A stretch of 62,557 nt of DNA from an uncultured bacterium (GTDB lineage: Bacteria > Chlamydiota > Chlamydiia > Chlamydiales > SM23-39). The DNA is taken from assembly GCA_965370365.1 (NCBI GenBank), contig CBDUSP010000001.1, forward strand, positions 1 to 62,557. Direction: 5' to 3'. The position numbers and the translations under genes were made by a program. The notes beneath the pieces were generated by a model, which was not told the origin of the DNA, did no database searches, and saw only the letters and a program-made list of their open reading frames with translations. Below, one piece after another: positions 1 through 62,557 of the stretch (positions are counted from its first letter, which is position 1; each line of letters starts with the position of its first letter).

Positions 1-85
1 AATGAAATGTTGTAGTTATAATCAGTGGAAAGTCATTTATTGATAATGACAATTGCTTACAAAACCGAAACAAAGGAATGTTTTT

Positions 86-565
86 ATGTCAGTAGGAGCT
101 TTAAGTGAATTCGAAGGCAATCAATGCCTATTAACGGTCTCTCCAGATCAAAACCAAGAAACCAACAATCGAGGCCAAATAGTCGCCTATTCAAATCAAA
201 ACCAAGAAACCAACAATCAAGGCCAACTAGTCGTTTCTTCAAATCAAACCCGAGCAGTCGTTTCTTTAAACCAACGCCAAGAAATCAATGATCGGCTTCG
301 ACAGGAAGGAGCAAACCAAGTAAAGAGTGATGGCTTGAGCACTGCAAGAAAGTATGCGACAATGGGGGGTGTAGTTGGTCTTGTCGGTCTTATTTTTTCT
401 AGCAGAGGGCCGTGCCGTGTAGAGTTCAGCTCCGAGGATATAGTCGTAGCGGTAGGTGGATCAGCTCTTGTTTCTGCTGTTATTGGATATGTGAAAGGGA
501 GTTTGTTCTCTCAAGGGACAGTTCCTCATGTAACGGGGACTATTCTCCATGGAGATGAGGTTTAA
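86..565 (+). CDS. hypothetical membrane protein with Q/N-rich tandem repeats and paired C-terminal hydrophobic segments (Inc-like topology)
   Basis: ATG at 86; the frame is also open from TTG at 53. Repeats NQNQETNN(R/Q)GQ(I/L)V..S occur twice plus degenerate copies. The C-terminus has ATMGGVVGLVGLIFSS, a 13-aa loop, then VVAVGGSALVSAVIGYV. Confidence 0.5.
   Translation: MSVGALSEFEGNQCLLTVSPDQNQETNNRGQIVAYSNQNQETNNQGQLVVSSNQTRAVVSLNQRQEINDRLRQEGANQVKSDGLSTARKYATMGGVVGLVGLIFSSRGPCRVEFSSEDIVVAVGGSALVSAVIGYVKGSLFSQGTVPHVTGTILHGDEV
149..271 (+). repeat. 48-nt in-frame tandem repeat (2 full units plus a degenerate partial unit) inside the CDS 86..565
   Basis: Units 149..196 and 197..244 are near identical (caaaaccaagaaaccaacaatc[g/a]aggccaa...tcaaat), followed by a diverged partial unit. 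Confidence 0.8.
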
Positions 566-763
566 GTTTAGTATATGCAACGATCTGAGATTGTTGCATA
601 CATTTGCAATTGTAGAGTAAATGTTCCCTTTATAAATGAGGGAACAGGGTTCTCAAAACTTCAAGACAACTTGGTTTTGCAGATGCTTGGGCTAAGACAC
701 AATCAGAACTAATTTCTTGGACTCCAAATCAAGGATAATATAACATATTGTGCATTCTTATGC

Positions 764-837
764 GGGGTGTTAGCTCAGTTGGTTAGAGCGCTACGTTGAC
801 ATCGTAGAGGTCAGCTGTTCGAGTCAGCTACATCCCA
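764..837 (+). tRNA. tRNA-Val (anticodon GAC)
   Basis: Cloverleaf read by eye. Acceptor ggggtgt/acatccc with one G-T pair. D arm tagctcagttggttagagc. Anticodon stem ctacg/cgtag with loop ttGACat. T arm agctg-ttcgagt-cagct. Discriminator a; CCA not encoded. Confidence 0.9.
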
Positions 838-842
838 TTTTT

Positions 843-1940
843 ATGATTTTAGAAAAGATTCGTTATACCGCAGCTGAGGTCTTGGCTGCAGCTGTCTATG
901 AAATGTTTCCTGGGGTTAAGCTCCTTGAGGGCTCCGTTTCACCTTCAGGTTTTTATTACGATTTTCACTTTCCACACCCCATTCATCCCGAGCTCCACAC
1001 CCAGATTGAAGAAAGAATGCGGCAAATCATCCGTGAGAAAAGAGAGATTCAAGCGATCGAAATGGTCGCCATGAGTGCAAAGGGATTTTTGAAAAGCAAG
1101 GGCCATGCAAACAAAGCCTCTTTGGTTGATGGTCCTGGACTATTTTCCCTTGTGCAAATTGGAGGTTTTGCCGATCTAGCCTCTGGATCGTACTTAGAAA
1201 ATACGGAAGAGCTCGAACATTTTAAGCTTTTCCCGCCCACCTCTCTTGGGGCAAGAGAAATGCGCATTTTGGGAACGGCCTTTGCAACGAAAAACGAACT
1301 CAAAGAATTCGTTAAAAGATGGAATACATACCCAAAAAAACGGCACGAAAGAAGCGGAGAAATCAAACATTTTTGGAAGTTTTTTGAAGAAGGCGTTGTT
1401 TGGCTTCCAGAGGGAATTAAGGAACTCGACAAGCTCTCTTCGATATTTAAAGAAAATCTTTTGCCATCTGCAACAGAGATCATCTCTCCTGTCGGCGCAA
1501 AAATGCACAAAAAACTCTTGTCTGAATTGGGTGTTGAGGCCGTTTGTGAAATGTTTTCAGAAAGCACCTCTCAGACGAGAGTTGAGGATGTTGGACTTCT
1601 TGATTGCCCGAACAAAAAAACGCTTCAAGTAACTACTTTTTTGAAAAATGCAATTTCCTCCTTGCAATCCATCGAGAAAACGCTTAACATTCTGGGCTGT
1701 GATTTCTTACCGAAGCTTTCATGTTCGAAACGAGGTGGAGGGGTTTTGGAAAAAGCCCTTAAGGAATTGGGTTGGTCCTATGAGATCTCTGAGGAGATTA
1801 AGACGTTACCGCAGCTGGATTTTCTAGTTGCCGACGGGCTGGGAAGGAAGTGGAGTGCAGTTTGTGCGTCGGCAGGAGAGCATTTGTCTGTACAGGTTGT
1901 TATTGAAAGAAACCTGGCGCTTTTGTTATACAGGGTGTGA
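843..1940 (+). CDS. degenerate threonyl-tRNA synthetase-like protein (editing-domain-like N-terminus, collapsed catalytic core, no anticodon-binding domain)
   Basis: YTAAEVLAAAVYEMFPGVKLLEGSVSPSGFYYDF aligns by eye to the ThrRS N2/SAD region HSCAHLLGHAIKQLWP..GPVIDNGFYYD, but the His residues are replaced. GVVWLPEG resembles GMVFWHNDG. The protein is 365 aa versus ~640 aa for ThrRS, in the classical thrS position upstream of infC. Confidence 0.6.
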   Translation: MILEKIRYTAAEVLAAAVYEMFPGVKLLEGSVSPSGFYYDFHFPHPIHPELHTQIEERMRQIIREKREIQAIEMVAMSAKGFLKSKGHANKASLVDGPGLFSLVQIGGFADLASGSYLENTEELEHFKLFPPTSLGAREMRILGTAFATKNELKEFVKRWNTYPKKRHERSGEIKHFWKFFEEGVVWLPEGIKELDKLSSIFKENLLPSATEIISPVGAKMHKKLLSELGVEAVCEMFSESTSQTRVEDVGLLDCPNKKTLQVTTFLKNAISSLQSIEKTLNILGCDFLPKLSCSKRGGGVLEKALKELGWSYEISEEIKTLPQLDFLVADGLGRKWSAVCASAGEHLSVQVVIERNLALLLYRV

Positions 1941-1963
1941 CGAATTAAATAGGATGAGCGAAT

Positions 1964-2437
1964 TTGAGAATTAATAGAGAGATTCGAGCTGAGAAGGTGA
2001 GGGTCATTTCCGAGACAGGCGAGCAGTTGGGAATCATGACTTCCCGCGATGCTCTTGCAAGGGCGCAAGAATTTGGCCTCGATTTAGTTGAAGTTTCATC
2101 CGCGGCAAACCCGCCCGTTGTGAAAATTGTTGATTACGGAAAACTTCGCTACGATAAGCAAAAGAAAGAGAAGGACAGTAAAAAAGCTCAAGTTATCGTT
2201 AAACTTAAGGAAGTGAAGTTAAAGCCAAATATCGATGATCACGATTTTCAAACGAAATTGAAGCGAGCTCGGGAGTTTCTCCTTAAGGGGAATAAGGTTC
2301 GTTTGAGTATTATGTTCAGAGGTCGAGAGATGTTGCACACCGATCTTGGTCGAAAAGTTGTCGATAGGTTCTGTGAGGATTTGTCAGATATTGCAGTGCG
2401 TGAAACGATTCCTAAGATGATGGGAAGGACAATGTAA
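1964..2437 (+). CDS. infC: translation initiation factor IF-3
   Basis: RINREIRAEKVRVISETGEQLGIM...LDLVEVS..ANPPVVKIVDYGKLRY is canonical IF-3. TTG start at 1964 with AGGA 9 nt upstream. The frame is closed by TGA at 1955, so no longer N-terminus is possible. See the finding on the C-terminal TAA. Confidence 0.9.
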   Translation: MRINREIRAEKVRVISETGEQLGIMTSRDALARAQEFGLDLVEVSSAANPPVVKIVDYGKLRYDKQKKEKDSKKAQVIVKLKEVKLKPNIDDHDFQTKLKRAREFLLKGNKVRLSIMFRGREMLHTDLGRKVVDRFCEDLSDIAVRETIPKMMGRTM

Positions 2438-2509
2438 ACGGTGCTCTCACCCTCTCAGAAAAAGACAAAATCAGTAAGTTCGGCTTGAACGAGCCAATAA
2501 GGAGAAAAA

Positions 2510-2704
2510 ATGCCTAAGATGAAGACCCGCAAAGCGGTCAAATCAAGATTTAAGGTGACAGGAACGGGGAAACTGAAAAGAACCCGTCCAGGACGCCGCC
2601 ACATTTTAACGAAGAAAAGTGCAGGCCGAAAGCGCAAGCTTGCGAGTCCCGCGCTTGTTGACAAGAGTCAGGTTAAAATGTACAAGATTATGATGGGAGT
2701 ATAG
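2510..2704 (+). CDS. rpmI: 50S ribosomal protein L35
   Basis: MPKMKTRKAVKSRFKVTGTGKLKRTRPGRRHIL; AAGGAG Shine-Dalgarno upstream; infC-rpmI-rplT order. Confidence 0.95.
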   Translation: MPKMKTRKAVKSRFKVTGTGKLKRTRPGRRHILTKKSAGRKRKLASPALVDKSQVKMYKIMMGV

Positions 2705-2708
2705 GGTT

Positions 2709-3083
2709 ATGGTAAGGATTACCAATTCAGTAGCAGCTCGCAAGAGAACGAAGAAGTTGCTCAAGCGTTGCAAGGGCTTTTATGGGGATCGAAAGAACCA
2801 CGTTAAGCTCAGCAAAGACGCTTTAATGTCAGCACTTGCGTTCAACTACAAGCACAGAAAGTTACGCAAACGTGAGTTTAAAAATCTTTGGGTGACGCGT
2901 ATTGGAGCTGCCTCTAAAGCCAACGGAATTTCGTACAGCAAGCTCATCCACGGTCTTAAGCTGATGGAATGTGAGATCAACCGTAAATGGCTTTCAGAAA
3001 TTGCCATCCACGACGCACCTGCGTTTGCTTTAGTGGTCGAGAAGGCAAAAGCTCGCTTGGCGGCCGCACAAGCTGCTGCATAA
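2709..3083 (+). CDS. rplT: 50S ribosomal protein L20
   Basis: Basic N-terminus ARKRTKKLLKRCKGFYGDRKN and NRKWLSEIA match the L20 pattern. Starts 4 nt after the rpmI stop. Confidence 0.95.
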   Translation: MVRITNSVAARKRTKKLLKRCKGFYGDRKNHVKLSKDALMSALAFNYKHRKLRKREFKNLWVTRIGAASKANGISYSKLIHGLKLMECEINRKWLSEIAIHDAPAFALVVEKAKARLAAAQAAA

Positions 3084-3130
3084 AACTTGGGGCACTTAGT
3101 GTGCCCCAGAGTCATAACGGAGACCTTTTC

Positions 3131-4159
3131 GTGTCTATCCAAGATAAAATTGCTACCCTTCGCTCTTCTTTTACCCAAGAATTAACCGACTCTTCCTCCG
3201 TTAAAGATCTTGATTCCTTAAAAATCAAATACTTAGGGAAAAAGGGGTCTGTTCAAGCTCTGATGGTGGAGCTTAAAAACGCCTCTAGTGATGAGCGGCC
3301 GCACTTGGGAAAACTCGTGAATGATTTGAAAGTTGAGCTTGTTTCTCACTATGAAAATAGTCTTAAGCGTCTCCATAAAGAAGAGTTAGATAAGAGACTT
3401 GAAAAAGAAGCAATTGATCCAACCCTTCCAGGAAGACGGTCTTTTTTAGGAAAAGCGCATCCAATCCATCAGATGATGGATAAAGTGATTGATATCCTCG
3501 TTGGGATGGGGTTTTCCGTACAATACGGCCCAGATGTGGATACCGAGTATTACAACTTTGAGGGGTTGAACTTTCCGCCGGATCATCCTGCAAGGGATAT
3601 GCAAGACACCTTTTATCTTGAAGAAGATTTTCTCCTCCGTACACATACGAGCAATGTCCAAGTCCATACCATGGAAAAGCACGAGCCTCCGATTCGCGTC
3701 ATTGCTCCGGGAAGATGTTTTCGCAATGAGGATATTTCAGCCCGTTCCCATGTCTTCTTCCATCAAATCGAGGGCTTTTATATCGACGAAAAGGTGACCT
3801 TTGCAGACCTTCTTTCTACAATGGAGGAATTCTTAAGCAAACTCCTTGGCGAAAAAGCAAAAACTCGATTTAGACCGAGTTTCTTCCCCTTTGTTGAGCC
3901 GGGGGTGGAAGTGGATGTTCATTGCACCTCTTGTAGAGGATCGGGCTGTAGGCTTTGTAAGCACACTGGATGGCTTGAAGTCTTGGGGGCTGGCATGATT
4001 CATCCAAATGTCCTAAAGAAAGGGAAAATTGACCCGGAGAAGCACTCAGGATTTGCTTGGGGGATGGGGATTGAGCGTCTTGTTATCTTGCAATCAGGAA
4101 TTCCTGATATTCGTCTATTTACTCAAAACGACATGCGTTTTGTCTCGCAATTTTCTTGA
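3131..4159 (+). CDS. pheS: phenylalanine--tRNA ligase alpha subunit
   Basis: Class II motifs FRNEDISARSHVFFHQIEG and GFAWGMGIERL. GTG at 3131 is preceded by GGAG and gives the normal ~342 aa. The track start at 2987 overlaps rplT. Confidence 0.9.
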   Translation: MSIQDKIATLRSSFTQELTDSSSVKDLDSLKIKYLGKKGSVQALMVELKNASSDERPHLGKLVNDLKVELVSHYENSLKRLHKEELDKRLEKEAIDPTLPGRRSFLGKAHPIHQMMDKVIDILVGMGFSVQYGPDVDTEYYNFEGLNFPPDHPARDMQDTFYLEEDFLLRTHTSNVQVHTMEKHEPPIRVIAPGRCFRNEDISARSHVFFHQIEGFYIDEKVTFADLLSTMEEFLSKLLGEKAKTRFRPSFFPFVEPGVEVDVHCTSCRGSGCRLCKHTGWLEVLGAGMIHPNVLKKGKIDPEKHSGFAWGMGIERLVILQSGIPDIRLFTQNDMRFVSQFS

Positions 4160-4200
4160 GATTTAAAGGGGACAAACGTTAGTATTTCGATATCTTTTTT

Positions 4201-4287
4201 GGAAGAGTGGCAGAGTGGCCGATTGCGTCTGTCTTGAAAACAGAAGTCCTTTCACGGGGACCGTGGGTTCGAATCCTACCTCTTCCG
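4201..4287 (+). tRNA. tRNA-Ser (anticodon UGA)
   Basis: Acceptor ggaagag/ctcttcc. Anticodon stem tctgt/acaga with loop ctTGAaa. Long variable arm. T arm gtggg-ttcgaat-cctac. Discriminator g. Confidence 0.9.
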
Positions 4288-4303
4288 AACTTAAATAAAC
4301 GAA

Positions 4304-4453
4304 TTAATTTTTTTTCTTTACAGGCTTCTTTTTGCTCTTTCTTGACTCCTCGAGTGCAATAGCAACAGCTTGTTTCTGCGGATGTCCCGCAGCGATCAAC
4401 TCCCGAATGTTGTCGCTAATTACTTCCTTAGAGCTTCCTTTTTTCAATGGCAT
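4304..4453 (-). CDS. small basic hypothetical protein (49 aa), absent from the ORF track
   Basis: Hand translation of the minus strand gives [49 protein letters not shown] followed by a stop. The MP.KKGSSK...I..NI.EL...[11 protein letters not shown] pattern recalls a widespread small phage/bacterial protein family. Confidence 0.45.
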
Positions 4454-4478
4454 ATACACTCCTGTTTCTTTAAATGGT

Positions 4479-4795
4479 TCAAAACAGCTTCATCAACAAA
4501 TCCTTAATAGAATTGATGACGATTTGACCTACAGTAATCGTTTCGTTTAGGGGAATAACGGCTGGAGAAGTAGTCCCGCTAATTTGCGCCGCAGCTTCCA
4601 CCTCATTGGGAAAAGAAAAAGGAAAGGTCGATATCCAGTTATTGATGACATTCCAATCACCACTACCGGGTAACACCCAGCTAAAGCTTTCATCAGCGAG
4701 TGTGTGAGAAGCGGGAGTTGCAATAAGAGCTATAGAAGAGAGAAAGGTAGAGAAACGCTTGATGGAGAAGCCTCTTTTTGGAGAATGTTTGACAT
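4479..4795 (-). pseudogene. frameshifted small secreted protein (signal peptide separated from its ATG by a 1-nt shift in a homopolymer)
   Basis: The frame of the 65-aa ORF extends upstream as KRGFSIKRFSTFLSSIALIATPASHTLADESFSW, which is signal-peptide-like, with no canonical start. ATG at 4795 lies in another frame. One extra base in the T5/A5 run at 4775..4779 would join them. Confidence 0.3.
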
Positions 4796-4820
4796 TTCCA
4801 AAGTGGTCTTCAATTTGTTT

Positions 4821-5909
4821 TTAGTCAATCGTAAATCCAGCGTCAAAGAGGGCCTGTTCCGCTTTTCTGCTAAATCTTCCAACTTCTTTTAAGCGTTTAA
4901 TTGCTCCAGATTTTACAAAAAAGGACATCATTTCAGGGGGAGCTCTCCCTAAGTCGATTAAACGCTCAGCTAAAAGTTCATGTCCATTCACATTGGCATA
5001 CAGCCTTTTTCCTCCCGTTTTCTCAATAAAATCGGGGAGGGGGTCTAAGAGATCATTTGATCGGGGTTGAGCAAAGAATACCGTGGAGTAGCGATCTTTC
5101 CCGTGACCTGGGTCGACCACTCTATGAACGACGCTTTTGAAATAACCGTTGGTAAGGTTTTCGAGCATATCTCCACAATTAATAATAAATGCGTTATCGG
5201 GAACGATAACATTAACCCAAGTCCCTTCTTTACTGAGAACTTGGAGCCCTTTTGTAGTCGATTTTGGTAAAATCGTGAAAAGGTTGATGTCTGTATGTGC
5301 CCCCGCCCAAATGGCATCGATAGGAGGGTTAGCCGGGTAGTGAATAGCTCTTAAGATGCAGTCTCCTTCACGAACCATTTTATTTAAAAACTTAGGTTCC
5401 TGTCCTAATACAACACTTAAAACTTCAGCAATAGCTTCTTTACACTGATCCATTGTGCGGTAGAGCTGCTTCATCGCCGGTTGAAACTGCTTTAGTTGCT
5501 TAGGCCAAAGATTTTCTGCATATCGAAGTCGCCTGGGATCGCTCAAAGAAAAATCCCTTCCTATGTGAAAGAACTCTTTGTAGTCGATACGCGCTTCTTG
5601 TTTAGCCGACTCTTTAGAAGAATACCCGCGTTGTCCATCAGGGGATTTTAATCTGCTTTTAGTCTCAAGATCTTGATCAAAGAAGGTTTTCATTTGGAAA
5701 TAGGCTGCATCGAGAAGAACTGGATCTACGCCTGTTCCTGTGAGGGCGAAAAAACCACTATCTCTAACTGCATATTCCAAATCGCTTAAAAAAACATCAC
5801 GGCGTGTCTCATCAAAATAATCTGGCAAATGCAAAACGGGGATTGTCGAATCAAATGCACAAAGAGGGGAGAAATGGCAGAAGACAAGGGTAAGGAAAAT
5901 AGCTCTCAT
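4821..5909 (-). CDS. 2-oxoglutarate/Fe(II)-dependent oxygenase (isopenicillin-N-synthase-like) with N-terminal signal peptide
   Basis: HTD...H facial triad context (GAHTDINLFTIL ... KSVVHRVV). N-terminal DIOX_N-like region LSDLEYAVRDSGFFALTG. Hydrophobic leader MRAIFLTLVFCHFSPLCA. Confidence 0.8.
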   Translation of the reverse strand: MRAIFLTLVFCHFSPLCAFDSTIPVLHLPDYFDETRRDVFLSDLEYAVRDSGFFALTGTGVDPVLLDAAYFQMKTFFDQDLETKSRLKSPDGQRGYSSKESAKQEARIDYKEFFHIGRDFSLSDPRRLRYAENLWPKQLKQFQPAMKQLYRTMDQCKEAIAEVLSVVLGQEPKFLNKMVREGDCILRAIHYPANPPIDAIWAGAHTDINLFTILPKSTTKGLQVLSKEGTWVNVIVPDNAFIINCGDMLENLTNGYFKSVVHRVVDPGHGKDRYSTVFFAQPRSNDLLDPLPDFIEKTGGKRLYANVNGHELLAERLIDLGRAPPEMMSFFVKSGAIKRLKEVGRFSRKAEQALFDAGFTID

Positions 5910-6017
5910 GAAGGCTCCGAAGGGGATGGAAGGCGCATAATAAGAATCCCTCTATAATTTTGTCCAGAGTAAATGTTTGAGATTGCTTAAATTCTTAAAA
6001 TACTTTACAAAATACGC

Positions 6018-6683
6018 ATGCGTAGATCGCCACCTCTATTGAATTCTTCTGTCAAAATGATCATTTTTGATCATGATGATACGCTTGTTGGCACAATCCA
6101 ACCAAAATGGGCGCAGCACAAGTACATTGCAAAAGAGTTTTACTCGCGCACCGTTACCGATGAAGAGCTTCATACCCATTGGGGGAAACCCTTTACCGTT
6201 CTTCTTCGGCATTTATACAAAACAGACCATATCGATATGGCGATGTCATATAACATTGCCACACGGGAATTATTCCCAAAAAATCTGCTAAAGGGGACGA
6301 TAGATACGTTAAAAACCCTGAAAAAAGCAGGAAAAAAACTTGCGATTGTGACAGCAACAACAAAATCGAGCCTTATGAACGATTTTAAGACTCTTGGGAT
6401 TGATCAAAATCTATTCGACTATGTTCAAACGGAAGATGATACAATATTTCACAAGCCTGATCCGCGCGTTCTTGATCCAGTAAAAGACTGGATCAAAGAC
6501 AAGGGAATTGACTTTAGTGAAGTTCTCTGTGTGGGGGATCATTTTCACGATATGCAAACCGCGCAAGATGCGGGCTTTAAATTTATTGGAGTAGGGACAG
6601 GTTTGATCTCTCCCGAACAATTTAAAAAGCATGGCATTCCGGTAATTCGAGCTCTTCCTGAGCTTTTAAAAGTTCTAAAGTAA
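6018..6683 (+). CDS. HAD-superfamily hydrolase (phosphatase-like)
   Basis: Motif I FDHDDTLVGT, motif II VTATTK, motif IV VGDHFHDMQTAQDAG. An alternative ATG at 6057 (MIIFDHDDT) is equally plausible. Confidence 0.8.
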   Translation: MRRSPPLLNSSVKMIIFDHDDTLVGTIQPKWAQHKYIAKEFYSRTVTDEELHTHWGKPFTVLLRHLYKTDHIDMAMSYNIATRELFPKNLLKGTIDTLKTLKKAGKKLAIVTATTKSSLMNDFKTLGIDQNLFDYVQTEDDTIFHKPDPRVLDPVKDWIKDKGIDFSEVLCVGDHFHDMQTAQDAGFKFIGVGTGLISPEQFKKHGIPVIRALPELLKVLK

Positions 6684-6924
6684 CTCCATCTTCCTTTTCT
6701 AGCCCTCCTATAAGGAGACCTGGAAAACTACATAACATGTATTATCAGACGTTTAAAAATATGAATATAGAGACCTGAAAACCGAAGGGTGTTGTTTTTC
6801 AGAACTATTGGGGGTTATAACTACCTCGCCTTTAAAAAGATAATTAAAGAATCAGTTTTACTCTTGTATGTTTATTTCTATTTAATCTAAAATCTCCTCA
6901 CAAAAGCCGCCGGGGGTTAAATGT

Positions 6925-8262
6925 ATGCGACTAGGTAGATTAAGTAAGATTTTTTTTCAGAGTAGACTCTTCCAGAATATCCCCCCGGCAACCTCTTCAC
7001 GAACCCAGGCTAAAGTAGAAAAACAGGCAGAAAAAATAGAAAATAAGCTGTGCCAAGAAGGCGTTTCCTCGCAGCAGCGGATCACACAACGAACTACGCA
7101 AGGAGCTTTGTTAACGGGGGGTGCCGCGATGAAAGGATTGTTTGGGTCTCTCAGTTTACCTACGATTTTCTCGAGTTCAAAAGCAACCTCTTTAAGTTTG
7201 TCCATGGCAAATCCTATTTCTGTATCTGCTACAACAAAGGGTTTTTTTTCCGCCCAGAGTTTTGCATTAGGACTAATCCCCTCCCCTGCTTTTTTTCTCG
7301 GGGGTGCTGCCGGCTATTGGGCCTGGAAAAAGCTTTCCCAAAGCCCGGATCCCACAAAGCCCTCTACTGGAGATATGGCTCGGTTTTTACTTGGTTCCCA
7401 GGGGCAGTGTCAGGCAAAGAATTGGATAACGAATTCTGAGGCATTTCATAAACGATCATATTGGAGAGCGGGGGTCGCTTTTCTCGTTTTTATGACGGTA
7501 TGGAAGTTGTGCCAGAGAAAAACAGAGAATGCCGTTCCAATTGATGAAAAAGCTCTAGAAAAACTCCTAGACTTTGTCTCAAACTGCTCCGGAGAGACAT
7601 TAGATCAAGAAAAGGTATATTTCATCTCAAGAGATCAGACCCGGTATCTGAATATGGATGAAGACAATCAAACCAATGAACTTACTAAATACACTTTGGA
7701 GCTTTTTACTGGGAGTGAATTGAGATCCATGGCTGGAAAAGAGTCAATCAAGAATAACAAAACACTAGCTCGCTACAAGGAAGAAATCCAAAACCTAAAT
7801 AAAATGAAAGCTGAGGCAGTCGGGCGCATTGAAAATTGGCAGGTGAGTGCAAAAAAAACCCTTCTATTTTTTAAATTAGCTACAGCGTTTTTTTCCTATA
7901 GAAAAGAGTACGCAGAGTCCTTCTCTCGTAACTCTGTCAGTATCAAGGACGGATGGCTTGATATTGACAAGTGTGATCAGCCAGAAAGAATAAAAGTCTT
8001 TTTTTCTTACAAGGCTGATGATAAGGATGTTAAACATCAGATTTCTAAGATATCCATTGACTGGCCAGACTTGAAAGAATCTGGAAATGAAAACCCAGAA
8101 ACTTTTATTGCAATTCGAAGTCAGGTCATCCGATTTCTTGAAAGCCAATTCTCGAGGGAGGCATACCCCGCCAAGAAAATTAAAATTGGCTCATATGGAC
8201 CATATGCCTGCCTCCGTGTTTCCAAAGGCGAGTATCACCTATTCTCTCTAAAAGGCAGCTGA
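6925..8262 (+). CDS. hypothetical membrane-associated protein (445 aa)
   Basis: Long ORF with no recognisable catalytic motif. Hydrophobic segments ALGLIPSPAFFLGGAAGYWAW and AGVAFLVFMTVWKL. Confidence 0.5.
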   Translation: MRLGRLSKIFFQSRLFQNIPPATSSRTQAKVEKQAEKIENKLCQEGVSSQQRITQRTTQGALLTGGAAMKGLFGSLSLPTIFSSSKATSLSLSMANPISVSATTKGFFSAQSFALGLIPSPAFFLGGAAGYWAWKKLSQSPDPTKPSTGDMARFLLGSQGQCQAKNWITNSEAFHKRSYWRAGVAFLVFMTVWKLCQRKTENAVPIDEKALEKLLDFVSNCSGETLDQEKVYFISRDQTRYLNMDEDNQTNELTKYTLELFTGSELRSMAGKESIKNNKTLARYKEEIQNLNKMKAEAVGRIENWQVSAKKTLLFFKLATAFFSYRKEYAESFSRNSVSIKDGWLDIDKCDQPERIKVFFSYKADDKDVKHQISKISIDWPDLKESGNENPETFIAIRSQVIRFLESQFSREAYPAKKIKIGSYGPYACLRVSKGEYHLFSLKGS

Positions 8263-8426
8263 GACATCTCAGAATAAAGGAGAGAAACCTTCCTATATGA
8301 GATTGTTTTTTGTCCTTGCGAGCGATTCTCTAAGGGAGCACTAAACAACTCAGACGTTGTGAAAATTTGACTTCATTCAATCATAACGACCATAATTACC
8401 CCCTTGCCAACCCCTAGGAGTTTATT

Positions 8427-9554
8427 ATGCCTGTTCCTATATCAAAATCAAAACAAGCCTCCTTCCCAACAACGCAGGACGGATATAGTTCAGATACCGA
8501 AATCTCTCTGCAAAACGCAACACAAAGGTACTTTTTACGGACAAGAGACTCAACATGGAAGTATGAAAAAAATAGACGTGACATCAGTAATAAAATGCTA
8601 TGGGCAAGGGCATCTGCTCAAGAACAGACCATAGCACTCACCGGCCTCCCCGCTCGCGTCCTCTTAAGCGCAGAAAACTCTTTGTATCCAATCCTTTTTC
8701 CAAACCCACCCACAGGCGACTACCATACAAACCATCGGCTTGTTCCAAAAAAGACGTCTCAAGATGACCGCGGCAATCAAGCAGCAACAGAAGCGATCCA
8801 GATAAACAGTAAAGACGGCACAGCCTTTACAATAATGACTTACAGACAAGCAGCAACAAGTCTTCATGTAAATCACGCGGGGAACTATTTTTTTGCGAGT
8901 TTAGGAACCTACGCAGAAATATGCGATCAGTTATCTGAACTAAAAGGAAGGATGCAGCTCCCTAATACTGCAGGAGAAGAGCAAAATCCTACAAATTTAA
9001 TGAAAGAAAAAGACAAGAAGCTTGCAACCTTTTTACTCGGGTACGGGAAAAATCTTTATTCCCTTCGTAAGGAAGTTTTGCAAGCCGCTTTATCTCTTTC
9101 TGAAATTCTCCCTGAAGATCAGAGGCTTATCGATACGCTGTGCTATAACCTATTTGTCAAAGAGATCACGAGAAGACTAAATCCTCGAGATGCAATGACC
9201 CACGATCTCCCCTTCGCATCTTCCCTTGTAAGAGCATTGAAGCTCGTAGAAGCGGGTCATATCACCTTGAAAGACTTTCTTCATCCCGATGGCGAACTCG
9301 CAACATTTACTGTTCCTAGGGTTGGAATTAATATTGGTATAGCAAAGCGAAACATTAAACGCATCAATCAGCTTTACGCTCAGCATTTTCCAGATGAAGC
9401 AAAACACCCGTTGCGCTTCAAAAAAGAACTGGCGAAGGGCTTTGGAGGCCTCTCTGATTCAGATGATGATGGATATATGAGAATCTCCTCTTTCCAAGGG
9501 ACGGGTCTCCCTGCCGTAAGCGTTGCAGCAAAATCTGAGTTTGTCACAACGTGA
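8427..9554 (+). CDS. hypothetical protein (375 aa)
   Basis: ATG preceded by AGGAG; long ORF; no recognisable domain by eye. Confidence 0.55.
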   Translation: MPVPISKSKQASFPTTQDGYSSDTEISLQNATQRYFLRTRDSTWKYEKNRRDISNKMLWARASAQEQTIALTGLPARVLLSAENSLYPILFPNPPTGDYHTNHRLVPKKTSQDDRGNQAATEAIQINSKDGTAFTIMTYRQAATSLHVNHAGNYFFASLGTYAEICDQLSELKGRMQLPNTAGEEQNPTNLMKEKDKKLATFLLGYGKNLYSLRKEVLQAALSLSEILPEDQRLIDTLCYNLFVKEITRRLNPRDAMTHDLPFASSLVRALKLVEAGHITLKDFLHPDGELATFTVPRVGINIGIAKRNIKRINQLYAQHFPDEAKHPLRFKKELAKGFGGLSDSDDDGYMRISSFQGTGLPAVSVAAKSEFVTT

Positions 9555-9684
9555 GATCTCTCTAAAGTTTGGCTTTATCCCTTTTAGGAGAAGTGCTATA
9601 ACCCAAACTCATGATGAAATATAGGCTCCCCCGCATTGCCTTCAATCCCTTGTTAAACAAGCTGGTATCTCGTGAAGAGCGTAA
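9554..9684 (+). repeat. left copy of the ~131-bp direct repeat (5' UTR plus first ~25 codons of the SET-domain gene)
   Basis: agatctctctaaag.ttggctttatcccttttaggagaagtgctataacccaaactcatgatgaaatatag... matches 26161..26291 with about nine mismatches. Confidence 0.8.
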
Positions 9685-9826
9685 ACAAAAATCTGCTTGG
9701 AGTATCCTTCCCTACGAGGGGTCGGTTTTTGGGGCACTACACGTCTTGTTCGACAGGACGGATTTTCTCGTTTCGAACAAGTCCAAAAGTGTGGTAAATC
9801 TTTCGAGCGGTTGCGCTTGGCCTTGA
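9611..9826 (+). pseudogene. truncated duplicate of the SET-domain gene 5' end fused to unrelated sequence
   Basis: MMKYRLPRIAFNPLLNKLVSREERKQ matches MMKYRLPRVAFDPLLNKLVSREERKQ at 26218, then diverges. No SET domain follows. Confidence 0.5.
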
Positions 9827-9898
9827 TGGCACTCGATAAAACTTCTCCGTCTTGTGATCTTTTAAAATAATCGCTTGCGTTCGCCAGTATTGCGGACG

Positions 9899-10420
9899 TT
9901 ATTTTGATAAAGAATTGATTATATAGAAAGAAGATAAAGTGATCGCATCCACAATTTCTCCACGAAGAGCCATTTTTCTTATTTCTTCCTTGTTAAACCA
10001 TTTCGTTTTTAATTCTCCCTCCCCAATAGTTTGTATGTTCACGGAGTTAAATAAGACTAAATGACATTTTGTTGTGCTCCAATCAGCAGCTTCACAGATT
10101 TCGCCAATCATTCTCCCCTCTTCTGAGGAAAAAGCATTTGACTCTTCTAGTAGCTCACGGGAAGCTGCTTCTGTTACTGATTCGTTTGGTTCTATAGCCC
10201 CTTGAGGAAGCTCCCAGCTAAACAAATTGCAAGCAAATCGATGTTGGTGTACTAAAAGAACTTCTTCATGGGCATTTTCAGCATAAATGACCACACTATT
10301 ACTCCTTTGAAAAACCAAGAAAGGTTCAGCTAAAAGTTCATTTTTTTTGACAGGAACAGACCAGACTATTGAGTGGGAATTTGAGACGACTTTTTCTGGT
10401 TTCCCGCTTACTTTCCACAT
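9899..10420 (-). CDS. NUDIX hydrolase
   Basis: Nudix box GAIEPNESVTEAASRELLEESN (GX5EX7REUXEEXGU). Confidence 0.85.
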   Translation of the reverse strand: MWKVSGKPEKVVSNSHSIVWSVPVKKNELLAEPFLVFQRSNSVVIYAENAHEEVLLVHQHRFACNLFSWELPQGAIEPNESVTEAASRELLEESNAFSSEEGRMIGEICEAADWSTTKCHLVLFNSVNIQTIGEGELKTKWFNKEEIRKMALRGEIVDAITLSSFYIINSLSK

Positions 10421-11091
10421 AAAATAGAGGCCTCCTGAAGCTCTTTTAACCCTTGGGGGGATCCTATTTCCCAGGATCGTTCTTGAATATTCAGTCCGAT
10501 TAGCAAGTCATTTTTGATCAATTCTTGAAAAAAGGCTTCTTCTTGGGGAAAATATCCGAATTGCTCAATTAGCTGTTTTGGAAGAATCCAAAAACCAATA
10601 TCCACTTTATCCCCTTGGAATGATCGTTTTTTAGAATATGTAATTCTTCCTGTATCCAATAGCTTGACATTTCCTTTTTGACCTGGCAAATGTGTAGCAG
10701 AAGCAAGAAACATGACCCCTTTTTCTCTTGGTTGTTCATTAACCCATGTTTCTAGGAGATCTAAAAATGGGATACGTGGAAGGACATCACCTAGAAGAAC
10801 GGCCACTACGTCATCCAAATGCGAAAGCGCGTTATGGAGGCTTCCGATTACTCCTAATGGTCGGTTTTCAATGGTAAAGGAAACCGTTTTTAGATGAGAT
10901 TTTTCTAGGCAGGAAAGAATCTCATCACTCTTATATCCCAAACAGAGATGGACCAAGCTTGCTTTTCCTAGCCATTTCATTTGAAGCTTGATAAAGGAAT
11001 CATTTTGGATGGGAGCAAGCGATTTAGGGGCATTCCCCAATATCGAGGCCATTCGTGTTCCAAATCCTCCAGCAATAATCACAGCTTGCAT
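10408..11091 (-). CDS. hddC: sugar-1-phosphate nucleotidyltransferase, D-glycero-D-manno-heptose-1-phosphate guanylyltransferase-like
   Basis: MQAVIIAGGFGTRM...PKSLAPI signature at the N-terminus when started at ATG 11091. The track start at 11190 would overlap the transaldolase gene by 86 nt. Sits in the gmhA/hddA/gmhB context. Confidence 0.75.
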   Translation of the reverse strand: MQAVIIAGGFGTRMASILGNAPKSLAPIQNDSFIKLQMKWLGKASLVHLCLGYKSDEILSCLEKSHLKTVSFTIENRPLGVIGSLHNALSHLDDVVAVLLGDVLPRIPFLDLLETWVNEQPREKGVMFLASATHLPGQKGNVKLLDTGRITYSKKRSFQGDKVDIGFWILPKQLIEQFGYFPQEEAFFQELIKNDLLIGLNIQERSWEIGSPQGLKELQEASILCGK

Positions 11092-11104
11092 AGAACGTCT
11101 CTTT

Positions 11105-11785
11105 TCAACAAAGGTGTTTTGCAAAATCAAGAAAATGTCTGCCATCTTCAGCCAATTGCTGAACTGTCGCTCGGCTGTATCTATGATCAATACACTTACA
11201 CATTATTAGTGGCGGAATTGTTATAATGTGCGCTCCTGCAAGAGCCGCTTGCTGAACATCAACAAGATTTCGAACACTTGCAGCAATAATTTCGGATTTA
11301 AAGCCCCAAGTATCAAGCCATTGTTTTGTCATTTGCACAACCTTTGGCCCGTCATTTCCTTCGTCATTAATTCTTCCAACAAAAAGGCTAATATAGCTAG
11401 CTCCTGCTTTAGCTGCAAACATTGCTTGATTTAGGGACAAGCAGGCAGTGCAATTGACTTTGATTCCACTTTCTTCCAGCATCTTCACAGTCTCCAAACA
11501 GGGATTCCCCGCCTCGTCAATCACAGTGATTTTAACGACAATGTTTTTTGCCCAACTTGCAAAAAGTTTGCCTTGATAGAGCATTTCTTCATGCTCTGTA
11601 CTGCAGACTTCTACGCTTAATGGTAAAGGGTCGATGATATCAGCAATCTCTCTTATAATCCGTTCAATATCACTATGACCTTCTCTTCGAAGAATTGTTG
11701 GATTTGTTGTGACGCCATCGATCACTCCGGATGAAAGCCATTTTTGAATTTCATCTTTGTTACAAGTATCTAAAAAAATTTTCAT
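11105..11785 (-). CDS. transaldolase / fructose-6-phosphate aldolase family protein (short type)
   Basis: MKIFLDTCNKDEIQKW...GVIDGVTTNPTIL and VKIT...; ~220-aa TalC/Fsa size class. Confidence 0.85.
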   Translation of the reverse strand: MKIFLDTCNKDEIQKWLSSGVIDGVTTNPTILRREGHSDIERIIREIADIIDPLPLSVEVCSTEHEEMLYQGKLFASWAKNIVVKITVIDEAGNPCLETVKMLEESGIKVNCTACLSLNQAMFAAKAGASYISLFVGRINDEGNDGPKVVQMTKQWLDTWGFKSEIIAASVRNLVDVQQAALAGAHIITIPPLIMCKCIDHRYSRATVQQLAEDGRHFLDFAKHLC

Positions 11786-12405
11786 GTTCTCACCTCCATG
11801 GAAAGAATAATATTTGCAGCTTCTAAAAGATTAGCAGCAATGAAATCAGGATCAAGGTCCTTGATTTTCATCACTTGGCAAATATCGCATTTTTTTTTAC
11901 CAATCCAAACGGTCTGACATCCAGCCGACTTACCTGCCTCAATATCTACGAGACCATCGCCGATCATGATAGAACGAACGAGATCAATCTGAAGTTCCTC
12001 TGAGGCCTGAAGTAATAAGCCGGGGGATGGTTTACGGCAATTACAGAAAATACGATATCGGAGATCTTTTGCTTCTGGATGATGCAGGCAATAGTACACT
12101 TTAGATATGCGCGCTCCCTCCTTTGATAATTCTTGGAGTATGTAGGTTGTGATTGCTTCTAACTCCTCTGGCTTCATTTTTTTCTTAGCAATTCCTGGCT
12201 GGTTTGAAATGATTGCTACTAAAAATCCTGCGCTGTTTAACAGTTTAATTGCGTCAGCGACTCCAGGTAATATAGAAACTTGACTAATATTTAAAGGAGA
12301 ATCGATTAGGCCATGATTTTCATCATAATGCAGCGCATTGATCACACCGTCTCGATCTAAGAAAACAGCTCTGTTTTTCATTTTATTGTTTTGATTTTGC
12401 AACAC
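11782..12405 (-). CDS. gmhB: D-glycero-D-manno-heptose 1,7-bisphosphate phosphatase (HAD-IIIA)
   Basis: AVFLDRDGVIN, ISNQPGIAK, CNCRKPSPGLL and MIGDGLVDIEAG. An alternative ATG at 12381 removes the overlap with gmhA. Confidence 0.85.
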   Translation of the reverse strand: MLQNQNNKMKNRAVFLDRDGVINALHYDENHGLIDSPLNISQVSILPGVADAIKLLNSAGFLVAIISNQPGIAKKKMKPEELEAITTYILQELSKEGARISKVYYCLHHPEAKDLRYRIFCNCRKPSPGLLLQASEELQIDLVRSIMIGDGLVDIEAGKSAGCQTVWIGKKKCDICQVMKIKDLDPDFIAANLLEAANIILSMEVRT

Positions 12406-12991
12406 TTTCCCATTTAGTTATTTGCTGATGCAGTTTGGGGTGTGAGATTAAAAGATGCAAAATTGCAACCTGGAATGTCTCCGCATGCGGCGTTATTCTA
12501 TTTAGATTTATTGTGGGAATAAGAACACAGGCATCAGCAACTTTTTTTGTATAGCCGCCATCTCTTCCCACAATCCCTGCAATTTTGCCCCCAATTTTTT
12601 TTGTATAAGCCAAAGCTCTTACTAGATTTGGGCTGATATTCATTTCGATACTCCCTCCACCGACCGAGAGAACAAAAACTAGATCAGAGCGATTCAAATG
12701 ACTCTCTTTTAACCAATTAACAAAAATGGAATCCCAACCATTATCATTCGCTTGTGCTGTCAGTTCTGAAATATTATCTGAAGGAGAATAGGCCTCGACT
12801 CCTACTACTTTGCGAAAATCACAAACTGCATGAGATGCATTTGCAGCACTGCCTCCGACCCCCAAAAAAAAGATCCTTCCCCTCGTCTCTCTTGCGGATA
12901 TTATGAGATCAACTACCTGCTCAATCGACTCCACGGTGAGCTTGTCGATAATCTGTTTCATTTCTAAAAGATACTGAATTTCATATTTCAT
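12383..12991 (-). CDS. gmhA: SIS-domain sedoheptulose-7-phosphate isomerase-like protein
   Basis: RIFFLGVGGSAANASHAVCDF is a SIS phosphosugar-binding motif; ~200 aa; flanked by hddA and gmhB. Confidence 0.8.
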   Translation of the reverse strand: MKYEIQYLLEMKQIIDKLTVESIEQVVDLIISARETRGRIFFLGVGGSAANASHAVCDFRKVVGVEAYSPSDNISELTAQANDNGWDSIFVNWLKESHLNRSDLVFVLSVGGGSIEMNISPNLVRALAYTKKIGGKIAGIVGRDGGYTKKVADACVLIPTINLNRITPHAETFQVAILHLLISHPKLHQQITKWESVAKSKQ

Positions 12992-13971
12992 GCGTATGAG
13001 TTGGTTAAAATTGTTGTTCCTTGGAAATCAAAATTGACTTGTAGTTCAGTGAGTCCTTTCAGTAAAAGAGCTTGCCTCACTTTTTCTTTACCTTTATCAC
13101 AGTAAAACATGAAAAACCCCCCACTTCCAGCGCCCATTATCTTTCCTCCTGAAGCACCACTTTCTATCGCTAAGTCATACCAGGAATCAATGATTTTGCT
13201 AGATACTTTTGGCGAAAGCGCTTTCTTGCAGAGCCAATGATCATGCAGCAGCTTGCCAAATTCAGAAAGTTTCCCTTTTTCCAGAACATCTTTAGTTTGA
13301 TAACCAATTTCTTTAATTTGGTGTAAACTATCGATTACCCCTTGATTTCCATTTTTAGTTGCATTGTACTGTTCAACGAGAACAGCTGCGCTTTTCCTCT
13401 CTATCTGTGTATGAAAAAACAACAATCTTCCCAATAAGTCAGATAGAATTTTCGGAGAAATCTTGGGAGCTGTCGCGGTCACAGATCCATTCAACATGAT
13501 TTCGAGGCATTGGATTCCTCCTAGAGCAGTGATGTACTGATCTTGTTTTCCAATTGGTTGGCGAAGAATATCTATTTCGATCGTGCTTGCGTACTCCGCT
13601 AAATCTGATTGGGAGCATTTTTCTGACTTCAGCGCGTATAGAGCATTGAGCAAGCCTACAGTAAATGCGCCAGACCCTCCTAGACCGGACCCTGAAGGAA
13701 TGTTGCATATAGAAGAGATTTCAATCCCACAGTGAATCCCCACGAATTTTAAGATTTCCCTAACTAGCTCATTCTTTAATTTCCCAACTTGATCTACGCA
13801 TTCACTACCAACTTTGATCTTTTGATCTAATTCTCGCTTCTTCACAGTAACATAAATGTATTTGTTAATAGCTGCGGTCATCACGAAGCCACCAAACCTT
13901 GAAGAATACGAAGTGATATCAGTTCCTCCTCCGCCTAAAGGAATACGCAGTGGAGTTCGTACAACAATCAT
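12988..13971 (-). CDS. hddA: GHMP kinase, D-glycero-D-manno-heptose-7-phosphate kinase-like
   Basis: RTPLRIPLGGGGTDITSY N-terminus typical of HddA. GHMP motif II PSGSGLGGSGA. Motif III GAGSGGF. Confidence 0.8.
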   Translation of the reverse strand: MIVVRTPLRIPLGGGGTDITSYSSRFGGFVMTAAINKYIYVTVKKRELDQKIKVGSECVDQVGKLKNELVREILKFVGIHCGIEISSICNIPSGSGLGGSGAFTVGLLNALYALKSEKCSQSDLAEYASTIEIDILRQPIGKQDQYITALGGIQCLEIMLNGSVTATAPKISPKILSDLLGRLLFFHTQIERKSAAVLVEQYNATKNGNQGVIDSLHQIKEIGYQTKDVLEKGKLSEFGKLLHDHWLCKKALSPKVSSKIIDSWYDLAIESGASGGKIMGAGSGGFFMFYCDKGKEKVRQALLLKGLTELQVNFDFQGTTILTNSYA

Positions 13972-15014
13972 AGTCTTCCCTCTAAACTAAGTGCCGATTC
14001 CAGACTCTTCAGATTGATTGTTTTCTCTTGTAGAGATGCTTGATAGACGGCATTGACAGCTTCCATCGCAGCAAGACCATCTTCGCCATTGCCCATGGGT
14101 TGACGATTTTCCTTAATGGAACTTGTAAACTCGGCCCATTCTAAATACCACGATTTATCTTCGCCTAAAAATTCAGTGATTTCCTCTGAAAATGGTTTAA
14201 AGAAATCACGCTTTCCATAAATAAGTTTTTCAGTTCCATAACTCCCCCCCAATCCTTCTACAGAGAGATATCCATCTGTCCCAAAGACCTCAAAAGAAAA
14301 ACGATTTCTCCACTGAGTCAGGCTGGCATGGACAGTGCAAACCACGTTATTTTCCGTTTGCAAGATTGCATATCCATTATCCTCAAGAGGTTGGGTCTTC
14401 CAATATCCGTTCTGGGTAACCCCTGTTACTTTGGAAAAGTCTCCAAAAAACCAACGAAATAAGTCGATGGAATGAATTCCTTGCTCCATTAAGTGCCCCC
14501 CAGCTGCAATAGAGGGATCACTTCTCCATTCTTTCATACAATCAGGGCGTCCACAAATTCCATAACAAGCTCGAGCAAAAATTGGGTTGCCTATTTTCTT
14601 GTCATCAAACATTTTCTTTGCTTTAGAGATTGCTGGATGATGACGATGGTTAAAACCACATTTAAGAATTCGTTTGTATTCTTTTGCTGTTCGAATCATC
14701 TCACAGCCTTCTTCGTATGTCTTTGCTAGAGGTTTTTCACAAAGTACATGCTTACCCGTCTTGAGTGCCTCAATTGCAATCAAAGCATGTAAGTGAGGAG
14801 GAGTGCAGATGATAATTGCATTTAAATCTTTGCGCAAAACGACCTCTTCCCACCCTTTGGAAGATTCACACCCGAACTCGTCAGCAAGCTTCATTGATTC
14901 TTCCAATTTAGCAGAAGAAATAACGACTAAACGAGATTCTTTATCGTTATTAAAAACAGATGCTCTCCTGCGCCCTTGCAGACCTGCTCCGATAATACCC
15001 ACCCTTAAAACCAT
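13968..15014 (-). CDS. Gfo/Idh/MocA family NAD(P)-dependent oxidoreductase
   Basis: LRVGIIGAGLQG Rossmann N-terminus and the EKPLA motif (VLCEKPLAKT). Confidence 0.85.
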   Translation of the reverse strand: MVLRVGIIGAGLQGRRRASVFNNDKESRLVVISSAKLEESMKLADEFGCESSKGWEEVVLRKDLNAIIICTPPHLHALIAIEALKTGKHVLCEKPLAKTYEEGCEMIRTAKEYKRILKCGFNHRHHPAISKAKKMFDDKKIGNPIFARACYGICGRPDCMKEWRSDPSIAAGGHLMEQGIHSIDLFRWFFGDFSKVTGVTQNGYWKTQPLEDNGYAILQTENNVVCTVHASLTQWRNRFSFEVFGTDGYLSVEGLGGSYGTEKLIYGKRDFFKPFSEEITEFLGEDKSWYLEWAEFTSSIKENRQPMGNGEDGLAAMEAVNAVYQASLQEKTINLKSLESALSLEGRL

Positions 15015-15015
15015 T

Positions 15016-16320
15016 TTATCTCCCCATACCCGCCATAGAAATGTATTTAAAGCCCAATGTTTTTAGGTCCTTTTGGGAAAGAAAACTCTTTGGATCAATA
15101 AGAATTGGAGACCTCATTAAAGTCTGAAGCTTCTGGAAATTCAGTTGTAAAAACTCTGGCCATTCAGTCATTAGAATGATTGCATCACAATCGGTTACAC
15201 ATTTTTCTATAGCAGAAGAAATCTCAAAATTTACCCTTCCCTCTAGCTCGGAAAGATTTGCTTTTGGATCATATGCTTTCACTTGGCAACCCGCCTCTTC
15301 TAAACATTTGATCAGTTCAAGGGATTGAGAACGTCGCAGAGTGCTGGTTTGAGACGTATAGGTGAGCCCCAAAATGCCTATAGTACTTTGCTTTAGGTTG
15401 AGAAGATCTCTTAAACTCTCCACAAGCAGCTGGCATTGCACCGAGTTAACTTTTAAAACAGAATCTATTACGTCAGTGGCTTTTCTAGTCTGTTTTCCGA
15501 GTTGCTGTAGAGTCTTTAGATCTCTTGCTAGGGTTCCTCCAGAAAAGCCCATCCCAGGCTTAATACAAGCCTTTTGGCCAATTCTTGGATCTAGTTGCAT
15601 AGCTTTTGCGACCTCCTCACAATTCACACCTAGGCCTCTTCCAATATGAGCAAGTTCATTTGCTAAACTAATTGAGGTAGCAAGGAAGGCGTTAATCGAA
15701 TGCTTAACCATTTCAGCCGTGCGGATGGAGACTCTCATTTTAGAAGAACAAATAGAACTTAAAAGAGAATCAACCCTATCCCCAGTTTTTTTTGAATCTG
15801 CTCCAATCACTAACATATCAGGATGTTGGAAACGTTCAATAGCAAGGCCAAGCCGCAAATTTTCTGGAATGTAGGCGATTCCTCCTTCAGCCTTAGGATT
15901 ATGCTGAATAACTAACTGCCATAACATCTCGCACGTCCCCACAGGAACTTGACTGCTTATCATTAAAACAGTTTCTTTCTGTAAAAAAGGAGCGACAGTT
16001 GCAACAGCATCCGTAATGGGTGATAAATCTAGTTCATCATTTTCATTCACAGGAGTATCGTAAGTAATCCAAACGAATAATGCTTTTGAAACTGCAGAGG
16101 ACACGTTGTTGGAAAACTTTAGTCTATTAGAACTAAGCCCACTACTTATCAATTCCTCAAGTCCTGGTTCAAATAGTGGAGGGATGTTTTTTTGAAGGTT
16201 GGCAATTCGAACTTGATTCTCGTCTATTCCAACTACTTGATACCCCCAATCAGCAAGACAGGCGGCTGAAACCACCCCTAAATGCCACAAGCCCACAATA
16301 CATACTTTATCACTTCTCAT
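15016..16320 (-). CDS. nucleotide-sugar 6-dehydrogenase (UDP-glucose/GDP-mannose dehydrogenase family)
   Basis: KVCIVGLWHLGVVSAACLA N-terminus, central PGMGFSGGTLARD (catalytic-Cys region pattern GxGxGGxC partly altered), and the C-terminal UDPG_MGDP_dh domain pattern. Confidence 0.8.
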   Translation of the reverse strand: MRSDKVCIVGLWHLGVVSAACLADWGYQVVGIDENQVRIANLQKNIPPLFEPGLEELISSGLSSNRLKFSNNVSSAVSKALFVWITYDTPVNENDELDLSPITDAVATVAPFLQKETVLMISSQVPVGTCEMLWQLVIQHNPKAEGGIAYIPENLRLGLAIERFQHPDMLVIGADSKKTGDRVDSLLSSICSSKMRVSIRTAEMVKHSINAFLATSISLANELAHIGRGLGVNCEEVAKAMQLDPRIGQKACIKPGMGFSGGTLARDLKTLQQLGKQTRKATDVIDSVLKVNSVQCQLLVESLRDLLNLKQSTIGILGLTYTSQTSTLRRSQSLELIKCLEEAGCQVKAYDPKANLSELEGRVNFEISSAIEKCVTDCDAIILMTEWPEFLQLNFQKLQTLMRSPILIDPKSFLSQKDLKTLGFKYISMAGMGR

Positions 16321-17318
16321 CTGACAGAAATTCCTGATTTGTTTTTACCAAAGTTCGGTACTAGATATTGCACCATGCGTTGGGAAGCAATCTCTATGGC
16401 TTCTTCGGAGCTCTTCTTTGCACTCCATCCGAGGGTCTTCATTCTCGAAATATCGAGTTCGACGTAAGGCTGATCCCCAAGGAAGGCACGTTTCCCTCCA
16501 GAAAACTTCAAACTCACGTTTTTTAATCCCAATGCATTGATTACAGCTTTGGCTATGGCGACTACGTTTGTATTTCCATGCACGCCTAAATTCAAAACAA
16601 CAGAAGGGGTTGATTCATTGAGTTGGATATTAAAGTACGCGTGGAGCATTCCTTCGATGCACTCCTCCACAAGAAAATAGTTTTTAGCCTGTTTCCCATC
16701 TCCTAAAATTTCAAGCTGGGAAGAGTCTTTTTCCAATTTGCGGATGAAATCATGGATTGCCCCCCGACTCATCCGGCTACTTACGACATTTCCAAAACGA
16801 AATACCCATCCCCTTAAATTAAAAAGATGGCAATAAGCGCTGATAAACGCTTCAGCAGCAGCTTTCCCCGCCCCGTAGAGAGAAATTGGAAGTAAAGGAC
16901 CTGCTGTTTCTGGTGTAGGCAACTTTTTTATTTCTCCGTAAACAGCTCCTGTGGAAGCAAAAAGCAAGTCGCGAACGCCTGTAAGACGCATCGCCTCCAA
17001 GACGTTGTAAGTAGCGATCACATTACTCTGTAAGTCTAGCGATGTATTGCAAGATCCTCCTGGAATATCCGCGTTTGCACCCAAATGCCAGATAAAATCA
17101 TGACCCGGCATTGCTTTTACAAGAGCATCTAAATGGAGTAAATCATCATAAATAAATTGAAACTTTGGATTTGATAAATAGGGAGCAAGTCGCTCCTTCT
17201 TCCCGTTTGAAAGATTGTCAAAAACCGTGACGCTCCAGCCAATGTTCATACAGAAATCGACAACATGGCTTCCTATAAAGCCTGCTCCCCCAGTAACAAA
17301 TACTTTTTTAGGAGGCAT
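16317..17318 (-). CDS. NAD-dependent epimerase/dehydratase (extended SDR)
   Basis: KVFVTGGAGFIGSHVV and YGAGKAAAE (YxxxK). The start is moved to ATG 17318 (MPPKKVFVTGG); the track N-terminus overlaps the methyltransferase gene. Confidence 0.85.
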   Translation of the reverse strand: MPPKKVFVTGGAGFIGSHVVDFCMNIGWSVTVFDNLSNGKKERLAPYLSNPKFQFIYDDLLHLDALVKAMPGHDFIWHLGANADIPGGSCNTSLDLQSNVIATYNVLEAMRLTGVRDLLFASTGAVYGEIKKLPTPETAGPLLPISLYGAGKAAAEAFISAYCHLFNLRGWVFRFGNVVSSRMSRGAIHDFIRKLEKDSSQLEILGDGKQAKNYFLVEECIEGMLHAYFNIQLNESTPSVVLNLGVHGNTNVVAIAKAVINALGLKNVSLKFSGGKRAFLGDQPYVELDISRMKTLGWSAKKSSEEAIEIASQRMVQYLVPNFGKNKSGISVR

Positions 17319-18237
17319 TATACACTCGCTTATTCCAGAAAACCTCACAGGGGCCGTGGTGGGACTCCAAAACAAACCCTTTGTTCAAAAGGGATTCCCT
17401 TATCTTTTTTCCATCGATGTATTTTTCATGGATTTCAATGATTATCAGTCTTACTTTATCAAGCCATTGACAGTTCGGTGAGAGCAATAGCTTTTCTTCC
17501 ATTCCTTCTATATCAATCTTTAAGATGTCAATGCTCGCTAAGCGATGCTTATCGATTAATTTTTGAACTGTAATTCCAGGAATCTTAAAGTTCGGCAAAG
17601 CTAACTTTTTCTCAAGCCGATTTTTCATCGATTTTCTCTGATCGTCGATATTTTTGATTGCAGTCCCCGAACTCCACCACTCGCTTGCAAAAAACTCGAT
17701 TTCCTCATCTTTGTCTGAAATTGCAGCATGCTCAATTTCCCACTTGGCGTTTTGTTTTTCCATATTTTTTCTTATCATTTTGACATTTTCTTCAATAGGC
17801 TCAACACAAATAATGCGAGCTTCAGGAAAGCGGGAATGAAAAAAAGCAGCAGAAATTCCTGCATTTGAACCTAAGTCAACAATCACTCGTATATTTTTGC
17901 AAAAGCGGTCATAGGGGAAATCGTAGATTCCATAAAGGAAGATTTCCCTTAAAATATAGAGATCACTCTGACTTTTTCTAAAAGAGACGTTTAAAGGATT
18001 TCCTCGTACCCGCACCTTGACCGTAGAGGTTTTCAAAGAATGAAGGGGCTTAAAAAACATTCCAAATAAATATCTGAACATCCAGTAGGAGATTTTAATC
18101 TTCGATCTCCCGACTCCCTTTTGGACGCCATGCCTCATATCAGAGCCGCATTGCCGAGCCTCTCTCTTTATGATTTTTGAAATAGAGATTTTTTCTTTAA
18201 CGTCTTTATCTGTACAAACATGCTCAAACACTAGCAT
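17308..18237 (-). CDS. FkbM-family methyltransferase
   Basis: VIVDLGSNAGISAAFF (SAM motif I), ARIICVEP and IDILKIDIEGME, typical of FkbM. Confidence 0.8.
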   Translation of the reverse strand: MLVFEHVCTDKDVKEKISISKIIKREARQCGSDMRHGVQKGVGRSKIKISYWMFRYLFGMFFKPLHSLKTSTVKVRVRGNPLNVSFRKSQSDLYILREIFLYGIYDFPYDRFCKNIRVIVDLGSNAGISAAFFHSRFPEARIICVEPIEENVKMIRKNMEKQNAKWEIEHAAISDKDEEIEFFASEWWSSGTAIKNIDDQRKSMKNRLEKKLALPNFKIPGITVQKLIDKHRLASIDILKIDIEGMEEKLLLSPNCQWLDKVRLIIIEIHEKYIDGKKIRESLLNKGFVLESHHGPCEVFWNKRVYNAS

Positions 18238-18916
18238 CTCCTTGGATTAGTTGTAATAGGTCCTCAAGTCGGTTGATTCGAATAAAGTTTTGATCGTCAG
18301 TGTAGAGGTCTAATGAATCATAATGGATTACCTCTCCAAATCCAGCATTTTTAGCTCCAATCAACTCTGGAATCGTATCTCCAATAAACCAACACTGACC
18401 AGAGTTAATATTTAGCCTGTCCAAGCAAATCTCATAGATCTGTCGATCAGGCTTAGTGTGTCCAACAAAATGAGAATCAATAATCACTGAAAAAAATTGA
18501 CCAAGTCCATAGTGGAAAAGGTCTCGCTCAACACGACCATCTGCATTGCTAATAACTGCTAACAGGAGATCTTGTTTTTTGAGAGCAGTAAGAACGGTAG
18601 CTGCTTGCGAATGAACGTCGTTCCACCATCTTAGCTTATTTGTTTTATTTGCTTTTTGACACGCATTCCAACCTATCTCGGCCTCCTCTTTTTGGAGGCC
18701 TATGTGATTTCCCCAAGCCTCAACAAAGTTGGCTTTCGAAAAAATCTTTTCCTTATCTGCCACAAGTAAAGCATCTCTGCAGGTTTTTGGACTAAAGGAA
18801 CGTTTAAACAAAGAGGCTAAAATTTTTGCAATTATTGCGCCATTTGGAAAGATTAATACATTCCCTACATCAAAACAGATAGATTTAGGCTTTGTCAGTA
18901 ATTTTCCTTGAGTCAT
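18224..18916 (-). CDS. HAD-superfamily hydrolase
   Basis: ICFDVGNVLIF (motif I variant), VISNADG, FIGDTIPELIGAKNAGF. Confidence 0.7.
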   Translation of the reverse strand: MTQGKLLTKPKSICFDVGNVLIFPNGAIIAKILASLFKRSFSPKTCRDALLVADKEKIFSKANFVEAWGNHIGLQKEEAEIGWNACQKANKTNKLRWWNDVHSQAATVLTALKKQDLLLAVISNADGRVERDLFHYGLGQFFSVIIDSHFVGHTKPDRQIYEICLDRLNINSGQCWFIGDTIPELIGAKNAGFGEVIHYDSLDLYTDDQNFIRINRLEDLLQLIQGDASV

Positions 18917-19881
18917 ACAAGTTGTCCAGTCCTCTGAGTTGCGTTACTGTTTTTAAAGGGAACTTCAAAGAGCCAGCCTGGAGGCACTTTCTGGTTTTTA
19001 TCGCAGATTTCCAGATAACGATTGCGACACATTGTCGTAAGGGGGCCTGGTACCCCAGTATTTATTTTATAACCGTCAATTTCTATCACTGGCTGAATTT
19101 CAGATAATGTTCCACAGAAAAGAATTTCGTCAGCAGTGTAAAGTTCCGTTCGAGAGATTTCTCGTTCGACGACTTCTATACCGAATTCTATTCTTAAGAG
19201 ATAAATGGTATTCTCTCTTGAAATGCTTTGTAGAATGTCCGCATAAAGAGGAGGCGTGAAAGCAACCCCCTTATAAAAAATGAAAATTGCCGCACCAGAG
19301 CCTTCGGCTACAGTCCCTCGGTGATTTAACAAAATCACATCATCCAATCCTCTTTGCATTCCCTCAATACGAGGAAGCCGCAGGCTTAAATAAGAAGCCC
19401 CTGTTTTAATACGGGGAGAAAAAGAAAGATCAGTCGACCGTTGCCATGAACTTACGCAGCATCGGATACCAGAGAAAATAGAAGGAGAGTGACTCGATGG
19501 AAATGCAACAATATATGCCCCCATTTTGGTGTTTGCAGGATCAAAGCCATATCTTCCGGATTCAATGTAGATAGTTGGTCGTATATATATATGTTCTTGA
19601 TAATCAAGCTTTTGAATGAGTTCGATAATCCCCTGGATGATTTCTTTCATACTTAAAACCTCAGGAAATTTTAATAGCTGTGCGGACTGAAACAGCCTTT
19701 CCAAATGCTTTTCTAAGGATAGTAATGAATAACATTTTTTTTTAGGATCCCAAAAGCCTCGGATTCCATCAAATACGTTTGCCCCTCGAACGGCTAATTC
19801 TGACCAAATATGGACTTTCGCGTCTTGCCAAGGAATCACTGTCCCATTAAACCAGAGAAAATCAGGAATTTTTTCAGTCAT
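18913..19881 (-). CDS. PLP fold-type IV aminotransferase (branched-chain/D-amino-acid aminotransferase family)
   Basis: WFNGTVIPWQDAKVHIWSELAVRGANVFDGIRGF, ILLNHRGTVAEGSGAAIF, EREISRTELYTADEILFCGT. Confidence 0.8.
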   Translation of the reverse strand: MTEKIPDFLWFNGTVIPWQDAKVHIWSELAVRGANVFDGIRGFWDPKKKCYSLLSLEKHLERLFQSAQLLKFPEVLSMKEIIQGIIELIQKLDYQEHIYIRPTIYIESGRYGFDPANTKMGAYIVAFPSSHSPSIFSGIRCCVSSWQRSTDLSFSPRIKTGASYLSLRLPRIEGMQRGLDDVILLNHRGTVAEGSGAAIFIFYKGVAFTPPLYADILQSISRENTIYLLRIEFGIEVVEREISRTELYTADEILFCGTLSEIQPVIEIDGYKINTGVPGPLTTMCRNRYLEICDKNQKVPPGWLFEVPFKNSNATQRTGQLV

Positions 19882-21089
19882 GATAAAACCCCCACAGCCT
19901 TTGACTTTAAATCTATACAGTCATAATAGGCTTCGAGGGTTTCTCTTACGGCTCTTTGATTGTCAAAATGTGAACGAACCAACTGAAGCCCATTATTGGA
20001 TAAGTTGTCATAAAGAATAGGATTTTCGATCAACTGCACGATTGATTTCGCTAAGGCCATCGGACTACCAGAAGGAACAAGCAATCCATCCTGACCATGA
20101 GTAATGATTTCTTGAATCCCCGGAATATCGCTTGCTACAACCGGCTTTTTACAAGCAAGGCCCTCAATTACTGCTAACCCTAATCCTTCAGCAAAGCTAG
20201 GCTGAACAACTAAGTCAGCAGCAGCATAAAGCCCCGGCATCGCATCAAAGGAAAAGGTTTCGTTAATCGTTACGGAGTTAGTCAGATTGAGAGTTTTGAT
20301 TTTAGCATAAAGCAAGTCTGCATAAGCTCTCGATGCAGAGTTACAGCTTCCTACAATCAAGAGTTTTGCCTTAGGTTGAGTGTTTTGAACAAGCGGCATT
20401 GCACAAATCAATTCAAGCAGTCCTTTACGTTTTTTTAACCGGGCGGAGCAAACGATTAGGAAATCATCACTATTAACTCTCAAAGAATGACGCAAAACAG
20501 ATCCATCCTGTGGGAAAAATTTTTCAAGATTTATCCCATGATAGATTAGTTTTATCCTTTGACGTTCTATGCCAAATGACAAAGCTTTCCCTAAATAAAA
20601 TTGACTTCCTGCAATAAATAAATCGATAGATAAACGGGAAAAAACTAACTCGCATTTTCCAAAGCCAAAGGCTTCTTTTTCGGGTTCTTGTTCATGAAAT
20701 GTACAGACAATCGGGATATTTAGAGTAGAAGCGATCATCGAACCCAGAACTGCCGTATCTAAGCTGTTCGCATGCAGTAGATGAATCTCACGACTTTGTA
20801 GATGAACTTGTATTTCCCCTAAAAGAGAGAAGTACATTTGTTCCCATCGGACTTTTGTAGGATCGTCCAGATTAGACACATAATTTGCTATCCGAATCAC
20901 TTCCACACCAAATAAATGCTCTATTTTTGGAGAGTCTACACCTACTCCATCAGTGATTACCAACACATTGTGTCCCTCTCGGACAAGGCCTTCCGCCACA
21001 TTTCTAGCGTAGGTTTCGGCCCCTCCAATCTTAGGGTGATATGTTGGACTTAAGATGCAAATATTCAGTTTATTTTTAACAACTCCCAA
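19878..21089 (-). CDS. GT4-family (GT-B) glycosyltransferase
   Basis: N-terminal ILSPTYHPKIGGAETYARN and C-terminal EGLGLAVIEGLACKKPVVASD (EX7E region). Confidence 0.85.
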   Translation of the reverse strand: MGVVKNKLNICILSPTYHPKIGGAETYARNVAEGLVREGHNVLVITDGVGVDSPKIEHLFGVEVIRIANYVSNLDDPTKVRWEQMYFSLLGEIQVHLQSREIHLLHANSLDTAVLGSMIASTLNIPIVCTFHEQEPEKEAFGFGKCELVFSRLSIDLFIAGSQFYLGKALSFGIERQRIKLIYHGINLEKFFPQDGSVLRHSLRVNSDDFLIVCSARLKKRKGLLELICAMPLVQNTQPKAKLLIVGSCNSASRAYADLLYAKIKTLNLTNSVTINETFSFDAMPGLYAAADLVVQPSFAEGLGLAVIEGLACKKPVVASDIPGIQEIITHGQDGLLVPSGSPMALAKSIVQLIENPILYDNLSNNGLQLVRSHFDNQRAVRETLEAYYDCIDLKSKAVGVLS

Positions 21090-22056
21090 TTAGGTCTCCA
21101 ATAATAACTTTTTGGTTGCTAACATGAGATCTATTCAAAAGTACGGAAGATTGGATGTGTACGTTATCTCCAATAACAGAGTTTTCCCCTATCACCACAG
21201 GCCCTATAATTTTTCCATCTTTTCCAATTTTCGCTCCCCTGCCAATGAGAAGAGGGCCTGTCAATCTCGCCGTAGGATGAATCAAACAGTTTTCTCCAAT
21301 GTAAATACCTTCCACAGTCTTCTTTTCTGGAATGTGAAGTTTTACTTTTCCTGAGAGAGCGCATAGATTCGTTTCAAGAAGTGTTGCTACAGTTCCAATA
21401 TCAGACCAGTACGAAGAAATTTTATAACAATAGACATCTTCTCCCGCAGCAGTCATGCGAGGAATTAAATGTTGGCCATAATCAAAAAGTTGATTTCTGG
21501 GAAATGTTGCAATCAATTTCGGGTCAAGACAATAAATTCCACAGCTAACCAAGCCCTTAGCCTCCTTTGATAAAGGAGGCTTTTCTGTGAATGTAACCAC
21601 TCGATTGTATCTATCAATCTTAGCCACACCATAACGCCCCGGGTCCGAAACCTCTTGCATAACCACTGAAAGAGCAGCTTTGCTTTGTCGATGAGCAACA
21701 ATAAATTGATGCAAATCAAAGTCATGAATTCCATCTCCTGACAAGACGAGAACTTCATTCTCGGATTTCAAGGCATCTTCAAAAGCTAATAAAGCCCCCG
21801 CTGGGCCAGTTAAAACGGACTCAATATGCCAGGTGATGCGACCATCAAAACGACAGCTGTCCCTAAAATAATTTATGATTTGTTTCGATTCGTGAAAAAG
21901 ATTAATGAAAACTTCATCAATCCCTGCTCTTTTCACAGATCTCAAGATATGCTCAATAATTGGCTGATTTAAAACGGGTGCCAGGGGCTTTGGAATATTA
22001 CGAGTAAAAGGATGAAGCCGTTTCCCTATGCCCGCAGCTAAAATAACACATTTCAC
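21076..22056 (-). CDS. sugar-phosphate nucleotidyltransferase with C-terminal left-handed beta-helix
   Basis: MKCVILAAGIGKRLHPFTRNIPKPLAPV and hexapeptide repeats IGRGAKIGKDGKIIGPVVIGENSVIGDNVHI. Confidence 0.8.
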   Translation of the reverse strand: MKCVILAAGIGKRLHPFTRNIPKPLAPVLNQPIIEHILRSVKRAGIDEVFINLFHESKQIINYFRDSCRFDGRITWHIESVLTGPAGALLAFEDALKSENEVLVLSGDGIHDFDLHQFIVAHRQSKAALSVVMQEVSDPGRYGVAKIDRYNRVVTFTEKPPLSKEAKGLVSCGIYCLDPKLIATFPRNQLFDYGQHLIPRMTAAGEDVYCYKISSYWSDIGTVATLLETNLCALSGKVKLHIPEKKTVEGIYIGENCLIHPTARLTGPLLIGRGAKIGKDGKIIGPVVIGENSVIGDNVHIQSSVLLNRSHVSNQKVIIGDLIGSC

Positions 22057-23165
22057 TTTACAGTTAACCCCAAAGTATTCAGAGGAACATACGATATAAT
22101 GTCATTTATTTCCTCCTGATTTAAGCCAATCGATTCAAGATTTCCTATTTGACCTCTAATTGATGAGGTCCCAGCCGCAACAACCCCTTTTTTCTGGTAC
22201 CACAAAGTACTGTGCTCTTTCTTTTGTAGAGACTGTCCTCCCAGTTGATTTACATCAATGCGATCAGTCATTCCGATGATCACTTTTGATCCCAGTAGCC
22301 TAACGACATGTTTGCAAATTTCTAAATCGACATGTTCGTTATCAAAATTGAGGCAAATGGTTAAAAATCCTTCGTGGGCTGCACGCATAAGCACAGCAGG
22401 GACCTCTCCAAGGTTTTTAGCAAGGTTATCCATTGTCCATTTTTCTGGTCTTTGTTGGGCCATCTCAGCTTTGCGATTCAAACGAGCCTCCGGTGTTCTC
22501 CAAGCATGACGAAACTGAAGAGGCATATCATTGAATAAATGATCTGTAATTATTCGATGAGAAGGTTTTGGACCAAAGTTTTTTGCAACATCAATGACTT
22601 CCTGAGCTGCTTTTGCACTAGCTTCTGGCGATGCTTTATGAAAATGGCCTAATGCAGGTCTAATCCCTGCTTCTAAAAGCGTGTTTACAATCCAAAGAAG
22701 ACTTGGATGCTCTGGAGTCATCCTTTCCATCAAATAGGACCCCTTTAGCAGCGCATCAGGGGAAAGTACTGTGTACAGGAGACCCAGATTTCCGCATCGA
22801 GCAAGCTTTTCCCATTCTTTTTTTGTAGGAGCCCATGACCCTTGTTCTGGGGTCCCCCCAAAGCTTGCAAGAAGAGGGCCCTCGAGAGAAATTCCTAGAA
22901 TATGCGATAATTGGCCATTCGATCGAGCCTTTGCATATTTTTGCATCAAGACACAGAAAGCATCTAATTTGCTGAATGCAAGAAAAATAGATGGGACGCA
23001 GTACACATGTTCCTCTCTCGCCAACTCATTTACTAATTCAAGATTTAAATTATCGATATCACTGAAGTCGTAGTTTCCAATCCCGTGACAGTGAAACTCG
23101 ACAGGAAGGGCCTGCGCTATTGTTTTTCTTAGAGGTCTAGACTCACTGGCAAAACTCATGAACAT
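22053..23165 (-). CDS. amidohydrolase-superfamily protein, N-acetylglucosamine-6-phosphate deacetylase (NagA)-like
   Basis: FHCHGIGNYDF (HxH-like metal site), GISLEGPLLA (compare GxHLEGPF) and ITDHLFNDM (compare THLFNAM). Confidence 0.6.
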   Translation of the reverse strand: MFMSFASESRPLRKTIAQALPVEFHCHGIGNYDFSDIDNLNLELVNELAREEHVYCVPSIFLAFSKLDAFCVLMQKYAKARSNGQLSHILGISLEGPLLASFGGTPEQGSWAPTKKEWEKLARCGNLGLLYTVLSPDALLKGSYLMERMTPEHPSLLWIVNTLLEAGIRPALGHFHKASPEASAKAAQEVIDVAKNFGPKPSHRIITDHLFNDMPLQFRHAWRTPEARLNRKAEMAQQRPEKWTMDNLAKNLGEVPAVLMRAAHEGFLTICLNFDNEHVDLEICKHVVRLLGSKVIIGMTDRIDVNQLGGQSLQKKEHSTLWYQKKGVVAAGTSSIRGQIGNLESIGLNQEEINDIISYVPLNTLGLTVK

Positions 23166-23237
23166 CCTTTAATTTAGATGAAAGAAGAACAGTTGGGATC
23201 GATTGTGTTGGTAAAAGTTTTTTAAGTCAAATTTTTT

Positions 23238-25049
23238 TTAGACCATTAATTTGTCCTGAGGAGACTTTGGAGTTTTGGGCAAGAAACCTTTGGATTGCAT
23301 ATGCCACATCTGTGCATAATGACCTTGATTTGCTAGCAAGTTAGCATGAGAACCTTCTTCGATAATTTCCCCATCGCTAAAAACAAGCAACCTGTCCATC
23401 TTTCCAAGGGTTGATAAACGATGGGCAATCACAATAGTTGTACGAATTGCCTCTAGAGATTCAAAGCTCTCTTGAACGTACGTTTCAGTTACTGAGTCGA
23501 GAGCTGAAGTAGCCTCATCTAAGATGAGAATGGGTGTATTTGCTAAGATCGCGCGAGCAATTGCAATCCTTTGCCGTTCTCCTCCAGAGAGCTTAGTTCC
23601 CCGTTCTCCGACAAGAGTATCATATTTATTGGGGAATTTGTTAATAAACTCATCGCAATGTGCTAAACGGGAGGCCCTCAATATTTCTTCCTCAGAAGCA
23701 GTAGATTTCCCGCATCGAATATTTTCTCTTAACGAGCGATGAAATAAAATGGGGTCTTGGGGAATTAAAGCAATCTGTTCTCGAAGAGACTCCAGCGTAA
23801 TTTTAGATATGTCCTGACCGTCAATGAGAATCCGTCCTTTAGATGGAGGGAAAAAGCGAAGAATGAGATTCACAAAAGTTGACTTTCCCGCACCAGAATA
23901 CCCTACCAGCCCTACTTTTTCTCCCTTGCGAATTTGAATACATTTGTTTCGAAATAGTTTTCTCTCTCCGTATTGAAAAGTGACATTTTCAAAAACTATT
24001 TCCCCAGAATCTATGCGCAAGTGCAGAGCTCCAGGGAGGTCAAGAATATCTTTCGGATCTTGCATAAGAATTAAAGCTTGCCTTGCCGTTCCTATTGATT
24101 GAAACAGTACTGGAATTGCTGCGCCAGCAATCCAAAGAAATGTAATGATATTCCAAGTAGTGTTAAAAACCTGCGCTACTTCTCCCGTTGTAATTAAACC
24201 GCGCGTCCAGGAGTAAAGCATAAATCCATTAATTCCTAACCCGCCACCAAAAAAAATCCCCAGTCCTAGGAAAAACCGAATCATTTCGACATATTTCTTG
24301 GATTGTTGGTTTTTCAAAGTTTCTGCTTCCTGGAACCTCCCGATATAGGCTCGTTCATTTAGAAAACGGTACAATAAATTCACGGCAAAATTATTCGTAA
24401 GACTATCAACAATCTTCCCAAGTAGAGTACTCCTTGCTTCACTATGAATATTCTCATATTTATCACAATTTTTAGTGAATGACATACAAATAGCAAAATG
24501 AACAAAAATCCATGCAAATAGAATTACCCCGAAAAGAGGGTTTATTCGAGACAGGAAAAAAACGGCCAAAATGCAAGCGACAAGTGCAGGAATAAACGCA
24601 GTCAACAGCTGTTGAAAGATTTGCGATACTTGCGTTGTCATATCCGTAATTTTATTTGCCAAGCTTCCCGAAAACCTTTCGTTAAAATATTTAGGAGAAT
24701 GCTGCTGCACGTGATCAAACATTGCCATACGAATGTCCGCCTCAAGCTTAGGCATAGCACGCGCAAGTAAAAGCCCCTGCAAGCGAAAAGCGGCCTCTAC
24801 TCCAACCCACAGACAAAGTCCTGCCCCTACAATAATCCTCAATGCAGGCCAAACAGCTTCTCTTTGAGAATCGTACTGCGTAAGGGTGTCAATCAGAATG
24901 CGAAGCAGATAAGGCCATAAGGTTGTGTCGAGCGACCAAACAAAAGGGACAAGAAAGATAAGAAGAAATGTTATTTTTTGTCGGCAAATAAATTGCCAAA
25001 TAAACGTAAAGAGACTGAGGGAAATTTCTGAAGGGGCTATTTTTGACAT
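23238..25049 (-). CDS. ABC exporter, fused permease/ATPase (MsbA/type I exporter-like)
   Basis: Six predicted N-terminal TM helices, Walker A GYSGAGKST, signature LSGGERQRIAIARA, Walker B ILILDEATSALD. Confidence 0.9.
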   Translation of the reverse strand: MSKIAPSEISLSLFTFIWQFICRQKITFLLIFLVPFVWSLDTTLWPYLLRILIDTLTQYDSQREAVWPALRIIVGAGLCLWVGVEAAFRLQGLLLARAMPKLEADIRMAMFDHVQQHSPKYFNERFSGSLANKITDMTTQVSQIFQQLLTAFIPALVACILAVFFLSRINPLFGVILFAWIFVHFAICMSFTKNCDKYENIHSEARSTLLGKIVDSLTNNFAVNLLYRFLNERAYIGRFQEAETLKNQQSKKYVEMIRFFLGLGIFFGGGLGINGFMLYSWTRGLITTGEVAQVFNTTWNIITFLWIAGAAIPVLFQSIGTARQALILMQDPKDILDLPGALHLRIDSGEIVFENVTFQYGERKLFRNKCIQIRKGEKVGLVGYSGAGKSTFVNLILRFFPPSKGRILIDGQDISKITLESLREQIALIPQDPILFHRSLRENIRCGKSTASEEEILRASRLAHCDEFINKFPNKYDTLVGERGTKLSGGERQRIAIARAILANTPILILDEATSALDSVTETYVQESFESLEAIRTTIVIAHRLSTLGKMDRLLVFSDGEIIEEGSHANLLANQGHYAQMWHMQSKGFLPKTPKSPQDKLMV

Positions 25050-25446
25050 GATTTATGAAATACCTTTTTCGGAATATACTCCCTCCGATTGTTCGCGACT
25101 CACCGAATATGGAGATATTAGGCCCGTATGTACAATTGTGTCACTTATCTGAAGGTCTTTTTTACTGTCGAAAGAGAAGAGGTATTTAACAACAACAGTT
25201 CTGATTTTCACTAAGGAATCTGAGAGTAAAGGACAGCAAAATACCTCAAGACAATCGTACCCATCCGTTGATTTTTGATTCGTCGCAGTATAGTGAGCGC
25301 AACCCAAACCACCAGAAAACATAAAAACCCCTAAGTTCCACAACGAAAAATATTTTCTTCCTGTTCCCTTTTTTGGTCAATAAAAATTTTGCCTGTGTAA
25401 GAGCAAAGTTAAAATGTCCTCTTCAAAAGAGAGGAGAGGAGAGGCG

Positions 25447-26194
25447 ATGGAAACGGAGCTAAAGATGACAGTAAGAGAGGCAGATAGATACGCTCTCATG
25501 AGGGGATAGGGTCTCAAAAAAACAACTATAAATAGAAGCGTCCCAAGCGATGGGGATTTCATACAGACAGGCACGTCGGTTATGGTATTGTTACCAAAGA
25601 GAAGGCCCCAAGGGACTGGTCCCCAAAAACAAGGGTAAGCCAAGCAATAATCAACTTTCTCAAGGAGTCAAAGAAAAGGCTATAGCATTGGTTAGAACGA
25701 ACTACGCTAACTATGGACCCACCCTTGTAGCAGAGAAGTTAGATGATTACTTTGCTACCCTCAAGGGGTATCTTTTGAGTCACGGAAGGCCGAAAGCCTT
25801 CTATAGCGACAAACATAGTATTTTCCGGGTGAATATGAAGGGTTGTGAAGGGAAAAAGACAACTTTTCATAGGGCCATAAAAGAGCTCGATATCGAGCTA
25901 ATCTGTGCACATAGTCCCCAAGCCAAAGGAAGGGTCGAAAGGACGAATGGGGTTCTCCAAGATCGTCTGATTAAAGAACTGAGAGAGAAAAAGATCGGCA
26001 CAATGGAAGAAAGGAATGCCTCCCTAGAGAAATTTCGACAAAGGTATAATAAGCAATTTGGGAAAGAGGCAGCAGACCCCAAAGACGGGCACCGGAAACT
26101 TCTTGAGAGTCATAACCTAGATAAAATTCTATTGGAGAAAAATAAAAGAATGATAGCAAAAGATCTCTCTAAAGATTGGCTTTATCCCTTTTAG
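25447..26194 (+). pseudogene. decayed DDE (rve-type) transposase, IS1202/ISNCY- or IS481-like
   Basis: The N-terminal part METELKMTVREADRYALMRG ends at a stop, and there is an in-frame TAA at 25529. The HTH region is GISYRQARRLWYCYQREGPKGLV. Only the distal catalytic region survives (FYSDKHSIF ... SPQAKGRVERTNG); the first catalytic Asp region is missing. Confidence 0.7.
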
Positions 26195-26291
26195 GAGAAG
26201 TGCTATAACCCAAACTCATGATGAAATATAGACTTCCCCGCGTTGCTTTCGATCCCTTGTTAAACAAGCTGGTATCTCGTGAAGAGCGCAA
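26161..26291 (+). repeat. right copy of the ~131-bp direct repeat (native 5' end of the SET-domain gene)
   Basis: Matches 9554..9684. Continues into the intact SET-domain CDS. Confidence 0.8.
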
Positions 26292-26913
26292 ACAACAAGC
26301 CGCCTCGAAGATGGGCAAAAAAGCTCTTCAGGAACTCTCTGATATCTGCAAGGCTGTGAAAAAGACAGGTCTTCCTGAGCACTTGGTTTGCAAAAATCTA
26401 TCCAAGCACCTCGGATCTGGGATTTTTTTGCATCCAAAGGCCAAGCCTTTGAAAAAAGGCCAAATTATTGGCCCCTATTCGGGTGTGCTTAATGTAGCGC
26501 CGCAAAATGCTCCGGGAGACTCTTCTTATGTATTTTCCCTGATGTGCGATATGCATCTCAAAAAAGAAGAGCAAAAGATCCTTGATAAAAAGGCAAGCTA
26601 CAGACCAAATCGACTCTACGCTATAGATATTGAGGCTGAAAATACGGGCAACTTTATCCGCTTTGTCAATCACTCTGACAAACCAAATGTCGAAGCAGAA
26701 CTGTTTAGCGTCCCGAAAAACACACTTGGGCTTACCCCCTCCCCTATTGAGGTCTTCTATGTGGCAAAAAAGACGATTCATCCAGGAGAGCAGCTTCTGA
26801 TCTGTTATGAGGCAGGTGACAACTCCTATTGGACGAATTTAGATATTGAGCCCACACCGATGATACCAAAAACCTTTAAGCTATCTAGCGATCTTCGGGT
26901 TACCAAAGACTGA
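26218..26913 (+). CDS. SET-domain protein lysine methyltransferase (eukaryote-like)
   Basis: GNFIRFVNHSDKPNVEA (NHSxxPN motif) and GEQLLICY (GEELxxxY-type motif); ~230 aa. Confidence 0.85.
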   Translation: MMKYRLPRVAFDPLLNKLVSREERKQQAASKMGKKALQELSDICKAVKKTGLPEHLVCKNLSKHLGSGIFLHPKAKPLKKGQIIGPYSGVLNVAPQNAPGDSSYVFSLMCDMHLKKEEQKILDKKASYRPNRLYAIDIEAENTGNFIRFVNHSDKPNVEAELFSVPKNTLGLTPSPIEVFYVAKKTIHPGEQLLICYEAGDNSYWTNLDIEPTPMIPKTFKLSSDLRVTKD

Positions 26914-27266
26914 GTCCTTCATCCCCTGTTTCATCGAGCTTAGGTTCTGTACAAAGACGTACGAAGTATTTAAAGTAGTTTTTTTTCTCTTTAGAGATAT
27001 TCTCTCCCGACAAAACAATCACTTACACAAAAAAGTGCTTTATGATTTCACAACGTCCTGATTCCCCCCAGGTCGCCAAGCCTTACAAGCTAGACTCGAA
27101 CAGGTTACTTCTGAAGCAACGAACTGTTTCAACGCCGGCAATAAAATCTCGGGCAATCAAGCTTTTTCTTTCCACCGGCAAGAACTCTTGAGTTTGTGAT
27201 TCGGATTCCTGTCTTGTTCAGAAAATCAAATGTAACTCGCTTAAATAGAAATGGTTAGTGTAGATC

Positions 27267-27317
27267 TACTCCAATACTCTCTTACTCATTTACTCCAATA
27301 CTCCATTATGTTACAAT
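27267..27317 (+). promoter_or_regulatory. candidate relBE promoter/operator: two 13-bp direct repeats and a -10-like TACAAT
   Basis: tactccaatactc at 27267..27279 and 27291..27303 (24-bp spacing). tacaat at 27312..27317, 22 nt before the ATG at 27339. Confidence 0.35.
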
Positions 27318-27338
27318 AAAGAGAAAAGGCTCATTGCT

Positions 27339-27587
27339 ATGAAGAACACAGTCAGACTAAATTTTGAATTCCCTAGATCAGAATACCCCTATTTGAAACT
27401 AATGTGTGCGGACAGAGGGTTGAGTTTTAGGGAGTTAGCTACAGATCTTCTTCTGAAGACCATTGAAGATTATGAGGATAGAAAACTATCCAAAAAAGCC
27501 CGGAAGCGTTTGAAAGAACTAGATTCTAAAGAGAACATCCCTTTTGACAAGGCTTCAAAGGAAGCCGGATGGGAAGAGCGTGGCTAG
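27339..27587 (+). CDS. type II antitoxin (ribbon-helix-helix, RelB/ParD-like)
   Basis: 82-aa acidic/basic protein overlapping the downstream RelE-family toxin by 8 nt. N-terminal beta-strand/helix pattern VRLNFEFPRSEYPYLKLMCADRGLSFRELA. Confidence 0.7.
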   Translation: MKNTVRLNFEFPRSEYPYLKLMCADRGLSFRELATDLLLKTIEDYEDRKLSKKARKRLKELDSKENIPFDKASKEAGWEERG

Positions 27588-27855
27588 ATATAAACTTCTG
27601 TTCAACAGGGCTTACCTTAAAGATCTAAAGAAAATACCCGCTAGAAGTCAACGACACATCCAAGAAACTCTCAAAGAGCTTTCTTTGAACCCAAGACCTG
27701 AGGGATATAAGAAATTGCATGGAAGTGCGAATCCTTCTTTATACAGAGTAAGATGCGGAGATTATCGAATTATATATACAATCGATGATAAAGTTTTGAT
27801 TGTTCTCGTGATTGATATCGGCCATCGGAAGGCAATCTACAGAAGTCTTTGCTAA
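27580..27855 (+). CDS. type II toxin, RelE/ParE family
   Basis: YKLLFNRAYLKDLKKIP...NPRPEGYKKLHG...LYRVRCGDYRIIYTIDDKVLIVLVIDIGHRKAIY. GTG at 27580 overlaps the antitoxin stop. Confidence 0.85.
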   Translation: MARYKLLFNRAYLKDLKKIPARSQRHIQETLKELSLNPRPEGYKKLHGSANPSLYRVRCGDYRIIYTIDDKVLIVLVIDIGHRKAIYRSLC

Positions 27856-27930
27856 TTCGCACCCTGATTCAACCTCTTGTATTCTTAAGCGTTATTCAAC
27901 GGTCTCAAAGTTTTCTAGACGATCTTCGGC

Positions 27931-28524
27931 TTACCAAAAGTTGAAGTTTTGGTCATCAGCATCGCGGATCATTTCCTCATCTTCTTCACCTAGACTGTGC
28001 ACTTTTCTTTTCTTCTTATGACAGTCCTCTTCAGAATCCTCTGTGCAGGGCTCTTCAGACTCAGAATTTTGAGTAAGTATGAATGATGGTTTAGGCTTTT
28101 TCTTTATGGGCTCTTCGATCCCCTCAATCTCCTTTTGAAGAGGCTTATCTTCGTGAATATGGGGAGGTGATGCTTTTCTTATGCCTTTTTGAGGCCCAGC
28201 TGCGATATGATCATAATAATCAAAACCCCAACCCTGTAAAACACCTTTTTTAAAGGTAAGAGGGGTCACATTCTGCCGAACAAGCCGCTCTTGGGCTAGG
28301 GCGGTAGGCTTGGTCACGTAGAACCAGACATAGTAGGCCTGCCCACCCTTCTCAATTGTCTGCTTTTTATGGGGGCAGTGCATAATTTTTAGAACATCTG
28401 TCTCTGTCATCCCTATCTCGATTCGAGCAAGGTTCCACACATTTTCCTGAGCCATAGACAGAGTCCCTGCCCCATCGTTGGCCATACACCCCGTTAGCAG
28501 TAGTAAAGAAAGACCTCTTATCAT
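27931..28524 (-). CDS. lipoprotein with BamE/SmpA-like domain and acidic C-terminal tail
   Basis: Lipobox LLLTGC. IGMTETDVLKIMHCPHK...YYVWFY pattern. C-terminus rich in E/D/K. Confidence 0.55.
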   Translation of the reverse strand: MIRGLSLLLLTGCMANDGAGTLSMAQENVWNLARIEIGMTETDVLKIMHCPHKKQTIEKGGQAYYVWFYVTKPTALAQERLVRQNVTPLTFKKGVLQGWGFDYYDHIAAGPQKGIRKASPPHIHEDKPLQKEIEGIEEPIKKKPKPSFILTQNSESEEPCTEDSEEDCHKKKRKVHSLGEEDEEMIRDADDQNFNFW

Positions 28525-28536
28525 AGCTATACCCTT

Positions 28537-28705
28537 TTAAGGAGACACTGAACAACTCATTCGCCAGCTATTCGACCAAAATTCACCGAAAAAGCTAATT
28601 TTCGATCTGCAACAACTCACCCGAGTTTATTCCGATCTCCAAATTAATTTTTTCGGCGCTTTTGGCTCGAATCCCTGGCAAAGCAGTTATTCAGTGTCTC
28701 CTTAA
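28537..28705. mobile_element. MITE-like palindromic element, copy A (169 bp, TTAA-bounded)
   Basis: Ends ttaaggagacactgaacaac ... gttattcagtgtctccttaa. The arms are long imperfect inverted repeats. About 90 percent identical to the reverse complement of 34265..34434. Confidence 0.75.
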
Positions 28706-28785
28706 CCCTTCCATACTTGATGCTTTTGGGGCCTGTCAAGAGATATACCCAAGTAATCTCAAAACTTGGGTATACCCCTCGATAC

Positions 28786-28955
28786 TTAAGGAACCACTGA
28801 TCAATTGCTTTGCCGAAGATTTTCGATGATTTTTCGACAGATTTTGATTTTTTCGAACGAACTTAAACTTTTGTAAGTTAGTGAGTTCGAAAAAAGCGAA
28901 AGATGTCAAAAAGCGCGGAAAGATTCGGCAAATGAATTGATCAGTGGCTCCTTAA
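28786..28955. mobile_element. MITE-like palindromic element, copy B (170 bp, diverged subfamily)
   Basis: Ends ttaaggaaccactgatcaattg ... caattgatcagtggctccttaa. Same architecture and internal ttttcga/tcgaaaa motifs as copy A. Confidence 0.7.
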
Positions 28956-28993
28956 ACTCATATTCTGTATATTCATCAGTGGATGGTGCTTCT

Positions 28994-30331
28994 ATGTTGG
29001 AATTGAGCTTAAATAAAAAGAATAAAGTAAATCTCTCTGACTATAATTTTCAGAAAGATGTAGAAAATCGGTCCCGCATGGCCGATCTTTCATTTTTTGA
29101 ATATGATGTTCTCCAAGAAATCTTTTTCAACTCTACGAAATTTTCTTTAAAAAAATTCGCTAGATCCCTTGAGACGGACGAAAAAGCCCTATCCCCTATC
29201 CTAGAAAAGCTATCTAAAGCCGGCCTGCTCTCTGTTGAAGGAGATCTCGTTCTCGTCGACAAAGAAATGCGGAAATTCTTTGAATTCCACATGAGGCGCT
29301 TGGAGCCCGATTTCAAATGCGATATGGAATACCTCCAGGGGATTTTACGCAAAGTACCCATTCATATCCTCCCCACTTGGTACGCAATTCCCCGGACATC
29401 AAATAATATTTTTGAGTCTATCGTTGAAAAACATCTTTTAACCCCCCAGCTGTTTCAGCGCTACCTAACCGACCTTAGCTTCTCAAATCCAGTCGCTCTT
29501 CAGGTAATGCAAGATGTTTTTGCAGCGCCAGATTTCCGAGTATCCTCCTCAGATATCATTACCAAGTACAATCTGTCTCGTTATGAATTCGAGGAGATCC
29601 TTCTTTCTCTCGAGTTTAGCTTTGTTTGCTGCGCAACGTACACGAAAGGCGATGATTTGTGGCTCGAGTGGGTAACCCCCTTCCATGAGTGGCATGAATA
29701 CTTACGATTCCTTAAAACAACGAAAGTCCCCTCGATCCCCTCTAGCAAAGACATCCAGAGCTTCAAAAAAGGAGACTTCCCTTTTGCAAAGGATTTAAGC
29801 TCCCTATTGCAGTGCATAAAAAAAGAAGCTGCGCCTTCACCTGGGACCCAAGAGTATATCCAAAAGCTGCTGCTTATCGACCTTATCGAAAAAAAGGGAA
29901 AAAAGTTCCTGATTCTAGAAGCTGCGAATAGCTTTCTTGAGCTCAGTGCTGAAAAACAAGCAATTTATCTATACAGACACCCACTAAATCATGTCCAAAA
30001 CACCTGCTTCCCACAAGAGCTTGCAACTGAAAAAAATATCAGAGAGGTTGAAAAATCGCTTAGACGCGTAATTGGTGCTGGCTGGGTCTTTTTCAGTGAA
30101 TTCTTGGAAGGTGCGATCGTTTGTTTTAATGATCTGCATTCAGTTTGCTTAACAAAAGTCGGTAAAAGCTGGAAGTACGATCTTCCCTCCCACTCAGAAA
30201 AAGAGAACCTTTTCATAAAACTCGTCATTTTCGAGTGGCTTTTTGAAGCGGGAATCGTAGATAAGGGAACGTGTGAGGGAAAAGATTGCTTTGCCGTAAC
30301 CCCATTTGGTTGCTCCCTCTTTGAAGAGTGA
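28994..30331 (+). CDS. hypothetical protein (445 aa)
   Basis: ATG at 28994 lies just outside MITE copy B; the track start at 28937 lies inside the element. No catalytic motif recognised. Confidence 0.55.
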   Translation: MLELSLNKKNKVNLSDYNFQKDVENRSRMADLSFFEYDVLQEIFFNSTKFSLKKFARSLETDEKALSPILEKLSKAGLLSVEGDLVLVDKEMRKFFEFHMRRLEPDFKCDMEYLQGILRKVPIHILPTWYAIPRTSNNIFESIVEKHLLTPQLFQRYLTDLSFSNPVALQVMQDVFAAPDFRVSSSDIITKYNLSRYEFEEILLSLEFSFVCCATYTKGDDLWLEWVTPFHEWHEYLRFLKTTKVPSIPSSKDIQSFKKGDFPFAKDLSSLLQCIKKEAAPSPGTQEYIQKLLLIDLIEKKGKKFLILEAANSFLELSAEKQAIYLYRHPLNHVQNTCFPQELATEKNIREVEKSLRRVIGAGWVFFSEFLEGAIVCFNDLHSVCLTKVGKSWKYDLPSHSEKENLFIKLVIFEWLFEAGIVDKGTCEGKDCFAVTPFGCSLFEE

Positions 30332-30341
30332 GATAATATAA

Positions 30342-31025
30342 GTGTTTGATCAAACGTTTGCACTAGCAGATGTGCCAAAAGTCTTTATTTTGGCCTTTTT
30401 AGAGATCGCTCTATCTGCGGACAATGCGATTGTTCTCGGCATATTCACCTCCCGCCTCCCCCAAAAATTAAGAGCCAAAGCCCTCTACATCGGATCGATG
30501 TCAGCCTTCTTTATTCGGGCTGTTGCCCTGATATTTTTGAGTCTCATTATTCGATATCGCTTTGTCCAAATTCTTGGAGCAGCCTATCTTCTGTTCCTTT
30601 CTGCCCGTTACTTTTGGAATCGAAAAAAACTCGTCCCTTCTCTTAAGAACCCCCATGAGAAGCTTTGGAAAGTCATCGTTTTGATCGAGGTCTTTGACGT
30701 CATTTTTGCTATCGACTCGATCCTTGCGGGTGTTGCCTTTATTAGCTCATCTGACCCACGAGTTTTTGCATCAAAGATGTGGATTGTCTATGTGGGAGGG
30801 ATGATCGGTCTTCTTGGCATTCGCTACGCAGGACATCTCTTTGGCTCGATCATCTCCAAGTTTCCAAATATGGAACGAGCTGCGCATTTAATGATTGGTT
30901 GGATTGCAATCAAGCTTGTCTACGAGCTATTCCCCCATCCAGAGATATTTGAGTTCTTTTTCTGGGGGATTTTGTTTATCCTGTTCCTTTTTGGATTTAT
31001 GAAGAAGAAGAAGGCTCATGGCTAA
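30342..31025 (+). CDS. TerC-family integral membrane protein
   Basis: FLEIALSADNAIVLGIF and FAIDSILAGVAF are the two TerC signature repeats. GTG start. Confidence 0.8.
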   Translation: MFDQTFALADVPKVFILAFLEIALSADNAIVLGIFTSRLPQKLRAKALYIGSMSAFFIRAVALIFLSLIIRYRFVQILGAAYLLFLSARYFWNRKKLVPSLKNPHEKLWKVIVLIEVFDVIFAIDSILAGVAFISSSDPRVFASKMWIVYVGGMIGLLGIRYAGHLFGSIISKFPNMERAAHLMIGWIAIKLVYELFPHPEIFEFFFWGILFILFLFGFMKKKKAHG

Positions 31026-31458
31026 AGATCTCGTCTCTAATCGCAAAGCAAGGCACGACTACGAAATTTTAGAAACCTTTGAGGCGGGACTGGTCTTACT
31101 TGGAACTGAAATCAAGTCACTGAGAAATCATGGAGGAGGCCTGCAAGATTCCTTCGTCGATGTGAGGGGCCCTGAGTTCCTTCTCATGAACGCTAGCATT
31201 GCCCCCTACGCCTTTGGCAACCTCTTCAATCACGAGGAAAAGCGGCCCCGAAAACTCCTCATGCACAAAAAAGAGATGGAGAAAATCCGAAATACTGTCA
31301 TTCAAAAAGGCTTGGCCCTCATTCCCCTGGCTATTTATCTGAACAAAAAAGGGATTGCAAAGCTAAAGATCGCAATCGCCCGAGGGAAAAAAACCTACGA
31401 CAAACGAGCTGCTATTAAAAAAAGAGAAGATGAGCGCTCCATGCAGAGAGAGAGCTAG
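31018..31458 (+). CDS. smpB: SsrA-binding protein
   Basis: SNRKARHDYEILETFEAGLVLLGTEIKSLR...LLMHKKE. Confidence 0.95.
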   Translation: MAKDLVSNRKARHDYEILETFEAGLVLLGTEIKSLRNHGGGLQDSFVDVRGPEFLLMNASIAPYAFGNLFNHEEKRPRKLLMHKKEMEKIRNTVIQKGLALIPLAIYLNKKGIAKLKIAIARGKKTYDKRAAIKKREDERSMQRES

Positions 31459-31540
31459 AAACACTCCCTAATCTCAAGCCCTATTGATTTTGGGTTCTCT
31501 TTTGTGGTATACACTCAAAGATAACCGGAGCGTCTAATTC

Positions 31541-32677
31541 ATGAAAATTGTCATCCTAAGAACTGCTCTTGCCGAGATCATCGGAAAGATTCAGAGCATT
31601 ATCTCAAGTAAACCCTCCTCCCCCATTTTGGGCACTGTCCTTCTTGAAGCGGTTGATGACCAACTCATTGTAACAGCAACTGATTTGTCCGTGAGCTTGC
31701 GATGCTATACATCAGCGACAATTGTCGAAGAAGGCTCCATTGCCCTTCCTGCAAGAAGATTCTTCCAGCTCATCCGCGAACTTACAGCGCCGCAGATCAA
31801 AATCAGTGCAGATACAAGTGAGAGCGCAGAAATTACAACAGGCACCTCCATATTTAAAATTCATGGGATGAATAAAGCCGAATTCCCTCAAGTCCCGGAT
31901 CTTTCTGGGACTCCTGAATTTGTAATTCCCCAAAAACAACTGAAGGAAATGCTCACAAAAACTGCGTTTTGTGCAGCAAGAGAAGATAGTAGATACACGC
32001 TCAATGGCATCCAACTTCAAATTACCAATCAACAAGCCACATTCATTGGAACAGATGGCAAAAGGCTTGCAAAAGCGGTCTCTCCTGTGAGTATCGATCC
32101 TACGATTCAAGGAAGCTATGTGATCCCCTTAAAAGCAGTTGATGAGATGGGCAAACTCCTTGAAGAAAGCGATAATCCCGTTTCTCTAAGCATGTCCCAA
32201 GACAAGGTCTCACTTGAAAGTGGGACGACAACCTTGACAGCCAAGCTTTTAGCAGGCCAATATCCTGATGTGGAACGGGTCATCCCCTCAAAATCAACGC
32301 AGCAATTTTCAATCCACCGCGAGGAACTCCTCTCTTTATTGAAGCAGGTTTCTCTTTTTACTTCGGAAACGACACATTCCGTTCGATTTAGTTTTGAAAC
32401 AGGCCAGCTACACCTTTCTGTTGCAAGTGCAGAGGTTGGAGAAGGAAGAGTCAGCATGCCTGTCGACTTTGTCGGAGAAAGACTCGATGTTGCATTCAAC
32501 CCCTACTTCTTCATCGATATTTTACGCCATAGTAAAGACGAAACGGTTCGTTTTGGATTAATCGATTCTCATAATCCAGGAATTATAACAGACTCGTCAA
32601 CAGCCCTTTTTGTGATTATGCCAATGCGTCTCAATGGAGCAACAGAGCCTAGTGAAGAAACAGCCTCTGTTCCTTAA
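31541..32677 (+). CDS. dnaN: DNA polymerase III beta sliding clamp
   Basis: Three-domain length, PILGTVLLEA...LIVTATDLSVSL, and C-terminal FVIMPMRL followed by a short extension. Confidence 0.95.
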   Translation: MKIVILRTALAEIIGKIQSIISSKPSSPILGTVLLEAVDDQLIVTATDLSVSLRCYTSATIVEEGSIALPARRFFQLIRELTAPQIKISADTSESAEITTGTSIFKIHGMNKAEFPQVPDLSGTPEFVIPQKQLKEMLTKTAFCAAREDSRYTLNGIQLQITNQQATFIGTDGKRLAKAVSPVSIDPTIQGSYVIPLKAVDEMGKLLEESDNPVSLSMSQDKVSLESGTTTLTAKLLAGQYPDVERVIPSKSTQQFSIHREELLSLLKQVSLFTSETTHSVRFSFETGQLHLSVASAEVGEGRVSMPVDFVGERLDVAFNPYFFIDILRHSKDETVRFGLIDSHNPGIITDSSTALFVIMPMRLNGATEPSEETASVP

Positions 32678-33734
32678 ACACATTTACCTACAAAATTTTC
32701 GCAATTATGAAGAGGCCTCCTTTTCTTTTGGGCCCCATCTAAACGTTATTTTTGGCGATAATGCTCAAGGAAAATCAAGCCTTCTCGAAGCCATTTCTCT
32801 CATCTCCACGGGGAGATCCTTCAGAACGCAAGTCCTATCCGAGCTCATCCACTATGAAAAGCCTCACTTTTATCTAGAAGCCGAAATTATCCGAGATGGT
32901 GTCCCACAAAACATCAAACTTTCCTTCGACGGCAAGACAAAAAAGCTTTTTCTAAACGCGAGTGAATTTTCAACATTCTCTCCTCTTCTGGGATCCTTCC
33001 CTTCTGTCTTTTCTCTTCCAAGTGACCGAGGCCTCATTACAGACGCCCCATCCGTTCGTAGGCGCTTTTTAAACCTCCATCTTGCGCAAAGCGACCCGCT
33101 GTATGTTCACCATCTTGCCAGATTTTGGCGTGCGATGAAGCAGCGCAACTGCCTTCTAAAAGCGAAAAAAATGGATTCTTTAGATTGCTGGGAAAGCGAG
33201 ATGGCCCTTTCTGCTCAATACATTTCTCATGCAAGAAAGACATTTTTGACGCAGCTAGAGAACCCTTTAAAAATGAAGGGAAAAAGTCTCTCTGGAAAAA
33301 ATGAGATCATGAAAACGTCTCTTCTCTCTACATATCCGCCAGATGCAAAAACGTACGAGAAACAGCTCCACAACATGCGAAAAAGGGAAAAGGAAATGGG
33401 AGTCACTCTCCAAGGCCCCCACCGCGATGATCTTGCGTTTTTGATCGATAATAAAATAGCAAAAAACTATGCAAGCGAAGGGCAAAAGAAAACGATGATC
33501 ACTGCGCTGCGCTTAAGTCAATGGAAGCACCTATCGAATCAAATAGAGGATTTGCCTTTCTTTGCCATTGATGATTTTGAAGGAATGTTGGACACAAACA
33601 GACAAAAATACCTAAGTACATTTCTCTCCTCAATGGGACAAGTCTTTCTCACAACTCCCATAGATCCAAAAAAATTACCCTTAGATGCAAACTCTTCAAG
33701 CAAACATTTAAGAATTTCCTCGCAGCAAAAATAG
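32634..33734 (+). CDS. recF: DNA replication and repair protein RecF
   Basis: LQNFRNY, Walker A GDNAQGKSSLLEAI, signature SEGQKKT, Walker B FFAIDD. An alternative GTG at 32652 reduces the overlap with dnaN. Confidence 0.9.
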   Translation: MEQQSLVKKQPLFLKHIYLQNFRNYEEASFSFGPHLNVIFGDNAQGKSSLLEAISLISTGRSFRTQVLSELIHYEKPHFYLEAEIIRDGVPQNIKLSFDGKTKKLFLNASEFSTFSPLLGSFPSVFSLPSDRGLITDAPSVRRRFLNLHLAQSDPLYVHHLARFWRAMKQRNCLLKAKKMDSLDCWESEMALSAQYISHARKTFLTQLENPLKMKGKSLSGKNEIMKTSLLSTYPPDAKTYEKQLHNMRKREKEMGVTLQGPHRDDLAFLIDNKIAKNYASEGQKKTMITALRLSQWKHLSNQIEDLPFFAIDDFEGMLDTNRQKYLSTFLSSMGQVFLTTPIDPKKLPLDANSSSKHLRISSQQK

Positions 33735-33749
33735 TCGATTCGCTATAAA

Positions 33750-34268
33750 GTGCCCTTCAAAGAGGTTCCCCCCATGCAAGACATTCCATATGTAGAAAAC
33801 TACGCTCCATCACCCGTTGCATCTCTTATCGCAACGATGATCAAATTCCCTGTAGAGGACAAATCCCCGGCTTACGCGGATCTTGTTTGTACGCAGCAAG
33901 ATCAAGCAAACATTTACGAAATCATTACACAACTGGCCGACAATGGAAAGATTTCCCTTCTTTTCAAGAAGGGCTACATAGAAGATCTAGGGGATCAAAT
34001 TCAACATGTCCATCCTTTAAAATTTCTTTCCACAATTGTCATACACCCACACTTGAATTCGTGCTTGTATGAGGTCTTCGACGATTACTTTAAGCGAAAT
34101 GGGTTTATGAATGGAATCGGGCCGCGCCTAACAAAAGAAGCTGAAAAGGGGAAACTAAATCAGTATATCGCAGATTTCGCAGGAGAAGTTAAGATTCCCC
34201 AAGACCGCTTGATGAAGTTTTTCAAAAATCAAGACTGGGAAGGCCTCGTGCGGTTTTTCATCGATTAA
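33750..34268 (+). CDS. hypothetical protein (172 aa)
   Basis: ORF with GTG start (alternative ATG at 33774). Its stop codon TAA lies inside the TTAA end of MITE copy C. Confidence 0.5.
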   Translation: MPFKEVPPMQDIPYVENYAPSPVASLIATMIKFPVEDKSPAYADLVCTQQDQANIYEIITQLADNGKISLLFKKGYIEDLGDQIQHVHPLKFLSTIVIHPHLNSCLYEVFDDYFKRNGFMNGIGPRLTKEAEKGKLNQYIADFAGEVKIPQDRLMKFFKNQDWEGLVRFFID

Positions 34269-34434
34269 GGAGACACTGAATAACTGCTTTGCCAGGGATT
34301 CGCGCCAAAAACACCGAAAAAGTTAATTTGGAGATCGGAATAAACTAGGGTTAGTTATTGTAGAAAAGAAAATTAACTTTTTCGGTGAATTTTGGCCGAA
34401 TAGCTGGCAAATGAGTTGTTCAGTGTCTCCTTAA
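34265..34434. mobile_element. MITE-like palindromic element, copy C (170 bp, inverted relative to copy A)
   Basis: ttaaggagacactgaataac ... gttgttcagtgtctccttaa. Both terminal TTAA tetramers overlap the stop codons of the convergent flanking genes. Confidence 0.75.
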
Positions 34435-35729
34435 ACACCCTCTAAAATCTCGTAGGCTCGCTTTGAGAACGTTTCAGGGGTTACAATCTTAGCCCCTTCC
34501 AGCTTGAGAAGATATAAGGCACTCTCAGATTCCCAGAGAGGGATCCCTTTTAAAAGCTCTTCTAAGCTAAGTTCTTTGTGGCGTCTCTTTGCTTCAGAAT
34601 GAATCCAAATCTCTCCTGTACTCACAGCCATTAGTTCCATTGCGGTTCCTCCTCCAGAGCGAGAGCAAGTAATCAGGCTCCGGTGAAAAAGAGGAGCAAT
34701 GACTTGATCTGTTTGAAAGGAAAAGGGAATCACAGAAAGAAATGAGGGAAGCGGGGCTTCATGAATTAAAAGATGAACGACCTTGGAAAATAGGCTGTTT
34801 TTCTTCCCTTCTGTGTGGTTCGCACAGAAAACAAAGAGAAGAAGAGGGGCTGAATATGGCTTTAACTTCCGGGATAAGGCAATGAAGTTCTTCACATAAT
34901 TCAGTGTCGCAGATCTTGCTGGTTGAGAACCGAGAAGAACGCTGATTACACGCGCCTCTTTGGGAATATGAATCTCTATTTCATCGTCTTGAATGTGTGT
35001 TTGCGCACCGCCTCTATCAAGAGCTTGGCACATTAAGGTTTTCTCCTCGGGGGTTTTTGTCTTAAAAACAAGAGACAGATCACTTGAAATGCGCGGTTTA
35101 TCCTGCAAGGCTTTGAAAGGAAGCCTTACATGTACATCTTCGTAATGAATTTCCGATTCACAAAGACCGCAGTGCTTTTGCCAAAACTCCCTCGAGGTTT
35201 GTCCCTCTTCTAGGAGAGGAGAAATCGTTCTTACCTTGAGGTGTTTTTTGTCCTTTTTTGAAAGCCCTTTAATCGGTCGAAAAAAATGAGTCGCCTTCTT
35301 TGTCGGAAGATCCACTACTATCTTTTCCAAAATCACGTGTTTAGATCTTTTCCAATTAAAAAGGCGAATCGCCTTTACGATGGCCGAGGTAGAGGTTGTT
35401 TGTGTATCAATAACGCGATCAATACCCTCTTTGAAGAGAAGGGACAACGTGTGAAAAAACACACTCGGCCATGTGATATAATCAAACAGCCTGTGAAAAC
35501 TTGCAAAGAACTTCTGAGAGCGGACATCTCCCTTCTTTTGCGCGCGATTCCACGTCTCAATGGAAAAATTTCCAAGCCATCTCCACACCCAATCTTTAAG
35601 CACATCTCTTTGAATTGTCTTTACATGAGGATCCTGAGCAAGTAAATGCTGCTTTTGAGCTGCAGCTGCCTGTAAAAGCCCACCTCCTGCAGACGATGTA
35701 ATAATCAGAAATTTCTCTCTATGCACCAA
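34431..35729 (-). CDS. GT-B glycosyltransferase-like protein (MGDG synthase/UgtP, GT28-like)
   Basis: KFLIITSSAGGGLLQAAAA resembles the N-terminal G-rich loop of UgtP/MGDG synthases. ITCSRSGGGTAMELMAV resembles ITKPGGITLTEA. Confidence 0.5.
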   Translation of the reverse strand: MVHREKFLIITSSAGGGLLQAAAAQKQHLLAQDPHVKTIQRDVLKDWVWRWLGNFSIETWNRAQKKGDVRSQKFFASFHRLFDYITWPSVFFHTLSLLFKEGIDRVIDTQTTSTSAIVKAIRLFNWKRSKHVILEKIVVDLPTKKATHFFRPIKGLSKKDKKHLKVRTISPLLEEGQTSREFWQKHCGLCESEIHYEDVHVRLPFKALQDKPRISSDLSLVFKTKTPEEKTLMCQALDRGGAQTHIQDDEIEIHIPKEARVISVLLGSQPARSATLNYVKNFIALSRKLKPYSAPLLLFVFCANHTEGKKNSLFSKVVHLLIHEAPLPSFLSVIPFSFQTDQVIAPLFHRSLITCSRSGGGTAMELMAVSTGEIWIHSEAKRRHKELSLEELLKGIPLWESESALYLLKLEGAKIVTPETFSKRAYEILEGV

Positions 35730-36111
35730 TGAATCCGCTCATAACTAAAAAGGTAACGAGTCTATATCCCGAATTGATAAGAAACAACTTGAAAGGCGTT
35801 TTGCACCAGATGTGGGAAGAGAACTCAATTGTAGCCACAAAACCGAGCCAAAGTAAGAATCCAACAAACATGCCGTCTGTTACAGATGTAACGCGAAGAT
35901 GAGCTCCAAAAAACGACAGGAAATATGCAATCATTAGGGAAGTTAAAAGCATACAAACAAGAGTCTTCACATCCATCCCTCTTTGTTTGTGTTTAGATAG
36001 TTTTGTCCAAAGAGGACCAAAGATCCATTTCGAATACCAGACAAAACCAATGACCATATTTAAAATAGCAGCAAGTATGATGACTAACCAATCGATGTAT
36101 ACGTATTCCAT
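35719..36111 (-). CDS. DUF1761-like small membrane protein
   Basis: IDWLVIILAAILNMVIGFVWYSKWIFGPLW pattern; four hydrophobic segments; ATG at 36111 preferred. Confidence 0.55.
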   Translation of the reverse strand: MEYVYIDWLVIILAAILNMVIGFVWYSKWIFGPLWTKLSKHKQRGMDVKTLVCMLLTSLMIAYFLSFFGAHLRVTSVTDGMFVGFLLWLGFVATIEFSSHIWCKTPFKLFLINSGYRLVTFLVMSGFIGA

Positions 36112-36312
36112 TTGCCAATCCTCTTTTGCCGAAAGGCCCATAATTTCGCTTTTGCTACAATTTCGTCAAGAATCCTGTCCAATCAAAAGAAGATAAAATC
36201 TCCCAAGCTGACTTTCTCTTCGAATATTTCATGAAAAAATTTGACAAAATCTTCACAGAACGGGTAATTTAGACACTTCATTTAAGAAACAAACAAACAA
36301 AAGGAAGGAATT

Positions 36313-36648
36313 ATGACTACACCAGTAGACGGTTCTCAAGATAACGGGTGGATTGAAAGCATGACATCTTCAGGAAAATCTGCAATGGACGCTGTAAGTT
36401 CTGCTGCAGGAACCTGCTACAAAGCGGTTGCAGATGGAGTGAGTGGTATTTTTGAAGGAGCTTCTTCAGTTACACAAAAAAGTTTCTCTTTTATGGTATC
36501 TACATATAAAGAAAACCCAAGAATTTCACAAGCAGCTCTTGGTACGATTGCTCTTGTTGGCGCTGCGTATGCTCTCCGTGGATATGCTCCAGATAGCTTG
36601 AAAAGCATGTTCTCTGGGACTTCAAACACTGGAACAACGAATTCCTAA
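36313..36648 (+). CDS. hypothetical small protein with one hydrophobic segment
   Basis: ATG preceded by AAGGAAGGA. S/T/G-rich, with the segment AALGTIALVGAAYAL. Confidence 0.45.
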   Translation: MTTPVDGSQDNGWIESMTSSGKSAMDAVSSAAGTCYKAVADGVSGIFEGASSVTQKSFSFMVSTYKENPRISQAALGTIALVGAAYALRGYAPDSLKSMFSGTSNTGTTNS

Positions 36649-36766
36649 GCAAACACTTAGAATGTATCCCCTTTCTCTTGTCAAGAAGGGGGAAACTTTT
36701 TTCTCTAGTTTTCCCTACTGATTTTAGAATTTAGGCCCCCTTAGAATAAGGAGGCCATTAGACGGC

Positions 36767-54496: not shown

Positions 54497-55238
54497 TCAG
54501 TTGAAAGGGTTTAGCCCTATATTCCGGGCGAAGATAAGTACTTCCATTTTTTAAACGAATAATAACGGCATGAAGCCTTCCTTCGCTTGCCAAAGTTACA
54601 GCCCCCGTTTTTTGCATCCAAACGCATCCTTTTGGCTTGCTAATGCAATATTCGAAGATGACCCTTCGCTTCTTATGAACTCCGGAGATGCTCCATTTTT
54701 CGATAAAATCTGCCCTTCCGGCTGCCCACCCTTCAACAAATTCGATCGCCTGCCAAAAAACATTAAACTCCTTATCGTTTAGCGATTTGATTGTTCTTTC
54801 CGGATCAAGCCCCGTCCTATCCACAACAATATCGATATAGTCTTTTTTGTGTGATTCGTAGTACAGCAGAGCCGATCGTAGCGTTTTAGGAGAGTACACA
54901 GAGCCACGTAGCATCACAGTGAGCGCTTCTCGCCCAGTTTCTTTATCAGGATAAACGGCATATTCATTTTCAGTATCCCCAGCAAAACCGATCGCTTTTC
55001 GTTTCTTACTCATACTGTAGGAACTTCTGCGGAGATTACCAGGGTTATTACATCTCCATGCACGGCTGCCACCGCTACGGATTGTCATATTTCCATCTTC
55101 ATCAAAATACTGGACTGTAAACTTACTTTCAGGATCTCCGATATTCGCAGGCCCTGTTTTGGCTCGTATAAATGCCATTTTAAAATCTCTTCTAGTTGTT
55201 TGTCTAAATAGGGTATTTGAAGAAACATTAGAATTCAT
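54489..55238 (-). CDS. hypothetical protein (N-terminal W.CNNPGNLR motif region, C-terminal DUF3892-like region)
   Basis: SRAWRCNNPGNLRRS...YAVYPDKETGREAL and a C-terminal GV.K...I.EY......W...GAV.L...G....V....G.TYLRP pattern. Its first 8 codons lie inside the island direct repeat. Confidence 0.5.
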   Translation of the reverse strand: MNSNVSSNTLFRQTTRRDFKMAFIRAKTGPANIGDPESKFTVQYFDEDGNMTIRSGGSRAWRCNNPGNLRRSSYSMSKKRKAIGFAGDTENEYAVYPDKETGREALTVMLRGSVYSPKTLRSALLYYESHKKDYIDIVVDRTGLDPERTIKSLNDKEFNVFWQAIEFVEGWAAGRADFIEKWSISGVHKKRRVIFEYCISKPKGCVWMQKTGAVTLASEGRLHAVIIRLKNGSTYLRPEYRAKPFQLIA

Positions 55239-55294
55239 CTAAAAGTCTGCAGAAATAAAAAAGCCAGGCTTCTGCCTGGCTCGTATGGAGGTGG
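55214..55294. repeat. proximal copy of the ssrA-associated direct repeat
   Basis: Aligns with 47272..47359. Contains the ssrA terminator and the ssrA 3' end. Confidence 0.7.
55257..55280 (-). terminator. rho-independent terminator of ssrA
   Basis: On the minus strand: gccaggc-agaa-gcctggc followed by TTTTTT, 5 nt after the tmRNA 3' end. Confidence 0.7.
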
Positions 55295-55651
55295 AGAGAA
55301 TCGAACTCTCGTCCTTAGCAAACTACATATGGATGACTACATGCTTATCATCTGAAAATAAGTTGGTTTTGCCGACAGATGCAACGCTTGGAACCAACTA
55401 GAAGGCCTTTATCTCGAGCATCCACCTTAGGTCTTCCAAAAAAGACGGGACTCACACCAAGATATATGACGGTGAAAATCTGGACCTCTCGGTCTGACTC
55501 CAGCTCACCGGTTAACTTAGGCGATTAAGCCGCAGCTAACTCCAAATCGTTTGATTTGTCTTTTCTATTTAATCGGTTATTTTTAGAGGCCAACGATTGT
55601 CCTCTACATGCCACCTATACTTCATTTCCAAGTCGAAACCTTGACACCCCC
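55286..55651 (-). ncRNA. ssrA: transfer-messenger RNA (tmRNA)
   Basis: The 5' end GGGGGTGTCAAGGTTTCGAC pairs with the 3' end CACCTCCA, giving a tRNA-Ala-like acceptor with G3:U70. T arm ggagagttcgattctctcc. Internal tag frame ...NRLNRKDKSNDLELAAA followed by TAA, after the conserved GGCCUCUAAAAAU context. Confidence 0.9.
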
Positions 55652-55775
55652 GCAAAAAACACGCGTCTACGTGCTCTTTGCGGGGACGTAAAGAAGCATA
55701 TCTCTCATTATAACATGTTTGTTCATTTTCCCTCAAATAACTTAACTCCCTTATAAAGAAGGAGTTACTTCACGC

Positions 55776-55804
55776 GCGACAAAATTTGTTTTCTTTCGTA
55801 TAAT
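55776..55804 (+). promoter_or_regulatory. candidate ileS promoter (GCGACA, 17-nt spacer, TATAAT)
   Basis: Hexamers read directly from the sequence. The -10 lies 27 nt upstream of the proposed ATT start and 16 nt upstream of the GAGGTGG Shine-Dalgarno. Confidence 0.4.
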
Positions 55805-55830
55805 CGATCCTTATTTTGTGAGGTGGTCCC

Positions 55831-58800
55831 ATTTTTCAGTTCGACAGTAATGAGAGTTTCCCAAAGCGCGAGGAAAAAATCCTCCGCCTTTGGCAAGAAA
55901 GAAAGATTTTTGAGCGCTCTATGGAGAAGAGTAAGGATTCTCCCCTCTTTTCCTTTTATGATGGTCCCCCTTTTGCAACAGGCCTCCCCCACTATGGGCA
56001 CCTTCTTGCAGGAACCATCAAAGACGTAATTCCAAGATACAAGACGATGAAGGGATACCATGTCCCAAGGCGCTTTGGCTGGGACTGTCATGGCCTTCCC
56101 GTCGAAAATGAGATCGAAAAAGCAAAGGAGCTTTCTGGTGCCTCAGCAATTGAGAGCTTTGGGATTGGCGCCTTTAACGAGGAGTGTCGCAGCATCGTTT
56201 TAAGATATACCTCCGAGTGGGGAAAAACGGTAAAACGCCTCGGGCGCTGGGTTGATTTTGATAAGACCTACAAGACGATGGATCCCTCCTTTATGGAAAG
56301 CGTCTGGTGGGTCTTTAAAGAGCTTTTTGACAAGGGGCTGATCTATGAAGGATTCAAGGTCATGCCCTTTTCAATGAAGCTCGGCACTCCCCTATCAAAT
56401 TTCGAAGCGAACTTAAACTACCAAGACGTCGATGATCCATCGATCACGGTGGCTTTTAAGAAGACAGACGAGCCAGATACTTTTTTCCTTGCTTGGACGA
56501 CAACCCCTTGGACCCTTCCCTCGAATCTTGCACTCATGGTCTCTCCAGATGCCGAGTATGTAAAAATCAAAGATCTCAAAACGGGCAGACAGTATATCCT
56601 CGGGAAAGCGCGGGTTTCAGCGCACTTCAAGGAAGAGTACGAAGTTGTTAAGACGTACTTAGGAAAAGACCTTGCAGGGGCAACATATGAGCCGCTCTTT
56701 CCTTTTTTTAAGGAAACAGATGCTTTTCGCATTCTTTTAGAAGAGACGGTCTCAACAGAAGATGGAACGGGAATTGTTCATGCGGCGCCTGCATTTGGCG
56801 AGCTCGACTTCTTTGTCTGCAAACGAGAAAACATCGAACCTGTTTGCCCTGTTGATTCCAATGGACGCTTTACATTTGAAGTTCCACCGTATGAGGGAGT
56901 GCTCGTAAAAGAAGCAGACAAGGAAATCATAAAAGCTCTTAAAGCAGACGGCTCTTTATTTCGTCAGGCGACCATTCGCCATCGATACCCTTTTTGTTGG
57001 CGCTCTGACACTCCGCTGATCTACAAAACCGTTCGAACATGGTTTGTAAATGTCGAAAAGATTAAGCAAGACTTGCTTGACGCCAACGAAGAAATAACCT
57101 GGATGCCAGGGCACCTTAAGAAAGGAAGATTTGGCAAGTGGCTTGAAAATGCAAGAGACTGGTCTATCAGCCGTAATCGCTACTGGGGAACGCCGATGCC
57201 CATCTGGAGAAGCGAGGAGGGGGATCTTCACGTTATCAGTAGTATAAGTGAGCTTGAAAAACTTACTGGCGAAAAAGTTACAGATCTTCATCGTCACTAC
57301 ATTGATGATCTAACGTTCGTTAAAGAAGGACGTACATATAGACGGATTCCTGAAGTGTTTGACTGTTGGTTTGAGTCAGGGTCAATGCCCTATGCCCAGA
57401 ACCACTACCCCTTTGAAGAAAAACAAGCGTTTGAAAAGAGCTTTCCTGCAGATTTCATTGCGGAAGGAATCGATCAGACACGCGGCTGGTTCTATACGCT
57501 GACTGTGCTCTCAAGCGCCCTTTTTAAAAAGCCCGCATTTAAAAATGTAATCGTCAACGGCATTATCTTGGCTGAAGATGGCAACAAAATGTCAAAGAGG
57601 CTCAAAAACTATCCTGATCCCGAGATTTTGATAAATGAGGTGGGTGCTGATGCAATTCGCCTTTATATGCTCGGCAGCCCTGCTGTCCGCGCAGAGGACC
57701 TTCGCTTTTCTAAGCGCGGTGTAGAGCACGTTTTAAGGCAGATCCTCATCCCAATGTGGAACTCGTTTGCCTTCCTCTCTACCTACGCAAAAATCTACAA
57801 GTGGGCGCCTCAAACACTTGAGACAAAACCAAAAGAGCTCATCGATAAGTGGCTACTATCGATTACGCAAAAACTAGTGCTCGATGTAGAAACGGCGATG
57901 GAAGCCTATGACTTGAATAAAGCAGTCGATCCATTTGTCCAGTTCATCGAACAGCTAACCAACTGGTACATTAGACGGTGTCGTGGCAGGTTTTGGGCAG
58001 ATGAGGACACGCAAGATCGTAGAGAGGCTTTTGGAACGCTTTATACTGTGCTTATCGAGCTATCAAAAATTGCGGCCCCCTTTATCCCCTTCTTAAGCGA
58101 GGCGATTTATCAAGAGTTAAAAACAGACAAAATGGCCGATTCGGTCCATTTAACTGAGTTTCCAACGTATAGAGAGAATTTGCGAAACAAAGAACTTGAG
58201 AAAGAAGTAAGTGGCGCACAAAGAGCTGTTAGTCTTGGCCATTCTCTTCGCAAAGAATATAAACTCAAAGTCAGACAGCCTCTTTCAAAGGCCTACCTCA
58301 TCTCTTCAAATGAAGAGCTTCTTGCGTCTTTAAAAAAGCAAGTGAAGCTCATCGCTGATGAATTGAATGTAAAAGAAGTTGAGCTTCTAAATGATGAAAC
58401 AAAATTCGTCCAATTTCTTGCAAAACCAAACTTTCCCGTTCTTGGAAAGAAAATTGGCCCTTTAATGCCTCAGGCGAAAAAAGCGATTGGGGATTTGAGT
58501 AAAGAGCAAACCCAAACGCTCTTTTCTGGAGGAAACATAACCCTGCAAATTGGCGACAGGCAAGTAGAAATCACTCCGAGCGATGTCTCAATTGAGCGCA
58601 AAGTAAAAGAAGGTGTTGCAGCAGGAAACCTTGACGACTTAACTGTTGCTTTAGATACAGCGCTTAATGACGATCTTCTTGAAGAAGGTATGGCCCGAGA
58701 AATCGTTAACAAAATCAATACAATGCGCCGGGAAAAAGACTTTCAGGTGACCGATCGGATCCACATTACAATTGAGACGACAGATAAGGTACAATCTGCA

Positions 58801-58926
58801 TTTTCAAACTATCATGATTACATCGCAGGGGAAGTTCTTGCAGTAGATGTTCAGTTTGCCTCTTGCGAGGGAGATCTCGTAGATCTCAATGGAGAAGAGA
58901 CAAAGATTTTGCTCGCCATTGTATAG
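55831..58926 (+). CDS. ileS: isoleucine--tRNA ligase (type 2, eukaryote-like)
   Basis: FYDGPPFATGLPHYGHLL (HIGH), KMSKRLKN (KMSKS). The conserved N-terminus FPKREEKILRLWQERKIFERS lies upstream of the first ATG (55921). The start is proposed at ATT 55831, 4 nt after GAGGTGG. The stop is certain; the start is inferred. Confidence 0.85.
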   Translation: MFQFDSNESFPKREEKILRLWQERKIFERSMEKSKDSPLFSFYDGPPFATGLPHYGHLLAGTIKDVIPRYKTMKGYHVPRRFGWDCHGLPVENEIEKAKELSGASAIESFGIGAFNEECRSIVLRYTSEWGKTVKRLGRWVDFDKTYKTMDPSFMESVWWVFKELFDKGLIYEGFKVMPFSMKLGTPLSNFEANLNYQDVDDPSITVAFKKTDEPDTFFLAWTTTPWTLPSNLALMVSPDAEYVKIKDLKTGRQYILGKARVSAHFKEEYEVVKTYLGKDLAGATYEPLFPFFKETDAFRILLEETVSTEDGTGIVHAAPAFGELDFFVCKRENIEPVCPVDSNGRFTFEVPPYEGVLVKEADKEIIKALKADGSLFRQATIRHRYPFCWRSDTPLIYKTVRTWFVNVEKIKQDLLDANEEITWMPGHLKKGRFGKWLENARDWSISRNRYWGTPMPIWRSEEGDLHVISSISELEKLTGEKVTDLHRHYIDDLTFVKEGRTYRRIPEVFDCWFESGSMPYAQNHYPFEEKQAFEKSFPADFIAEGIDQTRGWFYTLTVLSSALFKKPAFKNVIVNGIILAEDGNKMSKRLKNYPDPEILINEVGADAIRLYMLGSPAVRAEDLRFSKRGVEHVLRQILIPMWNSFAFLSTYAKIYKWAPQTLETKPKELIDKWLLSITQKLVLDVETAMEAYDLNKAVDPFVQFIEQLTNWYIRRCRGRFWADEDTQDRREAFGTLYTVLIELSKIAAPFIPFLSEAIYQELKTDKMADSVHLTEFPTYRENLRNKELEKEVSGAQRAVSLGHSLRKEYKLKVRQPLSKAYLISSNEELLASLKKQVKLIADELNVKEVELLNDETKFVQFLAKPNFPVLGKKIGPLMPQAKKAIGDLSKEQTQTLFSGGNITLQIGDRQVEITPSDVSIERKVKEGVAAGNLDDLTVALDTALNDDLLEEGMAREIVNKINTMRREKDFQVTDRIHITIETTDKVQSAFSNYHDYIAGEVLAVDVQFASCEGDLVDLNGEETKILLAIV

Positions 58927-58931
58927 GGGTG

Positions 58932-59807
58932 TCAGGATTCATCTACACATCGTAAATGCGTGATCATATCATGAAAAAATTGACTCGACCAGAGATCCAG
59001 TTTACGTTTATCCGCTATAAAAACAGCAATATCTGATTTAGCTAAGTCCCAATTGATCTCATCAATCCTCTTGTGCAACCGTTCGAGCAATTCTTTTTCC
59101 CCAAATTTTTCCTTAATTTGGAGATGTTTTGTTTGCCGCATCCTCTCTCTTAAATGGACCAAATTTACGGGAGTCCCTCTTTGGATATACCAGGCTAAAT
59201 CATACCAGTCTCTTCCCTTAATCCTTCTTTGCCAATTCCGACAAAGAGCGGCATGCATTTTCCCAGCGAAAAGATCAACAGGGGCGTAGGTAGATACATA
59301 AAAAGGAACAGGGTTTTTTATCAGCTTACTTTCCAGCGGTAAATGTGCTAACGGAGGGGTCGTGTCGATTTCAAGTTTGATTTGAATTTTCTGCTCAGGA
59401 TGAATTCCTTTGACCTTTGTTTTTTCATAGATGGATAACATCAAAGAGAATGTGTTTGCTTTCAAAAAAGCAGACCAAATTCCCGTGTCAGAGTTTTTTT
59501 TGCATAGAGCAACATCAAGAGCAAACCCAAAAGCCTCTAATTCACGGTGCATGCCTTCTAAAAAAGGAGTAAAATTAAAATCTGGGTCCGGCTTAAGAAG
59601 AGAGAAATCAAGATCTTCGCTATAACGGTCGAGTCCATATAGGATTCTCAACGCCGTTCCTCCATAAAAAACTGCATGTTCAAAAAATCGATGACGAGCT
59701 AACCCGAGCAGCGCCGTTTGCTGCAAAACCTCTCGCAGTTTATCGACTTGGGGCATTTTATCTGGATAATTTTCCAGCATTTGTTTAATGCTTAAATCGA
59801 GATTCAT
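58932..59807 (-). CDS. AbiEii/AbiGii-family nucleotidyltransferase toxin (type IV TA / abortive infection)
   Basis: AVFYGGTALRILYGLDRYSEDLDFSL is the DUF1814/AbiEii signature. 4-nt overlap with the upstream antitoxin gene. Confidence 0.85.
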   Translation of the reverse strand: MNLDLSIKQMLENYPDKMPQVDKLREVLQQTALLGLARHRFFEHAVFYGGTALRILYGLDRYSEDLDFSLLKPDPDFNFTPFLEGMHRELEAFGFALDVALCKKNSDTGIWSAFLKANTFSLMLSIYEKTKVKGIHPEQKIQIKLEIDTTPPLAHLPLESKLIKNPVPFYVSTYAPVDLFAGKMHAALCRNWQRRIKGRDWYDLAWYIQRGTPVNLVHLRERMRQTKHLQIKEKFGEKELLERLHKRIDEINWDLAKSDIAVFIADKRKLDLWSSQFFHDMITHLRCVDES

Positions 59808-60445
59808 ATTACACCAACTAAATCCAGTAAATAATTCACGTTTTTCGAGCGATACTGTGAGGCAATTTCTTTTAACAAAACCTTATCTAACTGATAGAAA
59901 CACTCATGACTGATTCTCTTTGACTCTAGCAATTCTTGCTTCAGTTGATCTTTGTTCAAGTTTTTACACGTTTTAAATACTAAGTCAGCCAAGGCTTTTT
60001 CCGGGCTTGCTATTAAAAAACTACCGATAGAATCGGATGCAGGCTTTTGTACAATCCCAATCGAATATCGATTGGAAGATAATCTAAAGTACGTAAAATC
60101 GCCCACAGGGGTGTGGAATTCCTTACTTCTTCCTAAAGCCATACTTGTTATCGTATGCACACGTTCTGGAATCATCCCATAAAAAGATAATGCCCACTCA
60201 AGACTCACGTACGAGGGGCCATAAAGCAAGTTTGCCACTTGCTCGTACGGAATTGTCCCTTCTGAAATTTTACTCGCGATTAAGAAAAATCCATTTTTTA
60301 GGCGAATGAGCTCTCCATTTTTTACCATGCGGGAAATCCATTCTCTGGGCTTGCGATACTCCGCAAGAAGAGTGAGAAGCGTTTGAGCATCCACATACGG
60401 AGTTTTGATTAACCTTAGTATATCCATAACGTCACCTTTTCCCAT
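59804..60445 (-). CDS. AbiEi-family antitoxin/transcriptional regulator
   Basis: N-terminal winged-helix-like region ISRMVKNGELIRLKNGFFLI. ~210 aa. Paired with AbiEii. Confidence 0.8.
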   Translation of the reverse strand: MGKGDVMDILRLIKTPYVDAQTLLTLLAEYRKPREWISRMVKNGELIRLKNGFFLIASKISEGTIPYEQVANLLYGPSYVSLEWALSFYGMIPERVHTITSMALGRSKEFHTPVGDFTYFRLSSNRYSIGIVQKPASDSIGSFLIASPEKALADLVFKTCKNLNKDQLKQELLESKRISHECFYQLDKVLLKEIASQYRSKNVNYLLDLVGVI

Positions 60446-60450
60446 ATGCT

Positions 60451-60535
60451 ACCAGAATACCCATTTTTAGTGGGTATTCTGGTTAAAAAATACATGATTT
60501 CAACCAGAATACCCACTAAAAATGGGTATTTCTGT
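60451..60535. promoter_or_regulatory. two inverted-repeat operators (four AGAATACCCA half-sites) upstream of abiEi
   Basis: IR1 accagaatacccatttttagtgggtattctggt at 60451..60483. IR2 aaccagaatacccactaaaaatgggtatttctgt at 60502..60535. Confidence 0.55.
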
Positions 60536-60569
60536 AAATTTCTGATAGAAAGAAGAGATGAAAATCGAT

Positions 60570-62531
60570 CTATAACTGAATAGGTTGCTTTTCTTTTCTC
60601 TTTCGAACAAACGTATAAGCCATGGTGAGTAAAGTGGCACTTGTCCACACAAAGAGATTGGGAAAGCCAAAATAGTCCATTGCCGGCTGCAGAGGCCGTC
60701 CCCATCTCTCTCCAAAAGGAGAAAGCAAAAAACTCACACTCCCCTTTAAATTTTCTTCCGGGACAAAGCCAAACTGGCGACTATCGGCACTCATTGCATG
60801 GTTGTCCCCAAGCATGAGATAGCTTTTCTCAGGGATAACAACCCCATATTTTCGAATGAAATCAGCAGATATTGGAGGTCCGTTGTCTTCAAAAGGAAGA
60901 TAAGGATGCGTACTGCTTGAGATCAGCTTTCTCATCGATTCACTCTTTGCAAAGTCAGCTAAAGCGGACTCTCCCTTTTGGAAAATAGGGCTTCCAAGAA
61001 GGTATAAGGCGCCATCGCGAAAATAGGCATAGCGCGATGGGTAGATTTTGCTGTTTTTTTCAGGCTTATACTGATCTAAAAACTCAATCCCTAAATTATA
61101 TAAGCTTTGAACAAAAGCGGGATCCTTTGAGTAGAGGGGATGATCGTGTGACAGCTCTTTTGTGAACCCAAAGCTAAACACTTCAAAAGCCTTCCCATTT
61201 TGGATTTCATAGGTACCATTAGGGACTCCCTCGAGAGTTGGATAATGCTTTGAATAGAAGGGGTGTTTTTCTTCAAACCCAAGACGATAGGCAGAGCCAT
61301 TTTTGACATTGAACCTAGCTGTTGTCATGTTCGATGCGATTAAATCCACGTGCTCTTTATCAAGAGGGATTACGGAGGCGCTTAGCCCTAAGTCTGGGCG
61401 AATACGTCCCATTTCATCGCGAAGCGCGCGCGCTTCTTTTAAACTGGGGTGGTGCGTGAGCTCTAAGTATAAAACGCCAGGGGTCAAGCCCTTTTCAAGA
61501 CTTGGATGCATTGCGTGGAGATCTTTTTTTGTTAAAAGCCTTGCCATTGCATAGTTTTTCATTCCCCAAAGATCGCTATAGTGCGCTAGAGGCTCTCTTC
61601 CATTTTGCCCGATCATCTCCCCACTTATAAAGCCAAAGCTGTTGGTTGAGAGTTTCGCAATGGGAAGATCCATTTGTCGAAAGGTCGAGCTTGATCCACC
61701 TCGTTGAGAAGAGGTATCCACTTTTCCATCAAAATGAATAAATGGAATGTGCTCTAAAGCTGCAGAGTCTTTGATCTCATTTCCGTCGCAGTCAACGCCA
61801 TAGATTTGTCCCCCATAAAAATAGAGAGTATCTCCCGGCTTTCCAATGAGCCTTTTTACAAAGATCTTTTTCCCTGGAAAAACCCCAAAGTAGCGGGTGT
61901 CTGAATCGGGAATGTCCATGTCACCTGTAGACCAAACAACAATACTGCCTCTTTGAACAAGAGTTGGGTCAAATGTAAAGTGAGAAGACTTTAGGGGAAT
62001 ATTTAGCCCGAAATCAGTCTTAGAAACTAAAAGAACATCACTCTCTTTTAGCGTTGGTCGCATCGATCCTGTTGGTATTGTATAAAGCTCAAACCACATG
62101 GTTCGAATGACAACAGCAAAAAGAAGGGCAACCCCGATCGAGACTACAAAATCACGAACTCTTTCAAAAGGACTTTTGGGCATAAATTGCAAAGAGAGCT
62201 TTTTAAGCTCCGCAGAAAGACGCTTTGCTTCAGAGGCATTTTTCTCTACAAGAGCCTCTTTAAGACGCATCAAAACCAAACCAACTTCTTCCCTTGCCTG
62301 AGGAGTTAGCATTTTTTCTTTCCGTCGATAAAGTCGCTCGATTTGGGCGTAGATTTTTCTTGGCTTTCTCAGAACATATAGAAGAGGAACAGTCAACAAA
62401 CCGTCCACTACAGCTGCCAGTAATTCTCCAATCATCCTCCGATTCTCCTGTACTTTAGGTGAATAGAATACTTGCAAAGACTCCTTCCAAGCAAGGAGAA
62501 TGTCTGAAACGAAAGGTTTGCTGTTTCGCAA
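60570..62531 (-). CDS. lepB: signal peptidase I (long chlamydial-type LepB)
   Basis: GSMRPTLKESDVLLV (SMxPTL catalytic Ser), VKRLIGKPGD (catalytic Lys box) and GDNHAMSADSRQFGFV (GDNxxxSxDSR). TTG start at 62531; alternative ATG 32 codons downstream. Confidence 0.9.
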   Translation of the reverse strand: MRNSKPFVSDILLAWKESLQVFYSPKVQENRRMIGELLAAVVDGLLTVPLLYVLRKPRKIYAQIERLYRRKEKMLTPQAREEVGLVLMRLKEALVEKNASEAKRLSAELKKLSLQFMPKSPFERVRDFVVSIGVALLFAVVIRTMWFELYTIPTGSMRPTLKESDVLLVSKTDFGLNIPLKSSHFTFDPTLVQRGSIVVWSTGDMDIPDSDTRYFGVFPGKKIFVKRLIGKPGDTLYFYGGQIYGVDCDGNEIKDSAALEHIPFIHFDGKVDTSSQRGGSSSTFRQMDLPIAKLSTNSFGFISGEMIGQNGREPLAHYSDLWGMKNYAMARLLTKKDLHAMHPSLEKGLTPGVLYLELTHHPSLKEARALRDEMGRIRPDLGLSASVIPLDKEHVDLIASNMTTARFNVKNGSAYRLGFEEKHPFYSKHYPTLEGVPNGTYEIQNGKAFEVFSFGFTKELSHDHPLYSKDPAFVQSLYNLGIEFLDQYKPEKNSKIYPSRYAYFRDGALYLLGSPIFQKGESALADFAKSESMRKLISSSTHPYLPFEDNGPPISADFIRKYGVVIPEKSYLMLGDNHAMSADSRQFGFVPEENLKGSVSFLLSPFGERWGRPLQPAMDYFGFPNLFVWTSATLLTMAYTFVRKRKEKQPIQL

Positions 62532-62557
62532 GCGCGCACTTACAAATTTAAAGTTTC

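Follow-up and report, generated by a model that had tools for sequence, protein, structure and literature searches.

A putative lincosamide-like amino-sugar operon with an ABC exporter on a contig of plausible chlamydial origin

The window analyzed here is a 62,557-nt contig from an uncultured bacterium (GenBank CBDUSP010000001.1), whose minus strand carries 16 intact, co-directional open reading frames between 25049 and 9899, uninterrupted by any gene on the plus strand (Table 1). Using the best-supported start codons, 11 to 12 of the 15 junctions overlap by 4–14 nt. Gaps of 72 nt and 1 nt separate the ABC exporter from the NagA-like gene and the dehydrogenase from the Gfo gene, respectively; a 13-nt gap would follow the transaldolase gene if the small nucleotidyltransferase starts with the ATG at 11091, and the isomerase/HAD-IIIA phosphatase overlap is not firm because the start there is uncertain. 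Pfam and NCBIfam models assign families to 15 of the 16 genes, the exception being the NagA-like gene. The 16-gene run, the families named for it in the initial annotation and the proposal of one tightly coupled biosynthetic unit were thus borne out. The range given at that time (9685–26160) also took in a transposase remnant that is no part of the operon.

Table 1. Genes of the operon in transcriptional order, preceded by the neighboring transposase remnant (window coordinates)
Feature	Position	Strand	Family evidence
ISNCY-family transposase remnant, degenerate	25550..26194	+	NF033594, 225 bits vs cutoff 250; two stretches, part of the 368-position model
MsbA/HlyB-type ABC exporter, fused membrane and ATPase domains, 603 aa	23238..25049	-	ABC_membrane + ABC_tran
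NagA-like metal amidohydrolase, 368–370 aa	22053..23165	-	Predicted fold; family without Pfam model
GMPPB/RmlA-long-type sugar-1-phosphate nucleotidylyltransferase, short left-handed beta-helix, 326 aa	21076..22056	-	NTP_transferase + Hexapep + LbH_EIF2B
GT4 retaining glycosyltransferase, 403 aa	19878..21089	-	Glyco_transf_4 + Glycos_transf_1
Fold-type IV (BCAT-like) aminotransferase, 322 aa	18913..19881	-	Aminotran_4
HAD-IA phosphatase, 230 aa	18224..18916	-	Hydrolase/HAD_2; only generic HAD-IA models pass
FkbM-family methyltransferase, 307–309 aa	17308..18237	-	Methyltransf_21; TIGR01444
Extended SDR, GalE/epimerase type	16317..17375; probable start ATG 17318 (333 aa)	-	Epimerase/GDP_Man_Dehyd
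UDP-glucose/GDP-mannose-dehydrogenase-family protein without catalytic Cys	15016..16320	-	Three UDPG_MGDP_dh domains
Gfo/Idh/MocA NAD(P) oxidoreductase, 348 aa	13968..15014	-	GFO_IDH_MocA N + C domains
GHMP anomeric sugar-phosphate kinase, HddA/LmbP-like, 327 aa	12988..13971	-	GHMP_kinases_N and C
Divergent SIS ketose/aldose-phosphate isomerase, GmhA/LmbN-like, 202 aa	12383..12991	-	SIS_2
HAD-IIIA sugar-bisphosphate phosphatase, GmhB/LmbK-like	11782..12405; probable start ATG 12381	-	TIGR01656 + TIGR01662 pass
Short TalC/TM0295-type transaldolase, 226 aa	11105..11785	-	TAL_FSA; PDB 1vpx, 154 bits
Small HddC/LmbO-like sugar-1-phosphate nucleotidylyltransferase	10408..11190; probable start ATG 11091 (227 aa)	-	NTP_transferase/NTP_transf_3
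NUDIX hydrolase, 173 aa, last operon gene	9899..10420	-	NUDIX

Where catalytic motifs could be made out, they are present, including GHMP PxGSGLGxS, HAD DxDG with a CxH...CxC zinc loop, the NUDIX box, transaldolase D6/E60/K86/F132/R135, SDR YxxxK and nucleotidyltransferase GGxGTR. The exception is the nucleotide-sugar dehydrogenase, which has no catalytic Cys. Operon GC3 is 0.34 versus 0.40 (p=9e-5), and this low value, together with the adjoining transposase remnant, suggests that the operon was probably acquired horizontally; the remnant lies outside the pathway, at the edge of the likely acquired island. On both counts the locus looks foreign to its host. The contig also encodes a 653-aa LepB, a MupA-type IleRS and a SET-domain protein, which make a chlamydial origin plausible.

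The sugar-activation enzymes resemble, at some distance, those of heptose metabolism. The GHMP kinase scores 168 bits against the HddA model (NCBIfam equivalog cutoff 600), in the PDB it matches the heptose kinases 3k85, 4n3o and 4usk best (139–152 bits), and homologues at 50–56% identity are widespread. The SIS isomerase reaches 56 bits against the gmhA model (cutoff 209) and only ~40 bits against PDB GmhA entries, with Glu65 replaced by Asp; among 72,556 plasmids, its subtype occurs only in the Lawsonia and Rhizobium records with the whole module. The HAD-IIIA phosphatase (144 bits against PRK08942, cutoff 178) possesses DRDG, SNQ and CxH...CxC motifs, and the small nucleotidyltransferase (64 bits against HddC, cutoff 300) a GGFGTR motif. 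Overall, none of the four "heptose" candidates (HddA, GmhA, GmhB and HddC) reaches its NCBIfam equivalog cutoff. The canonical GDP-heptose route comprises just these four enzymes and no transaldolase; equating it with the first five enzymes, as initially proposed, is wrong on both counts. The Glu60, Lys86 and Phe132 residues of the transaldolase are a transaldolase signature, not that of an FSA aldolase, and the gene appears in every related locus long enough to show one, suggesting an enzyme dedicated to the cluster.

The dehydrogenase had been taken for a nucleotide-sugar 6-dehydrogenase, an assignment that its active site contradicts. Thr263, within the motif GFSGGTLARD, aligns with the nucleophilic Cys of GGSCFPKD in PDB 4a7p; GGTL(A/Q)RD was observed in all orthologues examined, including eight from FkbM-type loci, and Thr takes the place of the catalytic Cys in 137 of the 150 top-scoring representatives in the database. 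Lacking this Cys, the protein should be unable to make a uronic acid and is predicted to act as a two-electron oxidoreductase. The Cys-less subfamily is large, and its genomic surroundings are highly consistent. In all 14 contexts compared (the window and loci L005, L006, L008, L009, L015, L018, L020, L021 and L023–L027), a Gfo gene lies adjacent or next-but-one to the dehydrogenase, accompanied by SDR, transaldolase, SIS, GHMP, phosphatase and nucleotidyltransferase genes, and the Gfo enzyme (iolG, 137 bits; archaeal UDP-GlcNAc 3-dehydrogenase, 125 bits; both below cutoff) is predicted to be the obligatory partner of the dehydrogenase. Of the 13 other loci examined, 12 place the SDR, which has STGAVYG and YGAGK motifs and no dehydratase D-E pair, next to the dehydrogenase; in the Lawsonia exception (L026) the nearest epimerase-type SDR is ~11 kb away. 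The gene after Gfo encodes a fold-type IV aminotransferase in eight related loci, a DegT-type aminotransferase in L023 and a ketoreductase-type SDR in L024–L026, the pattern expected if the dehydrogenase and Gfo enzymes yield a keto-sugar. We infer that the fold-type IV enzyme is the sugar aminotransferase of the pathway. It scores 253 bits against BCAT models (cutoff 279) and retains K159, Y164, E193, Y95, R97 and R40, with Y31 replaced by Arg; as all BCAT carboxylate-binding residues are kept, it could also be a real branched-chain aminotransferase.

Compared by family and protein length alone, eight operon families correspond to LmbR/N/P/K/O/M/L/Z of lincosamide amino-octose synthesis. The Lmb/Ccb enzymes include a transaldolase of 222 aa, an isomerase of 202, a GHMP kinase of 323, a phosphatase of 185, a nucleotidyltransferase of 232, an epimerase of 325, an NDP-sugar dehydrogenase of 436 and an oxidoreductase of ~340, and LmbR has been reported to convert ribose 5-phosphate to octulose 8-phosphate. 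Because the module matches this set, the sugar may be C8 rather than C7. The sugar could also be a heptose, with the transaldolase simply supplying sedoheptulose 7-phosphate: the sequence of this enzyme is that of an ordinary short transaldolase, and among known structures the kinase and isomerase come closest to heptose enzymes. Taken together, the transaldolase, Cys-less dehydrogenase and Gfo enzyme point to lincosamide-type octose logic no less strongly than to heptose logic.

The remaining genes suggest coupling, trimming and export. The NagA-like protein, which has no Pfam or NCBIfam match, belongs to a family of ~360 homologue clusters with invariant HxH, E93, H172, D206-H207, D273, H276, D278 and D299, and the family profile matches PDB NagA entries weakly. 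Its AlphaFold2 model (pLDDT 91.7) returned NagA/AMDHD2 structures as all 31 best Foldseek matches (E down to 2e-14, TM ~0.65), upholding the original NagA-like call; the enzyme probably N-deacetylates an amino-sugar or its phosphate. The NagA-like gene shares 53% identity with the gene that opens a Bacillus thuringiensis cassette and 48% with the opening gene of the Nocardia cluster, and in both it again neighbors the long nucleotidyltransferase (Arch_glmU, 169 bits; man1P_GTase, 162 bits; both below cutoff). The GT4 enzyme, confirmed as the single glycosyltransferase of the operon, has EpsE, BshA and MshA as best NCBIfam matches, all far below cutoff, and is 53% and 42% identical to the B. 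thuringiensis and Nocardia genes. L016, the most closely related fragment, has the HAD-IA gene at the corresponding place (42% identity); similarity to the HADs of Lux-type clusters is only weak. The NUDIX protein (NudE, 41 bits; weak PDB matches to ADP-ribose pyrophosphatases) shares 45% identity with the gene that closes the B. thuringiensis cassette and is probably an NDP-sugar/ADP-ribose-type pyrophosphatase.

These similarities place the operon, as judged from sequence, in a rare family of clusters that extends across phyla, with members in B. thuringiensis, Nocardia, Frankia and a cyanobacterium. With the FkbM protein as marker, 5.8 billion proteins yield only ~21 clusters at 191 bits or more, after which scores drop to 102 bits. 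B. thuringiensis has 12 of the 16 operon genes in the same order (45–62% identity), Nocardia takedensis unites all 15 biosynthetic families in one cluster with a SARP-like regulator and an MFS pump, and most relatives carry LuxCDE fatty-acid reductase genes. No description of the cluster turned up in the searchable literature, consistent with its earlier designation as undescribed. The ABC exporter, first gene of the run, scores 340 bits against MsbA_rel/MsbA_lipidA, below their cutoffs, and its GC3 of 0.35 resembles that of the other operon genes, but no related locus contains a counterpart: the Nocardia relative has an MFS protein and the B. thuringiensis relative no transporter. The operon does possess its own exporter, as first proposed, although this is not a conserved trait of the family.

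Enzyme families and the lincosamide precedent suggest that the sugar made by the operon has 7 or 8 carbons and is nucleotide-activated, aminated and methylated. The transaldolase would convert ribose 5-phosphate to octulose 8-phosphate, or erythrose 4-phosphate to sedoheptulose 7-phosphate, a ketose phosphate that the SIS isomerase would turn into an aldose phosphate. Phosphorylation of C1 by the GHMP kinase, cleavage of the terminal phosphate by the HAD-IIIA phosphatase and NDP-sugar formation by the small nucleotidyltransferase would follow. The GalE-like SDR, Cys-less dehydrogenase and Gfo enzyme could then epimerize the sugar and generate a keto, probably deoxy, intermediate for amination by the fold-type IV enzyme and methylation by the FkbM enzyme. 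As the operon has two nucleotidyltransferases but a single glycosyltransferase, any coupling scheme is guesswork: GT4 might join the product to an acceptor, probably a second sugar or sugar phosphate that is N-acetylated and has been activated by the GMPPB-like enzyme, before deacetylation by the NagA-like amidohydrolase and dephosphorylation by the HAD-IA phosphatase. NUDIX cleavage of nucleotide-sugar may be housekeeping or a pathway step. The product is probably exported, the MsbA-type protein exporting or flipping it. As a whole, we lean slightly towards an acquired cluster for a lincosamide-like activated amino-sugar that is coupled by GT4 and exported.

The suggestion of a small glycoside or glycolipid rather than a polysaccharide fared unevenly. 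The reported absence of Wzx/Wzy, Wzm/Wzt, an initiating transferase and a ligase from the operon extends to the entire 62.6-kb contig, on which no polymerase or flippase was found. A surface glycolipid or glycan is nonetheless conceivable, as polysaccharide loci of Lawsonia and L025 contain this sugar module too.

The sixteen minus-strand ORFs from 25049 to 9899 form a run with no gene on the opposite strand in between. Taking the start codons with the best support, neighboring genes overlap by 4-14 nt at 11-12 of the 15 junctions, and the sole sizeable gap, of 72 nt, separates the ABC exporter gene from the next gene. All 16 ORFs are intact, translational coupling is kept, and catalytic motifs are present wherever they are readable. 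Pfam and NCBIfam models assigned 15 of the 16 products, in agreement with the families named in the initial annotation, whose tightly coupled run is confirmed as well. The ORFs scanned across the whole window, one contig of 62,557 bp, include no Wzx/Wzy, Wzm/Wzt, initiating polyprenyl-phosphate transferase or ligase, and a single GT4 is the operon's one glycosyltransferase, as originally proposed for the operon; the operon thus has neither the assembly genes nor the several glycosyltransferases of a capsule, O-antigen or S-layer locus. Neither the operon nor the contig carries lipid-building or polymerase genes. A search of Rfam upstream of the operon returned neither riboswitch nor leader RNA, and promoter and terminator scans gave nothing above shuffled sequence.

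The first five sugar enzymes had been read as the established GDP-heptose route, an assignment that the model scores do not sustain. Against the corresponding equivalog models, the GHMP kinase scores 168 bits (HddA, NF049969, cutoff 600), the SIS protein 56 bits (GmhA, TIGR00441, cutoff 209), the HAD phosphatase 144 bits (GmhB, cutoff 178) and the small nucleotidyltransferase 64 bits (HddC, cutoff 300). The SIS protein is therefore a distant GmhA relative only, and the phosphatase does pass HAD-IIIA subfamily models. The second subtype of these enzymes found in sister clusters likewise falls under the equivalog cutoffs. The canonical route consists of four enzymes, with transaldolase not among them, and we know of no canonical heptose locus that encodes one. 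The window transaldolase is of the ordinary short type with a canonical active site (Glu60, Lys86, Phe132), in which Glu60 and Phe132 rule out an FSA-type aldolase; being ordinary, its sequence cannot tell sedoheptulose 7-phosphate from octulose 8-phosphate. The occurrence of a transaldolase in every locus with the sugar module argues for a non-standard ketose phosphate, short of proof.

Some features do point to heptose. The same four families serve the activation steps of the GDP-heptose route, the nearest solved structures of the GHMP kinase are heptose 7-phosphate kinases (139-152 bits), and the SIS protein matches only GmhA entries in the PDB (~40 bits, Asp standing in for Glu65). Together with the closeness of the phosphatase to its GmhB cutoff and the fully canonical transaldolase, these observations favor the original proposal of a GDP-heptose that is oxidized by a 6-dehydrogenase, aminated, methylated and exported as a small glycoside. 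We consider this proposal less likely than not, given that all four enzymes and their second subtype miss the equivalog cutoffs and that every module locus adds a transaldolase. Compared with the known GDP-heptose systems, the operon has a dedicated transaldolase and no polysaccharide assembly machinery. Tailoring also differs: heptoses in Campylobacter, Yersinia and Burkholderia are modified by GDP-mannose-dehydratase-type SDRs, whereas the window has a UDP-glucose-dehydrogenase homologue lacking the catalytic Cys, and thus incapable of four-electron oxidation, together with a Gfo/Idh/MocA oxidoreductase (Gfo). The set of SDR, UDP-glucose-dehydrogenase-like protein and Gfo is known from an octose pathway and, to our knowledge, from no described heptose pathway.

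That octose pathway belongs to the lincosamides. In lincomycin biosynthesis as published, the transaldolase LmbR forms octulose 8-phosphate from ribose 5-phosphate, LmbN isomerizes it, LmbP, LmbK and LmbO yield GDP-octose, and LmbM, LmbL, LmbZ and LmbS complete GDP-lincosamide. The transaldolase, SIS, GHMP, HAD-IIIA and nucleotidyltransferase families are contiguous in the window, and in both systems the cluster encodes its own transaldolase alongside the GmhA-like isomerase that, in the lincosamide pathway, it feeds. Overall, eight of the nine families are shared at near-identical lengths with the celesticetin (Ccb) proteins, a comparison based on the lengths and closest homologues in a PLoS One supplement table and made by family and length rather than by sequence alignment, so that the match is one of logic and family and not demonstrated orthology. 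The tailoring trio of GalE-like SDR, dehydrogenase and Gfo likewise corresponds at the family level only.

Celesticetin sugar-pathway proteins and their window counterparts, compared by family and length
Ccb protein	Family	Ccb length	Window length
CcbR	Transaldolase	222 aa	226 aa
CcbN	Isomerase	202 aa	202 aa
CcbP	Galactokinase-like kinase	323 aa	327 aa
CcbK	Heptose-bisphosphate-phosphatase-like	185 aa	~200 aa
CcbO	Nucleotidyltransferase	232 aa	227 aa
CcbM	UDP-glucose-4-epimerase-like	325 aa	333 aa
CcbL	Nucleotide-sugar dehydrogenase	436 aa	434 aa
CcbZ	Dehydrogenase domain	~330 aa	348 aa
CcbS	DegT-type aminotransferase	386 aa	Aminotransferase of different fold

The ninth family is the exception. 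LmbS is a DegT/DnrJ-type aminotransferase and CcbS is described as glutamine-scylo-inositol-transaminase-like, whereas the window enzyme is of fold type IV. In celesticetin the aminotransferase is followed by an O-methyltransferase, and the sugar is O-methylated. Missing from the window are LmbT, C, D, E, V, F and G, the carrier-protein domain and the propylproline genes, all specific to lincosamides. Neither the 16 ORFs nor the rest of the contig gave an adenylation, carrier-protein, mycothiol-amidase or DinB-type gene, so that the synthetase and thiol-exchange genes of a lincosamide antibiotic cluster are lacking. Conversely, the operon extends beyond the lincosamide set with a second nucleotidyltransferase, the GT4, a NagA-like deacetylase, a NUDIX hydrolase and the ABC exporter.

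The dehydrogenase, initially annotated as a nucleotide-sugar 6-dehydrogenase, lost that assignment on its active site. It reads GFSGGTLARD where UDP-glucose dehydrogenases have GGSCFPKD, and Thr263, aligning with the Cys of PDB entries 4a7p and 3gg2, occupies the position of the nucleophile within what would be the GGxCxxKD motif. With the catalytic Cys replaced, the enzyme is not expected to carry out four-electron oxidation to a uronic acid, and a role as a former of heptouronic or hexuronic acid was rejected; so was a 4,6-dehydratase role for the SDR, because its D-E pair is missing. The motif GGTL(A/Q)RD is common to all eight dehydrogenase orthologues from FkbM-type loci, the relatives that share the operon's FkbM methyltransferase. 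Thr likewise replaces Cys in the further orthologues examined. A full-database search with the window dehydrogenase (E<1e-30) gave 3,245 representatives, and Thr stands at the Cys position in 137 of the best 150 (50%-identity representatives).

Its partner, the window Gfo protein, scores 125 bits against an archaeal UDP-GlcNAc 3-dehydrogenase model. What lies immediately after Gfo differs between loci: 8 have a fold-IV aminotransferase, L023 (a JGI locus) has one of the DegT type, and L024-L026 have a ketoreductase-type SDR. Such variation would be expected if dehydrogenase and Gfo together yield a keto-sugar for subsequent amination or reduction, and positional equivalence suggests that the BCAT-like enzyme of the window is a sugar aminotransferase. 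It does, though, keep the BCAT residues Y95, R97 and K159, and with Y95 and R97 retained an (R)-amine transaminase is not supported by motif. The WbpA/WbpB/WbpE route to 3-amino uronic acids likewise has adjacent UDP-glucose-dehydrogenase-family and Gfo genes followed by an aminotransferase. However, WbpA-type enzymes are true four-electron dehydrogenases with a catalytic Cys, whereas the window protein has Thr at that position and would receive its substrate from the transaldolase/SIS/GHMP route rather than from UDP-GlcNAc.

We examined the genomic contexts of three dehydrogenase representatives (L023-L025) and of the best plasmid matches. The whole eight-family module (transaldolase, SIS, GHMP, a phosphatase, small nucleotidyltransferase, SDR, Cys-less dehydrogenase and Gfo) was together in every one, including Lawsonia intracellularis plasmid 3 and Rhizobium jaguaris pRCCGE525c; among 72,556 plasmids, the window SIS subtype turned up in these Lawsonia and Rhizobium records alone. 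The SDR, dehydrogenase and Gfo genes of L023 are closest to those of the window, at 53-62% identity. The L023 cluster is interrupted by a class-II aminoacyl-tRNA-synthetase-like gene (tRNA-synt_2b, a weak match). The most useful by-product of the analysis is this signature of Cys-less dehydrogenase and Gfo, which links a widespread, uncharacterized sugar module. The Cys-to-Thr subfamily offers a simple sequence marker for finding such pathways, and a UDP-glucose-dehydrogenase fold without its nucleophile, always paired with Gfo, poses an enzymological question.

The GHMP kinase has thousands of relatives at ~50% identity. With the FkbM methyltransferase, the marker gene of the cluster family, we found ~21 clusters scoring at least 191 bits among 5.8 billion proteins, the next score being 102 bits; a plasmid search with the same protein gave no match. 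In Bacillus thuringiensis (GCA_040337655.1, contig VKIA01000020), 12 of the 16 genes recur with their order conserved (45-62% identity); those missing are the ABC, HAD-IA, dehydrogenase and Gfo genes. In Nocardia takedensis (GCA_053601975.1, contig JBSGCU010000004, at about 313-334 kb), all 15 biosynthetic families lie within one 22-gene cluster that also encodes a SARP-like regulator, an MFS pump, LuxC/D/E, a luciferase-like oxygenase, a second FkbM and a short-chain reductase. The core further occurs in Frankia, the cyanobacterium Halotia wernerae and ~10 metagenomic contigs, and a 3-kb JGI fragment (L016) shows the GT4-aminotransferase-HAD-FkbM order of the window, its genes being 42-60% identical. 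The ABC exporter is absent from all relatives and was rejected as a conserved cluster member. Because the B. thuringiensis and N. takedensis clusters are in cultured strains, the product can be sought directly.

Coordinates of features in the window and in related loci
Locus	Position	Strand	Feature
Window	13968-15014	-	Gfo/Idh/MocA oxidoreductase
Window	15016-16320	-	Cys-less dehydrogenase
Window	16317-17375	-	SDR
Window	17308-18237	-	FkbM methyltransferase
Window	22053-23165	-	NagA-like amidohydrolase
Window	25550-26194	+	Degenerate ISNCY transposase
Window	843-1940	+	ThrRS-like ORF, 365 aa
Window	4821-5909	-	2OG-Fe(II) oxygenase (DIOX_N + 2OG-FeII_Oxy)
Window	6018-6683	+	PpaX-like HAD phosphatase
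Window	26218-26913	+	SET-domain protein, 231 aa
Window	38406-39590	-	GT2 fused to TPR repeats
Window	49352-50128	-	MerR/TipAS antibiotic-sensing regulator
Window	51574-52470	+	APH-family phosphotransferase
Window	55283-55651	-	tmRNA
Window	55921-58926	+	MupA/MupB-like (eukaryote-type) IleRS, 1001 aa
Window	60570-62531	-	Signal peptidase I, 653 aa
L004, Streptomyces xanthii plasmid	7809-8948		NagA-like family member
L010, Bacillus velezensis	10001-11308		NagA-like family member
L012, Nocardia takedensis	10001-21287		Lux-type sister cluster
L008, Nocardia takedensis	1-16063		Lux-type sister cluster
L006, L009, L015, L018-L020			Lux-type sister clusters
L023, JGI Ga0673072_0000057	6949-8840		Module with SurE-type phosphatase in place of GmhB-like
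L026, Lawsonia intracellularis plasmid 3, NC_008014.1	8943-17294		Module in polysaccharide-type locus; cultured obligate intracellular pathogen
L027, Rhizobium jaguaris pRCCGE525c			Same sugar module on rhizobial chromid

LuxC/E genes occur in most FkbM-type relatives, and the Lux-type sister clusters carry the same LuxC/LuxD/LuxE, luciferase-like oxygenase, second FkbM and short-chain reductase genes as Nocardia. Homologues of LuxC/LuxD/LuxE beside an amino-sugar module imply a lipid-bearing product, either an alkyl glycoside or a glycolipid, of which we found no description in the searchable literature. These fatty-acid reductase genes also bear on a cell-envelope reading of the window operon, in which a membrane lipid serves as the GT4 acceptor and the lipid-linked product is flipped by the MsbA-like ABC protein, giving a glycolipid or a decoration of LPS or surface glycan. 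In keeping with it, the best models for the ABC protein are MsbA and MsbA-related lipid exporters, GT4 matches include diacylglycerol/phosphatidylglycerol glycosyltransferases (e.g., GlcN_PG_synth and Mgs), and elsewhere the module is found within polysaccharide loci alongside Wzy_C, GT2s or an ABC permease. Yet the MsbA and GT4 model scores are all far below cutoffs, the window and B. thuringiensis are exactly the versions without LuxCDE, and neither operon nor contig has lipid-building, polyprenyl-phosphate transferase, polymerase or ligase genes. Furthermore, the SARP-type regulator and MFS pump of the Nocardia relative are typical of secreted secondary metabolites. We give an envelope role less than even odds, and hold a secreted glycoside to be slightly more likely than an envelope glycolipid.

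The one product that matched no Pfam or NCBIfam model had been called a NagA-like amidohydrolase, and both family profile and predicted fold support that call. A profile of its ~360-member family weakly matches PDB entries for NagA (N-acetylglucosamine-6-phosphate deacetylase); the AlphaFold2 model (pLDDT 91.7) is a complete barrel whose best 31 Foldseek matches are all NagA/AMDHD2 (E down to 2e-14). The HxH, E, H, H and D residues of the NagA-type pattern are invariant throughout the family. Fold and residue pattern are thus shared with NagA structures at just 13-18% identity. The family's occurrence in biosynthetic clusters and beside LacI and HAD genes in Bacillus suggests a substrate that probably differs from that of NagA, and the range of substrates within the family probably extends beyond a single pathway. 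In the S. xanthii plasmid locus the family member sits in an ATP-grasp/PLP cluster with ATP-grasp ligases, methylaspartate mutase and a diaminobutyrate transaminase; in B. velezensis it stands alone, beside LacI, DUF6198 and a Cof-type HAD.

The NagA-like, GMPPB-like nucleotidyltransferase and GT4 genes co-occur in the window, B. thuringiensis and Nocardia. A NUDIX gene is present in all three; it closes the cluster in the window and B. thuringiensis and directly follows GT4 in Nocardia. The least secure part of our reading is how this second half of the operon operates. A second, N-acetylated sugar may be activated; the single GT4 would join it to the amino sugar, or to that amino sugar's 1-phosphate freed by the NUDIX enzyme, and the coupled product could then be deacetylated and dephosphorylated. 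The combination of GT4, HAD phosphatase and N-deacetylase-like enzyme in one operon mirrors the pseudodisaccharide logic of mycothiol, bacillithiol and aminoglycosides. In the NCBIfam ranking of the GT4, EpsE comes first, BshA second (100 bits, cutoff 274) and MshA fourth (94 bits, cutoff 462). In contrast to the window, mycothiol and bacillithiol pathways use an LmbE/PIG-L-family deacetylase rather than a NagA-type amidohydrolase, and they have cysteine ligase and inositol or malate supply genes that are missing here.

Overall, the cluster is real and coherent, and it belongs with the known higher-carbon NDP-sugar pathways rather than standing as a system of an entirely new category. The evidence best supports an acquired operon that makes an NDP-activated, aminated, methylated sugar, C8 or C7, along the lines of the lincosamide pathway and couples it once. 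For the carbon number we give C8 about an even chance and C7 a somewhat smaller one, with any other length improbable. The searchable literature gave no description of the cluster, and none of a transaldolase with heptose genes, of LuxC/LuxE with heptose or glycolipid, or of octose with polysaccharide. To date, the NDP-octose deoxy/amino-sugar route is known from lincosamide antibiotics alone. Tentatively, the Cys-less dehydrogenase subfamily and its linked module may represent a widespread, unrecognized form of that route, here feeding a new exported amino-octose glycoside, whether aminoglycoside-like or a glycolipid head-group. If so, higher-carbon sugars, deemed a lincomycin curiosity, would be widespread building blocks of bacterial glycans and natural products, with module carriers found in Lawsonia, Rhizobium, Frankia, Nocardia, Bacillus and cyanobacteria, and the window would carry a natural-product cluster of a sort seldom met in obligately host-associated lineages. 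An amino-sugar glycoside that is acquired and exported would also be a surprise in chlamydia-like organisms, where it would add to the chemistry of host interaction or competition.

The initial view of the locus as unusual for its host agrees with its composition, which is atypical in both GC3 and RSCU and points to acquisition. Operon GC3 is 0.34 versus 0.40 in 28 other ORFs (Mann-Whitney p=9e-5), with the ABC gene low as well, and its RSCU values correlate at 0.83 with those of the remaining contig, versus 0.91 in a split-half control. Directly upstream of the first operon gene lies the ISNCY transposase remnant, matching a 368-position model in two stretches (225 bits, cutoff 250), which probably marks an insertion boundary. 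Its degeneracy and the atypical codon usage could also suggest a decaying island with no current product in this host, as could the NagA-like ORF, ~60 aa shorter than most homologues. We regard such decay as very improbable, since every ORF is intact with coupling and catalytic motifs preserved, and the short NagA-like protein still forms its complete barrel and has equally short relatives.

Gene content of the contig (dnaN-recF, pheS, IleRS, signal peptidase I, SET-domain protein, tmRNA and many family-less ORFs) agrees with that of a chlamydia-like organism, short of proof; a MupA-type IleRS and a long signal peptidase I, both present here, fit chlamydial genomes. The SET-domain protein weakly matches the model for the Legionella effector AnkI/LegAS4 and is a candidate eukaryote-like histone-methyltransferase-type effector, typical of intracellular bacteria. 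The tmRNA (Rfam, 118 bits, full-length model) was not called by ARAGORN and may have an unusual or permuted architecture. The MerR/TipAS regulator and nearby APH-family phosphotransferase may form a drug-responsive resistance pair, here in a host-associated genome. The oxygenase and PpaX-like phosphatase lie a few kb from the distal operon end. The GT2-TPR fusion, 13 kb away from the operon, weakly matches the model of the peptide S-glycosyltransferase SunS; apart from it and the GT4, no glycosyltransferase was seen on the contig. Finally, the ThrRS-like ORF matches only the N-terminal 229 of 565 model positions (56 bits) and could be a free-standing N-terminal/editing-domain paralogue or a truncated gene.
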